64,000 nt of DNA from Octopus sinensis (GCF_006345805.1 NC_043024.1:8122001-8186000); one strand, 5' to 3'. Shown: positions 1-64,000, counted from the first letter of the stretch. Numbers and translations are program-made. Notes: generated by a model from the sequence alone, not told the origin.

Positions 1-333
1 GTGTTTCACTGGTGCTTAGTTTATCGACCCAGAAAGGATGAAAGGCAAAGTCGACCTCGGCGGAATTTGAACTCAGAATGTAACGACGGGCGAAATATCT
101 ATTTCTTTACTACCCACAAGGGGCTAAACATTGAGGGAACAAACAAGGACAGACATAGGTATTAAGTCGATTATATTGACCCCAGTGCGTAACTGGTACT
201 TAATTTATTGACCCTGAAAGGATGAAAGGCAAAGTCGACCTCGGCGGAATTTGAACTCAGAACGTAACGGCAGACGAAATACCGCTAGTCATTTCGCCCG
301 GCGTGCTAACCATTCTGCCAGCTCGCCGCCTTG
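1..333 (-). mobile_element. SINE-D (tRNA-derived) head plus tandem ~185-bp body units
   Basis: Units 'tttctttactacccacaag...gtcgacctcggcggaatttgaactcagaacgtaac'; on the - strand the head is aaggcggcgagctggcag..ttagcacgccgggcgaaat with B-box-like gagttcaaattcc. The same family recurs at many sites in the window. Confidence 0.8.
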
Positions 334-334
334 C

Positions 335-395
<61 letters not shown>

Positions 396-402
396 GATAA
401 TG

Positions 403-489
<87 letters not shown>

Positions 490-490
490 C
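333..490. repeat. (AAT)n/(GAT)n/(CAA)n microsatellite
   Basis: Directly visible trinucleotide runs; explains the poly-N/I/Q ORFs at 303-564. Confidence 0.95.
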
Positions 491-1879
491 CTTTCTACTA
501 TAGGCATAAGGCCTGAAGTCTTGGGGGAGGTGTTAAATCGCTTACATCGACCCCTGTACTTCACTGGTGATAATCTTTTCTACTAAAAACACAAGGCCTT
601 AAATTTGATCGATTATATCGATCTTGGTGTTTCTCTGGTACTTATGTTATCGACCCCGGAGGGGATGAACGGCAAAGTTGATTGACCTCGGCGGGATTTG
701 AACTCAGAACGTAAACTAGCCGAAAGCAAAATATCGCGGCGAGCATTTTGTCCGACGCACTTATAATATCAGTAATGGCAACAACAATGCTTTCTTTATA
801 ATAAAGTAACGTTACCTTTTTGGAGATCAGCAGTTTGGAAAGTTTTCCTTTTGGTAATCCGGTTCTTGTGAAGAGTTGTACTAAGTCCGGCAAAATTAAC
901 TCTGTATCGAGATAGAATCCTTTTTACGTGATGGTGTTGTTTGATCACACAGACCAAAGATCGAACACACTCCACCTGTGACCACCCCTGTCTGTTTTGT
1001 GGATCTTTTTTTTTTTTTTTAGGTCTACAACATTAATTATCCTTTGTATCATTCCTCGTCCTGTTTAGGATCGGATTGATGTAATTTCAAGATGTAGCTG
1101 CTATTTCTCGCAGATCCACTGACCATTCTGATAATGTATAATTATTGATAATGCTTGTATATCTGATAATGCGGCTTTTATTTGGTGTATGATATGATAG
1201 AGCGTATGGTTGTACTATAATTAAAAATTGTTGCTTTTCTTTAAAGAAAAAACTATGTTAATCTTGATCAAACAAAGCTATGATCGGAGGCAGTCCAAAT
1301 AGGACCATCCCGTTTTGTTTTTCTGAAATAATGCAGCAGGTTGCCTGGGTCGCCAAATATGACGACAGGTTTTATTAATAAATAGCAAATGTTTTTTCAA
1401 ATCGTAGAACAAATTTTCTGTTTTGTTGTTATACTGAATACAAAAATACGAAGTGTGGCCGTGCTGGAGCACCACTTTGAGGAACTTGAAAGAATTGTGG
1501 CTACTATTTCTAGCAGATTCGGCGACCACATAGGAGCTCCTTCACTGTTGCGGTTGCTATGTGATGTAGCTTTAGTGAGAAATGATATATTGTTGTTGAG
1601 ATGGTTGTTGTTGTGAGTGGTGTCTGATAACAGTTGTGGTGGTGGCGGTAGTTGTGGTTGTGGTGGTAGTTCTTGAAAGCACCATCTAGTAAACTCGAAA
1701 GTATTGCTTCTGTACGTGTGGTGTGGGGGTGGAAGGAGGAGGGGGAAGAAGTGTGAAGGTGTGCATTGTGTGTGTGTGTGTGGATTTGTACGTGTGTGTG
1801 CGCGTGTGTGTGTGGTGTGTAAATGCGCGTATAGTGTGCATGTGATGTGGTGGTGGGGGGGAGCGTGTAACTTATCTGT

Positions 1880-1885
1880 GTGTTT

Positions 1886-1921
<36 letters not shown>

Positions 1922-2445
1922 AACGGAAGGAGAGTGGTGTGTGTAGAGAAGTGAGGTGAAAAGATAGATTGATAGATAGAGAGAGAGGGGGGGAAGTGAG
2001 AACATGGTAAGGAGAAAAGAGAGGAAGAAAGTCATACAAAGGAGAAAGGCAGTAAGACCGTAGTGAGGAGAGGAGAGATAAAGATAGAAAGGGAGAAAGA
2101 GAGAGGGAGGGAGGGTCTAGGAGTACAGTAAAAGGATAGAGAGAGAGAGGGGGGAGAGTGAGAATATAGTAAGAGCGTAGTGAAGAGAGAAAGATATATA
2201 TTTATATAGAGGGAGAGGGAGAAAGGCAGTAAGAGTGCTGTGAGTAGAAATGGGAGGAAGAAATATAGAGAAAGAGAGAGTAAACGCGTAGTAACGAAGA
2301 AAGAGAATGTCACACATGAGAGAGAGAGGGAGTAAGGGTGTAATGAAGAGAGAGAAAGAGAGGCGGTAATAGTGTAGTGAGTAGAGAAGAGATGGAGAAA
2401 GGTAGAGAGATAAAAGAGAGGGAGAGAGAGAGAGAGAGAAAGTGA
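1880..2445. repeat. GA-rich polypurine tract
   Basis: About 560 nt of almost pure A/G with (GA)n runs on the + strand. Confidence 0.9.
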
Positions 2446-2499
2446 CGTTAATCTGAGCTAAAGACACGCAAGTTGTTAAATTAAACTTTACCTGAGAAT

Positions 2500-3257
2500 C
2501 TGACTTCTGTGTTTGTGTTTGTGTGTGTGTTTGTGTTAGTGTGGTGTATGTATGTATGTGTGAGTAGCTGTGTATGTGTATGTGTGACTCTGTGTTTATG
2601 TGTGTGTGTATGTAAGTATATGTGTGTATATGTAAGTATATGTTATGTGTGAGTATCTGTGGATGTTCATATGTGTATGTGTGACTCTGTGTTTATGTGT
2701 GTGTGTGAGAAAGAGAGAGAAAAAGAGTGTACGTATGTATATATGTGCGTGTGCAGGTGTGTATATGTACGTATATGTTCGTAGACTTGTGACCGCGTGT
2801 ATTTGTTTGTGTGGTGTATGTATGTGTGTGTATGTGTATATGTGTACGTGTGACTCTGTGTTTATGTGTGTGTGTATGTAAGTATATGTGTGTATATGTA
2901 AGTATATGTTATGTGTGAGTATCTGTGGATGTTCATATGTGTACGTGTGACTCTGTGTTTATGTGTGTGAGAGAGAGAGAGAGTGTATGTATATATATAT
3001 GTGTGTGCAGGTGTGTATGTAAGTATATGTGTGTAGACTTGTGAATGTGTGTTTGTGTGGTGTATGTATGTATGTGTGAGTATCTGTGTATGTGTATGTG
3101 TGACTCTGTGTTTATGTGTGTGTGTGAGAGAGAGAGAGAGAGTACGTATGTATATATATATGCGTGTGCAGGTGTGTATGTAACTTTATGTGTGTGTATG
3201 TAAGTATATGTGTGTAGACTTGTGACCGCGTGTATTTGTATGTGTAAGCTCACGTGT

Positions 3258-3288
<31 letters not shown>

Positions 3289-3500
3289 ACGTGCGGGTGC
3301 GTATATACATGTGTCTGTGTGCATATATGTATGTGCGTGTATAAATGAGTATGTGTTATGAGTGTGTGTGTGACTTCACGTACATGTATATATATATATA
3401 CGTGCGAATGTATGTATGTGGTATATGTGTGAGTGCGTGCACGCGTACGTGTGTGTGTTGTAGAATTGAGTTATGTGTGTGTGTGTGTGTATGTTCTAAC
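2500..3500. repeat. (TG)/(TA) compound microsatellite with internally duplicated blocks
   Basis: Recurring blocks such as 'gtgtgactctgtgtttatgtgtgtg' and 'gtaagtatatgtgtgtagacttgtga'. Confidence 0.85.
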
Positions 3501-3540
3501 GTGACTGTGTGTGGTACTCGTGCGATATATTTGTGAAAAC

Positions 3541-3959
3541 TCTTACTCTTTACTCTTTTACTTGTTTCAGTCATTTGACTGCGGCCATGCTGGAGCACCG
3601 CCTTTAGTCGAGCAACTCGACTCCGGGAGTTATTCTTTTGTAAGCCCAGTACTTATTCTCTCGGTCTCTTTTGCCGAACCGCTAAGTGACGGGGACATAA
3701 ACACACCAGCATCGGTTGTCAAGCAATGCTAGGGGGACAAACACAGACACACAAACATATACACGCACACACATATATATAGATATACATATATACGACG
3801 GGCTTCTTTCAGTTTCCATCTACCAAATCCACTCACAAGGCTTTGGTCAGCCCGAGGCTATAGTACAAGACACTTGGCCAAGGCGCCACGCAGTGGGACT
3901 GAACCCGGAACCATGTGGTTGGTAAACAAGCTACTTACCACACAGCCACTCCTACGCCT
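3541..3959 (-). mobile_element. SINE-A (tRNA-derived, (AAAGAGT)n-like tail), full length
   Basis: Head ggcgtaggagtggctgtgtggtaagtagcttg...ggttccgggttcagtccc and tail gactgaaacaagtaaaagagtaaagagtaa. More than 10 related copies: 5954-6365(-), 6815-7460(+), 9597-9827(-), 10732-11140(-), 18618-19010(+), 23752-24170(+), 32525-32928(-), 33201-33612(+), 38096-38495(+), 43213-43620(-). Confidence 0.85.
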
Positions 3960-4362
3960 TTAGTAAGTCTACTAAACGAATTATTTGATATTTATTTGTC
4001 CCTCAATTTGTCCCTCTTACCTCTAATCAAACATAGTCATACACACACACACACACACACACACGTGCATGTGTGGTAAGAAGTTTGCATCCCAAGCACA
4101 TGGTTCTGGGTTCAGTCCCATTGCAAGGTACTTTGCAAGGGTTTTCTACTATAGCTCAGGGCTGACTAAAGCTTCGTGGGTGAATTTGATAGATGGAAGC
4201 TGAAAGAAGCCCATCATGTGTATATATCTGTGTGTGTGTGTGTTTTTCTCCCAACTCCACTTGACAATGGGTGTTTGTTTGTTTACGTCCTCTATTACAA
4301 TTCTATTCATATCTAGGATGCTTTATAGGAATATTAACCCTTTAGCATTTAAACCAATGCGG

Positions 4363-4685
4363 AGGTGCATGGCTTAGTGGTTAGGGTGTCAGCACCATGA
4401 TCGTAAGGTTGAAGTTTTGATTCCTGGACCGGGTGACGCATTGTGTTCTTGAGCAAAACACTTCATTTCACGTTGCTCCAGTCAACTCAGCTGACAAAAA
4501 TGAGTTAATCCTGTGAGGGACTGGCGTCCCGTCCAGTTGGGGAACACATATGCCATTGTGTACTGGAGCAACATGAAATGAAGTATTTTGCTCAAGAACA
4601 CAACGCGTCACCCAGTCTAGGAATCGAAACCACAATCTTACGATCATGAAGCTGACACCCTAAACACTAAGCCACGCGCCTCCGC
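4363..4685. mobile_element. Two back-to-back tRNA-headed SINE fragments
   Basis: Plus-strand head 'tggcttagtggttagggtgtcagcaccatgatcgtaagg...gattcctggaccggg' then its reverse complement at 4580-4685. Related pieces at 5460-5575 and 26946-27240. Confidence 0.65.
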
Positions 4686-4825
4686 TTGCACCCTTTTAAA
4701 GCCTATCCAGGCTCATGGGCCCGGTTTCCCAGTTTCAATGGCGTATGTATTTCCCAGCTGGATGGGATGCCAGTCCATCGCAGCGTTACTCATTTTTGCC
4801 AGCTGAGTGGACTGGAGCAATGTGA

Positions 4826-5428
4826 AATAATAATAATAATAATGAAATTATTGTATACAGTGCTCAGGTGCACCACAACTTGTCAGAAAGTACGTATAAA
4901 GCATATGCAGTAATGTACAAATGCCTGGAAAGCGAACAATGTATGAGTCAGATACATGCTTGCGTGTGTATGGAGGGGAGAAAATCAGGTGTAGTGTTGG
5001 CGAATCTTAGAAAGCATGGAAGTTCTGAAGGATGCAGTGCTCCGACAACTAACAACTGATGCCGGCAGTTTGTTCCATGCTTCAGCAACTCTTAGCATGA
5101 AAAAATGTTTCCGATAGTCATGGGAGCTGTGCTGTTTTCTGACTTTGTAAACATATCCGTGGGTGTCAGACAGGTGGAGTTTGAAAAGATGCTAAGAGTT
5201 ATTGTTTGTAAGATGGTTAATAATTTTATGGGTGTCTGCCAAGTCAGCTGCCAGACATCAGAGTTTCAATGTGTCCATGCCCAGGGAAGTAAGGCGTTCA
5301 GGATATGGCAAATGCCTGATGGAGGGTATTCTCTTGGTTGCACGTCGCTGAACGGCTTCCAGACGATTGATATCCTGGGCAAGATAGGGGTTCCAGACTG
5401 GCGATGCAAATTCCAGGTGAGATCTTAC
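4826..5428 (-). mobile_element. CR1-clade LINE 3' end (ORF2 C-terminus plus (ATT)n tail), 5'-truncated, degenerate
   Basis: Minus-strand translation VRSHLEFASPVWNPYLAQDINRLEAVQRRATKRIPSIRHLPYPERLTSLGM...RVAEAWNKLPASVV matches the CR1 ORF2 C-terminal pattern (VRPHLEY...WSP...LERVQRRATK...ERL...WNxLP); contains stops. Confidence 0.85.
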
Positions 5429-5953
5429 CATAGCTATATAATTATATAATTATAATTATATCAAATGAAGTGTTTTGCTCAAGAACACAACACATCACCC
5501 GGTCCAGGAATTGAAACCACAATCTTACGATCATGATGCTGACACCCCAACCACTAAGCCGCGCGGCTCCACCTATAGAAGAAAAGATTATTATTATTTC
5601 TATTTAGTCCAGTGTTTTCAACAATGCTAACGATCCGATACTTTGACAAGTGCCTCTGTTCAGGAGAGAATATTAGTGCAAAGGAACAGATGGTACAAGC
5701 ATGTGACTATGAGAGTGTGTGTGTGTGTGTGTATACGCACACGTGTGTGTATGTCTGTAGGTAGGTGTGTAGGTAAATGTGATTTGAAGCCTAACTAACA
5801 TGTGTGTATGTATTGAGTTATATATCCTCATATTGAATCACCAATTTATAAATATACCCGAGTGCCTGGGTCGCCAAATATGACGACAGGTTTTATTAAT
5901 AAATAGCAAATGTTTTTTCAAATCGTAGAACAAATTTTCTGTTTTGTTGTTAT

Positions 5954-6365
5954 TACTCTTTACTCTTTTACTCTTTTACTTGTTTCAGTCATTTGACTGC
6001 GGCCATGCTGGAGCACCGCCTTTAATCGAGCAATTCAACCCCGGGACTTATTCTTTGTAAGCCCAGTACTTATTCTATCGGTCTCTTTTGCTGAACCGCT
6101 GAGTGACGGGGACGTAAACACACCAGCATCGGTTGTCAAACAATGCTAGGGGTCAAACACAGACACACAAATACATACACGCACATATATATATATATTA
6201 TATACGACAGGCTTCTTTCAGTTTCCGTCTACCAAATCCACTCACAAGGCATTGGTCGGCCCGAGGCTATAGCAGAAGACACTTGCCCAAGGTGCCACGC
6301 AGTGGGACTGAACCCAGAACCATGTGGTTGGTAGGCAAGCTACTTACCACACAGCCACTCCTGCC
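5954..6365 (-). mobile_element. SINE-A copy
   Basis: Full-length match to the 3541-3959 copy. Confidence 0.85.
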
Positions 6366-6814
6366 TTGAATACAAAAAATACTTAGGAATAAGTCATGTT
6401 TTATCTTTTATTTGTTTCAGTCATCGAAGTGCGGCCATGCTGGAGCACCACTTTGAGGAAATTTCAGTCAAATGAATCACACCCCAGTATTTAATATTTT
6501 CGGAAGCTTGGTACTTATTCTATCGGTCTCTTTTTGCCAAACTGCTATGTCACAGTGACATAAACACACCAACACTAGTTGTCAGATGTTGATGGGGGTA
6601 CAAACTCACACACACACACACATATATATGCAAAGGGGCTTCTTTCAGTTTCTTATTTCTTTATCGCCCACAAGGAGCTAAACATAGAGGGGACAAACAA
6701 GGAAAGACAAATGGATTAAGTCAATTACATTTCTTTTGTGCCATAAACCATTTACCATTTCCATGGTGCCTTCACCTTCCCTTGATGCCCTAAGCATGAG
6801 CTTATTTTCCTTAA

Positions 6815-7460
6815 TGGCGTAGGAGTGGCTGTGTGGTAAGTAGCTTGCTTATGAACCACATGGTTCTGGGTTCAGTCCCACTGCATGGCTCCTTGGGCAA
6901 GTGTCTTCTACTATAGTCTTGGGCTGACCAAAGCCTTGTGAGTGGATTCGGTAGACGGAAACTGAAAGAAGCCCATCGTATATATGTATACACACACACA
7001 TCATCATCATCATCATCATCATTTAACGTCCGCTTTCCATGCTAGCATGGGTTGGACGGTTCAACTGGGGTCTGGGGAGCCCGAAGGCTGCACCAGGCCT
7101 GTCAGATCTGGCAGTGTTTCTACAGCTTGATGCCCTTCCTAACGCCAACCACTCCGAGAGTGTAGTGGGTGATTTTATGTGCCACCGACACAGGTGCCAG
7201 ACGAGGCTGGCAGACGATATATTTGTATGTATGTGTGTGTGTATATGTTTGTGTGCCTGTGTTTGTCCCTCCCCCCAACATCGCTTGACAACCAATGCTG
7301 GTGTGCTTACGTCCTTGTAACTTAGCAGTTCGGCAAAAAAGAGACTGATAAAATAAGTACGAGGATTACAAAGAATAAGTCCTGGGGGCAATTTGCTCAA
7401 CTAAAGGTGGTGCTCCAGCATGGCCACAGTCAAATGACTGAAACAAGTAAAAGAGTAAAG
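6815..7460 (+). mobile_element. SINE-A interrupted by SINE-B (7001-7215, - strand)
   Basis: SINE-A head at 6815 and tail at ~7450; the (CAT)n-ttaacgtccgctttccatg block is inserted in its central TA/CA tract. Confidence 0.8.
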
Positions 7461-7570
7461 CATTTTGCATGGCTTGCTAATGATCCTGCTAGCTTGCCAC
7501 CCTTCTGCTTGTGTTAAGAAGATATCTACAAAGATGGTGCCGTGTAAAAAGCACCCAGTACGCTTTGTAA

Positions 7571-8460
7571 CTGGAGGCACATGACTTAGTGGTTAGAGCA
7601 GTGGACTCGCGGTCGAGGGATTGCAGGTTCGAATTTCAGACCAGGCGATGTGTGTGTTTATGAGCAAAACACCTAAGCTCCAAACGACTCTGGCAGAAGG
7701 TAATGGCGAAACTTCTGCTGACTCTTTCGCCACAACTTTCTCTCACTCTTTCCTCCTGCATCTAGCAGCTCACCTGCGACAGACCGGCGTCCTGTCCAGG
7801 TGGGGAACATATACGCCAAGGAAACCGGCCCTTTTGAGCCAAAATACGAAACCGTTATCATTATTATTGGTGGAGGCACATGGCCTAGTGATTAGAGCAG
7901 CGAACTCACGGTTGAGGGATTGCAGGTTCAAATCTCAGACTGGGCGATGTGTGTGTTTATGAGCGAAACACCTAAGCTCCACGCAGGTCCAGCAGAAGAT
8001 GATGGTGAAACTTCTGCTGACTCTTTCGCCACAACTTTCTCTCACTCTTTCCTCCTGCATCTTGCAGCTCACCTGTGACAGATCAGCTGGAGACACATGG
8101 CCTAATGGTTAGAAGATATCTACAAAAATGGTGCCATGTAAAAAGCACCCTGTACACTTTGTAACTGGAGACACATGGCCTAGTGGTTAGAGCAGCGGAC
8201 TGGCGGTCGAGGGATCACAGGTTCCAATCTCAGACCAGGCGACGTGTGTGTTTATGAGCGAAACACCTAAGCTCCACACGGCTCCAGCAGAAGGTAACGG
8301 CGAACTTCTGCTGACTCTTTTGCCACAACTTTCTCTCACTCTTTCCTCCTGCATCTTGCAGCTCACCTGCGATGGACCGGCGTCCTGTCCAGGTGGGGAA
8401 CCTATACGCCAAGGAAACTGGGAAGCCGGCCCTTATGAGCCAGGCGTAGCTTGAGAAAGA
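7571..8460 (+). mobile_element. Three tandem SINE-C (tRNA-headed) copies inserted in a SINE-B
   Basis: Heads tggaggcacatg(a/g)c(t/c)tagtg...gagcagcggactcgcggtcgaggg at ~7571, ~7870 and ~8163. The host SINE-B breaks at ctttgtaa and resumes at ~8470. Confidence 0.75.
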
Positions 8461-8835
8461 ACAAATAAACACTTTGTAAAGTGGTTGGCATTAGAAAGAG
8501 CATCAAGATGTAGAATTATGCCAAAACAGACAATGGAGCTTGGTGCAGACTTCTGCCTTGCCAATTCCTGTCATACCATTCAACCCATGCCAGCATCGAA
8601 AACGGATGTTAAATGATGATGATGGTGATGGTGTGTGTGTCTGTGTTAATTAAATTTAGTAATGCATAGTAACGATATTTAGGATGCGATTTGATCCCGG
8701 ATTTTCAGGTGTGTAGACACATTAAGTTGCATCCTAAATTTAATTACTATGTTACCTGATAGACCCCACCCCCGCAGCTGGAATGCTTACCACAAGTTCC
8801 GTTTATTTCACTGAATGCTTTCTTTGTGTCTTATT

Positions 8836-8872
<37 letters not shown>

Positions 8873-8974
8873 TGCAGACAAGAAAGTAAATATCTACCTA
8901 TCTATCTCACCCTCTCTCTCTCTATATATATATATACATCATAGATTGATAAACAGATAGATATACATACATAC

Positions 8975-9161
8975 ATCATCATCATCATCATCATCATTTA
9001 GCGTCCGTTTTCCATGCTAGCATGGGTTGGACGGTTCAACTGGGGTCTGTGAAGCTGGAAGGCTTCATCAGGCCCAGTCAGATCTGGCAGTGTTTCTACG
9101 GCTGGATGCCCTTCCTAACGCCAACCACTCCGTGAGTGTAGTGGGTGCTTTTTACGTGCCA

Positions 9162-9195
<34 letters not shown>

Positions 9196-9493
9196 GAAGC
9201 GCAATGGCCCAGTGGTTAGGGCAGCAGACTCGATGTTGTAGGATCGCGGTTTCGATTCCCAGACGTTGTGAGTGTTTATTGAGCGAAAACACCTAAAGCT
9301 CCACGAGGCTCCGGCAGGGGGTGGTGGCGAACCCTGCTGTACTCATTCGCCACAACTCTCTCTCACTCTTTCTTCTGTTGGCCTGCTCGCTTAGCCAGCG
9401 GAATGGCGTCATTTGAAGGCTAAAACAATGCAAAGCGCATTGTGACCAGCGATGTGTAGCAACTTCTGATAGCTTGGTCGGTGATCACGGTGA
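8975..9493. mobile_element. SINE-B fragment (-) followed by full SINE-C (+, 9193-9493)
   Basis: (CAT)n tail block at 8975; tRNA-like head gcgcaatggcccagtggttagggcagcagactcg at ~9198. Confidence 0.75.
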
Positions 9494-10208
9494 TATATAT
9501 ATATATATATATATACAAATACACATTGTTAGAAGTAGTTGGCATTTAGAAGGGCATCTAGCTGCAAAAGCCATGCCAAAACATCGGTTGTCAAGTGATG
9601 TTGGGGGACAAATACAGACACACAAACATACACACACATACACACACACATATACATATATATACGACGGGCTTCTTTCAGTTTCCATCTACCAAATCCA
9701 CTCACAAGGCTTTGGTCAGTCCAAGGCTATAGTAGAAGACACTTGCCCAAGATACCACGCAGTGGGACTGAGCCCGGAACCATGTGGTTGGTAAGCAAGC
9801 TACTTACCACACAGCCACTCCTGCACCTATAGTTATTTTGGAATTTGATGTTTTTAACTAGATCTCAAAGTTCATCTCTGGATCTAGCCAGTTGTGGGGC
9901 TTTGGTGGTGGTGGGTATCTCTGTGTTTTAAATAGATGCTGCATTTTTTCATCATTCTAGGTGTTGTTTATCCTTTCTCCTCCTCAGTTGAGATGGAGTG
10001 CTTGCCGCCACGTGCGACGTATAAAAGAATCGGTCTTATTGATAAGATCTTTTATATATTCCTTTTTAGGAACACACACACAAATATAGATATATAGATA
10101 TAGATATGTATGTGTGTTTATATATATATATTTACATGCACACACACACACACACACATATAGATATATATACAGATATGTATGTGTGTGTGCATATATA
10201 TATATATA

Positions 10209-11140
10209 TCATCATCATCATCATCATCATCATTTAGCGTCCGATTTCCATGCTAGCATGGGTTAGACGGTTCAACTGGGGTCTGTGAAGCCAGAAGGCT
10301 GCATCAGGCCCAGTCTGATCTGGCAGTGTTTCTACGGCTGGATGCCCTTCCTAACGCCAACCACTCCGTGCCACCCGCACAGGTGCACACACACACACAC
10401 ATACATACATATATAGATATAGATATGTATGTGTGTATATATATCATCATCATCATCATTTAACGTCCGCTTTCCATGGTCGATTTTGACTGAGGGCTGG
10501 CAAACCAGATGGCTGCACCAGGCTCCAATCTTGATCTGGCAGAGTTTCTACAGCTGGATGCCCTTCCTAACACCAACCACTCCCAGAGTGTAGCGGGTGC
10601 TTTTTACATGCCACCGGCATGGGGACCAGTCAGGAGGTAGTGGCAACGACCTCGCTTGAATCTTTTTACACATGCCACCGGCACAGGTGCCAGTAAGGCA
10701 ATGCTGGTAACATATATATATCTATATATATACTCTTTTACTCTTTTACTTGTTTCAGTCATTTAACTGCGGCCATGCTGGAGCACTGCCTTTAATCGAG
10801 CAACTCGACCCCAGGACTATTCTTTGTAAGCCCCAGTACTATATTCTATCGGTCTCTTTTGCCGAACTGCTAAGTGACGGGGACGTAAACACACCAGCAT
10901 CGGTTGTCAAGCAACGCTAGGGGCACAAACACAGACACACAAACACACACACACACATATATATATATACATATATACGACAGGCTTCTTTCAGTTTCTG
11001 CCTACCAAATCCACTCACAAGGCATTGGTCGGCCCGGAGCTATAGCAGAAGACACTTGCCCAAGATGCCACGCAGTGGGATTGAACCCAGAACCATGTGG
11101 TTGGTTAGCAAGCTACTTACCACACAGCCACTCCTGCGCC
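10209..11140 (-). mobile_element. Cluster of two SINE-B fragments and one SINE-A
   Basis: SINE-B at 10209-10390 and 10443-10715, SINE-A at 10732-11140. Confidence 0.8.
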
Positions 11141-11263
11141 TATATATATATATGATTTACACACACGCACACACACACACACACATTCATAAACACCTCT
11201 TTTAACTCTTTAACTAGTTTCAGCATGTGAGTTGCAGCCCTGCTGGGGTACTGCCGCCATATA

Positions 11264-11308
<45 letters not shown>

Positions 11309-11367
11309 GTGTGTATATATATATATATATATATGTGTATATATATATATATATGTGTATATATATA

Positions 11368-11532
11368 AAATGGCATTTGTCCAAGATGCCCTGCAGTAGG
11401 ACTGAACCTGAGATCTTGGGATTGTAAAGTAAATATCTTAAACATTTGGCTATACATACAGTGCATGTATCTCTACCTATATCTGTCCATCTGTCTATTT
11501 ATCCATCTATCTAACTATATTTGTCTATCTGC

Positions 11533-11566
<34 letters not shown>

Positions 11567-12218
11567 ATCTGTCTTCTGTCTGTCTCTATATATACATGTG
11601 TGTGTGTATGTATATATATGTATATATATTTGGTTAATGAGAAATCTATCTCTTTCTGTCTGTCTCTCTCTTTCTCTCTCTCTCCCTTCTCTCTCACTAT
11701 ATACGCACACACACATATATATGTATGTGTATATATATATTATATAATATATATATATATTATATATATTATATATAATATATATACACACACACATACA
11801 TATATATGTGTGTGTGTATATATATATATATATTATGTGTAATATATATATATATGTGTATATATATTAAATGGCATTTGTCCAAGATGCCTGCAGTAGG
11901 ACTGAACCTGAGATCTTGGGATGTAAAGTAAATATCTTAAACATTTGGCTATACATACAGTGCATGTATCTCTACCTATCTTTATCTGTCATCTGTCTAT
12001 ATCCATCTATCTAACTATATTTGTCTATCTGCCTGTCTGTCTGTTGTCTGTCTGTCTGTCTGTCTATCTGTCTTCTGTCTGTCTCTATATATACATGTGT
12101 GGTGTGTATGTATATATATGTATATATATTTGGTTAATGAGAAATCTATCTCTTTCTGTCTGTCTCTCTCTTTCTCCTCTCTCCTCTCTCTCACTATACG
12201 CACACACACATATATATG

Positions 12219-12255
<37 letters not shown>

Positions 12256-12330
12256 TATTATATATATATATATATATACACAAACACATACATATGTATG
12301 TGTGTGTGTGCATATATAATATATATATAG
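11368..12330. repeat. ~500-bp tandem duplication (2 copies) of a microsatellite-rich segment
   Basis: 'aaatggcatttgtccaagatgcc(c)tgcagtaggactgaacctgagatcttggga' at ~11368 and ~11869, each followed by the same (TCTG)n and 'ttggttaatgagaaatctatc' blocks. Confidence 0.85.
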
Positions 12331-12391
12331 ACTATATTATATAATATATATATATATATATATATAATATATAGGGTATATTATATATATG

Positions 12392-12463
<72 letters not shown>

Positions 12464-12774
12464 TATGTAATATATTCTATATGCACACATATTGTTTGTC
12501 AGATATTGTTTAATTGGTCTTAATAGATACATATACATACATATATACATATGTTTATATATATGCACACATATACATATATATATGTATATGATCACAT
12601 ATAGTTACTTCTACACACACACACATATACGTATGTATATATATATATATATATATATCCCACCTACCCACCCATGCCAACATGAGCAAAACACAGCCAT
12701 AGAATGTACAATAACATATATACACAGACAGCACAGCAAGACGGCAAGGAGTTGCTGACGTCAAAGAGGATAGA

Positions 12775-13797
12775 GAACGGTGGTTCTGGTTAGTGGAGGG
12801 GGGGATACCAGTGGTGGTGGGCACGGTGGGGGTGGATGTGTGGGTGGTGGTGTTGGTGTTGGTATTGGTAGTTGGTGGTTGGGCTGAAAATGGTAGGGAT
12901 GGTGGCAATGGAAATGGTAGCTACAGTATTGGTGGTAGCGGTGGTGGTGGTGGTGGTAGTGGGCATGATTGTGAAGTGATTGCAGTAGTGGTGGTTGTTG
13001 TTGTTGGTGGTGCTGGTGGTAGTGGGTGGTTGTGGTGTTGGTGGTGATGGTGCTGGCAATGGGCATGGTTGTGATGATGATGCCAGTGGTGGTGGTTGTG
13101 ATGACTGTTGTGGTGGTAGTGGTGGTGGTGGTAGTGATGATGGTTGTGGTGGTGGTGTGGTGGTGGTGGTAGTGATGATGGTCGGGGTGGTGGTGGTAGT
13201 GATGATGGTTGTGGTGGTGGTGGTAGTGATGATGGTTGTGGTGGTGGTGGTGGTGATAGTGATGATAGTTAAGGTGGTGGTGTGGTGGTGGTGGTTGTGA
13301 TAATGGTTGTGGTTGTGGTGGTGGTGGTGGTGGTGTGGTGGTGGTGGTAGTGATGTTGGTTGTGGTGGTGGTGGTGGTAGTGATGATGGTTAAGGTGGTG
13401 GTGTGGTGGTGGTAGTAGCGATGATGGTTGTGGTAGTGGTGTGGTGGTGGTAGTGATGATGGTTGTGTGGTGGTGGTATTGATGACGGTTAAAGTGGTGG
13501 TGGTGTTAGAGGTGGTGATGGTGGTTTTTGTGATGGTGATGGTCTAGAAGTGGTAGTGGTGGCAGCTGAGAAGGTGGTGTAGGCGGTGGAATTGTGGTGG
13601 TGAACAAAAGATTGGTACTTCAGTAAGAAGCCAGAAAAAATTAAAATAAGATTTGTCGGCTGGCAGACATTAGTATCATTATCTCTATCTCCATTGTCAT
13701 CATCATCATCATTCATCATCACCATCATCATCATCATTGTTATCATCAATCGTTGTCATTAGTCATCACCATCTTCATCTTCATCATCATCTTCATC

Positions 13798-13845
<48 letters not shown>

Positions 13846-15138
13846 TTCATCATCACCATCATTATCATCATCATCACCATCATCACCACCACCATCACCA
13901 TCATTATCATCATCATCACCATCATCACCACCACCATCATCATCATTCATCATCATCTTCATCATCATCATCATCACCACCACCATCATCATCATTCATC
14001 ATCATCTTCATCATCATCATCATCACCACCATCATCATCATCATCACCATCATCACCATCATCATTCATCATCATCATCATTATTCATCATTGTTATCAT
14101 CAATCATTGTCGTCATTAGTCATCATCATCATCATCCTCATCATCATCACCATCATAACTGTCATCACTCACACCCCAACCACCGTCATGATAATGATGA
14201 TCATCATCACCATCATCATCACCACCACCATCATGGTCGTCATCATCTTCATCATCCTAATTGTCATCATCCCCCTCACTCCCACCACCATTTCCCCTGC
14301 TGTAGTTCTTACCGCCTCCAATCCAACCATGCCTAATATCCTGACCATCATTTCCTCTACCACCACTACCACCACTACCAATGGCCTCGTTACCACCTTC
14401 ACCACCACCACCACCATCTCAATCATCATCATCATCCTGATCATCTTTGTCATCACCAAGTCATCATCATTCTCACCATCATCACCATCATCATCATCAT
14501 CCTTGTTCTCACCTCCCCCCTCCATTGCCATTACAACAGTTCTTACCCCCCCTCCAGCCCCAACCATGCCTACCACCACCAGAGTCTGGAGGGATGTCTG
14601 TGAGTGACATGATGCCAATTGTTTGAGTGTCCAGTCTCTGGATGAGGTCTGGAAACGACTGGACAGGTAATTAGCTCTCAGAAGAATTTCTTCCATAATC
14701 ATCGTCATCATCACCACCACCACCACCACCACCACCACCACCATCATCGTCATCATCGTCAGCATCATCATCACCAGCACCACCACCACCGTCATCATCG
14801 TCAGCATCATCATCACACTACCACCACCACCACCGCCATCATTCTCATCATCATTATCCTCATCACCACCACCATCATCATCATCACACTCATTAACATC
14901 CTCCCCCTCTTCATCATCGTCATATCATCATCATCATCCTTATCACCAGCAGCAGCAGCATTACCACCACCACCATCATCATCATCGTCATCATCATCAT
15001 TGCATTCATTAACATCTCCCTCTTCATCATCATCGTCATCATCATCCTTATCACCATTACCATCATCACCGCCACCAGCACCACCATCATCATCATCATC
15101 ATCATCATCAACATCATCACCGCCACCAGCACCACCAC

Positions 15139-15180
<42 letters not shown>

Positions 15181-15190
15181 TATCATCATC

Positions 15191-15221
<31 letters not shown>

Positions 15222-15271
15222 CCATCACCATTACCATCATCACCGCCACCAGCACCACCATCATCATCATC

Positions 15272-15303
<32 letters not shown>

Positions 15304-15555
15304 CATCATCAACATCATTACCGCCACCAGCACCACCATCATCATCATCATCATCATCATCCTTATCATCATCATCATCATCATCATTATCCTCATCACC
15401 ACCACCACCATTATCATCATCGTCGTTGTCATCACCACCACCACCACCACCATCATTGTTCTCATCATCATCCTTATCACCACCACCACTGCTACCATCA
15501 CCACCGTCATCATCAACATCCTCACCACCACCACCACCGCCACCACCACCCCATC
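12775..15555. repeat. Large trinucleotide low-complexity domain: (GGT/GAT)n then (CAT/CAC)n
   Basis: Directly visible; produces the poly-H/S/I/M/D ORFs in all frames. Confidence 0.9.
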
Positions 15556-15789
15556 GTAAACTATTCACTCCTGGCCAGAACCGACAACCCTGAACAGATA
15601 AGCTGGAATTACTGAACTCTTAAGAGAGACTGAACTGTTTCCAACACTGCTTCTGGGGTGGGGGGCAGAAGAGGACGGGAAGAGGATAGACTTGTATACA
15701 CACACATACACATATACACGAATGCATATATATACATACGCACACACATAAGTACAAACACATACTTGCATGTATATATGCACACACAC

Positions 15790-17170
15790 ACACACACACA
15801 TGTAGATACATTTGTATATACTTACATTCATATATACATACATTCACAAATATATAAACACACACACATAAATATGCCATATATATATTATATACATATA
15901 CATACCTACATACATACATACCTACATACATACATTTGTATATACTTACATTCATATATACATATATACATACATTCACAAATATATATACACACACACA
16001 TAAATATGCCATATATATATTATATACATATACATACCTACATACATACATACCTACATACATACATTTGTATAACTTACATTCATATATACATATATAC
16101 ATACATTCACAAATATATATACAACACACATAAATATGCCATATATATATATATACAATACATACCTACATACATACATACCTACATACATACATTTGTT
16201 ATACTTACATTCATATATACATATATACATACATTCACAAATATATATACACACACACATAAAATGCCATATATCGATTATATACATATACATACCTACA
16301 TACATACATACCGACATACATACATTTGTATATACTTACATTCATATAGACAATATATACATACATTCACAAATATATATACACACACAATAAATATGCC
16401 ATTATATATTATATACATATACATACCTACATACATACATTTGATATACTTACATTCATATAACATATATACATACATTCACAAATATATAAACACACAC
16501 ACATAAATATGCCATATATATATTTATTAATATACACTAATACCTACATACATACATACCTACATACATACATTTGTATATACTTACATTCATATATACA
16601 TATATACATACATTCACAAATATATATACACACACACATAAATATGCCATATATATATTATATACATATACATACCTACATACATACATACCTACATACA
16701 TACATTTGTATATACTTACATTCATATATACATATATACATACATTCACAAATATATATACACACACACATAAATATGCCATATATATATTATATACATA
16801 TACATACTTACATACATACATACCTACATACATACATTTGTATATACTTACATTCATATATACATATATACATACATTCACAAATATATATACACACACA
16901 CATAAATATGCCATATATATATTATATACATATACATACCTACATACATACATTTGTATATACTTACATTCATATATACATATATACATACATTCACAAA
17001 ATATATACACAACAACATAAATATGCCATATATATATTATATACATATACATACCTACATACATACATACCTACATACATACATTTGTATATACTTACAT
17101 TCTATATACATATATACATACATTCACAAATTATATAACACACACACATAAATATGCCATATATATATTA
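15790..17170. repeat. ~132-bp satellite, about 11 copies
   Basis: Anchor 'aatatgcc' at 15871, 16003, 16133, ..., 16641, 16773, 16905, ~17020, ~17151 (spacing mostly 129-134). Confidence 0.9.
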
Positions 17171-17734
17171 TATACTATACATACTTACATACACACACAT
17201 ACAAATATATACACACACACAGATAAACATGCTATATATATATATTATTATACATATACATACCTACATACATACATACACACACATACAAACATACCAT
17301 ACATATATACATACAAGCATTCATATATATAACTACATACATACCTACCTATTTACCTACCTACATGTATGCATACATACATACACACATGCATACATAC
17401 ACACATGTATACATACATACATACATGTATACACACATGCATACATACACACATATATACACACATACGCACACATACATACAAGCACAGACACAAATAT
17501 ATACATACACATACATATACATACACACACATACATACACATACATATACACATATATACATACATGCATACATGTATACATACATACATACATACGTAT
17601 ATACACACACACATTGGAAGTGGCTAATTGCACTCATGTTCACATACAGCTTTTTTCATTAACTGTTTGAAAGTATTATCCCTGATTATATAAAGTACTC
17701 CGTGTGTGTGTGTGTATTTTCATACACACACACA

Positions 17735-17779
<45 letters not shown>

Positions 17780-17981
17780 GCATGTATGGTATTTCTGTAT
17801 TTTGTGGGGCAAAAATATAAAAGTACATTCAACAGGTGTGTGTGTATGTATGTGCGTGTATAAGTCTCTGTGTGTGTGTATAAGTATGAGTGTGTGTGTG
17901 TGTGTGGTGAGAAGTTTACTTGTCGGTCACATGGTTCCAAGTTCAGTCCCACTACGCAACACTTTGGGCGTCTTGTACCAT

Positions 17982-18467
17982 AGCCCTTGGCTGATAAAGC
18001 CCTTGGCTGATAAAGCCCTTGGCTGATAAAGCCCTTGGCTGATAAAGCCCTTGGCTGACCAAAGCCCTTGGCTGACCAAAGCCCTTGGCTGATAAAGCCC
18101 TTGGCTGACCAAAGCCCTTGGCTGATAAAGCCCTTGGCTGACCAAAGCCCTTGGCTGACCAAAGCCCTTGGCTGATAAAGCCCTTGGCTGACCAAAGCCC
18201 TTGGCTGACCAAAGCCCTTGGCTGACCAAAGCCCTTGGCTGATAAAGCCCTTGGCTGACCAAAGCCCTTGGCTGATAAAGCCCTTGGCTGACCAAAGCCC
18301 TTGGCTGACCAAAGCCCTTGGCTGATAAAGCCCTTGGCTGACCAAAGCCCTTGGCTGACCAAAGCCCTTGGCTGACCAAAGCCCTTGGCTGATAAAGCCC
18401 TTGGCTGACCAAAGCCCTTGGCTGACCAAAGCCCTTGGCTGATAAAGCCCCTGGCTGACCGAAGCCC
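17982..18467 (+). repeat. 16-18-bp minisatellite (agcccttggctgataa / agcc(c)cttggctgaccaa), about 28 units, inside a SINE-A
   Basis: The array sits where SINE-A carries atagcc..gg.cgaccaaagcc; SINE head immediately upstream at ~17905-17980. Confidence 0.9.
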
Positions 18468-18617
18468 TGTCAATGGATCTGAGTATAAACCTTGCTGTTT
18501 GTTTTACAAAGCTTATTCACAGGTATTGGCTATCAAATGTCATCTGATAGTGAGACTGACTGTATCACTGGATACACACTTGGAAATCTGTAGAGTTTAT
18601 ACTAGAATATGAATATG

Positions 18618-19010
18618 AGGCGTAGGCATGGCTGTGCATTAGGAAGTTTACTTTCCAACCACATGGTTCCAGGTTCAGTCCCACCGCATGGCACCTTTGG
18701 CAAGTATCTTCTACTATAGCCTCGGGTCGACCAAAGCCTTGTGAGTGGATTTGGTAGACGGAAACTGGAAGAAGCCCGTCGTATATATGTGTATGTATGT
18801 ATATGTTTGTGTGTCTGTGTTTGTCCCCCCACCATTGCTTGACAACCGATGATGGTGTGTTTACGTCCCGTAACTTAGCGGTTCAGCAAAAGAGACCGAT
18901 AAAATAAGTACTAGGCTTACAAAGAATAAGTCCTGGGGTCGATTTACTCGACTAGAAGGCAGTGCTCCAGCATGGCCGCAGTCAAATGACTGAAACAAGT
19001 AAAAGAGAGA
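18618..19010 (+). mobile_element. SINE-A copy
   Basis: Full head-to-tail match. Confidence 0.85.
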
Positions 19011-19449
19011 AAAGAGAGAGAATATATATATATAATCACTACTATCACAATCACCACCACCACCACCATCATCATCGCCACCACAATCACCACTACTCCC
19101 CATCACCACCACGATAACCATTACCACCATAACCACCCACCATCAACACTACTAACAGCATCACCACCACCACCACACCACCACCACCACCACCACAATC
19201 CCCCTCCAGCTTAGGAGCTTCAAAACAGATTAAAGCTAACAGCTTTAGCAGATAAGTCCATTATATGCAACAGATTTAAGGAGATTCTATGCTGGAAGTA
19301 GTTAATTCTTTTCTAATAACTTCTTAAATAACACATGTGTGGACGTGAGGGTCAGCACAGATGTGTATATATAATCTATTTATCTGTCTGTCAATCTGTT
19401 GTAGATATCTTTATTTATACTCACACATACACACACACACACACACACC

Positions 19450-20188
19450 CCACCTGGACGGGATGCTGGTCTGTTGCAGGTAAGCTGCAAGATGCAGGAG
19501 GAAAGAGAGAGAGAAAGTTGTGGTGAAAGAGTCAGCAGAAGTTACGCCATTACCTTCTGCCGGAGCCGCGTGGAGCTTAGGTGTTTCACTCATAAATACA
19601 CACATCGTCCGGTCTGAGATTCAAACCCGCGATCCCTCGACCGCAAGTTCGCTGCTCTAATCACTAGGCCATGTGCCTCCACCAATAATAATGATGATAG
19701 TTTCATATTTTGGCACAAGGCCAGCGGCTAACCGGCTTCCATGCAAGTGGTACATAAAAGGGCACCATTCGAGTATGATCGTTACCAGCGTCGCCTTACT
19801 GGCACTTGTGCATGTGCTAGTAGGGTGCTAATCCAAGTGTGATCGTTGCCAGAGCAGCCAACTGGCTTCCGTACCCGTGGCACGTAAAAGGGCACCATTT
19901 GAGCATGATCATTACCAATGTTGCTTCACTGGCACCTGTGCCGGTGGCACGTGTAAAAAAGATTCGAGCGAGGTCATTGCCAGTACCGCCTGACTGGCAC
20001 CCGTGCCGGTGGCACGTAAAAAGCACCCACTACACTCTCGGAATGGTTGGCGTTAGGAAGGGCATCCAGCTGTAGAAACTCTGCCAGATCAAGATTGGAG
20101 CCTGGTTCGCCAGCCCTCTGTCAAAATTGTCCAACCCATGCTAGCATGGAAAATGGACGTTAAACGATGATGATGATGATGATGATGA
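19450..20188. mobile_element. SINE-C (-, 19450-19685) and SINE-B (+, ~19700-20188, (GAT)n tail)
   Basis: SINE-B internal repeats gtggcacgtaaaa(a/g)gcacc and 3' end ggaagggcatccagctgtagaaac...ggacgttaaacgatgatgat. Confidence 0.75.
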
Positions 20189-20679
20189 ACAATAATAATA
20201 ATAATAATTTCATAAGTGATGTAAAATGCATTTTGGAGAAGTAAATAGAAATGAAGAAATTCATGGAATATGGTCTATACAATAATTGTGATGATGATGA
20301 TGGCTTTGATTATGAAACACACGTCTATCACTAATGTCACACCTAGCCAAGCAACTACAAAAGCCAGATGTTTCCTGCTCCAAAAGATATCAGAATCACC
20401 AATATCGATTATAGAACAAGAGACTGGCTTTGGACTGGAACGGCTGCTTTTGGCAGACCCAACAACAATGACACACACATTCTCCACTCTGTGTGTGTGT
20501 GTGTGTGTAGGTGCAGACATGGGCGTGTGATTAACAAGGTTACTTCCTTCCCAATCATGTGGTTTGGGGTTCAATGCCACTGCATGGCACCTTGGGCAAA
20601 TGTCTTCTACTACAGCTCCTGTCTGACCAAAGTCTTACCAGTGGATTTGGAAGATAATAACTAACAGAAGCTCATTGTA

Positions 20680-21362
20680 TCTATCTACCCATCCATCCAT
20701 CCATCTACCCATCCAAACCCCACCTATCCATCCATCCACCCATCCAAACCCCCACCTATCCATCCATCTACCCATCCATCCATCCATCCACCCATCCATC
20801 CATCCATCCATCCACCCATCCAAACCCCACCTATCCATCCATCCATCCATCCATCCATCCACCCATCCAAACCCCCACCTATCCATCCATCTACCCATCC
20901 AAACCCCCACCTATCCATCCATCCATCCATCCACCCATCCAAACCCCGCCTATCCATCCATCTACCCATCCATCCATCCATCCACCCATCCAAACCCCCA
21001 CCTATCCATCCATCTACCCATCCATCCATCCATCCATCCACCCATCCATCCAAACCCCACCTATCCATCCATCTACCCATCCATCCATCCATCTAAGCCT
21101 AACTACCTACCTATCTCTCTAGTCATCCATCCATCCATCCACCCGTCCAAACCCCACCTATTCATCCATCTACCCATCCATCCATCCATCCATCCATCTA
21201 AGCCTAACTACCTACCTATCTCTCTAGTCATCCATCCATCCATCTATCCACCCATCCAAACCCCACCTGTCCATCCATCTACCTATCCATCTATCCATCC
21301 ATCTAAGCCTAACTACCTACCTATCTCTCTAGTCATCCAACCATCCACCCATCCATCCATCT
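20680..21362. repeat. (ATCC)n compound minisatellite punctuated by aaaccccacct and ctaagcctaactacctacctatctctctagt
   Basis: Directly visible; explains the HPS/DGW ORFs. Confidence 0.9.
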
Positions 21363-21510
21363 GCTTGCCTACTTGTCTGTCTATTTATCTATCTGTACAC
21401 ACACACACATACAACTACATATATATATCTATCATTTCATAACTACATATCAATTGTTGGCTTTTATCTTTCCTCCGTCTTCCTTTCCTTTTGTACTTTC
21501 CTCTGTCTCT

Positions 21511-21547
21511 TGTTTCTGAAGAAGAGCTTTGCTCGAAACATAAAACA
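21511..21547 (+). ncRNA. Minimal type I hammerhead ribozyme motif (Penelope-like terminal repeat)
   Basis: tgttt-CTGAAGA-A-GAGC-ttt-GCTC-GAAA-C-ATA-aaaca: intact CUGANGA/GAAA core, 4-bp helix II, 5-bp helix I (TGTTT/AAACA). The helix III pair is C-A instead of C-G. Confidence 0.65.
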
Positions 21548-21973
21548 CCCTTTCTTTCCCTCCCTGAGCATCGTATTAATACTTTGCATGTACCATGTCC
21601 TCACATTGTTGTGTATTTTTCTCATCTGTTATTTGTTTTTTTGATTAGCTACATATCTCTTATTATAAAAGGCAGATTTTATCTGCCTCCCTTTGGGAGT
21701 TATAGAAATCTACAATATAGGATTTCTTCAATTACAATTTACCTAGCAATTTTAAGAGTACAATGCATCGCGTCATGCCAGGTCCAGTTTTTAAAATTTA
21801 AACTCCAATTAAGCAAAATTTACAGAAAACTCACATTCTGGTGTGTGTGTCAAATGCTTTTCTTAGTCTGGTTTACACCACACGCAAACGCACACACACA
21901 CAAAGGGAGCGAATTGTTTCACTGACGCTATCACCCTTCTCCTCCTTTGTCTTTGCAAGTTGGCAGCTATTAA

Positions 21974-22213
21974 AGTGAAAACAGTGAATCCGACAGCGAT
22001 AAAGAAAACGAATTGGCACCTGAATGGAGTGAAAATTTAAAAACTGTTTCTTTCGGTGAGTTTTCTGAAGAAACTGGACCAAGCCACAGACTTTCCCAGA
22101 AGAGTAAAGCCTTAGACTATTTCTATTTATTTCGAATGAGCCTATTTGAAATCATTACGCTAAACGTAAACAAACCGAAAGAAAGGATAGTTTGTTATTT
22201 CCCACAACCTTAA
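21974..22213 (+). mobile_element. piggyBac-like transposase N-terminal relic
   Basis: SENSESDSDKENELAPEWSENLKTVSFGEFSEETGPSHRLSQKSKALDYFYLFRMSLFEII resembles the acidic-W...F..ETGP...LDYFxLF...LFxxI start of PGBD-type transposases (recognised from memory); stops on both sides. Confidence 0.55.
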
Positions 22214-22395
22214 ATGAAATTAAGGCCTATTTTGCCATAAATATTATTATGGGTATCAGAAAGTTACCCAGAATAACAAATTCTATCGTAAAAATTTGTT
22301 GTATACCCAATTGAATATTAGCTAATAACCCATTTTCTATAGCGATGTTGAACAAAATTTTAATAATTTTACAGAAAGTTACCCAAAATAACAAA

Positions 22396-22672
22396 CGAGC
22401 CCTTCTGGGTATTAGCGCGCGTCTACGATGAGTCTACGATTAAAAAAAAATTACCATCATATTTTTTAATTTTAATGCATTTTTTTCGCTTTTATATAAG
22501 GGAAGTAACTCTCTAAAAATTCTACGATGTGTCAACGATTTAAAGAAAAATTTACCTTAATTTTTTTTCAATTTTAATGCATTTTTTTGCTACTTTTTGG
22601 CTATAACTCTCTAAAAATGCTTATATAGTTATTTCCCTTACAACCCGAGCAACGCCGGGCGATACTGCTAGT
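22396..22672 (+). mobile_element. Non-autonomous Helitron-like element
   Basis: Ends in the hairpin cccgagcaacgccggg, 8 nt of spacer, then CTAG (22668-22671) followed by T; has internal subterminal duplications. Confidence 0.65.
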
Positions 22673-22749
22673 ATATATATAAATATAGGGAGAATTTCTT
22701 AAAAAAACCAAAAGACGAAAACAGGTGGTGTAGACAACAAACAGATGTA

Positions 22750-22990
22750 TTAGTATAAGGCAGCGAGCTGGCAGAACCGTTAGCACGCCGGGCGAAATGC
22801 GTAGCTGTATTTCGTCTGCCGTTACATTCTGAGTTCAAATTCCGCCGAGGTCGACTTTGCCTTTCATCCTTTCGGGGTCGATAAATTAAGTACCAGTTAC
22901 GCACTGGGGGTCGATATAATCGACTTAATCCGTTTGTCTGTCTGTGTTTGTCTCCTCTGTGTGTAGCCCCTTGTGGGTAATAAAGAAACG
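22750..22990 (+). mobile_element. SINE-D single copy
   Basis: Head aaggcagcgagctggcagaaccgttagcacg, B-box gagttcaaattcc, tail ccccttgtgggtaataaagaaa. Confidence 0.8.
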
Positions 22991-23023
22991 GATGTATTAG
23001 TATAACATTCGGGAAGTGAAAAA

Positions 23024-23260
23024 GTCTTTAACATTTCGAGCCTACGCTCTTCAACAGAGAGGAACACAGAAAGAAACAAGGAGAGAAAATAAAGAATGTG
23101 TAGTGGCTAGTGATATATATATATAACGGGAAGCTTTATGAAAATAAGCAAAAGACGAATGCAAGTGGAGTACAAACAAACAATTGTATTAGTATGGTGC
23201 TCAGGAATACAAATAAAACAAGTCTTTTACGTTTCGAGCCTATGCTCTTCGACGAAAGAT
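23024..23260 (-). ncRNA. Two degenerate hammerhead-like motifs (23024-23062, 23222-23260)
   Basis: Minus strand CTGTTGA-A-GAGC-gtag-GCTC-GAAA-tgtt-aaaga and tcttt-CGTCGA-A-GAGC-atag-GCTC-GAAA-cgta-aaaga. Helix II is the same as at 21516, but the core deviates from CUGANGA. Confidence 0.4.
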
Positions 23261-23339
23261 ACACAGAAAAGAAACACGAAGAGAAACAAGGAGAGAAAAA
23301 AAAAGAATGTGTAGTGGCTAGCGATCTCTCATGGTGAAA

Positions 23340-23370
<31 letters not shown>

Positions 23371-23380
23371 TATATGTATA

Positions 23381-23411
<31 letters not shown>

Positions 23412-23501
23412 GTATATATATATTATATATACATATATATATATGTATATATATATAATATATATATACATATATATATGTATATATTATATATATATAT
23501 A

Positions 23502-23557
<56 letters not shown>

Positions 23558-23751
23558 GTATACATTGAAAAAATTGCATATTTTTGAAATGACCCAAATG
23601 TGATATTTATAAGAATGTGTGTATGTGTGTGTGTGTGACTGAGCATACGTACATGTAATTCCATGTATTTGTACAAACATATCTGTAAACACACATGCAC
23701 ACACAAATATAAGCACAAACACACATATATGCACACAAATATAAACACATA

Positions 23752-23920
23752 GGCACAGGAGTGGCTGTGTGGTAAGTAGCTTGCTTACCAACCACATGGT
23801 TCCGGGTTCAGTCCCACTGCATGGCACCTTGGGCAAGTGTCTTCTACTATAGCCTCAGGCCGACCAAAGCCTTGTGAGTGGATTTGGTAGACGGAAACCG
23901 AAAGAAGCCTGTTGTATATA

Positions 23921-23955
<35 letters not shown>

Positions 23956-24170
23956 GTGTTTGTGTGTCTGTGTTTGTCCCCCTAGCATTGCTTGACAACC
24001 GATGCTGGTGTGTTTATGTCCCCGTGTACTTAGCGGTTTGGCAAAAGAGACCGATAGAATAAGTACTGGGCTTACAAAAGAATAAGTCCCGGGGTCGAAT
24101 TGCTCGATTAAAGGCGTTGCTCCAGCATGGCCGCACTCAAATGACTGAAACAAGTAAAAGAGAGAAAGAG
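23752..24170 (+). mobile_element. SINE-A copy
   Basis: Full head-to-tail match. Confidence 0.85.
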
Positions 24171-24549
24171 AAAGAGACATGTAAATATAAACACACACAT
24201 ACATATATATATTACTACACATGTGACTCTGTATGTTTACACAGGCAAGTCTGTGTAAACACAAGCCCACGTTCACACACACACACAGACACACACACAT
24301 ACGCATAACCCCCTTTTCCCCCCACCTACGCAAAAGTACATAAACCCTGCTACAGAAAACAAAAGATGGCATTGATAATGACTCATTGGACGGTGGACAA
24401 TGGGTTAACAACATCTGGTGGATAAAGGAAGGTGGATGGAAGCGGAGGGGGGGGATGAATTGGGGGGTGGGGATGGATGGCTTGTTTTTGTTGTATAACT
24501 GTTGCTGGTTGCTGGTTGTTGTTGTTGCTGTTGCTGTTGAGTGAAGTGG

Positions 24550-25225
24550 TCTTCGTCCCAGAGCTCGCAAGATCGCGCCTCTGTAGTGGGAGAAGTCCGA
24601 AACGTGGTCCTTTGCTATTCGTAAGACCCGCAGAAGAGAGAGCAGGTCAACCCCCGACAGCAAGAGCATCGACGGATGGATGAATGCGCATCCAGGCTCA
24701 GCATCTTCGTCCCAGAGCTCGCAAGATCGCGCCTCTGTAGTGGGAGAAGTCCGAAACGTGGTCCTTTGCTATTCGTAAGACCCCGCAGAAGAGAAAGCAG
24801 GTCAACCCCCGACACCGAGAGCATCAGCGGTTGCGTAGGGAGTCGGGGACAAGAAACAGGAAGAAAGAGTGAGAGAAAGTTGGGGCGAAGGAGTACAACA
24901 GGGGTCGCCACCACCCCCTGCCGGGGCCTCGTGGAGCTTTAAGGTGTTTTCGCTCAATAAACACACACAGCACCTGGTCTGGGAATCGAAACCACGATCC
25001 TCCAACTGTGAGTCCGCTGCCCTAACCATTGGGCCATTGCACCTCCACTTGATGTTGGGGCGAAAGAGAACAACAGGGGTCGCCACCACCCCCTGCCGGA
25101 GCATCGTGAAGCTTTAGGTGTTTTCGCTCAATAAACACACACAACGCCCGGTCTGGGAATCGAAACCGCGATCCTCCAACTGCGAGTCTGCTGCCCTAAT
25201 CACTGGGCCATTGCGCCTCCACTTG
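24550..25225 (-). mobile_element. Two SINE-C heads with an atypical CpG-rich tail that is tandemly duplicated (154-bp period)
   Basis: SINE-C heads end at ~25048 and ~25222; 'tcttcgtcccagagctcgcaagatcgcg...' at 24550 and 24704. Confidence 0.7.
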
Positions 25226-25452
25226 CTGTTGCTGGTCTGTGGTAGTGGTGGTGGTGCTGGTATCAGGTGTGCTGTTGTTTAGTCCTAACGGAAGGCACGT
25301 GGCTTAGTGGTTATGGTATTTGGCTGACGATAGTAAGGTCATCGGTTCAGTTCCTGGTGGTGTGTTGTGTGTTGTGTCCTAGAGCAACAAACATTATTTC
25401 TCGTAGCCCCAGGCCACTCCGCTGGCAAAATGAGTTGTATCTGTTATTGAAA

Positions 25453-26412
25453 GGGCTCTGGTGAAAATCCTCGGAATGTCTGTTTCGGCAACCGGTGGAT
25501 CCTCGGTCGTTCTGTCCCTGACGTCTGTGGACAATCTGCGGCAAACAGGATGTCTCTACATGCGGGATTGTTGGGGACCGCTTGTAAAATCCACATATTC
25601 CCACGAAACTTTTTCCATGTCCTTCGGTTTCAGATTTGCATAATAATGTCTCCTTGTCATCTATTCCCCAGGGAGATGTGTCCACAACAACAAGTTTATA
25701 ATTTCTTACTGGACCCTTTTCTCTTCCCCTCTGTTGCTTATTCCTTTGAAAATCATGAATACCACAACATCCCATTTCTGATTGGAGCAATGCTAGCTGC
25801 ATTTCTTTCTAGCCTTGCATGATTTCTGCATTCAAGGCCCATGTCTCACTACCATGCATCATATCCCCAAAGTCCATCCCCTCCTCACAGTGGTGGATTG
25901 GTCTGACACCGAGTGGTATTAGGGCCACAACCCGGCAGACGGGGCTCTGGTGAAAATCCTCGGAGTGTCTGTTTCGGCAACTGGCGGCTCCTTGGTTGTT
26001 CTGTTCCTGCGTCTGCGGACAACCTGTAGCAAACAGGATGTCTCTACATGCAGGATTGTTGGGAACAATGAAGGCGCCCCGAAAGGCACCCAAAGTTAGA
26101 TAATGAAGGCGTCCCCAACGTCCATCCCCTCCTCACCATTGTGGAGACGCTGGCAACGGGTAGTGTCAGAGCGATGCCGTCGGGAACTTCGGTTCCTGGT
26201 AGGGCCACCCAAGGTGCATTGGTCTGACACCGAGTGGTATTAGGGCCACAACCCGGTGAAAATCCTTGGAGTGTCTGTTTCACCGACCGGCGGCTCCTCG
26301 GTCATTCTGTCCCTGCGTCTGCGGACAATCTGTACAGGATGTCGGTACATGTGGGATTGTTGGGGACCGCTTGTGAAATCCACATATTCCCACGAAACTT
26401 CTTCCACTGCCA
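25453..26412 (-). mobile_element. Triplicated relic, possibly Ty3/Gypsy RT-RNaseH connection
   Basis: 'ggtgaaaatcct(c/t)gga..gtctgtttc...' at ~25460, ~25949 and ~26255. Minus-strand GKSFVGICGFYKR resembles Gypsy RSFLGxxGYYRRF; heavily frameshifted. Confidence 0.35.
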
Positions 26413-26495
26413 TGGTTCATGATGCCTCGAGGGTGGTAGAAGAAGCCGACTCAACCCACCCAGGGGAAATGTCGCCACAAGTAAGTACAAGTAAG

Positions 26496-26937
26496 AAACT
26501 CCGATGCCTGGCAGCTGACTTGGCAGACACTCATAAAATTATCAACCATCGTACAAACAATAACTCTGAGCACCTTTTCAAACTCCACCCGTCTAACACC
26601 CATGGACATATTTACAAAGTCAGAAAACAACAGCTCCCATGACTTCAGGAAACATTTTTTCACGCTGAGAGTTGCTGAAGCATGGAACAAACTGCCGGCA
26701 TCAGTTGTTATTTGTCGGAGCACTGCATCCTTCAAAACTTCCATGCTTCCTGAGATTCGCCAACACTACACCTGATTTTCTCTCCTCCATACACACACAA
26801 GCATGTATCTGACTCATACATTGTTCGCTTTCCAGACATTTCTACATTACTGCATATGCTTTATACACACTTTTGACAAGTTGTGGTTCACCTGAGCACT
26901 GTATACAATAATTTTATTATTATTATTATTATTATTA
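26496..26937 (+). mobile_element. CR1-clade LINE 3' end
   Basis: KLRCLAADLADTHKIINH...RVAEAWNKLPASVV, same family as 4826-5428, with (ATT)n tail. Confidence 0.8.
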
Positions 26938-27934
26938 TAAGATAATGAAGGCATGTGGCTTACTGTTTAGAGTGCTCAGCTAATGATCACAAGGTTGTGA
27001 GTTCAATCCTCAGTGACATGTTGTGTTCTTGAGCAAGACACTTCATTTCATGTTGCTCCAGTCCACTCAGCTGCCAAAAATGAATTGTACTGTATTTCAA
27101 AGGGCCACCCTTGTCACACTCAATCATGCAGAATCTCCCTGAGAACTACATTAAATGTATGCGTGTCTGTGGAATACTCAGCCACTTGCATGTTAATTTC
27201 ATGAGCAGGCTGTTCTGCTGATCAGATCAATAGGAATCGATATCATAATTGGAGCGCCAGTTTAGCCCTAGGTTGGACCCCATTGAGCAGACCAATCGTA
27301 AAGAACCTACGAGACTTCCTGAATGGTAAAATGAAAATGTAAGTGAATTTTGTAGCGTGGCCTGTCACGTTTCATGTGGCCCACTTCTTGGAAAAGGCTG
27401 ACTGCCTAGTGTAGCCCCATGCTCAAAGGTATTTCCGCTAACTTATCTGATGTAGGAAAGGATCGCAAAACAGATTCTTCAATCTGAGACAAACAGCAGG
27501 AGACCGAGAATGGTCATACTTGGGAATCCATCCGGAAAGTATAATGAGAGTTGCATCTGATGGGATCCTCTGGAGGAGGTGCCTGAGGACTCTGTTCCTA
27601 TATATATGTATGTCACCGTCACCATTAACCGACCAGGCTATCAGATGTTGCTACACATCGCTGGTCACAATGCGCTTTTGCATTATTTTAGCCTTCAAAT
27701 GACGTTACCCCGCTGGCTAAGCGAGCAGGCCAACAGAAGAAAGAGTGAGAGAAAGTTGTGGAGCGAAAGAGTACAGCAGGGACCACCACCATCCCCTGCC
27801 GGAGCCTCGAAGGCCTTTTAGGTGTTTACGCTCAATAAACACTCACAACGCCCGGTCTGGGAATCGTAACTGCGAGTTCGCTACCCTAACCACTGGGCCA
27901 TTGCGCCTCCACCTATATATATATATATATATAT

Positions 27935-29535
27935 ATCACCGTGACCGACCAGGCTATCAGATGTTGCTACACATCGCTGGTCACAATGCGTTTCACATTG
28001 CTTTAGCCTTCAAATGACGCCACCCCGCTGGCTAAGCGAGCAGGCCAACAGAAGAAAGCGTGATAGAATGTTGTGGCAAAAGAGTACAGCAGGGATCGCC
28101 ACCACCTCCTGCCGGAGCCTCATGGAGCTTTAGATGTTTTCACTCAATAAACACTCACAACACCTGGTCTGGGAATCGAAACCGTGATCCTACAACCGCG
28201 AGTCCGCTGCCCTAACCACTGGGCCATTGCGCCTCCACTTATATATGTATGTATATGTGTGTGTGTTTATACATATATACAGGGTGCGGTGAATGTGGTT
28301 GTATGTATGTATGTATGTATCCATTTTTCCGATGGCCGGATAACTGCAGAGATGGCGGCGTGGATTTCCACCTCAGCATCCGAAACTCAGAGTTTTCTCA
28401 TAGCTACCGAATAATTGTCACATATTACATTTACAGATATATATACACATATATTATATATATATATATATCACCGTGACCGACCAGCTATCAGATGTTG
28501 TTACACATCGCTGGTCACAATGCGTTTCACATTGCTTTAGCCTTCAAATGACGCCACCCCGCTGGCTAAGCGAACAGGCCAACAGAAGAAAGAGTGAGAG
28601 AAAGTTGTGGAGCGAAAGAGTACAGCAGGGATCGCCACCATCCCCTGCCGGAGCCTCATAAAGCTTTTAGGTGTTTTCACTCAATAAACACTCACAACAC
28701 CTGGTCTGGGAATCGAAACCGTGATCCTACAACCGCGAGTCCGCTGCCCTAACCACTGGGCCATTGCGCCTCCACTTATATATGTATGTATATGTGTGTG
28801 TGTTTATACATATATACAGGGTGCGGTGAATGTGGTTGTATGTATGTATGTATGTATCCATTTTTTCCGATGGCCGGATAACTGCAGAGATGGCGGCGTG
28901 GATTTCCACCTCAGCATCCGAAACTCAGAGTTTTCTCATAGCTACCGAATAATTGTCACATATTACATTTACAGATATATATACACACATATTATATATA
29001 TATATATATCACCGTGACCGACCAGCTATCAGATGTTGTTACACATCGCTGGTCACAATGCGTTTCACATTGCTTTAGCCTTCAAATGACGCCACCCCGC
29101 TGGCTAAGCGAACAGGCCAACAGAAGAAAGAGTGAGAGAAAGTTGTGGAGCGAAAGAGTACAGCAGGGATCGCCACCACCTCCTGCCGGAGCCTCATGGA
29201 GCTTTTAGGTGTTTTCACTCAATAAACACTCACAACACCTGGTCTGGGAATCGAAACCGTGATCCTACAACCGCGAGTCCGCTGCCCTAACCACTGGGCC
29301 ATTGCGCCTCCACTTATATATGTATGTATATGTGTGTGTGTTTATACATATATACAGGGTGCGGTGAATGTGGTTGTATGTATGTATGTATGTATCCATT
29401 TTTCCGATGGCCGGATAACTGCAGAGATGGCGGCGTGGATTTCCACCTCAGCATCCGAAACTCAGAGTTTTCTCATAGCTACCGAATAATTGTCACATAT
29501 TACATTTACAGATATATATACACACATATATATAT
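27935..29535. repeat. ~538-bp tandem triplication (SINE-C on - strand plus unique block); an extra SINE-C at 27622-27913
   Basis: Near-identical ORFs start at 28184, 28721 and 29259 (spacing 537, 538). Confidence 0.9.
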
Positions 29536-29642
29536 ATATAACATGTATGTGTGTCTGTGTCTTCGTTAGCTTACACCGCTTGACAACCAGTATTGGTCTA
29601 TTTACGTCCCCGTAACTTAACAGTTCGGTAAAAGAGATTGTG

Positions 29643-30057
29643 GATCTTTTCGGTTTGAACGGCAGTTTTTAAAAATAATTTCCACATAACTAAAAAAATT
29701 TTAACTTCATATACTGGTAGAATGTGTTTGTAAAACATCTTTTTCTCTTGGCTTTATTGAGAAAATTCTATAGCTTGTAAGATATTTGTTGGTTTTTTTC
29801 TTCAATTTCTGCAATTTCAACCAATCAGTGACGTCCATTGAGGTAAACAACATTCTGTGCTGTATGAATATGTCCCTCGTTTAAGAAACAGATTGGGTTT
29901 ATTTACATTCGTGAAGAAGAAAAAAAAAATACCCTTCCCCCCCACCCCTAACCGTAAAACAGATTGAAATGCAATAGATCGATACTAGGGTCATAATTAT
30001 GGGTGACAATTTCATATGACACCGCTAGGAAAAACTGCCGTTCAAACCGAAAAGATC
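29643..30057. mobile_element. MITE with ~27-bp TIRs gatcttttcggtttgaacggcagtttt
   Basis: TIR pair visible. Further copies at 32055-32472 (inverted), 45185-45425 (internally deleted), 49936-50305 (truncated), and a solo TIR at ~46862-46888. TSD not resolved. Confidence 0.85.
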
Positions 30058-30642
30058 TGAAATCATACAAAACTGAAAAATTGAACATGAAAACGAAAAA
30101 ATTAAACATTTTATTGAATCTAATAACATTTTTATAACAAATCATAGCATTCCTATTGAGAATGGCCAAACGTCAACAATGTGATGAAGTATTGGATTAA
30201 AAGGATTTAATCCTTTTAATCCAATCTCTTGTCGACACATGAGCTCAACTTTTTAATGGTGAGATAACCCAGCTTTTTAATGGCAATTTTTTAATGGGGG
30301 TGAGATAACCAAAACGTACCAAAAATGCTAAAAAGCAGAGAAGATGGGTCGGTAGTGCAACCCGCTAATAATAGCAGCCAAATCTCTTATTTCTGTCAAT
30401 GCCTAACTTATCTTGTAAAGAATAAATTCGTCGACGCAGACGATCATGGTTGGGATTTCTTGATTATGCCCCCCGCCCCCCACTAGCTCGATCAGGGATC
30501 AAGCAACAGCAAAAAGAAATAAGGCTAAGCATCGAGGTTTGAAGCTTAGCAGTACAAGGGAGGCAAATCCAGTTTGCGGATGATCTCCCTTGGACTGCTT
30601 CTCGTTTTGAAATATTTATTGGAAGAGGTTGTATGTTTGCAT

Positions 30643-31650
30643 GCATGTGGGTACTACTTAAGAAGCGTGGTCCCGCTGCGCGCACTCGTGTACTCGCGCG
30701 AGCTAGTCGTGACTAGTCGATCCTACAACGACTACCTACCAAAGTAAATAAATACAAAATAAATAATTTTTTTGATCTTTTCCGTTTGAACGGCAGACAA
30801 TTTCTAGTTAATTAAACACTTTAAAACTTCGTATACTGGTAGAATGTGTCAAAATAAAACATTTTTTGGATCTTTTCCTTTTGAACGGCAGTTTTCAACA
30901 CAATTTCTAGTTAACTAAACACTTTAAAACTTCGTATACTGGTAGAATGTGTCAAAATAAAACATTTTTTGGATCTTTTCCTTTTGAACGGCAGTTTTCA
31001 ACACAATTTCTAGTTAACTAAACACTTTAAAACTTCGTATACTGGTAGAATGTGTCAAAATAAAACATTTTTTCTCTTGGCTTTCTTGAGAAAATTGCAA
31101 TTTGTTTGTTTAACGTAGTTTAATTTTTCGAATTTTAACCAATCAATTGTCTCTAATTGAGCTAAAATCATTTGCTGCGTCTAAAACTGAGACAACATCC
31201 TGTCACTAACCCTAACCCTAACCCATAGGATTGGTTAAAATTCGAAAAATTAAACTACGTTAAACAAACAAATTACAAATTTCTCAAGAAAGCCAAGAGA
31301 AAAAATGTTTTATTTTGACATATTCTACCAGTATACGAAGTTTAAAAGTGTTTAGTTAACAAGAAATTGTGTTGAAAACTGCTGTTCAAAAGGAAAAGAT
31401 CCAAAAATGTTTTATTTTGACACGTTCTACCAGAATACGAAGTTTTAAAGTGTTTAGTTAACTAGAAATTGTGTTGAAATCTGGCCTTCAAAAGGAAAAG
31501 ATCCAATTTTTTTAAACAAAGTAAATAATTTTTTTTTAAATGAAGTAAATAAAACACAAAATCACAAAGTAAGGATCGACTAGTCACGACTAGCTGGCGT
31601 GGATGCGCAAGTGCGTGCACTGGGACCACTCTTCTTAAATAGTACCATGC
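30643..31650. mobile_element. Nested foldback: outer ~80-bp imperfect TIRs enclosing a ~730-bp palindromic MITE derivative
   Basis: Outer arms 30643-30724 and 31572-31650 (core gctagtcgtgactagtcgatcct and its complement). Inner arms built from gatctttt..tttgaacggc units (3 left, 2 right) around a centre with ctaaccctaaccctaaccc. Confidence 0.8.
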
Positions 31651-32054
31651 CTGTATATATCTTACCACGCAGCAGCGAAACTGTAGCTGTGTGGTAAGGA
31701 GCTTGCTTCGCAACCACACGGTTCCGGGTTCAGTCCCACTGCGTGGCATCTTGGGCAAGTGTTTTCTACTGTAGTCTCGAGCTGACCAAAGCCTTGTGAG
31801 TGGATTTGGTGGATGAAAACTGAAAAAAACCTGTCGTATATGTCAGATTATATATACTCATTTGCATATAATAATGATTTAGAAGTCAAAGCAGTTCGTT
31901 ATTGAAAAATATTAACTTGGATTAAATACAATATTCTAAGTTAATATTTCAGCTATTTCGTTTTTGGATTTGGTTTGCAAGATTCTTTATGTGAGTTCGT
32001 GTGTTGAAGCATATTTTGTTGTGTCTGGGGAGAGTCATTCTCTTTTAGAACTTA

Positions 32055-32472
32055 GATCTTTTCGGTTTGACCAGCAGTTTTTTCTAGCGGCGTCATATGA
32101 AATTGTCACCCATAATTATGACCCTAGTATCGATCTATTGCATTTCAATCTGTTTTAGGGTTAGGGTTAGAGGTCGGGGTAAGGGTATCTTTTTTTGTTC
32201 AGAAATGTAAATAAACCCAATCTGATTCTTAAACGAGGGACATATTCATACGGCACAGAATGATTTTTTTACCTCAGTTGATGTCATTGATTGGTTGAAA
32301 TTGCAGAAATTGAAGAAAAAACAACAACAAATATCTTACAAACTATAGAATTTTCTCAATAAAGCCAAGAGAAAAAGATGTTTTATAAACACATTCTACC
32401 AGTATACGAAGTTTAAAATTTTTTAGTTACCTAGAAATTATTTTAAAAACTGCCGTTCAAACGGAAAAGATC
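32055..32472. mobile_element. MITE copy (same family as 29643-30057)
   Basis: TIRs agatcttttcggtttgaccagcagttttt and aaaactgccgttcaaacggaaaagatcc. Confidence 0.85.
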
Positions 32473-32524
32473 CTAAAGCTTTATTATTTAAAACATTTGC
32501 CGTTTCGCTTTCCACTCATTTAGT

Positions 32525-33612
32525 TACTCTTTTACTTGTTTCAGTCATTTGACTGCGGCCATGCTGGAGCACCGCCTTTAGTCGAGCAACTCAACCCCGG
32601 GACTTATTCTTTGTAAGCCCAGTACTTATTCTATTGGTCTCTTTTGCCGAACCGCTATGTGACGGGAACGTAAACACACCAGCATCGGTTGTCAAGCAAT
32701 GCTAGGGAGACAAACACAGACACACAAACACACACGCACACATACATATATATACATATATACGACAGGCTTCTTTCAGTTTCCGTCTACCAAATCCACT
32801 CACAAGGCATTGGTCGGCCCGGGGCTCTAGCAGAAGACACTTGCCCAAGATGCCACGCAGTGGGACTGAACCCGGAACCATGTGGTTGGTTTTAGCAAGC
32901 TACTTACCACACAGCCACTCCTGCGCCTAGTTATTTATTTTTTCTAAAATTTTCGTTACGTCTTGCAACTTTTTCGATAGTCGTTGACTCTGGATTTGGT
33001 GGATAGAAACCGAAAGAAGTCGTATATGTGTGTGTTTATGTTTGCCCCCCCCCCCTCCTCCAACATAGCTTGACAACCGATGCTGGTGTGTTTACGTCCC
33101 CCGTAACTTAGCGGTTCCATACACACACTTCATATTGTACAATAACATATGAAACTCCAACTAATATTACTTCCATGATAAAGGTGGTGAGCTGGCATAC
33201 GTGCAGGAGTGGCTGTGTGGTAAGTAGCTTGCTTACCAACCACATGGTTCTGAGTTCAGTCCCAGTGCATGGCATCTTGGGCAAGCGTCTTCTGCTATAG
33301 CCACGGGCCGACCAATACCTTATGAGTGGATTTGGTTGACGGAAGCTGAAGGAAGCATATCATATATATATATACATATATATACACATATATGTATGAG
33401 TGTGTGTGTGTCTGTGTTTGTCTCCCTACCATTGTTTGACAACCAATGCTGGTGTGTTTACGACCACCGTAACTTAACAGTTCAGCAAAAGAGACCGATA
33501 GAATAAGTACTAGGCTTACAAAGAATAAGTCCTAGGGTCGATTTGTTCAACTAAAGGCAGTGCTCCAGCATGGCCACAGTCAAATGACTGAAACAAGTAA
33601 AAGAGTAAAAGA
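32525..33612. mobile_element. Two divergently oriented SINE-A copies (32525-32928 -, 33201-33612 +) with a fragment between
   Basis: Head and tail motifs as above. Confidence 0.8.
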
Positions 33613-33889
33613 ATGCTAGCCAAAATGCTTAGCAGAATTTCGTCTGTCTTTACAATCTGAGTTCAAATTCTGCTAAGGTTTACTTTGCCTTTCATCCGTT
33701 CAGGGTCAATGAAATAAGTACCAGTTGTGTACTGGGATCGATGTAATTGATTTATCCCTTCCCCACAAAATTGCTGGCCTTGTGCCAAAATTTGAAACCA
33801 GTTTTACTTTCATTATAGTTGGAGATCTTCCATCCTCACCATCACCTTTATTTCCAAGTCTATTTTCTATGAAGAACATTCACTTGCTA

Positions 33890-35555
33890 TTTCTTATTTC
33901 TTTACTGCCCACAAGGGGCTAAACACAGACAGGACAAACAAGGACAGACAAACAGATTAAGTTAATTTTATTGATCCCAGTGCGTAACTGGTACTTATTT
34001 AATTGACCCCGAAATGATGAAAGGCAATGTCGACCTCGGCAGAATTTGAACTCAGAATGTAAAGATAGACGATATACCTATTTCTTTACTACCCACAAGG
34101 GGCTAAACACAGAGAGGACAGACAAATGGATTAAGTCGATTATATCAACCCCAGTGTGTAACTGGTACTTATTTAATCGACCCCGAAAGGATGAAAGGCA
34201 AAGTCGACCTCGGCAGAATTTTAACTCAGAATGTAAAGACAGACGAAATACCTATTTCTTTACTACCCACAAGGGGCTAAACACAGAGGGGACAAACAAG
34301 GACAGACAAACGGATTAAGTCGATTATATCGACCCCAGTGTGTAACTGGTACTTAATTTATCGACCCTGAAAGGATGAAAGGCAAAGTCGTCCTCAGCGG
34401 AATTTGAACTCAGAATGTAACGGCAGATGAAATACCACTAAGCATTTCCCCCAGTGTGGTAACGTTTTTGCCAGCTAGCCGCCTTTATTTGCTATTTCTA
34501 GCATGTTAAAAGACCATGCAGGGGCTTCTTCAACAACTCGTATCAAATTTACTATTTCACTGTTCTAAACTCAATTCCTGCCAGAGTACACATCTCCCCT
34601 CCTAGGGCAGTAAAATATAACAAATATAGTATGATGTTTACCAAAACAACTTCCAGTTGAGGAAACCAAAAAAAAAAAAAAAAAATAAAGACAAAATTGC
34701 TGATATTTAATTAGGCACGTGTTAATCATGACACAATTAGTGATAAATTAAACAATTAGCAGTTTAATTACTGCTATTTTATCACATGTTGACAAGCGTA
34801 ATTAACAGATAAAATAAAAAATCTAATCGAATGTTGGTTTTTTGTTGACTTTTTTATTTTGCTAAGATATTGTTTGTTTGAACTGTGTTACTCAGAGACA
34901 CGATCTGCAGCAAAAAGACAATAGTTAAGTTAGTTTTATTATAGTTGACAGAAGGAGAAACTTATATTCTTAAGTTGGCAAGCTGGCTGAAATGTTAGCA
35001 AAGATTCCACCGAGGTCAACTTTGCCTTTCATCCTTTTGGGGTCGATAAATTAAGTACCAGTTATGCACTGGCGTTGATGTAATCGACTTAATGCCTTTG
35101 TCTGTCCTTGTTTGTCCCCTCTGTGTTTAACCCCTTGTGAGCAATAAAGAAATAACAAGCGTTAGCATGCTGGGCGAAGTACGTAGCCGTATTTTGTCTG
35201 CCGTTACGTTCTGAGTTCAAATTCCGCCGAGGTCAACTTTTCCTTTCATCCTTTCGGGGTCGATAAATTAAGTACCAGTTATGCACTGGTGTCGATGTAA
35301 TCGACTTAATCCGTTTGTCTGTCCTTGTTTGTCTTCTCTGTGTGTAGCCCCTTGTGGGTAGTAAAGAAATAGGTATTTCGGCTGCCATTATGTTCTGAGT
35401 TCAAATTCCGCCAAGGTCGTCTTTACCTTTCATCCTTTTGGGGTCGATAAATTAAGTACCAGTTATGCACTGGGGTCGATGTAATCAACTTAATGCCTTT
35501 GTCTGTCCTTGTTTGTCCCCTCTATGTTTAGCCCTTTGTGGGTAGTAAAGAAATA
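33890..35555. mobile_element. Two SINE-D tandem arrays, head to head (33890-34485 -, 34975-35555 +)
   Basis: About 3 body units each; a single head at the 5' end of each array. Confidence 0.8.
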
Positions 35556-35639
35556 AGAAACTTATATTCCTAAGTTGAAATAATGTCAAGAGCAAGGAAA
35601 GGATAATGTTTGTGTGTATGTGTTTGTCCCTCCACCATC

Positions 35640-35729
35640 GCTGTTGTCATCACCACCACCACCACAAAGATCCTCCTCCTCTTTATCATAATCATGATGA
35701 TGATGATGATGATGATAATGATCATATCG

Positions 35730-35760
<31 letters not shown>

Positions 35761-36130
35761 CATGATCATGATCATCACCATCATCATCATCATCACCATC
35801 ATGATCATGATCATCATGATCATCATCATGAACATCATCACCATCATCATGATGATGATCATCATCATGATCATCATCATCATCACCACCATCATCGTCA
35901 TCATTGTCGTTGTCATCATCGTTGTCGTCATCATCGTCGTCATCATCATCACCACCACAAAGATCCTCCTCTTCATCATCAACATTGTTGTCTTCGTCAT
36001 CATCATCACCATCACCACCATTACCACAAAGACTAGCTCCTCTCCCTTCTCCCCCTCCTCCTCCACATTCTCATCCTCACCACCACCATCACCACTACCA
36101 TTATTGTCATTGTTGTCGTCTACGTTGTCA
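35640..36130. repeat. (CAT)n-rich low complexity
   Basis: Directly visible. Confidence 0.9.
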
Positions 36131-36334
36131 TCACTGTTGGTATTGTCATGTCATCCTTTTAACAGCCACTTTTCCATGCTTACCTGGGTCAGGTAAAATT
36201 ACTTGAGGCTGGTATTTTTACCGTCTGATGCCCTTCCTGTCGCCAACCCTCACCTGTCCCTGAGCAAGGTAATAATATTTCTCCATGGCCAGACATTTTT
36301 TCATTAAAGCCTGGAAACGAACAACTGTGCTTAT

Positions 36335-36915
36335 CATCATCATCATTGTCGTCATCGTTTAACGTCCGCTTTCCATGCTGGCATGGGTTGGACGGTTCGA
36401 CCAGGGTCTGGGAAGCCAGAAGGCTGCACCAGGTCCAGTCTGATCTGGCAGTGTTTCTACAGCTGGATGCCCTTCCTAACGCCAACCACTCCGCGAGTGT
36501 AGTGGGTGCTTTTTACGTGCCACCAGCACGGGGGCCAGGTGAGGCTGGCAAACGGCGGCCACGATCGGATGGTGCTTTTTATGTGCCACTGGCACAGAGG
36601 CCAGGCGAGGCTGGCAATGGCCACGTTCGGATGGTGCTTTTTACGTGCTGCCGGCACAGAGGCCAGGTGAGGCTGGCAACGGCCACGATCAGATGGTGCT
36701 TTTTACGTGCCACCAGCACAGAGGCCAGGCGAGGCTGGCAACGGCTACGGTCGGATGGTGCTTTTTATGTGCCACCGGCAACGCTGGTAAATGGCCACGA
36801 TCAGTTGGTACTTTTTATGTGCCACCGGCATGGAGGCCAGTCGGGGCGGCGCTGGCAACGACCACGTTCGGATGGTTCTCTTATGTGCCACCGGCAGTGG
36901 TATCACAGCTACAAT
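36335..36915 (-). mobile_element. SINE-B with about 6 tandem ~62-bp internal units
   Basis: 'gtgcttttta(c/t)gtgcc...gaggctggcaa..gccacgatcggatg' repeated from ~36505 to ~36890. Confidence 0.8.
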
Positions 36916-37384
36916 TTCCATTGATGTTGATTGATTTTGATTTTGATTCTGATTGTGCTTATGAGATGGTAAAACAGAAAAAAGGCAAACAACAAAAATA
37001 CTTCAAAATTGTTGAGTTTTTTTTTTTTAAACCTATAGATATGGTAAAGAAAGCTGGGGGACAGTGTAATTATTAAACAAATTGGAAGTATGATATTCCT
37101 GGTAAGAGGGAAAAATATCAAACATAAAAGACATATTAACCAACATAAAAAAAGATTCAAGGAAAAAACAATCACGAGAAATGAAATCCCCATGGAAGTA
37201 TTGTATGACACATTTGAGGTACCAGCACCCAAACAATTTGAAACTACATGTTCCAGCACCAGGAAAAGGAAAAGAATGGAAACACTGGAATTGAACCGTA
37301 AGCATAAGAGATATTAAAACTGAGCGGAGTTTAAGTCTCAATAGGAGAGAAGTTAAGTTAATTTTTTGGCTCAAAAATAAAAAG

Positions 37385-37812
37385 CAAGGCCTTGTAGGGG
37401 GACATAGAGTTATGTACAGGGAGGGTGTTCATGCAAAGAGTTCAGGCCATTTCTGGTCAAGAGAGACTTTGAACCGAGCGGTCATTGGCATCTTCACTAT
37501 CTCGGCTGGCAGCTTATTCCACGGATCTGCAAAACAGACGGAGAAAGCCCCTCTCCTTCGATTGAGATGAAATCGTCGCAGACAGAGCTTTTTGGAGTGA
37601 CTCTGCAGCCGACGCTCTGGAGCAGGAGTGAAGAACAGCTCTTTCGAGAGGTTATACTTTCCGCTTATGATGTTGTGAATGAGAATGAGATCACCACGGC
37701 GTCGTCATTTTTCTAGAGAATAAAGGTCGAGCGTCTTCAGCCTTTCTTCATGAGACAAATGCTTGAGACCAAGAACCATGCGGGTAGCCAGCTTCTGGAC
37801 TCTTTCGAGATG
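37385..37812 (-). mobile_element. CR1-clade LINE 3' end, second family
   Basis: Minus-strand [47 protein letters not shown]...DPWNKLPAEIV matches the CR1 ORF2 C-terminus. Confidence 0.85.
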
Positions 37813-38095
37813 ATGTATGTCTTTGAGGAGATAAGGAGAAGAGGCCTGAATCCCAGGAGACTAATTCTAAAAAGGGGAGATTTTGTGGAAGGAGTCCGAC
37901 CACCCCATGTGACTAAAAGTGGACTGACACATTGCTATAAAATAAAGAACTATGAGCAATTGAGGAAGCAGTTCACTGTGAGCTGTTGGCAGAAAGCATT
38001 TAACTTTGTGTAACAGGAATTGTATTGTGTTTTGTGAATACTTTCTTTACCCCTGTTTCGTTAAATTATTTATTCAATACCAGGATATAAAAAGA

Positions 38096-39096
38096 ACAGC
38101 AGGCTGTGTGGTAAGTAGCTTGCTTACCAACCACATGGTTCCAGGTTCAGTCCCATTGCGTGGCATCTTGGGCAAGTGTCTTCCACTATAGCCTCCGGCC
38201 GACCAAAGCCTTGTGAGTGGATTTGGTAGACGGAAACTGAAAGAAGCCTGTCGTATATATGTATATATATATATATGTGTGCGTGTATGTTTGTGTGTCT
38301 GTGTTTGTCCCCCTAGCATTGCTTGACAACCGATGCTGGTGTGTTTATGTCCCCCGTCACGTAGCAGTTTGGCAAAAGAGACCGATAGAATAAGTACTGG
38401 GCTTACAAAGAATAAGTCCCGGGGTCGAGTTGCTCAACTAAAGACGGTGCTCCAGCATGGCTGCAGTCAACTGACTGAAACAAGTAAAAGAGAGAGAGTA
38501 ACGATACTAAGGAAGTAAAAACTTAGAGACACAAATACACCACTACCACTGCAACTGCCGCAACAACTATTTCCACTGCAACGGAGTTTCTTTTGCGATT
38601 GCTACAAGAAATTTGGAAGATTTCTGCATAGACGAAGATTTTAAAATGGCCAGGAAAATTTTAAAAAGGAATGGGAGAAGGATAGCTATAAACCCTCCTT
38701 CTGACATGATATAGGAGCACTCCGTCGGTTGTGACGATGAGGGTCCCAGCTGATACGATCAACCGAACAGTTTGCTCGTGTTATTAACGTGCAAGTGGCT
38801 GAGCACTCCACAGAAACGTGTACCCTTAACATAGTTCTTGAGGAGATTCAGCATGACACAGAGTGTGACAAGGCCGGCCCTTTGAAATACAGGTACAAGA
38901 GAAACAGGAAGAAAGAGCGAGAGAAAGTTGTGGTGAAAGAGTACAGCAGGGTTCACCACCACCCCCTGCCGGAGCATCGTGGAGCTTTAGGTGTTGTTGC
39001 TCAATAAACACTCACAACGCCCGGTCTGGGAATCGAAACCGCGATCCTCCGACCGCGAGTCCGCTGCCCTAACCACTGGGCCATTGCGCCTCCACT
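38096..39096. mobile_element. SINE-A (+, 38096-38495) and long SINE-C variant (-, 38715-39096)
   Basis: Family motifs as above; the SINE-C body also occurs at 46905-47292 and 63352-64000. Confidence 0.8.
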
Positions 39097-39679
39097 CTGA
39101 CATGATACAGAATATCTTGAGATGCACAGTCGGAGTTCAATCACCCTGGGTGGAAAATTGCTTTTGAGTGCGAAATAGAAACAATGGCCACCACCACCAA
39201 CAACAACACCCCAACCAAGACTATCACTCCACACCACCAAAACCATCTCCACAACCACCAAAACCACATCCATGACCACCAAAACCACCACCACCATCAT
39301 CATTCCATGGGTATCTTGTTTATCTCGCAATGGTTATCGACAATGAACTGATGGCTCTTGCATTGTATTATGAGATAATATATTATAATATATTATAATG
39401 TATTATAATGTATTATAATATATTATAATGTATTATGTACTTTAATATCGACCCCAACAAACAGATTGACCATCACTGTTACAGTTATTGTTGTTGTCGT
39501 TGTTGTAATTATTGTTTACGTTTAATTATCTCAAAATACTCGTTATCTATGAATTGTTGTCGGACAAATAAATAATGCCGTTTAGTTAATCAGTGGAGTA
39601 AAGTACCAATTAAGATTAAATGCGGTTTTTGCTTGATTTTGTTTTGTTTTGGTTTTAGCAATTTCTATAATTAATTAAC

Positions 39680-40400
<721 letters not shown>

Positions 40401-40491
40401 ATTTATCATTATTACCTGGTAAACACATAAAGGTGTTTTCGACAGAATCCCACCACACTTTGTAAATGTTGAATTCTACTAAACCATCAGC

Positions 40492-40630
40492 ATGACCAAA
40501 CTTTCAAGAAACTTTCTTTTGGCACCGAGCCACTTGGTGACATTTTTGGTCCTGGCATTGACCACCATCGCTGTGTCAGGCCGTCACCTGTCGAGTGGAC
40601 CTCAACCGGAGCAAATACATATCTCCTATG
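40492..40630 (+). CDS. ACP7: Purple acid phosphatase (ACP7/PAPL-like) leader exon 1A: signal peptide plus QPEQIHISYG
   Basis: MTKLSRNFLLAPSHLVTFLVLALTTIAVSGRHLSSGPQPEQIHISY-G|gtaaga. Hydrophobic signal peptide; PEQIHISY matches the PEQVHLSY start of the ACP7 FN3-like domain; phase-1 GT donor is compatible with exon 63061. Confidence 0.85.
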
Positions 40631-40788
40631 GTAAGACCTTAATTAGTTTGCTTTCGTTGTTTGTTTTTACTGTTGTTAATGATGCTATTATCATCATCAT
40701 CATCGTCATATTCATCATCATCTCCATCATTGTCAACATCATTCACATCATCATCATCATCATCTATCAGTATACTACAGCCAGCACC

Positions 40789-41780
40789 AATACCTATTTC
40801 TTTACTACCCACAAGGGGCTAAACATAGAGGGGACAAACAAAGACAGACAAACGGATTAAGTCGATTATATCGACCCCAGTGCATAACTGGTACTTACTT
40901 TATCGACCCCCGAAAGGATGAAAGGCAAAGTCGACCTAGGCGGAATTTGAACAGACAACGTAACGGCAGACGAAATACCTATTTCTTTACTACCCACAAG
41001 GGGCTACACACAGAGGGGACAAACAAGGACAGACAACTGGATTAAGCCAATTATATCGACCCCAGTGCATAACTGGTACTTATTTAATCAACCCCGAAAG
41101 GATGAAAGGCAAAGTCGACCTTGGCGGAATTTGAACTCAGAACATAACGGCAGACGAAATACCTATTTCTTTACTACCCACAAGGGGCTAAACATAGAGG
41201 GGACAAACAAGGACAGACAAATGGATTAAGTTGATTATATCGACCCCAGTGTGTAACTGGTACTTATTTAATCGACCCCGAAAGTATGAAAGGCAAAGTC
41301 GACCTCGGCGGAATTTGAACTCAATGTAAAAAGACAGACGAAATACCTATTTCTTTATTACCCACAAGGGGCTAAAGATAGAGGGGACAAACAAGGACAG
41401 ATAAACTGATTAAGTCGATTATATTGACCCCAGTGCATAACTGGTACTTATTTAATCAACCCCGAAAGGATGAAAGGCAAAGTCGACCTCGGCGGAATTT
41501 GAACTCAGAACGTAAAAATACAGACGAAATACCTATTTCTTTATTACCCACCAGGGGCTAAACACAGAGAGGACAAACAAGGACAGACAAAGGGATTAAA
41601 CCAATTATATCGACCCCAGTGCATAACTGGTACTTATTTAATTGACCCCGAAAGGATGAAAGGCAAAGTCGACCTCAGCGGAAAGGACAGACAAATATAT
41701 TAAGTTGATTATATCGACCCCAGTGCATAACTGGTACTTAATTTATCGACCCCGAAAGGATGAAAGGCAAAGTCGACCTT
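40789..41780 (-). mobile_element. SINE-D headless tandem array, about 5 units of ~185 bp
   Basis: 'aatacctatttc' at 40789, 40974, 41158, 41342, 41528. Confidence 0.85.
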
Positions 41781-41786
41781 GGCATT

Positions 41787-42570
41787 TAGATTAGGTTTGT
41801 TACAGGATAATAGTCATTGGATGGCAGCAATGTCAGATGCTTCTGTGTCTTGCACAGTAGGCAATTCAAGAACTCTGTTTGCCATTCTCCTTAAATACTG
41901 TGATTTAGAGGATCCAGCATCAACATGGCTAAGATACAGAAGTTATCTTGTGGAAGATTACAAGTACCAGATTCAGTTGCAATATCCTGGTACGAAAATA
42001 GAATGCAGTGACGAAATCTATAATGCCACATTAATGGTAATTGAAGACATAGTTGTTTCTCTGAAGGGAAATGAATTGTATGAGTATGGACTTCCTGATA
42101 TCAATTGTTCTGACCTCAATAATTTAGCAATATTTCTATTAAATGAAACTTCCTGTGACACTGAAGACCACTCAAGATCACCATCATCATCATCATCGTT
42201 TAACGTCCGCTTTCCATGCTGGCATGGGTTGGACGATTTTGACTGAGGGCTGGCGAACCAGATGGCTGCCCCAGGCTCCAGTCTCGATCTGGCAGAGTTT
42301 CTACAGCTGGATGCCCTTCCTAACGCCAACCACTCCGAAAGTATAGTGGGTGCTTTTTATGTGCCACCGGCATGGGCACCAACCAGGTAGTACTGGCAAC
42401 GACCTCGCTCGAATCTTTTTACACGTGCCACCGGCACAGGTGCCAGTGAAGCGACGTTGGTAACGATCACGCTCGAATGGTGATGTTAGTGAAAATGAAC
42501 TTAAATTGTTGCCTGAACAAAAAGTATTTAACAATGCTACACTTGAAAAGCAACATTTGATACATCAAAA
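41787..42570 (+). mobile_element. Helitron Rep/helicase relic interrupted by SINE-B (42178-42482)
   Basis: RLGLLQDNSHWMAAMSDASVSC...RTLFAILLKYCDLEDPASTW...IYNATLMVIEDIVVSLKGNELYEYGLP...LLNETSCD, resuming VSENELKLLPEQK. This matches the LGLL.DD.W..EA...R.LFAILL...P..LW...YN..L..IED...GLP...ETSYD linker before the Helitron PIF1 helicase (recognised from memory). Confidence 0.75.
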
Positions 42571-42668
42571 TACTCTACTCTTTACTCTTTTACTTGTTTT
42601 ACTTGCCTAACCAACGGCTTGTCTTGTCTGCCAACCAAGGTTACACAAAGGAAAGAAAACTTAGAATA

Positions 42669-43620
42669 CATCATCATCGTTTAACGTCCGCTTTCCATGT
42701 TAGCATGGGTTGGACGGTTTTGACTGAGGTCTGGCAAACCAGATGGCTGCACCAGGTTCCAATCTTGATCTGGCAGAGTTTCTACAGCTGGATGCCCTTC
42801 CTAACACCAACCACTCCGAAAGTATGGTGGGTGCTTTTACATGCCACCGGCACGGGGGCCAGTCAGGCGATACTGGCAATGGCCACGCTCAAATGGTGCT
42901 TTTTATGTGCCACCTGCACAGGAGCCAGTCCAGCGGCACTGGCAACAACCTCGCTCGAATGTTTTTTCACATGCCACCAGCACAAGTGCTAGTAAGGCAA
43001 CGCAGGTAATGATCGCGCTCAAATGATGTTTTTAATGTGCCATTGGCTCGGAGGCCAGCTTGTTGCTCTGGCCCCATCTCACTCGTATGGTACTCTTAAT
43101 ACCAAGCGGTACTGTCAGGTGGTACATCATTACCTGATATGCCTGATTATATTTTTGCTGACCATGTACTAAATGTCCTTTTACATTTTTTTCTTTCACC
43201 TGTCCGAGATATACTCTTACTCTTTTACTTGTTTCAGTCATTTTGACTGTGGCCATGCTGGAGCACCGCCTTTAGTTGAGCAAATCGACCCCGGGACTTA
43301 TTCTTTATAAGCCCAGTACTTATTCTATCGGTCTCTTTTGCTGAACCGCTAAGTAACAGGGACATAAACACACCAGCATCGGTTGTCAAGCAATGCTAGG
43401 GGGACAAACACAGACACACACAAACGCACACATATATATACATACATACATATATACGACTGGCTTCTTTCAGTTTCCGTTGATCAAATCCACTCACAAG
43501 GCTTTGGTCGGCCCGGGGCTATAGCAGAAGACACTTGCCCAAGGTGCCATGCAGTGGGACTGAACCCGGAACCATGTGGTTGGTAAGCAAGCTACTTACC
43601 ACACAGCCACTCCTGCACCT
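42669..43620 (-). mobile_element. SINE-B (42669-43030) and SINE-A (43213-43620)
   Basis: Family motifs as above. Confidence 0.8.
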
Positions 43621-43787
43621 ATTTGACTGACTATACATTACAACAAACATCATATTTCCCATTGTAGCTTTCTTGTTGCAATTCTCTCTCACTGAGAAAA
43701 CAGATTTATATGATAGCTGAGGTATCTAGGTTGAAAAGCCAACTTTTGCTTGGCAGCTATTAACAGGCATTGGCCAATCCAGTTTCC

Positions 43788-44535
43788 TATACCTATTTCT
43801 TTATTACCCACAAGGAGCTAAACACAGAGAAGACAGACAAGGACAGACAAATGGATTAAGTCGATTACTTTGACTCCAGTGCGTAACTGGTACTTAATTT
43901 ATCGACCCCGAAAGGATGAAAGGCAAAGTCGACCTCGGCGGAATTTGAACTCAGAACATAACAGCAGACGAAATACCTATTTCTTTACTACCCACAAGGG
44001 GCTAAACACAGAGGGGAGAAACAAGGACAGCGAAACGGATTAAGTCGATTATATCGACCCCAGTGCGTAACTGGTACTTAATTTATCGACCCCGAAATGA
44101 TGAAAGGCAAAGTCGACCTCAGCGGAATTTGAACTCAGAATGAAAAGACAGACGAAATACCTATTTCTTTACTACCCACAAGGGGCTAAACAGAGAGGGG
44201 ACAAACAAGAACAGACAAAGGGATTAAGTCGATTACATCGACCCCAGTGCGTAACTGGTACTTAATTTATCGACCCCGAAATGATGAAAGGCAAAGTCGA
44301 CCTCGGCGGAATTTGAACTCAGAACATAACAGCAGACGAAATACCTATTTCTTTACTAAACACAGAAGGGACAAACAAGGACGGACAAATGGATTAAGTC
44401 GATTACATCGACCCCAGTGCGTAAGTGGTACTTAATTTATCGACCCCGAAAGGATGAAAGGCAAAATCGACCTCGGCTGAATTTGAACTACGCATTTCGC
44501 CCGGCGTGCTAACGTCTCTGCCAGCTCGCCGCCTT
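43788..44535 (-). mobile_element. SINE-D tandem array, about 4 units plus head
   Basis: Repeating ~185-bp body; head gcatttcgcccggcgtgctaacg...gccgcctt at ~44493-44535. Confidence 0.85.
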
Positions 44536-44829
44536 TTACACAAACCGTACCAAAGAGAGTGAAATATCGATCCACAGCCATAAAATACATTTACAACAGC
44601 CGTCAAAAAATACTAAAACGCAGAATAAAAAGGGAAACGGAAAGAGTGATTAAGTGAATTGATATCACAAGGGTGATAACTGTTACATAGCGACCTGAAA
44701 AACAAACGGTGGGGGGGGGGGAGAAGAAAAATAACAAAAGAAGTGGAGTGAGACCTCAAATACTAACAACATAAGGAAGTAACTAAACTCGTGATATATT
44801 GACATTTAATTATATTTCTACTTCATACT

Positions 44830-44942
44830 CTGAACAATCAATCTGGTGACAAGATAGTTGGAAGTCTGGAAGCCTAGCCTTTTCCCACACAGACCTATAA
44901 CTACATATATAATTACATATTTATACTTTATATACGGTCGTG
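44830..44942 (+). promoter_or_regulatory. Putative proximal promoter/5'UTR of exon 1B, conserved upstream of exon 1C (47893-47960 plus 48166-48191)
   Basis: 'caatcaatctggtgacaag.tagttggaag.ctggaagcctagccttt.cccacacagacctata' and 'atttatactttatatacggtcgtgATG' are near-identical in both cassettes, whereas sequence further upstream is much more diverged. Confidence 0.45.
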
Positions 44943-45099
44943 ATGGAGATTCCGGGTCCCTATGATAGCAGGAGATTCGCTATTTTGTTATTGTCATTCT
45001 ACAACGTTTTGTTGCTTTGTTCGACTACACCTATCTACGATGGTTACCCTACAACTAAATTCGACCCTTATCAGCCCGAACAGATACACATCGCTTATG
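44943..45099 (+). CDS. ACP7: ACP7-like alternative leader exon 1B (GC donor)
   Basis: MEIPGPYDSRRFAILLLSFYNVLLLCSTTPIYDGYPTTKFDPYQPEQIHIAY-G|gcaagt. 157 nt, phase 1, donor at the same position as 1A, hydrophobic N-terminal stretch. Confidence 0.75.
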
Positions 45100-45489
45100 G
45101 CAAGTTCCTTTTATTAATTCAATTAATGTTTTTTTCTTATTCACAAATGTCATTTATATCGTCTCACGGACACTTTCCTTTTTGGATCTTTTAGGTTTGA
45201 ACGGCAGTTTTTTTCTAGCAGTGTCATATGAAATTGTCACCCCTAATTATAACCTTAGTATCGATCTATTGCATTTCAATCTATTTTAGGGTTAGGGTTA
45301 GGGGGAAGGGTATCTTTTTTTCTTCTTCGCCGCTTTATAAATACATTCTACCAGTATACGAAGTTTAAAAGTGTTTAGTTACGTGGAAATTATTTTTAAA
45401 AAATGCCGTTCAAACCGAAAAGATCCTTATTATTATTGTTATCATCATCATTATCATCATCATCATCATCATCATTATCATCAGTATTA

Positions 45490-45630
45490 TTATTATTCAT
45501 CTTAAGATCTGTTGTATCTTCCAGTGGCTTGCTGCATGCTGTCTATGGTACTCTGTTATTTGTTTTTTCAACTATCTAATACTTACCTGATTATTCTGGT
45601 CGTGCCCAAGCAGGCAAGCCATCTTTTGGG
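45490..45630 (-). mobile_element. R4/Dong-like 3' terminal fragment with (AAT)n tail
   Basis: Minus strand ..ACLGTTRIIR*VLDS* resembles the LLGTARILRKVL C-terminus of R4-clade proteins; followed by a short UTR and aataataat. Confidence 0.45.
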
Positions 45631-45819
45631 TTAATGACCTGGAAATGAAATGCGCGCAAAGCAACGGGAGGGTGCGGAGAATTCGGAAAATTCACAAGGT
45701 CTGAGTTTTTCCCACATAAATTTTAGGAACATGAGATTTCTTTTCAATGAAATTTGATAGAAATACCATTTCTATTATACATTACTATTTACATTACCAT
45801 TATAAAGAAATTTTAAAAA

Positions 45820-46334
45820 AATAATAATAATGAAATTTTTGTATACAGTGCTCAGGTGCACCACAACTTGTCAGAAAGTGCGTATAAAGCATATGCAGTA
45901 ATGTACAAATGTCTGGGAAGTGAACAGTGTATGAGTCAGATACATGCATGCGTGTGTATGGAGGGGAGAAAATCAGGTGTAGTGTTGGCGAATCTCAGGA
46001 AGCATGGAAGTTTTGAAGGATGCAGTGCTCCGACAACTAACAACTGATGCCGGCAGTTTGTTCCATACTTCAGCAACTCTTAGGGTGAAAAAATGTTTCT
46101 GAAAGAAAATTTAATTATTTTAATAATAATAATAATGAAATTACTGTATACAGTGCTCAGGTGAACCACAACTTGTCAGAAAGTGCGTATAAAGCATATG
46201 CAGTAATGTACAAATGTCTGGGAAGTGAACAGTGTATGAGTCTGATACATGCATGCGTGTGTATGGAGGGGAGAAAATCAGTAGTGTTGGCGAATGTCAG
46301 GAAGCATGGAAGTTTTGAAGGATGCAGTGCTCCG
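45820..46334 (-). mobile_element. Two tandem CR1 3'-end fragments
   Basis: Near-identical to 4826-5100 at 45820-46105 and 46123-46334. Confidence 0.8.
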
Positions 46335-46904
46335 TGGGTTAACCATTTGGGTCATTGTTTACAACTTGACCCGAAAAGGAAAATCCCCCCCCCCCAAATA
46401 CTGGAATGGGTGTAAAACAATGTGTAGTAAAGGAATATGGAAAAAAAAACAAAAAGAAATGCGCGCAAAGCAACGGGTGGGTGGGGAGAGGACTTCGGAA
46501 AATTCACAAGATCCAAGCTTTTCCCTCGTAACTTTGAGGAAAATGAAATTTTTTCCAACGAAATTTTTGTATAAATACTTTTCCAAGAGGGTGAGGAGAG
46601 GACTTCGGGAAATTCGCAAAATCCGAGTTTTCAATAATTTTTTATGTTTTGGCTTCAATTTTATTTCATTTTCAATTATTTTTACGCTTTTTTAACCATT
46701 CGTCGTTATTACTTTCTCCCCCCCTCTCTCTCTCTCTATCTATCTATATATATATATATATATGTATATATGTCCATAATCTCAAACGAGATTATTCCTG
46801 CCGTGTTTCTCAAACAGTGAGGATATCAGAGACCGCTACAGTTACCAAGAAATTATGTTACAAACTGCCGTTCAAACCGAAAAGATCCTGGGTTTACAAT
46901 AGCC

Positions 46905-47292
46905 ATGTGGAAGCACTCCGTCGGTTACGACGACGAGGGTTCCGGTTGATCCGATCAACGGAACAGCCTGCTCGTGAAATTAACGTGTAAGTGGCTGAGC
47001 ACTCCACAGACATGTGTACCCTTAACGTAGTTCTCGGGGATATTCAGCGTGACACAGAGAGTGACAAGGCCGGCCCTTTGAAATACAGGTACAACAGAAA
47101 CAAGAAGTAAGAGTGAGAGAATGTTGTGGTGAAAGAGTACTGCAGGGATCACCACCATCTCCTGCCGGAGCCTCGTGGAGCTTTTAGGTGTTTTCACTCA
47201 ATAAACACTCACAACGCCCGGTCTGGGAATCGAAACCGCGATCCTACGACCGCGAGTCCGCGGCCCTAACCACTGGGCCATTGCGCCTCCAC
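46905..47292 (-). mobile_element. SINE-C long variant
   Basis: Head tggaggcgcaatggcccagtggttagggccgcggactcgcgg on the - strand ending at ~47292. Confidence 0.8.
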
Positions 47293-47537
47293 ACAATATG
47301 TTTCTTTATTACCCACAAGGGGCTAAACACAGAGGGGACAAACAAGGACAGACAAAGGGATTAAGTCGATTACATCTGGTACTTTATTTATCGACCCCGA
47401 AAGGATGAAAGGCAAAGTCAACCCTGGCGGAATTTGAACTCAGAACGTAACTACAGAAGAAATACTGCTAGGCATTTTGCCCGGCGTGCTAACGATTCTG
47501 CCAGCTTGCCGCCTTAAAAAAGCAAGCATACACACAC

Positions 47538-47610
47538 TGCCGAAACCCGGGATCGAACCAGGGACCTTTAGATCTTCAGTCTAACGCTCTCCCAACTGAG
47601 CTATTTCGCC
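47538..47610 (-). tRNA. tRNA-Phe(GAA), 73 nt, one acceptor-stem mismatch (G2:G71)
   Basis: GGCGAAATAGCTCAGTTGGGAGAGCGTTAGACTGAAGATCTAAAGGTCCCTGGTTCGATCCCGGGTTTCGGCA. As I recall the canonical metazoan tRNA-Phe, it differs only at position 2 (C->G). Anticodon GAA at 47575-47577; T6 Pol III terminator 16 nt downstream (47516-47521). Confidence 0.92.
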
Positions 47611-48191
47611 TCCACACAATAGCCATAAAAATACACAGACTGCAGTGAAAAAGAGGGAAAGAGAATATGAGTGAGAGACGGAGGGAGGAAGGGGGAGAGA
47701 TTAAATCTAATTAGAATATCAAGGGAGATAACTATCACAAGTGTTAACGTAGCGTCATGAGAAACAGGAAAGAAAGAAGAAAAAATGTCAAAAGCTGTGA
47801 AACGATAAACAATAATAATAACAACAAAGGAAGAATGTAACTAACCATCGTGATATATCGACATTTAAATATATATATATGTACTTTACATTCTGAGCAA
47901 TCAATCTGGTGACAAGGTAGTTGGAAGCCTGGAAGCCTAGCCTTTACCCACACAGACCTATATATCTTATATAATTATATTGTATAGAGGGCATTATTAC
48001 ACATAAATGCCCCACGCTAAGAGGGACATAAGTCATTACTACCGAAATTTAACTAATCATACCTAATGCAGTTCCCGAAGCAAGACATTTAAAAAAAACT
48101 GATAATTTCTTGTTGTTAAGATTCCTTATCAAGATTTTATCCTTAATTGTTATTATATAATTATAATATTTATACTTTATATACGGTCGTG

Positions 48192-48348
48192 ATGGAGATT
48201 CCGGGTCCCTATGATAGCAGGAGATTCGCTATTTTGTTATTGTCATTCTACAATGTTTTGTTGCTTTGTTCGACCACATCTGTTTACAATGGTTACACTA
48301 CAACTAAATTCGACCCTTATCAGCCCGAACAGATACACATCGCTTATG
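48192..48348 (+). CDS. ACP7: ACP7-like alternative leader exon 1C (GC donor)
   Basis: MEIPGPYDSRRFAILLLSFYNVLLLCSTTSVYNGYTTTKFDPYQPEQIHIAY-G|gcaagt. 150/157 nt identical to 1B; intact frame; phase 1. Confidence 0.75.
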
Positions 48349-48454
48349 GCAAGTTCCTTTTATTTAATTCAATTAATGCTTTATTTAAATTCACAAATGT
48401 TATTTTTATTCGTCTCACGGCCGTCTTCCTTTTCGTCTGGCCAACTTTCTTACA

Positions 48455-48569
48455 ATGTTCTTCTTTTTAAAAAGATCATCATCATCATCATCATCATCAT
48501 CATTATTATTATTATTCAACCCTATTAAATTCAACCCTTATCAGCCCGAACAGATACACATCGCTTATG
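48455..48569 (+). CDS. ACP7: Partial fourth leader copy 1D (3' part of exon plus GC donor); in-frame ATG supplied through a (TCA)/(TTA) microsatellite
   Basis: MFFFLKRSSSSSSSSSLLLLFNPIKFNPYQPEQIHIAY-G|gcaagt. Homology to 1B/1C covers only ~48526-48582; it may be a pseudo-exon. Confidence 0.35.
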
Positions 48570-48578
48570 GCAAGTTCC

Positions 48579-48609
<31 letters not shown>

Positions 48610-48923
48610 GAGTGAGAGAGCAGTTCATGCCATCAAAGTGACGCTGGGGTAAAATATACGAAGCCCAATATACCCATCATGACTACCCGTCTGATAAGAG
48701 TACACCAGGCACATGCATCACAACCATATGTGTGCGACATGGTGATCTCATATCAAAATAAACAGCACATGACCTTGTAGGTGGGGCCCAATTAGAATTG
48801 TCTTCAGGTTGAGTAGCCCATCCCGCTCAAAAGGTCCCTGAATAAGGGTTGTTTAAGGATGTTGAAAGAACCACCCATGTTTCCAGAGGTGAATTATTCA
48901 AACCCCAAAGAATCCCTCTCAAC
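48610..48923. mobile_element. Truncated copy of an (ATT)n-embedded non-coding element (longer copy 58564-59121)
   Basis: 'gagtgagagagcag..catgccatcaaagtgac.ctggggtaaaatatacgaagccc' shared with 58564; (ATT)n on both sides. Confidence 0.75.
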
Positions 48924-48974
<51 letters not shown>

Positions 48975-49204
48975 GTTTTTTCCTTCTTTCTTCAAATTTC
49001 CTTCCGTTTCCCGCCGAGTGTTTTCCATACACCTCCAGGGCAGAGAAGGGCATTGTATGCATTCCCAGATTACACGCGCAAATTCACAGATAAAATATGT
49101 ATTTAAAGATTAATAGATAAATAAATTCATGGATGGATGTTATTTTCACAGCGATAGTGCTCTTCTCAGTACATGAGCCGTTCCAGTTAATACGATGGCA
49201 TTCT

Positions 49205-49515
49205 TTCGATATAAGTCGACAAAATCAAAACAGTTCACTTCGGGTGTTTCCGTGGGTTGTGGAGAATAGATATAACGAAATTATGCCAGCAATATCTCAT
49301 TTTAAACTTGTCCCATTCTATATAAGATCGTCCTGATCATAATAAAGATTTAATTTTAAACTTGAAGAAAAAAAAGCCTGGCATATTTGTTCTTAACCTG
49401 TTCATGTGTGTAAGTAAAACCCGCAAATTTCCAAGCAGAAAACAGAATCGATCTGTCATTTGCTTCCACGGAAATACCCGAAGTTCGTGTTTTGATTTTG
49501 TCGAGTTATATCGAA
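49205..49515. mobile_element. Probable MITE with ~50-bp imperfect TIRs
   Basis: ttcgatataagtcgacaaaatcaaaac..cttcgggtgtttccgtgg (49205-49255) versus ccacggaaatacccgaag..gttttgattttgtcgagttatatcgaa (49466-49515). Confidence 0.6.
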
Positions 49516-50513
49516 GGACTGTCCTATATTCCACACACAAAAGTACATAAAAAAAACAGAACACACTCGCGCACGCACGCACGTAGACAGGAGTGTTTAC
49601 AGTTGACAAGGCAGCACGTGCTCACGGAAACTGACAAAGTTCGTTGATTAGTCAGAGACTGGATCCGAAAGAATGCCAGATTGTTGACCTGTATGTACTT
49701 TTATCAATCCCGAAGGATGAAAGGCAAAACTTGGCCTAGGCGGAATTTGATAATGATGACGATGATGATGATAAAAATATGAGATTACCCGACTATGGAA
49801 AATGCAGGTGAAGACACTGGTAATAATCATTGGGTCCTCAGGGGCAGAATCAGAAGGTGTCATGAGGAATATAAGGGAAATTGGAATAGCGTGCCCTAGT
49901 AAAGCTGTTACAAAAGGTTCCAAGAAAACGAAACGGATCTTTTCGGTTTGAACGGCAGTTTTTTCTAGCGGTGTCGTATGAAATTGTCACTCATAATTAT
50001 GACCCTAGTATCGATCTATTGCATTTCAATCTGTTTTAGGGTTAGGGGTGGGGGAAGGGTATCTTTTTATTTCTTTACAAATGTAAATAAACTCAATCTG
50101 TTTCTTAAACGAGGGACATATTCATATGGCACAGAATGTTTTTTTTACCTCAATAGACGTCACTGATTGGTTGAAATTGCAGAAATTGAAGAAAAAAACC
50201 CCCAACAAATATCTTACAAACCATAGAATTTTCTCAATAAAGCCAAGAGAAAAAGATGTTTTATAAACACATTCTACCAGTATACGAAGTTTAAAAGTGT
50301 TTAGTTGATGATGATGATGAATCTTATCCCCCTCCACCATTCACTCCCACCAAACATGAAAGCTCCCTAGAAAGGCCAGAGGTGCTGTCCTTCCCTCCAC
50401 TGTCACTGTCATCACTACCACCCCAGCACCCTCAGATGAGATACATTCATTAAATTAGAGCCAGGAGATAAAGAGGGTAAGAGTATCATCGTTTGTCAAT
50501 GTTTCACGCGAAA

Positions 50514-50700
50514 TCATCATCATCATTGTTCGACCGTGGTCGAGACAAATGGAATTTACTATGTTACGCCAGACTTCACGGTCCATCATAGCATTGCGGA
50601 GGTCCTGTTGCTGGATGCCTGTATCCCTGGAGATTACATCAGGGTAGGAGAGTGTGCGCCCTCTCACGCGAAATACCTGACCTCAGGAGTTACTAGAAAC
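50514..50700 (-). mobile_element. RTE-clade LINE 3' end with (GAT)n tail
   Basis: RGRTLSYPDVISRDTGIQQQDLRNAMMDREVWRNIV followed by gatgatgat; typical RTE terminal pattern (AMxDRxxWR). Confidence 0.7.
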
Positions 50701-50904
50701 ATCTTTTTTATAGCGACTGTGAAAATGAAAAAAATTATTTAATTAAAATCAATAGAAATAAATTTAATGTCAACAACATTGTCATGTAATCAATAGAATC
50801 AACAACAGGAGACGTGCAGCAGCTTGGGTAAGCCTTCTATTATAGCTCTAGGCTGACTCAATGTCTTGTGAGTGCATTTGGTTGACAGAAACTGAAAGAA
50901 ACCA

Positions 50905-52205
50905 ACAAAGGCGGTGCGCTGGCAGAATTGTTAGCACACCGGGCGAAATGCTTAGCGATATTTTGTCTGCCGTTATGTTCTGAGTTCAAATTCCGCCGAG
51001 GTCGACTTTGCCTTTCGTCCTTTCGGGGTCGATAAATTAAGTACCAGTTACGCACTGGGGTTGATATAATCGACTTAATCCGTTTGTCTCCTCTGTGTTT
51101 AGCCCCTTGTGGGTAGTAAAGAAATAGGTATTTCGTCTGCCGTTATGTTCTGAGTTCAAATTCTGCTGAGGTCAACTTTGCCTTTCATCCTTTCGGGGTT
51201 GATAAATTAAGTACCAGTTACGCACTGGGGTCGATGTAATCGACTTAATCCATTTGTCTGTCCTTGTTTGTCCCCTCTGTGTTTAGCCCCTTTTGGGCAA
51301 TAAAGAAATAAGATTCTGAAAGAAATAAGGCGGCAAACTGGCAGAAATGTTAGCACGCCGGGCAAAATGTTTAGTGGTATTTCGTCTGCCGTTACGTTCT
51401 CAGTTCAAATTCCACTGAGGTCGACCTTACCTTTTATCATTTCGGGGGTCGATAAATTAAGTACCAGTTATGCACTGGGGATCGATGTAAAACTGTAGTG
51501 GCATGTTGGCAGAACATTAGCTGCTGTCCACAAAGAATGACTGTGTAAAAGCAGCATGTGACTGAATCAGCTGGTCTCTGCATAAATAAGATCGGCAAGG
51601 GTGGAGACACCGTTTTGTCTGTTTGTCTATGACATTCTGCTTAATTAGCACTAAAATAAGCCTTTATATAACCCTTGAACCACAGCATTCCAGAAGGATC
51701 TAGCAGATTCTCTCATGTGAAGTCTGGTTGCAGATTGGTCATCTCAAACTCTATTGGATGGCACCATTGACAAGTGTCTTCTGTTATATATTTCTTTACT
51801 ACCCACAAGGGGCTAAACATAGAGGGGACAAACAAGGACAGACAAAGGGATTAAGTCAATTACATCGACTCCAGTGCGTAACTGGTACTTAATTTATCGA
51901 CCCTGAGAGGATGAAAGGCAAAGTCGACCTCGGCGGAATTTGAACTCAGAACGTAACGACAGACGAAATACCTATTTCTTTATTACCCACAAGGGGCTAA
52001 ACATAGAGGAGACAAACAAGGACAGACAAAGGGATTAAGTTGATTACATCGACCCAGTGTGAAACTGGTACTTTATGTCTCGACCCCGAGAGGATGAAAG
52101 GCAAAGTCGACCTCGGCGGAATTTGAACTCAGAACGTAGCGACAGACGAAAAATACCGCTAAGCATTTCGCCCGGCGCGCTAACGTTTCTGCCAGCTCGC
52201 CACCT
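50905..52205. mobile_element. SINE-D arrays (50905-51480 +, 51790-52205 -)
   Basis: Family motifs as above. Confidence 0.8.
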
Positions 52206-52694
52206 GTGTCTTCTGTTATAGCCCTGGGCTGACCAAAGTCTTGCAAATGAATAAGGTAGACAAAGACGGAAAAAGCAAATCCCCCCCCCCCACATACACA
52301 CACACATGTGGATCAGTGGGAGTGAAGGGCCCCCGAGTTCTCATTAGGACTTCCTTCTAGGAGAAGGTAAATTCATATTAAAAACCTAAAGTACAGTCAG
52401 TTTCTGGTTATCTCAACCTCTGTTGTGCCACTGGTTATATAGTTGACTCCACTGAAAAGGGGGTTCAGCACTGTGCAACACTTTACCCATTCAAAACAAA
52501 TTCATGCACAGGAAGGGCACCCAGCTGTAGAAACTCTGCCAGATAAGATTGGAACCTGGTGCAACCATCTGGTTCACCAGTCCTCAGTCAAATCGTCCAA
52601 CCCATGCTAGCATGGAAAGCGGACGTTAAATGATGATGATGATGACACACAAAATGTTTGCATGAATTTAGGAAGTGGTCTTACATGGTCATAT

Positions 52695-52736
52695 GTAGAT
52701 CCGGCCACCCCTATTAATAGGGGTGGCCGGATCTAC
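52695..52736. other. Perfect 42-bp spacerless palindrome
   Basis: gtagatccggccacccctatt|aataggggtggccggatctac equals its own reverse complement. Confidence 0.95.
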
Positions 52737-53011
52737 CTCAATGTCATAGCAACTGAGGTAGGCAGGTGCAGCCCACCCCAACTTTTGGGCTGGATGGTGC
52801 CCATTCTCCTTTGCTATCATGAGGGCTTTTTTGGAGCTGGATTTTCTACAGAGAGCATGCCCTTGCATACCCCCAACCTCAGTTTCTAGACATGAGTGGC
52901 CCCAAGACCAAGGCCTCTAAAGATTTTTAAGGAATGTGGTGGAAAACTAGCACAGGAATGCAGGGACGCTACTCCCTGAGATCCCTTTTGGAGCACTGCC
53001 CCCCCCCCCCC

Positions 53012-53043
<32 letters not shown>

Positions 53044-53230
53044 ATATATTTATATGTATATATATATGTATATCATGTGATCAGGTGACTGACCAGGTCA
53101 GCAGATGTTGCTACACACCACTGGTCACAATGTGCTTTGCATTGTTTTAGCCTTCAATGACGCCACCTGACTGGCTAAGCAAGCAGGCCAATATATATGT
53201 ATATATGTGTATATATATATATATAAGATG

Positions 53231-53275
<45 letters not shown>

Positions 53276-53477
53276 CTATATATATATATATATGCACACA
53301 CACATATACAACAGGTTTATTTCAGTTTCCTTGCAGACACATACACATACACACATACACACACATGCTCACACACACACACACAAATACATAGTTGTTT
53401 TTCAAGTTCTGTATGGAAACCAACATCGAACATTCAACTGCTAATTAGCATGAATGTTCACTGCTGTAAACAACAAG

Positions 53478-53482
<5 letters not shown>

Positions 53483-53509
<27 letters not shown>

Positions 53510-54040
53510 TGTGTACAGTGCTCAGGTGCACTACAACTCATCTAAAGTGTATATATAATCAGGTGTAGTTTCGGCGGATTTCGGAAAGCATGAGGGCCTT
53601 AACCCTTTCGTTACTGTATTTATTTTGAGATGCTCTGTGTTTCTTTCAATTGCTTTAAATATAACAAAGAATTTAGTAAAATTACTTGGTTATCATTCAG
53701 CTAGTGTTAGGAACATAAATTGTGACTAAGGTTTGGTGGAAGATTTTAATTCAAAACTTATGGAAACAAGACATTTGTACTCAGAGCCAGAGCCGGTTTC
53801 AGCCGGGTTGGTAACGAAAGGGTTAAAGGATGCAGTGTCATGGCAGTCAACAACTGATGCCGGCAGTTTATTCCATGCTTCAGCAACTCTGAGCATGAAA
53901 AAATGTTTCCGAAAGTCATGGGAGCTGTGTTGTTTTCTGACTTCGTAAGCATGTCCACGTGTGTTAGACACATGGAGATCAAAAAGGTGTTCAGTGTTGT
54001 TGTTGGTGAGGTGGTTGATAACTTTGTGGGTGTTTACCAA
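53483..54040 (-). mobile_element. CR1 3'-end fragment interrupted by a MITE
   Basis: MVNTHKVINHLTNNN...RVAEAWNKLPASVVDCHDTASF then the insertion; the CR1 tail resumes at 53598 leftwards. Confidence 0.8.
53603..53822. mobile_element. piggyBac-type MITE, 220 bp, TTAA target-site duplication
   Basis: ttaa|ccctttcgttac ... gtaacgaaaggg|ttaa (TSDs 53599-53602 and 53823-53826); CCC-starting TIRs. Confidence 0.9.
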
Positions 54041-54373
54041 GTCCGTCGCCAGATAACCTCAACAATCCAGTTTCAATGACTCACCATAAAATCAATATTC
54101 ATCTTGGAGACACTCTATTCAGGGATCAATAAATCAATCGATAAATGATCTTCCTGACTTTTGAAGTCGATATATATAAATATGTTTCGTTTTGTCTTCG
54201 GCAACAGCTGTAAATAGCGGTCATTAACCCTTCATTTTTCAATCATTAATCAAAGGAGATAACTAAGTAGAGAGATACATGACACATTACTGTACTCAAG
54301 AAGACCTGCCCACCACAACAGTATTGGGATCCTAAAGCCAAGTTACCTTGTGAAAAGCATCAGTGTGGATGTT

Positions 54374-57300
54374 GGTCCCATGTGAAAAGCACGGGTGATG
54401 GTCCCACATAAAAAGTAGTAGTGATGCGGCTATGTAAAAAGCACTGGTTGTCGGTCCCACATAAAAAGCACTGGTGACAGTGCCACATCATAAAAGCACT
54501 GGCGATAGTGCCACATGAAAAGCACAGAGGACGGTACCACATAAAAAGCACTGGTGACGGTGCCACATGAAAAGCACGGGTGATGGTGTCACATAAAAAG
54601 CACAGGGTAACTGTGCCACATAAAAAGCACGGGTGACGGTGCCACATAAGAAGCACAGGGTAACTGTGCCACATAAAAAGCACAGGGGACGGTGTCACAT
54701 AAGAAGCACAGGGTAACTGTGCCACATAAAAAGCACGGGTGATGGTCGCATATAAAAAGCATTGGTGGCTGGTACCTTGTAAAAAGCATGGGTGATGGTG
54801 CCACATAAAAGGCACGAGTGATGGTGCCACATAAAAAACATGGGTGATGGTGCCACATAAAAAGCACTGGTGACGGTGCCACATAAAAAGCACCGGTGAC
54901 GGTGTCACATAAAAAGCACTGGTGATGGTGCCACATAAAAAGCACCGGTGACGGTGCCACATAAAAAGCATGGGTGACGGTGTCACATAAAAAGCACTGG
55001 TGATGGTGCCACATAAAAAGCACCGGTGACGGTGCCACATAAAAAGCACTGGTGACGGTGCCACATAAAAAGCACGGGTGATGGTGCCACATAAAAAGCA
55101 CGGGTGATGGTGCCACATAAAAAGCATGGGTGATGGTGCTATATAAAAAGCACAGGTGATGGTGCCACATAAAAAGCACAGGGTAACTGTGCCACATAAA
55201 AAGCACGGGTGATGGTGCCACATAAAAAGCACGGGTGACGGTGTCACATAAAAAGCACGGTTGACGGTACCACATAAAAAGCACGGGTGATGGTGCCACA
55301 TAAAAAGCACAGGTGATGGTGCCACATAAAAAGCACTGGTGACGGTGCCACATAAAAAGCATGGGTGATGGTGCCACATAAAAAGCACGGGTGACGGTGC
55401 CACATAAAAAGCACAGGTGACGGTGCCACATAAAAAGCACGGGTGATGGTGCCACATAAAAAACACAGGGCAGGGGACGGTGTCACATAAAAAGCATGGG
55501 TGATGGTGCAACATAAAGCACAGGTGATGGTGCCACATAAAAAGCACGGGTGACGGTGTCACATAAAAAGCACGTTGATGGTACCCGACATAAAAAGCAC
55601 GGGTGATGGTGGCCACATAAAAAGCACAGGTGATGGTGCCACATAAAAAGCACTGGTGACGGTGACACATAAAAAGCACAGGTGACGGTGCCACATAAAA
55701 AGCACAGGTGATGGTGCCACATAAAAAGCATGGGTGATGGTGCCACATAAAAAGCACGGGTGATGGTGCCACATAAAAAGCATGGGTGATGGTGCCACAT
55801 AAAAAGCACGGGTGATGGTGCCACATAAAAAGCATGGGTGATGGTGCCACATAAAAAGCACAGGTGATGGTGCCACATAAAAAGCACGGGTGACGGTGTC
55901 ACATAAAAAGCACGGTTGACGGTACCACATAAAAAGCACGGGTGATGGTGCCACATAAAAAGCACTGGTGACGGTACCACATAAAAAGCACAGGTGATGG
56001 TGCCACATAAAAAGCACAGGTGATGGTGCCACATAAAAAGCACTGGTGACGGTGCCACATAAAAAGCACAGGTGACGGTGCCACATAAAAAGCACGGGTG
56101 ATGGTGCCACATAAAAAACACAGGGGACGGTGTCACATAAAAAGCATGGGTGATGGTGCCACATAAAAAGCACAGGTGATGGTGCCACATAAAAAGCACG
56201 GGTGACGGTGTCACATAAAAAGCACGGTTGACGGTACCACATAAAAAGCACGGGTGATGGTGCCACATAAAAACACAGGGGACGGTGTCACATAAAAAGC
56301 ATGGGTGATGGTGCCACATAAAAAGCACGGGTGATGGTGCCACATAAAAAGCATGGGTGATGGTGCCACATAAAAAGCACAGGTGATGGTGCCACATAAA
56401 AAGCACGGGTGACGGTGTCACATAAAAAGCACGGTTGACGGTACCACATAAAAAGCACGGGTGATGGTGCCACATAAAAAGCATGGGTGATGGTGCCACA
56501 TAAAAAGCACAGGTGATGGTGCCACATAAAAAGCACAGGTGACGGTGTCACATAAAAAGCACGGTTGACGGTACCACATAAAAGCACGGGTGATGGTGGC
56601 CACATAAAAAGCATGGGTGATGGTGCCACATAAAAGCACAGGTGATGGTGCCACATAAAAAGCACGGGTGACGGTGTCACATAAAAAGCACACGGTTGAC
56701 GGTACCACATAAAAAGCACGGGTGATGGTGCCACATAAAACCACAGGGGACGGTGTCACATAAAAAGCACGGGTGATGGTGCCACATAAAAAGCATGGGT
56801 GATGGTGCCACATAAAAAGCACAGGTGATGGTGCCACATAAAAAGCACGGGTGACGGTGTCACATAAAAAGCACGGTTGACGGTACCACATAAAAAGCAC
56901 GGGTGATGGTGCCACATAAAAAACACAGGGGACGGTGTCACATAAAAAGCACGGGTGATGGTGCCACATAAAAAGCATGGGTGATGGTGCCACATAAAAA
57001 GCACAGGTGATGGTGCCACATAAAAAGCACGGGTGACGGTGTCACATAAAACACGGTTGAACGGTACCACATAAAAAGCACGGGTGATGGTGCCACATAA
57101 AAACACAGGGGACGGTGGTCACATAAAAAGCACGGGTGATGGTGCCACATAAAAAGCATGGGTGATGGTGCCACATAAAAAGCACAGGTGACGGTGCCAC
57201 ATAAAAAGCACGGGTGACGGTGTCACATAAAAAGCACGGTTGACGGTACCACATAAAAAGCACGGGTGATGGTGCCACATAAAAACACAGGGGACGGTGT

Positions 57301-57858
57301 CACATAAAAAGCACGGGTGATGGTGCCACATAAAAAGCATGGGTGATGGTGCCACATAAAAAGCACAGGTGATGGTGCCACATAAAAAGCACGGGTGACG
57401 GTGCCACATAAAAAGCACGGTTGACGGTACCACATAAAAAGCACGGGTGATGGTGCCACATAAAAAGCACGGGTGATGGTGCCACATAAAAAGCATGGGT
57501 GATGGTGCCACATAAAAAGCACAGGTGATGGTGCCACATAAAAAGCACGGGTGACGGTGTCACATAAAAAGCACGGTTGACGGTGCCACATAAAAAGCAT
57601 GGGTGATGGTGCCACATAAAAAGCACGGGTGATGGTGCCACATAAAAAACACAGGGGACGGTGTCACATAAAAAGCACTGGTGACGGTGCCACATAAAAA
57701 GCACAGGTGACGGTGCCACATAAAAGGCACGGGTGATGGTGCCACATAAAAAGCATGGGTGATGGTGCCACATAAAAAGCATGGGTGATGGTGCCACATA
57801 AAAAGCATGCGTGACGGTGCCACATAAAAAGTACTGGTGACGGTGCCATGTAAAAACA
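54374..57858 (+). repeat. 26-bp satellite (ataaaaagcacgggtgatggtgccac), about 130 units, with a higher-order repeat
   Basis: Period 26 (for example 55091 to 55117). Variant units recur at a ~181-bp period; the array runs directly into a SINE-B 3' half (57860-58030). Confidence 0.95.
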
Positions 57859-58119
57859 CCCAGTACACTCTATGAAGTGGTTGGCATTAGGAAGGGCATT
57901 CAGCCATAGAAACCATGTCAGAACAAATATCAAAGCCTGGTGGCGCCTCCGGCCTTGCCAGTTCCTGTTAAGTCATCCAACCCATGCCAGCATGGAAAAA
58001 TAGATGTTAAATGTTGATGATGATGATGACATATATTATTATATTTGGTGATGGTCATCTTTTGCCAATTAAATACGCGTTCTATATATTTGGTCTTCAT
58101 TTTAACATTATTATTATTG

Positions 58120-58327
58120 CATCCCACATCACCAGTTCTGCTTACCAAAAGTGGCCCACTTGGCACCGTGCATTTGTCGTCGCATAATGGGTGCCGCCTC
58201 CGATCGGGAGAGGAGCGGCCCGTTTCGCCCGTTCCGAGTTCGAGAGTAGATCGAGGCCGTCAACGTCCCCGGGGCCTCCAGTTGTTTGTTTTACCCGACG
58301 GAATTGCGTGTCGTTCTCCTGCTGCCG

Positions 58328-58370
<43 letters not shown>

Positions 58371-58503
58371 CGGCTTGATTGGTCTTTCACCCCTACACCC
58401 AGTTCCGACGATTGATTTGGACGTCAGAGGCGCTTCGGACTTCCACCAGAGTTTCCTCTGGCTTCGTCCCGACCGGGCATGGATCGCCATCTTTTGGGTC
58501 CCC
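58120..58503 (-). rRNA. Dispersed 28S rRNA fragment (pseudogene), ~385 nt
   Basis: Minus strand GGGACCC(A)AAAGATGG...GAAGCCAGAGGAAACTCTGGTGGAAGTCCG...CTAGTAGCTGGTTCCCTCCGAAGTTTCCCTCAGGATAGCTGG...AGTGGGCCACTTTTGGTAAGCAGAACTGG: collinear conserved LSU blocks. No other rDNA nearby; (ATT)n on both sides. Confidence 0.9.
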
Positions 58504-58563
58504 GGATTATTATTATTAATATTAATATTATTATTATTATTATCAATATTATTATTATTATTA

Positions 58564-59118
58564 AGTGAGAGAGCAGTGCATGCCATCAAAGTGACACTGG
58601 GGTAAAATATACGAAGCCCAGTATACCCATCATGACTACCCGTCTGATAAGGGTACACCAGGCACATGCATCACAACCATATGTGCGCGACATGGTGATC
58701 TCATATGAAGATAAACAGCGCATGACCTTACAGGTGGGGCCCAGTTAGAATTTTCTTCAGGTTGAGTAGCCCATCCCGCTCAAATGGTCCCTGAATAAGG
58801 GTTGTTTAAGGATGTTGAAAGAACCACCCATGTTCCCGAGGTGAACTATTCAAACCCCAAAGAATCCCTCTCAACACATGGCTATGATGCTCCTCCACTA
58901 CTTCTGCTCGTGATCAGAGATGCACATATCGTCAGCCACTAAGGGACATGCTCAACTGGTTAAGGTCAAACAACTGACAAGCAGCAAATCTGTGGTATTG
59001 AGCAGAATATTTACTGTAGCCCATCGTTTATACCAAGACAAAACAATGTACATGATAACACTTCCAATCAGTTAAGATCAGAAGCCATGAGAGCCACTGC
59101 CTGGTACTGCATCAGGGC

Positions 59119-59121
<3 letters not shown>
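58564..59121. mobile_element. ~560-bp non-coding element embedded in (ATT)n
   Basis: Second, longer copy of 48610-48923; no ORF or TIR recognised. Confidence 0.7.
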
Positions 59122-59167
<46 letters not shown>

Positions 59168-59227
59168 GTGTTTTTTCCTTCTTTTTTCAAATTTTAATAT
59201 TTCAAATATTATTGTTATTATTATTAT

Positions 59228-59710
59228 TCAGTAGTTTTATTTTTATAGCGTGCTTTCACTTCACTACCGAGCGCAGCTCTGTGTGCCTTGGGTATGTGCT
59301 GTGATTGTTGTGATGCTCTGATGGTATTGTATGGAAAGTGTTCTGCGTAGGATGTGTGCAGTGCCTAGTAGTGCAATTTTCTGTATGTTATATGTGTTTG
59401 TAAGTCCTGGTGTTTTTGTTATGCATTTGTCTGAATATTTTTTATCATGCCTAATGACCTACTATGATAGGAATTGTTTCTGTTTTCAGGTTCCACATTC
59501 TAGTTATCTCTATTTCCGGTCTTTGTATTTTGAGAGTTTCTCCATTTCTTTTAGAGACACGTTGTCATCTGCCGGTATTGATACATCAATTAGAAAGCAT
59601 TTTTTTTCTTCATGATCTCTGACAACTATATCTGGTCTGTTGGCCTTAATTTCTCTATCTGTGTGTATCGGCATATCCCAGAGTATGGTTGCTTTCTCGT
59701 TTTTTGTTAT
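59228..59710 (-). mobile_element. R4/Dong-clade non-LTR 3' end (restriction-like endonuclease domain), copy 1
   Basis: EKATILWDMPIHTDREIKANRPDIVVRDHEEKKCFLIDVSIPADDNVSLKEMEKLSKYKD..EIEITRMWNLKTETIPIIVG.LG...NIQKIALLGTAHILRRTLS: RPD...D..K/KY PD-(D/E)xK RLE motifs; frameshifted; (AAT)n tail. Confidence 0.85.
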
Positions 59711-59732
59711 TGTTATTAATTATTATTATTAT

Positions 59733-60240
59733 TCTATGTTTGACTTTTGCTTTATATTTGTACAAGTTGGCTCCAAGTCTCACCCAGAGACCTCAAGAGA
59801 CAACAGAGTTGGAAGTTCATGTTGTTGTTATGCCTAGTGTGCCATATATTGGGGGGGGGGGATGTTGTACTAATGAATGTCTAAAAAAAAAAGTTTTTTT
59901 TTTTTTTTTTTTAAACCGAAAATTATGTTTGTTTTAAACCTTGAGGTTACATAGAGAGTATTTTGCGTAGGATATGAGCAGTTCCCATGAGCACTATCTT
60001 TTGAACTTCTGCCATTTTTGGGTTCCTGGTATCTGAGTTAGGTAGCTATCAGCCCCTTTTGCTCATTCCCAGGGCACCTATGACAACAGGTATTGTTTTA
60101 GTCTTCAGCTTCCACATTTTGCTGATTTCTATTTCAAGATTTTATATTTGCTCAGTTTTTGGTAGGTCTTGACAGATACGTTTATATCGATTGGGACAGT
60201 CATATCAATGAGGAGGCATGTTCTTTGTTTGAAGTCTTCA
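59733..60240 (-). mobile_element. R4/Dong-clade non-LTR 3' end, copy 2 (different subfamily)
   Basis: DFKQRTCLLIDMTVPIDINVSVKTYQKLSKYK..EIEISKMWKLKTKTIPVVIGALG...EVQKIVLMGTAHILRKILSM*, then a 3'UTR and (AAT)n tail at ~59733. Confidence 0.85.
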
Positions 60241-60400
60241 TTATTATTATTATTATCAATATTATTATTATTATTATTATTATTATCAATATTATTATTA
60301 TTATTATTATTATTATCAATATTATTATTATTATTATTATTATTATAATTAGTTTATTGTCAGAGTTCGTTTGTCGTACACTCTTTGTGTGAAATCGTTT

Positions 60401-60626
60401 GTTGAAACAGATATTGTTATATTTGGGAATGACCGGGATTTTTTTTTTGTGCCAGAAAGTCGTTGAAGAGGTCACTAAATGTGACAAATGAACTAATAAT
60501 AAAGTTAAAAGTAGAAGATCAACTAAACAGTGTTTATTGGTACCAAAAAAGCAAAAGCAAAAAAAAAAGAAAAAAGAAAAAAAAAAGAAAATGCCTATCC
60601 CCAAATATAACAATATCTGTTTCAAC
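60401..60626. other. 27-bp perfect inverted repeat pair (probable MITE)
   Basis: gttgaaacagatattgttatatttggg (60401-60427) and cccaaatataacaatatctgtttcaac (60600-60626); imperfect outward extension. Confidence 0.7.
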
Positions 60627-60659
60627 ACAATTTCATATCAAGAAGCTCGCAAAACAAAT

Positions 60660-60741
60660 ACATAAACACACATATATAATATATATACACACACACATAT
60701 ATATACATACATACAATATATATATATATATATATATATGA

Positions 60742-60806
<65 letters not shown>

Positions 60807-60861
60807 GTATATATTATATATATATATATTATATATATATATATATATTGTATATGTATAT

Positions 60862-60905
<44 letters not shown>

Positions 60906-61062
60906 GTATATGTATATATATTATATATATATATATGTATGTATATGTATATATATATATATATACACACACATATATATACATACATACAAAAATATAT
61001 ATATATATAATATATATATACACACACATATATACATACATACAAATATATATATATATAGT

Positions 61063-61155
<93 letters not shown>

Positions 61156-61184
61156 ATAATAATATATATATATATATGTATATG

Positions 61185-61216
<32 letters not shown>

Positions 61217-61321
61217 CTATAATATATATATATAGTATATGTATATATATTATATATGAGATATATATGTATGTATATGTATATATATATATATATACAC
61301 ACACATATATATATACATACA

Positions 61322-61361
<40 letters not shown>

Positions 61362-61512
61362 TATATACATACATACAATATATATATATATATTATATAT
61401 ATATATATATTATATATACACACACACACATATACACATACATGTATATATATAATATATTTATATATATACACATATATATATACAAACACACATATAT
61501 ACATATATGTGT
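60660..61512. repeat. (TA)n-dominated microsatellite domain
   Basis: Directly visible; source of the IY/YI ORFs. Confidence 0.95.
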
Positions 61513-61674
61513 GTCGGAGCAATCTCAATTAATCAGCCGAAATTGCGAAGATGATTGGTTCTTGACTGATGACTGAGGGCTTCGAATGTCCCGTCCTGTG
61601 GTTCTTGTGTCGTCTCCTTGGTGTTTCACATTCTTGTCCCAGTTTGCATATATTTTTTACTTTTTACATATACA

Positions 61675-61824
61675 CCATCATCATCATCATCATCATCATC
61701 ATTTAGCGTCCGTTCTCCATGCTAGCATGGGTTGGACGGTTCAACTGGGGTCTGTGAAGCTGGAAGGCTTCATCAGGCCCAGTCAGATCTGGCAGTGTTT
61801 CTACGGCTGGATGCCCTTCCTAAC

Positions 61825-61864
<40 letters not shown>

Positions 61865-62765
61865 TCACACACATATATACATATATATCATCATCATCAT
61901 CATCGTTTAATGTCCGATTTCCATGCTAGCATGGGTTGGATGGTTCGACCGGGGTCTGGGAAGCCATGGAGTCTGCACCAGGCTCCAGTCTGATCTGGCA
62001 GTGTTTCTACAGCTGGATGCCCTTCCTAACGCCAACCACTCCGTGAGTGTACTGGGTGCTTTTTCATATGCCACCGGCACAGGGGCCAGGGGAGGCTGGC
62101 AACGGCTACGATCGGTTGGTGCTTTTTGTATAGGTTGTACATTCAAAGCAATGAATAGTTGTATTCAAAGCAATGATTAGTAAATTCACGAAACCAGTAT
62201 GCTTGAATCTCTTTAATAATTTCACAATAATGACTTTTATTACTTTTATTCCTACCTCAGTTCATCTAATTGTATATATCTTTCATTACTTTTCATAAAA
62301 AGCCTCTACTTTCTTTGATTTCCAATGTGCATTTTCGTTTATTTTTCTTACTTTCCCCTTACATTACCACATGCAGTTTCTATTTTCTTTTTGTAACATA
62401 TTTCTATTATATATATATATATATACATATATACATACACACACATATATATATACACACATATATATATATACATATATATCATCATCATCATCATCAT
62501 TATCATTTAACGTTCGCTTTCCATGCTATCATGGGTTGGACGATTTGACTGGGGTCTGGCGAACCAGACTCCAATCTGATCTGGCAGAGTTTCTCCAGCT
62601 GGATGCCCTTCCTAACGCCAACCAGTCCGAGAGTGTAGTGGGTGCTTTTACATGCCACCGGCACGAGAGCCAGTTTGGTGGTACTGGCAACGGCCACGCC
62701 CAAATGGTGCTTTTTATGTGCCACCTGCACAGGAGCCAGTCCAGCGGCACTGGCTACGTCCTCGC
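61675..62765 (-). mobile_element. Three SINE-B fragments (61675-61825, 61888-62128, 62480-62765)
   Basis: (CAT)n tail plus ccatgctagcatgggttgga...ctggatgcccttcctaac. Confidence 0.8.
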
Positions 62766-62770
62766 TATAA

Positions 62771-62812
<42 letters not shown>

Positions 62813-63060
62813 CATATATAAATAATCATATGTATGCAAAGTATGCATGCATCCCTATATGATTGCACATCAAGAGTTTATATGAACCTAGACTTTGTGA
62901 ACATGTAGCAGTTATACTCCCCATGCACTTAGCCATGTTGATTCCATCAATCTAAAATCTGAAAATAATTGTTTTTATTGTTTGTCTTTTCCTTGTAAAA
63001 TGCACATTTTTTCTTTGCTTACGTGAAAATAAAAAAAAAGGTATTTTAATTAATCAACAG

Positions 63061-63255
63061 GTGAGGATTATTCCATGATAATTACCTGGAGTACCTTCAT
63101 GCGTGGTCTCAACACCATTGTACAATATGGCACCAGTTCTCTTGATCACGTCGCGTATGGCAAAGCCCAACGCTTCATCAATCCAGACCTGTATTTCCAC
63201 ACTCAATATATCCATGTCGCCACGGTCCCCAATCTTCAACCAGGCGTGAAATACA
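63061..63255 (+). CDS. ACP7: ACP7/PAPL-like purple acid phosphatase exon 2 (N-terminal FN3-like domain)
   Basis: aacag|GT GAG GAT ...(G)EDYSMIITWSTFMRGLNTIVQYGTSSLDHVAYGKAQRFINPDLYFHTQYIHVATVPNLQPGVKY-A|gtaagt. 195 nt, phase 1 at both ends; matches ACP7 SMTVTWTT..VQFG..YIHRVTL..L.PGVQY. Catalytic exons lie beyond the window. Confidence 0.9.
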
Positions 63256-63351
63256 GTAAGTTCAAACAGAATTCTTTAGATTTTTTTTTTGGCTCTTATA
63301 TTACATCAATGTGTCTCTCCATTTGTCCATCATTCAGTCCATCTATCTATT

Positions 63352-64000
63352 GGTGGAGGCGCAATGGCCCAGTGGTTAGGGCAGCGGATTCGTGGTCATA
63401 GGATCGCGGTTTTGATTCCCAGACCGGGCGTTGTGAGTGTTTATTGAGTGAAAACACCTAAAAGCTCCACGAGGCTCCGGCAGGGGATGGTGGTGATCCC
63501 TGCTGTACTCTTTCACCACAACTTTCTCTCGCTCTTATTTCCTGTTTCTGTTGTACCTGTATTTCAAAGGGCCGGCCTTGTCACTCTCTGTGTCACGCTG
63601 AATATCCCCGAGAACTACGTTAAGAGTACACGTGTCTGTGGAGTGCTCAGCCACTTACACGTTAATTTCACAAGCAGGCTGTTCTGTTGATTCGGATCAA
63701 CCGGAACCCTCATCATCGTAACCGATGGAGTGCTCCTGCAGGGGATGGTGGTGATCCCTGCTGTACTCTTTCACCACAACTTTCTCTCACTCTTACTTCC
63801 TGTTTCTGTTGTACCTGTATTTTCAAAGGGCCGGCCTTGTCACTCTCTGTGTCACGCTGAATATCCCCGAGAACTACGTTAAGGGTACACGTGTCTGTGG
63901 AGTGCTCAGCAACTTACACGTTAATTTCACAAGCAGGCTGTTCCGTTGATTCGGATCAACCGGAACCCTCATCATCGTAACCGATGGAGTGCTCCTGCAG
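63352..64000 (+). mobile_element. SINE-C with tandemly repeated ~258-bp body running off the window edge
   Basis: Head at ~63352; 'caggggatggtggtgatccctgc' at 63481 and 63739, with a third copy starting at ~63998. Confidence 0.85.

What the first reader, a model, noticed from the sequence alone, without database searches (positions are those of the whole stretch)
40492..63255. Variable-first-exon cassette array for a purple acid phosphatase (ACP7-like)
Leader exons 1A, 1B, 1C and partial 1D each carry an ATG, end in QPEQIHI[S/A]Y-G at the same phase-1 position, and join in frame to the single exon 2 at 63061 (G+GT=Gly, giving ..YGEDYSMIITW). No second copy of exon 2 is visible between 40.6 and 63 kb, so these are not complete tandem genes. 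1A-1C have their own ATG and hydrophobic leader, and 1B/1C have their own duplicated upstream block. The layout resembles promoter-choice clusters (UGT1A, clustered protocadherins: variable first exons to shared constant exons). It could yield secreted or lysosomal versus membrane-anchored or tissue-specific isoforms of one enzyme. As I recall, vertebrate ACP7 has a single leader; I know of no description of this arrangement.
Basis: partly seen in the sequence, partly recalled or inferred. Interest (0 to 1): 0.85.

Follow-up and report, generated by a model that had tools for sequence, protein, structure and literature searches.

The report
Duplicated signal-peptide exons of a phosphatase gene
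Four copies of the signal-peptide (leader) exon of a purple acid phosphatase gene sit upstream of a single second exon; this is a real but fairly ordinary tandem exon duplication, and whether the extra copies are used cannot be decided without RNA data.

Summary
The sequence observation holds. On the + strand, four segments encode ...QPEQIHI[S/A]Y-G and end in phase 1: 1A at 40492-40630, 1B at 44943-45099, 1C at 48192-48348 and 1D at 48526-48569. There is one exon 2 (63061-63255) and no other purple-acid-phosphatase exon in the 64 kb. 1A+exon 2 and 1B+exon 2 both read as the N-terminal PAP domain from profile position 1.

Only 1A has a GT donor; 1B, 1C and 1D all have G|GCAAGT, a GC-AG type donor. 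1D is a 61-nt fragment between microsatellites, not a leader. 1B and 1C are copies of a ~0.7-kb unit. All three leaders look like cleavable signal peptides, so the mature enzymes would differ by about 10-20 N-terminal residues. This is not a UGT1A or protocadherin style domain choice.

1A-type and 1B-type diverged long ago under protein-level constraint: 6 of 7 differences are at third codon positions. 1B and 1C keep ATG, frame and donor. Their identity pattern also fits gene conversion.

Best reading (confidence 0.48): alternative leader exons made by tandem exon duplication, with 1D dead. Main rival (0.32): 1B-1D are unused relics. No RNA or orthologue data were reachable.

The parts
40492..40630 (+). 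Leader exon 1A (coding part). MTKLSRNFLLAPSHLVTFLVLALTTIAVSGRHLSSGPQPEQIHISY-G; canonical donor G|GTAAGA at 40631.
   Evidence: PF16656 from profile position 1 when joined to exon 2; signal-peptide anatomy, candidate cleavage VSG|RH.
44943..45099 (+). Leader exon 1B (coding part). MEIPGPYDSRRFAILLLSFYNVLLLCSTTPIYDGYPTTKFDPYQPEQIHIAY-G; GC donor G|GCAAGT at 45100.
48192..48348 (+). Leader exon 1C, a duplicate of 1B. The CDS is 95.5% identical, with 3 synonymous and 4 non-synonymous codon differences, all in codons 21-36. Same GC donor.
48526..48586 (+). 1D: a 61-nt fragment (last 44 nt of a 1B-type exon plus 17 nt of intron, GC donor at 48570). It has one mismatch to 1B and 1C and sits between (ATC)n(ATT)n and (TTA)n microsatellites. 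Most likely dead.
63061..63255 (+). Shared exon 2, phase 1 in and phase 1 out. It encodes the PAP N-terminal domain (profile positions 8-74) and is the only copy in the window.
44490..45182 (+). Duplication unit B: SINE tail, about 450 nt upstream of the ATG, exon 1B and 83 nt of intron. It is ended on the 3' side by a MITE.
47466..48433 (+). Duplication unit C, homologous to unit B. It has extra insertions: a tRNA-Phe-like element (47538-47610, minus strand) and a ~187-nt insert (about 47980-48165) 27 nt upstream of the ATG, flanked by the repeated TATATAATTAT.
44877..44892 (+). Candidate strong 3' splice site CCTTTTCCCACACAG| lying 50 nt upstream of the 1B ATG, conserved in 1C (AG at 47954-47955). 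If used, 1B and 1C would be internal exons. Joining 1A to 1B gives G AC CTA TAA, an immediate stop.
   Evidence: Read directly from the sequence. This is inference only.
45184..45426 (.). MITE with 29-nt terminal inverted repeats, inserted 84 nt downstream of the 1B donor. It marks the end of 1B/1C homology.
   Evidence: I4, 93% complementary arms; copies elsewhere in the window.

Best explanation
This is the 5' end of an ACP7-like purple acid phosphatase gene. Its signal-peptide exon has been duplicated in tandem, while exon 2 and the rest of the gene stayed single.

There are two old leader types: 1A, and the 1B type. Each has its own ATG and a charged n-region, hydrophobic h-region and small-residue c-region. 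Each ends at the same ancestral phase-1 intron position inside the first beta-strand motif (QPEQIH) of the PAP N-domain.

The 1B type was later re-duplicated locally as a ~0.7-kb unit, giving 1C. A 61-nt piece gave 1D, which is dead.

Proposed mechanism (inferred, not shown): transcription starts upstream of either 1A or a 1B-type exon, and the leader's donor is spliced to the one acceptor at 63060. This gives mRNAs for the same enzyme with different promoters, 5'UTRs and signal peptides, and mature N-termini differing by about 10-20 residues. The GC donors of the 1B type would be weak, regulatable sites. The effect would be regulatory (where, when and how efficiently the enzyme enters the secretory or lysosomal route), not a diversification of catalytic or binding domains.
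For: Shown:
- One exon 2 and four same-phase leader ends.
- Both splice products read as PF16656 from profile position 1.
- The intron position and phase (TATG|GT...AG|GT) are identical in an unrelated invertebrate locus, L002, so this is an ancestral intron.
- 1A and 1B share only their last 28 nt. There are 7 differences, 6 of them at third codon positions (hypergeometric p=0.0014). The two types therefore diverged long ago while both were being translated.
- 1B and 1C both keep the ATG, the open frame, the phase and the donor. The chance of this is about 0.135 under neutral substitutions at the flank divergence.
- Non-synonymous divergence between 1B and 1C is 0.033 against 0.144 in the flanks (Poisson P=4e-4). 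Synonymous divergence is 0.09, compatible with the flanks.
- The duplication unit carries at least 450 nt of upstream sequence, so a promoter would have been copied along.
- G|GCAAGT is perfect at +3 to +6. This is the compensated consensus described for functional GC donors, which are enriched in alternatively spliced genes (PMC2490688).
- 1A, 1B and 1C have signal-peptide anatomy like the single leaders of the comparator loci.
- Recurrent duplication of initial exons flanked by transposons, with several copies used, is documented for Drosophila hydra (PMC9013439).
Against: - There is no transcript, CAGE or orthologue evidence of any kind. Promoter activity and splicing are inferred.
- GC donors make up under 1% of functional donors. 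A T>C change at +2 is also a plausible first step of decay.
- The 1B/1C differences are all packed into 44 nt (codons 21-36). They lie between two tracts of 100% identity (-27 to +62, and codon 37 to intron +30) that contain no synonymous or non-coding change. This mosaic is better explained by gene conversion than by protein-level selection, which weakens the constraint argument. Within the exon, 3 synonymous against 4 non-synonymous is not significant.
- 1D shows that the family produces dead copies.
- 1C has a 187-nt insertion 27 nt upstream of its ATG.
- The two comparator loci have a single leader within 10 kb.
- The old 1A/1B divergence could have accumulated in two separate paralogous genes.
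Confidence: 0.48

Rival explanations
1. Only 1A is the working first exon. 1B, 1C and 1D are unused relics (pseudo-exons) in intron 1. They would be left from a neighbouring paralogue's 5' end, or from an old alternative exon that has lost function, and were copied around by local duplication and gene conversion in a repeat-rich intron.
For: - All three 1B-type copies carry GC instead of GT, while 1A and both comparator loci have GT.
- 1D is clearly a fragment.
- About 66% of 38-64 kb is repeated within the window, and a MITE, SINE arrays, a tRNA-like element and microsatellites abut the copies.
- The 100%-identity tracts without synonymous change suggest conversion rather than selection.
- An intact 52-codon ORF in two young copies is not rare by chance (0.135).
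Against: - ATG, frame, phase and an otherwise perfect donor are kept in both full copies.
- The non-synonymous rate is well below flank divergence (P=4e-4).
- The location (same strand, upstream of exon 2, with its own upstream block) is what a usable alternative exon needs.
- For a paralogue fragment to land here by chance is unlikely unless the paralogue was adjacent.
Confidence: 0.32
2. 1B (or 1C) is the native first exon of the gene that owns exon 2. 1A would be the orphaned first exon of an upstream tandem paralogue whose body was deleted. 1A may or may not still splice into exon 2.
For: - 1A and the 1B type are old paralogues, saturated at third positions.
- No PAP exon lies upstream of 1A in 40 kb, as expected after such a deletion.
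- 'YQPEQIHIAYG' of 1B is as close to homologues such as P0003 and P0004 as 1A is.
Against: 1A has the canonical donor and an intact signal peptide. Nothing in the window tells which leader co-evolved with exon 2.
Confidence: 0.1
3. 1A, 1B and 1C are not first exons. They would be mutually exclusive internal exons spliced from an unseen non-coding exon 0 under one promoter.
For: - A strong candidate acceptor, CCTTTTCCCACACAG|, lies 50 nt upstream of the 1B ATG and is conserved in 1C. A weaker one, GTGTTTTCGACAG|, lies about 46 nt upstream of the 1A ATG.
- Joint inclusion of 1A and 1B gives an immediate stop, the usual way mutual exclusivity is enforced.
- Tandem exon duplication is the classic source of mutually exclusive exons.
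Against: This rests on consensus reading only. No exon 0 was identified. The 187-nt insertion in 1C would lie inside such an exon and adds upstream ATGs.
Confidence: 0.08
4. The extra leaders are an assembly or haplotype artefact.
For: The region is highly repetitive.
Against: 1B and 1C differ by about 8% over 280 nt. Their flanks differ by large insertions and different transposons. Collapsed or duplicated haplotypes would be near-identical over long stretches.
Confidence: 0.02

Closest known systems
Recurrently duplicated alternative initial exons flanked by transposons (Drosophila hydra; reviewed in PMC9013439)
   Same: Homologous first exons are repeated in tandem upstream of shared downstream exons. 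Copies are bounded by transposable elements: here a MITE 84 nt after 1B, and SINE, microsatellite and other repeats around 1C and 1D. Young copies and fragments sit alongside older ones.
   Different: In hydra, use of several initial exons was shown experimentally; here none is shown. This case has only 2-3 full copies, and the exons encode a signal peptide for a conserved enzyme.
UGT1A and clustered protocadherin variable-first-exon arrays
   Same: Tandem homologous first exons, each with its own ATG, are compatible in phase with one set of constant exons.
   Different: In those arrays each variable exon encodes a whole functional domain (substrate-binding half, or ectodomain plus transmembrane segment) and has a proven promoter. 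Here the variable part is a cleavable signal peptide, a short linker and 10 residues of the domain. There are only two sequence types, GC donors in one type, and no expression evidence.
Mutually exclusive exons arising from tandem exon duplication
   Same: The exons are homologous and share the same end phase. Joint inclusion would be out of register or stopped. The duplication is old and the protein sequence is conserved.
   Different: Classic mutually exclusive exons are internal, of equal length and homologous throughout. Here homology between 1A and 1B is limited to the last 28 nt, and the exons carry the start codon.
Animal ACP7-type purple acid phosphatase genes with a single leader exon (comparator loci L001, L002)
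   Same: Signal-peptide exon ending at ...(Q)PEQIH(L/I)(S/A)YG. In L002 the phase-1 intron is at the same place; in L001 it lies one codon later in the leader, at the same place relative to exon 2. Intron 1 is 5-7 kb there. Exon 2 encodes the rest of the N-domain.
   Different: The comparators show one leader within 10 kb and GT donors. This locus has four leader copies spread over 8 kb and a 14.5-22.4 kb distance to exon 2.

Membership tests
Purple acid phosphatase (ACP7-like) | N-terminal fibronectin-like PAP domain (Pfam PF16656) | tested here: met
   1A+ex2 E=3.9e-11 and 1B+ex2 E=6.5e-11. Both are above the gathering score, covering profile positions 1-74 of 93. There is a weak match to plant PAP structures over the same region.
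Purple acid phosphatase (ACP7-like) | Metallophosphoesterase domain with the seven metal ligands (GDXG, GDXXY, GNH[D/E], VXXH, GHXH) and the C-terminal domain PF14008 | not testable with these tools
   These exons lie beyond the end of the window. No such exon is found at 63.3-64 kb or elsewhere in the window.
Variable-first-exon / promoter-choice cluster (UGT1A, clustered Pcdh) | Several tandem homologous first exons, phase-compatible with one set of constant exons | tested here: met
   1A, 1B and 1C (and fragment 1D) all end in phase 1. There is a single exon 2.
Variable-first-exon / promoter-choice cluster (UGT1A, clustered Pcdh) | Each variable exon encodes a distinct functional domain, so that choice diversifies the mature protein | tested here: not met
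   The variable part is a signal peptide plus about 7-19 residues. The last 10 residues are the same motif in all copies.
Variable-first-exon / promoter-choice cluster (UGT1A, clustered Pcdh) | Each variable exon has its own active promoter and is spliced in cis to the constant exons | not testable with these tools
   No transcript data were reachable. Only a co-duplicated upstream block of at least 450 nt is seen for 1B and 1C.
Tandem exon duplication giving alternative or mutually exclusive exons | Adjacent homologous exons on the same strand, same phase, with protein-level conservation between copies | tested here: met
   6 of 7 differences between 1A and 1B are at third codon positions (p=0.0014). 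1B and 1C are 95.5% identical in the CDS.
Tandem exon duplication giving alternative or mutually exclusive exons | Functional splice sites on every copy | tested here: inconclusive
   1A has G|GTAAGA. 1B, 1C and 1D have G|GCAAGT, a GC donor with an otherwise perfect consensus. GC donors can be functional, but use here is unproven.

The most novel reading that the evidence does not exclude
A genuinely regulated leader-exon choice in a cephalopod-like PAP gene. Separate promoters would drive 1A or the 1B/1C exons in different tissues. The weak GC donors and conserved flanking tracts would act as regulatory elements. The different signal peptides and N-terminal extensions would route or process the same phosphatase differently. 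That would make a small, evolving 'signal-peptide choice' array, kept homogeneous by gene conversion.
Probability: 0.15. Interest if true: 0.45.

Novelty: new member of a known kind. Interest (0 to 1): 0.25.

Why it matters
If the extra leaders are used, this is a clean, datable example of how tandem duplication of a promoter-plus-signal-peptide exon creates alternative 5' ends for a secreted or lysosomal enzyme. It would also be an example of a GC-AG donor associated with alternative exon choice in a mollusc-type genome. It would matter mainly for annotation: gene models would need 2-3 alternative 5' exons. It does not change what is known about purple acid phosphatases or about promoter-choice clusters. 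If the copies are relics, it is simply a warning that in-frame exon copies in repeat-rich introns can mimic isoform arrays.

Tried and rejected
1. External evidence for this organism all came back empty:
- The search for homologous proteins with 1A+ex2 gave no candidate.
- A profile search with 44 sequences gave 16 hits (nematodes, a fish, unnamed) and no close relative.
- phmmer against 1.84 billion representatives gave a best hit of only 47% identity.
- The metagenome scan by protein and the scan by exact exon-2 DNA both found nothing.
- Exact-ORF look-ups of the 1A and exon-2 ORFs were not on record.
- Literature searches for ACP7 with octopus or with alternative first exons found nothing relevant.

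2. Hidden second exon 2 or other PAP exons in the window: rejected by tblastn and the profile HMM.

3. Exon capture by a Helitron-like element. The ORF at 41779-42246 recalled, from memory only, Helitron helicase N-terminal regions. It has no Pfam hit, and no terminal structures bracket the 1B unit. Dropped.

4. Membrane-anchored versus secreted isoforms. Both leader types have the same 15-residue hydrophobic core score and (-3,-1) cleavage candidates. Not supported.

5. A TATA-like TTTATATAC 10-17 nt upstream of the 1B/1C ATG as the promoter. It would place the transcription start downstream of the ATG, and the next ATG (44962) is out of frame with exon 2. Not a useful argument either way.

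6. Haplotype artefact: rejected.
Full report
**Observation.**
A six-frame search finds the peptide QPEQIHI[S/A]YG four times, all on the + strand. Reading the DNA gives the following.
- 1A: ATG at 40492, exon end 40630.
- 1B: ATG at 44943, exon end 45099.
- 1C: ATG at 48192, exon end 48348.
- 1D: exon-like end at 48569.

Each ends ...TAT G| in phase 1. Exon 2 is 63061-63255, preceded by AG at 63059-60 and followed by GT at 63256. Joining any leader to it gives G+GT = Gly and ...YGEDYSMIITW.

**What the gene is.**
- 1A+exon 2 and 1B+exon 2 both match Pfam PF16656 (purple acid phosphatase N-terminal domain), profile positions 1-74. E-values are 3.9e-11 and 6.5e-11, above the gathering score.
- Plant PAP structures align weakly over the same residues.
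- The leaders therefore end 10 residues into the domain, and exon 2 continues it.
- The catalytic metallophosphoesterase exons lie beyond the window and could not be examined.

**One exon 2 only.**
- tblastn with 80 homologues finds PAP similarity only at the four leader ends and at 63.06 kb.
- A profile HMM built from 78 of these homologues, run with filters off against every inter-stop piece of all six frames, gives exon 2 at E=6e-23 and the four leader ends at E=0.005-0.04. Nothing else scores below E=2.
- So the copies are not complete tandem genes, and there is no PAP exon in the 40 kb upstream of 1A.

1. *Donors.* 1A has G|GTAAGA. 1B, 1C and 1D all have G|GCAAGT. GC donors are under 1% of donors. 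They typically show an otherwise stronger consensus and are enriched in alternatively spliced genes (PMC2490688). Here +3 to +6 are perfect (AAGT). The GC is shared by all three copies, so it predates their duplication.
2. *1D.* It is only 61 nt of homology (48526-48586: 44 nt of exon plus 17 nt of intron), with one mismatch to 1B and 1C. It is wedged between (ATC)n(ATT)n and (TTA)n microsatellites. Its in-frame ATG (48455) heads a poly-Ser stretch with no hydrophobic core. I regard it as dead.
3. *The 1B/1C unit.* 1B and 1C are copies of a unit of about 0.7 kb, 44490-45182 against 47466-48433.
   - A MITE with 29-nt inverted ends (45184-45426) closes the homology after 1B.
   - 1C has a tRNA-Phe-like insertion (47538-47610, minus strand).
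   - 1C also has a ~187-nt insertion 27 nt upstream of its ATG, flanked by the repeated TATATAATTAT.

**Evolutionary tests inside the window.**
- *1A against 1B.* Only the last 28 nt are alignable. There are 7 differences, 6 of them at third codon positions (hypergeometric p=0.0014). The two leader types are old, saturated at silent sites, and both were under protein-level constraint for most of that time. This could have been as two exons of one gene or as first exons of two paralogues.
- *1B against 1C, identity by segment.*

| Segment | Identity |
|---|---|
| Distal upstream | about 60% |
| Proximal upstream | 85% |
| 27 nt before the ATG | 100% |
| CDS | 95.5% |
| Intron | 87% |

- *1B against 1C, rates.* The CDS has 3 synonymous and 4 non-synonymous codon changes. 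Non-synonymous divergence is 0.033, far below the flank divergence of 0.144 (Poisson P=4e-4). Synonymous divergence of 0.09 is compatible with the flanks. Keeping ATG, frame and donor in both copies has probability about 0.135 under neutral substitution.
- *Caveat.* All seven differences lie within 44 nt (codons 21-36). They sit between two perfectly identical tracts that include silent sites, 5' flank and 30 nt of intron. That mosaic is more simply explained by gene conversion. 1D lies inside the 3' identical tract. The within-exon ratio of synonymous to non-synonymous change is not significant. The case for present-day constraint on 1B and 1C is therefore moderate, not strong.

**Protein consequences.**
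- 1A, 1B and 1C each have a charged n-region and a 15-residue hydrophobic core. The mean Kyte-Doolittle score is 2.39 in both types.
- Each has small residues at candidate -3/-1 cleavage sites (VSG|RH in 1A; LCS|TT or CST|T in 1B and 1C).
- This is the same anatomy as the single leaders of the two comparator loci.
- Both types therefore look like cleavable signal peptides. The mature proteins would differ only by an N-terminal extension of roughly 7 against 17-19 residues before QPEQ.

**Comparators.**
Two exon-2-like ORFs from unknown invertebrate assemblies could be fetched with 10-kb flanks.
- L001 (P0023) has one leader 5.6 kb upstream, MGWRIFLFIFGFLSF...TPKQIHLAYG, with donor A|GTAAGT. 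The split codon is one residue later in the leader and at the same place relative to exon 2.
- L002 (P0059) has one leader 6.7 kb upstream...YQPEQIHLSYG, with TATG|GTACGT and ...TTAG|GT. That is exactly the same intron position and phase as here.

The intron is therefore ancestral. A single GT leader is the ordinary state in these two loci, but they are distant relatives (about 45% identity), not orthologues.

**No data from the source organism.**
Protein searches, profile searches, metagenome scans and exact-ORF look-ups found nothing closer than 47% identity. Literature searches found nothing on this arrangement. Promoter use and splicing therefore remain inferred.

**Interpretation.**
The copies lie on the same strand, in order, upstream of the only acceptor. 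That argues for a local origin: either an old tandem duplication of exon 1, or loss of the body of an upstream tandem paralogue.

Under either route the 1B type was a working coding exon for a long time. It still has everything needed except a canonical +2 base.

I therefore favour, at about 0.48, the view that 1A and at least one 1B-type exon are alternative leader exons of one PAP gene. 1C would be a younger copy and 1D a dead fragment.

The main rival (about 0.32) is that 1B-1D are relics, homogenised by gene conversion. Smaller possibilities are:
- 1B is the native exon and 1A an orphan (0.10).
- The leaders are mutually exclusive internal exons fed from an unseen exon 0 (0.08). A strong candidate acceptor, CCTTTTCCCACACAG|, lies 50 nt upstream of the 1B ATG and is conserved in 1C. 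Joining 1A to 1B gives an immediate stop.
- An assembly artefact (0.02) is rejected by the divergence and different insertions of the copies.

**Comparison with known systems.**
The closest described case is recurrent duplication of initial exons bounded by transposons, as in Drosophila hydra. More generally it resembles tandem exon duplication producing alternative or mutually exclusive exons (PMC9013439). It shares only the bare layout with UGT1A and protocadherin clusters, and fails their defining feature that the variable exon encodes a distinct functional domain.

**Verdict.**
Even if fully true it is a new member of a known kind, with regulatory rather than protein-diversifying consequences. 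Interest is about 0.25.

Noticed in passing
window 57974-58500 (minus strand): Two adjacent matches to eukaryotic large-subunit rRNA (Rfam RF02543, model positions 813-1388, 143 and 91 bits). This is a fragment of 28S rDNA sitting inside the long intron, presumably a dispersed rDNA pseudogene piece.
   Followed up: no
window 54385-57856: A 3.5-kb minisatellite of about 133 copies of a 26-nt unit (AAAAGCACGGGTGATGGTGCCACATA, 86% matches) in the intron. It produces long spurious ORFs on the minus strand and strong GC and AT skew.
   Followed up: partly
window 47538-47610 (minus strand): A full-length tRNA-Phe(GAA)-like sequence (ARAGORN; Rfam tRNA 60.9 bits) inserted in the upstream block of 1C and absent from the 1B copy. 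It could be a tRNA gene, pseudogene or SINE head.
   Followed up: partly
window 40789-41683, 43789-44489, 51789-52151 (also 33.9-35.6 kb and 1-283): Head-to-tail arrays of a 184-nt SINE-like unit (about 90% identical) occur repeatedly. Two of the arrays flank the 1A-1B interval.
   Followed up: no
window 63058-63066: The acceptor of exon 2 reads CAG|GTGAGG. This is also a near-perfect 5' splice-site consensus, and the polypyrimidine tract before it is poor (A-rich).
   Followed up: no
window 63474-64000 and 46912-47298: A 259-nt unit is tandemly duplicated just downstream of exon 2 (97% identity). It is related in inverted orientation to a repeat at 46.9-47.3 kb between 1B and 1C (about 95%).
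   Followed up: no
window 13700-15600 and 35600-36200: Kilobase-scale trinucleotide and low-complexity tracts with extreme GC skew give long artificial ORFs (poly-His, poly-Asp, poly-Ser, poly-Ile). No real gene was detected in the 40 kb upstream of 1A.
   Followed up: no
L003 10001-12446: In a third comparator locus (P0065) the PAP N-domain and part of the metallophosphatase domain are encoded without the leader intron. Its N-terminus looks like a type II membrane anchor, so membrane-anchored ACP7-like proteins may exist in other animals.
   Followed up: no
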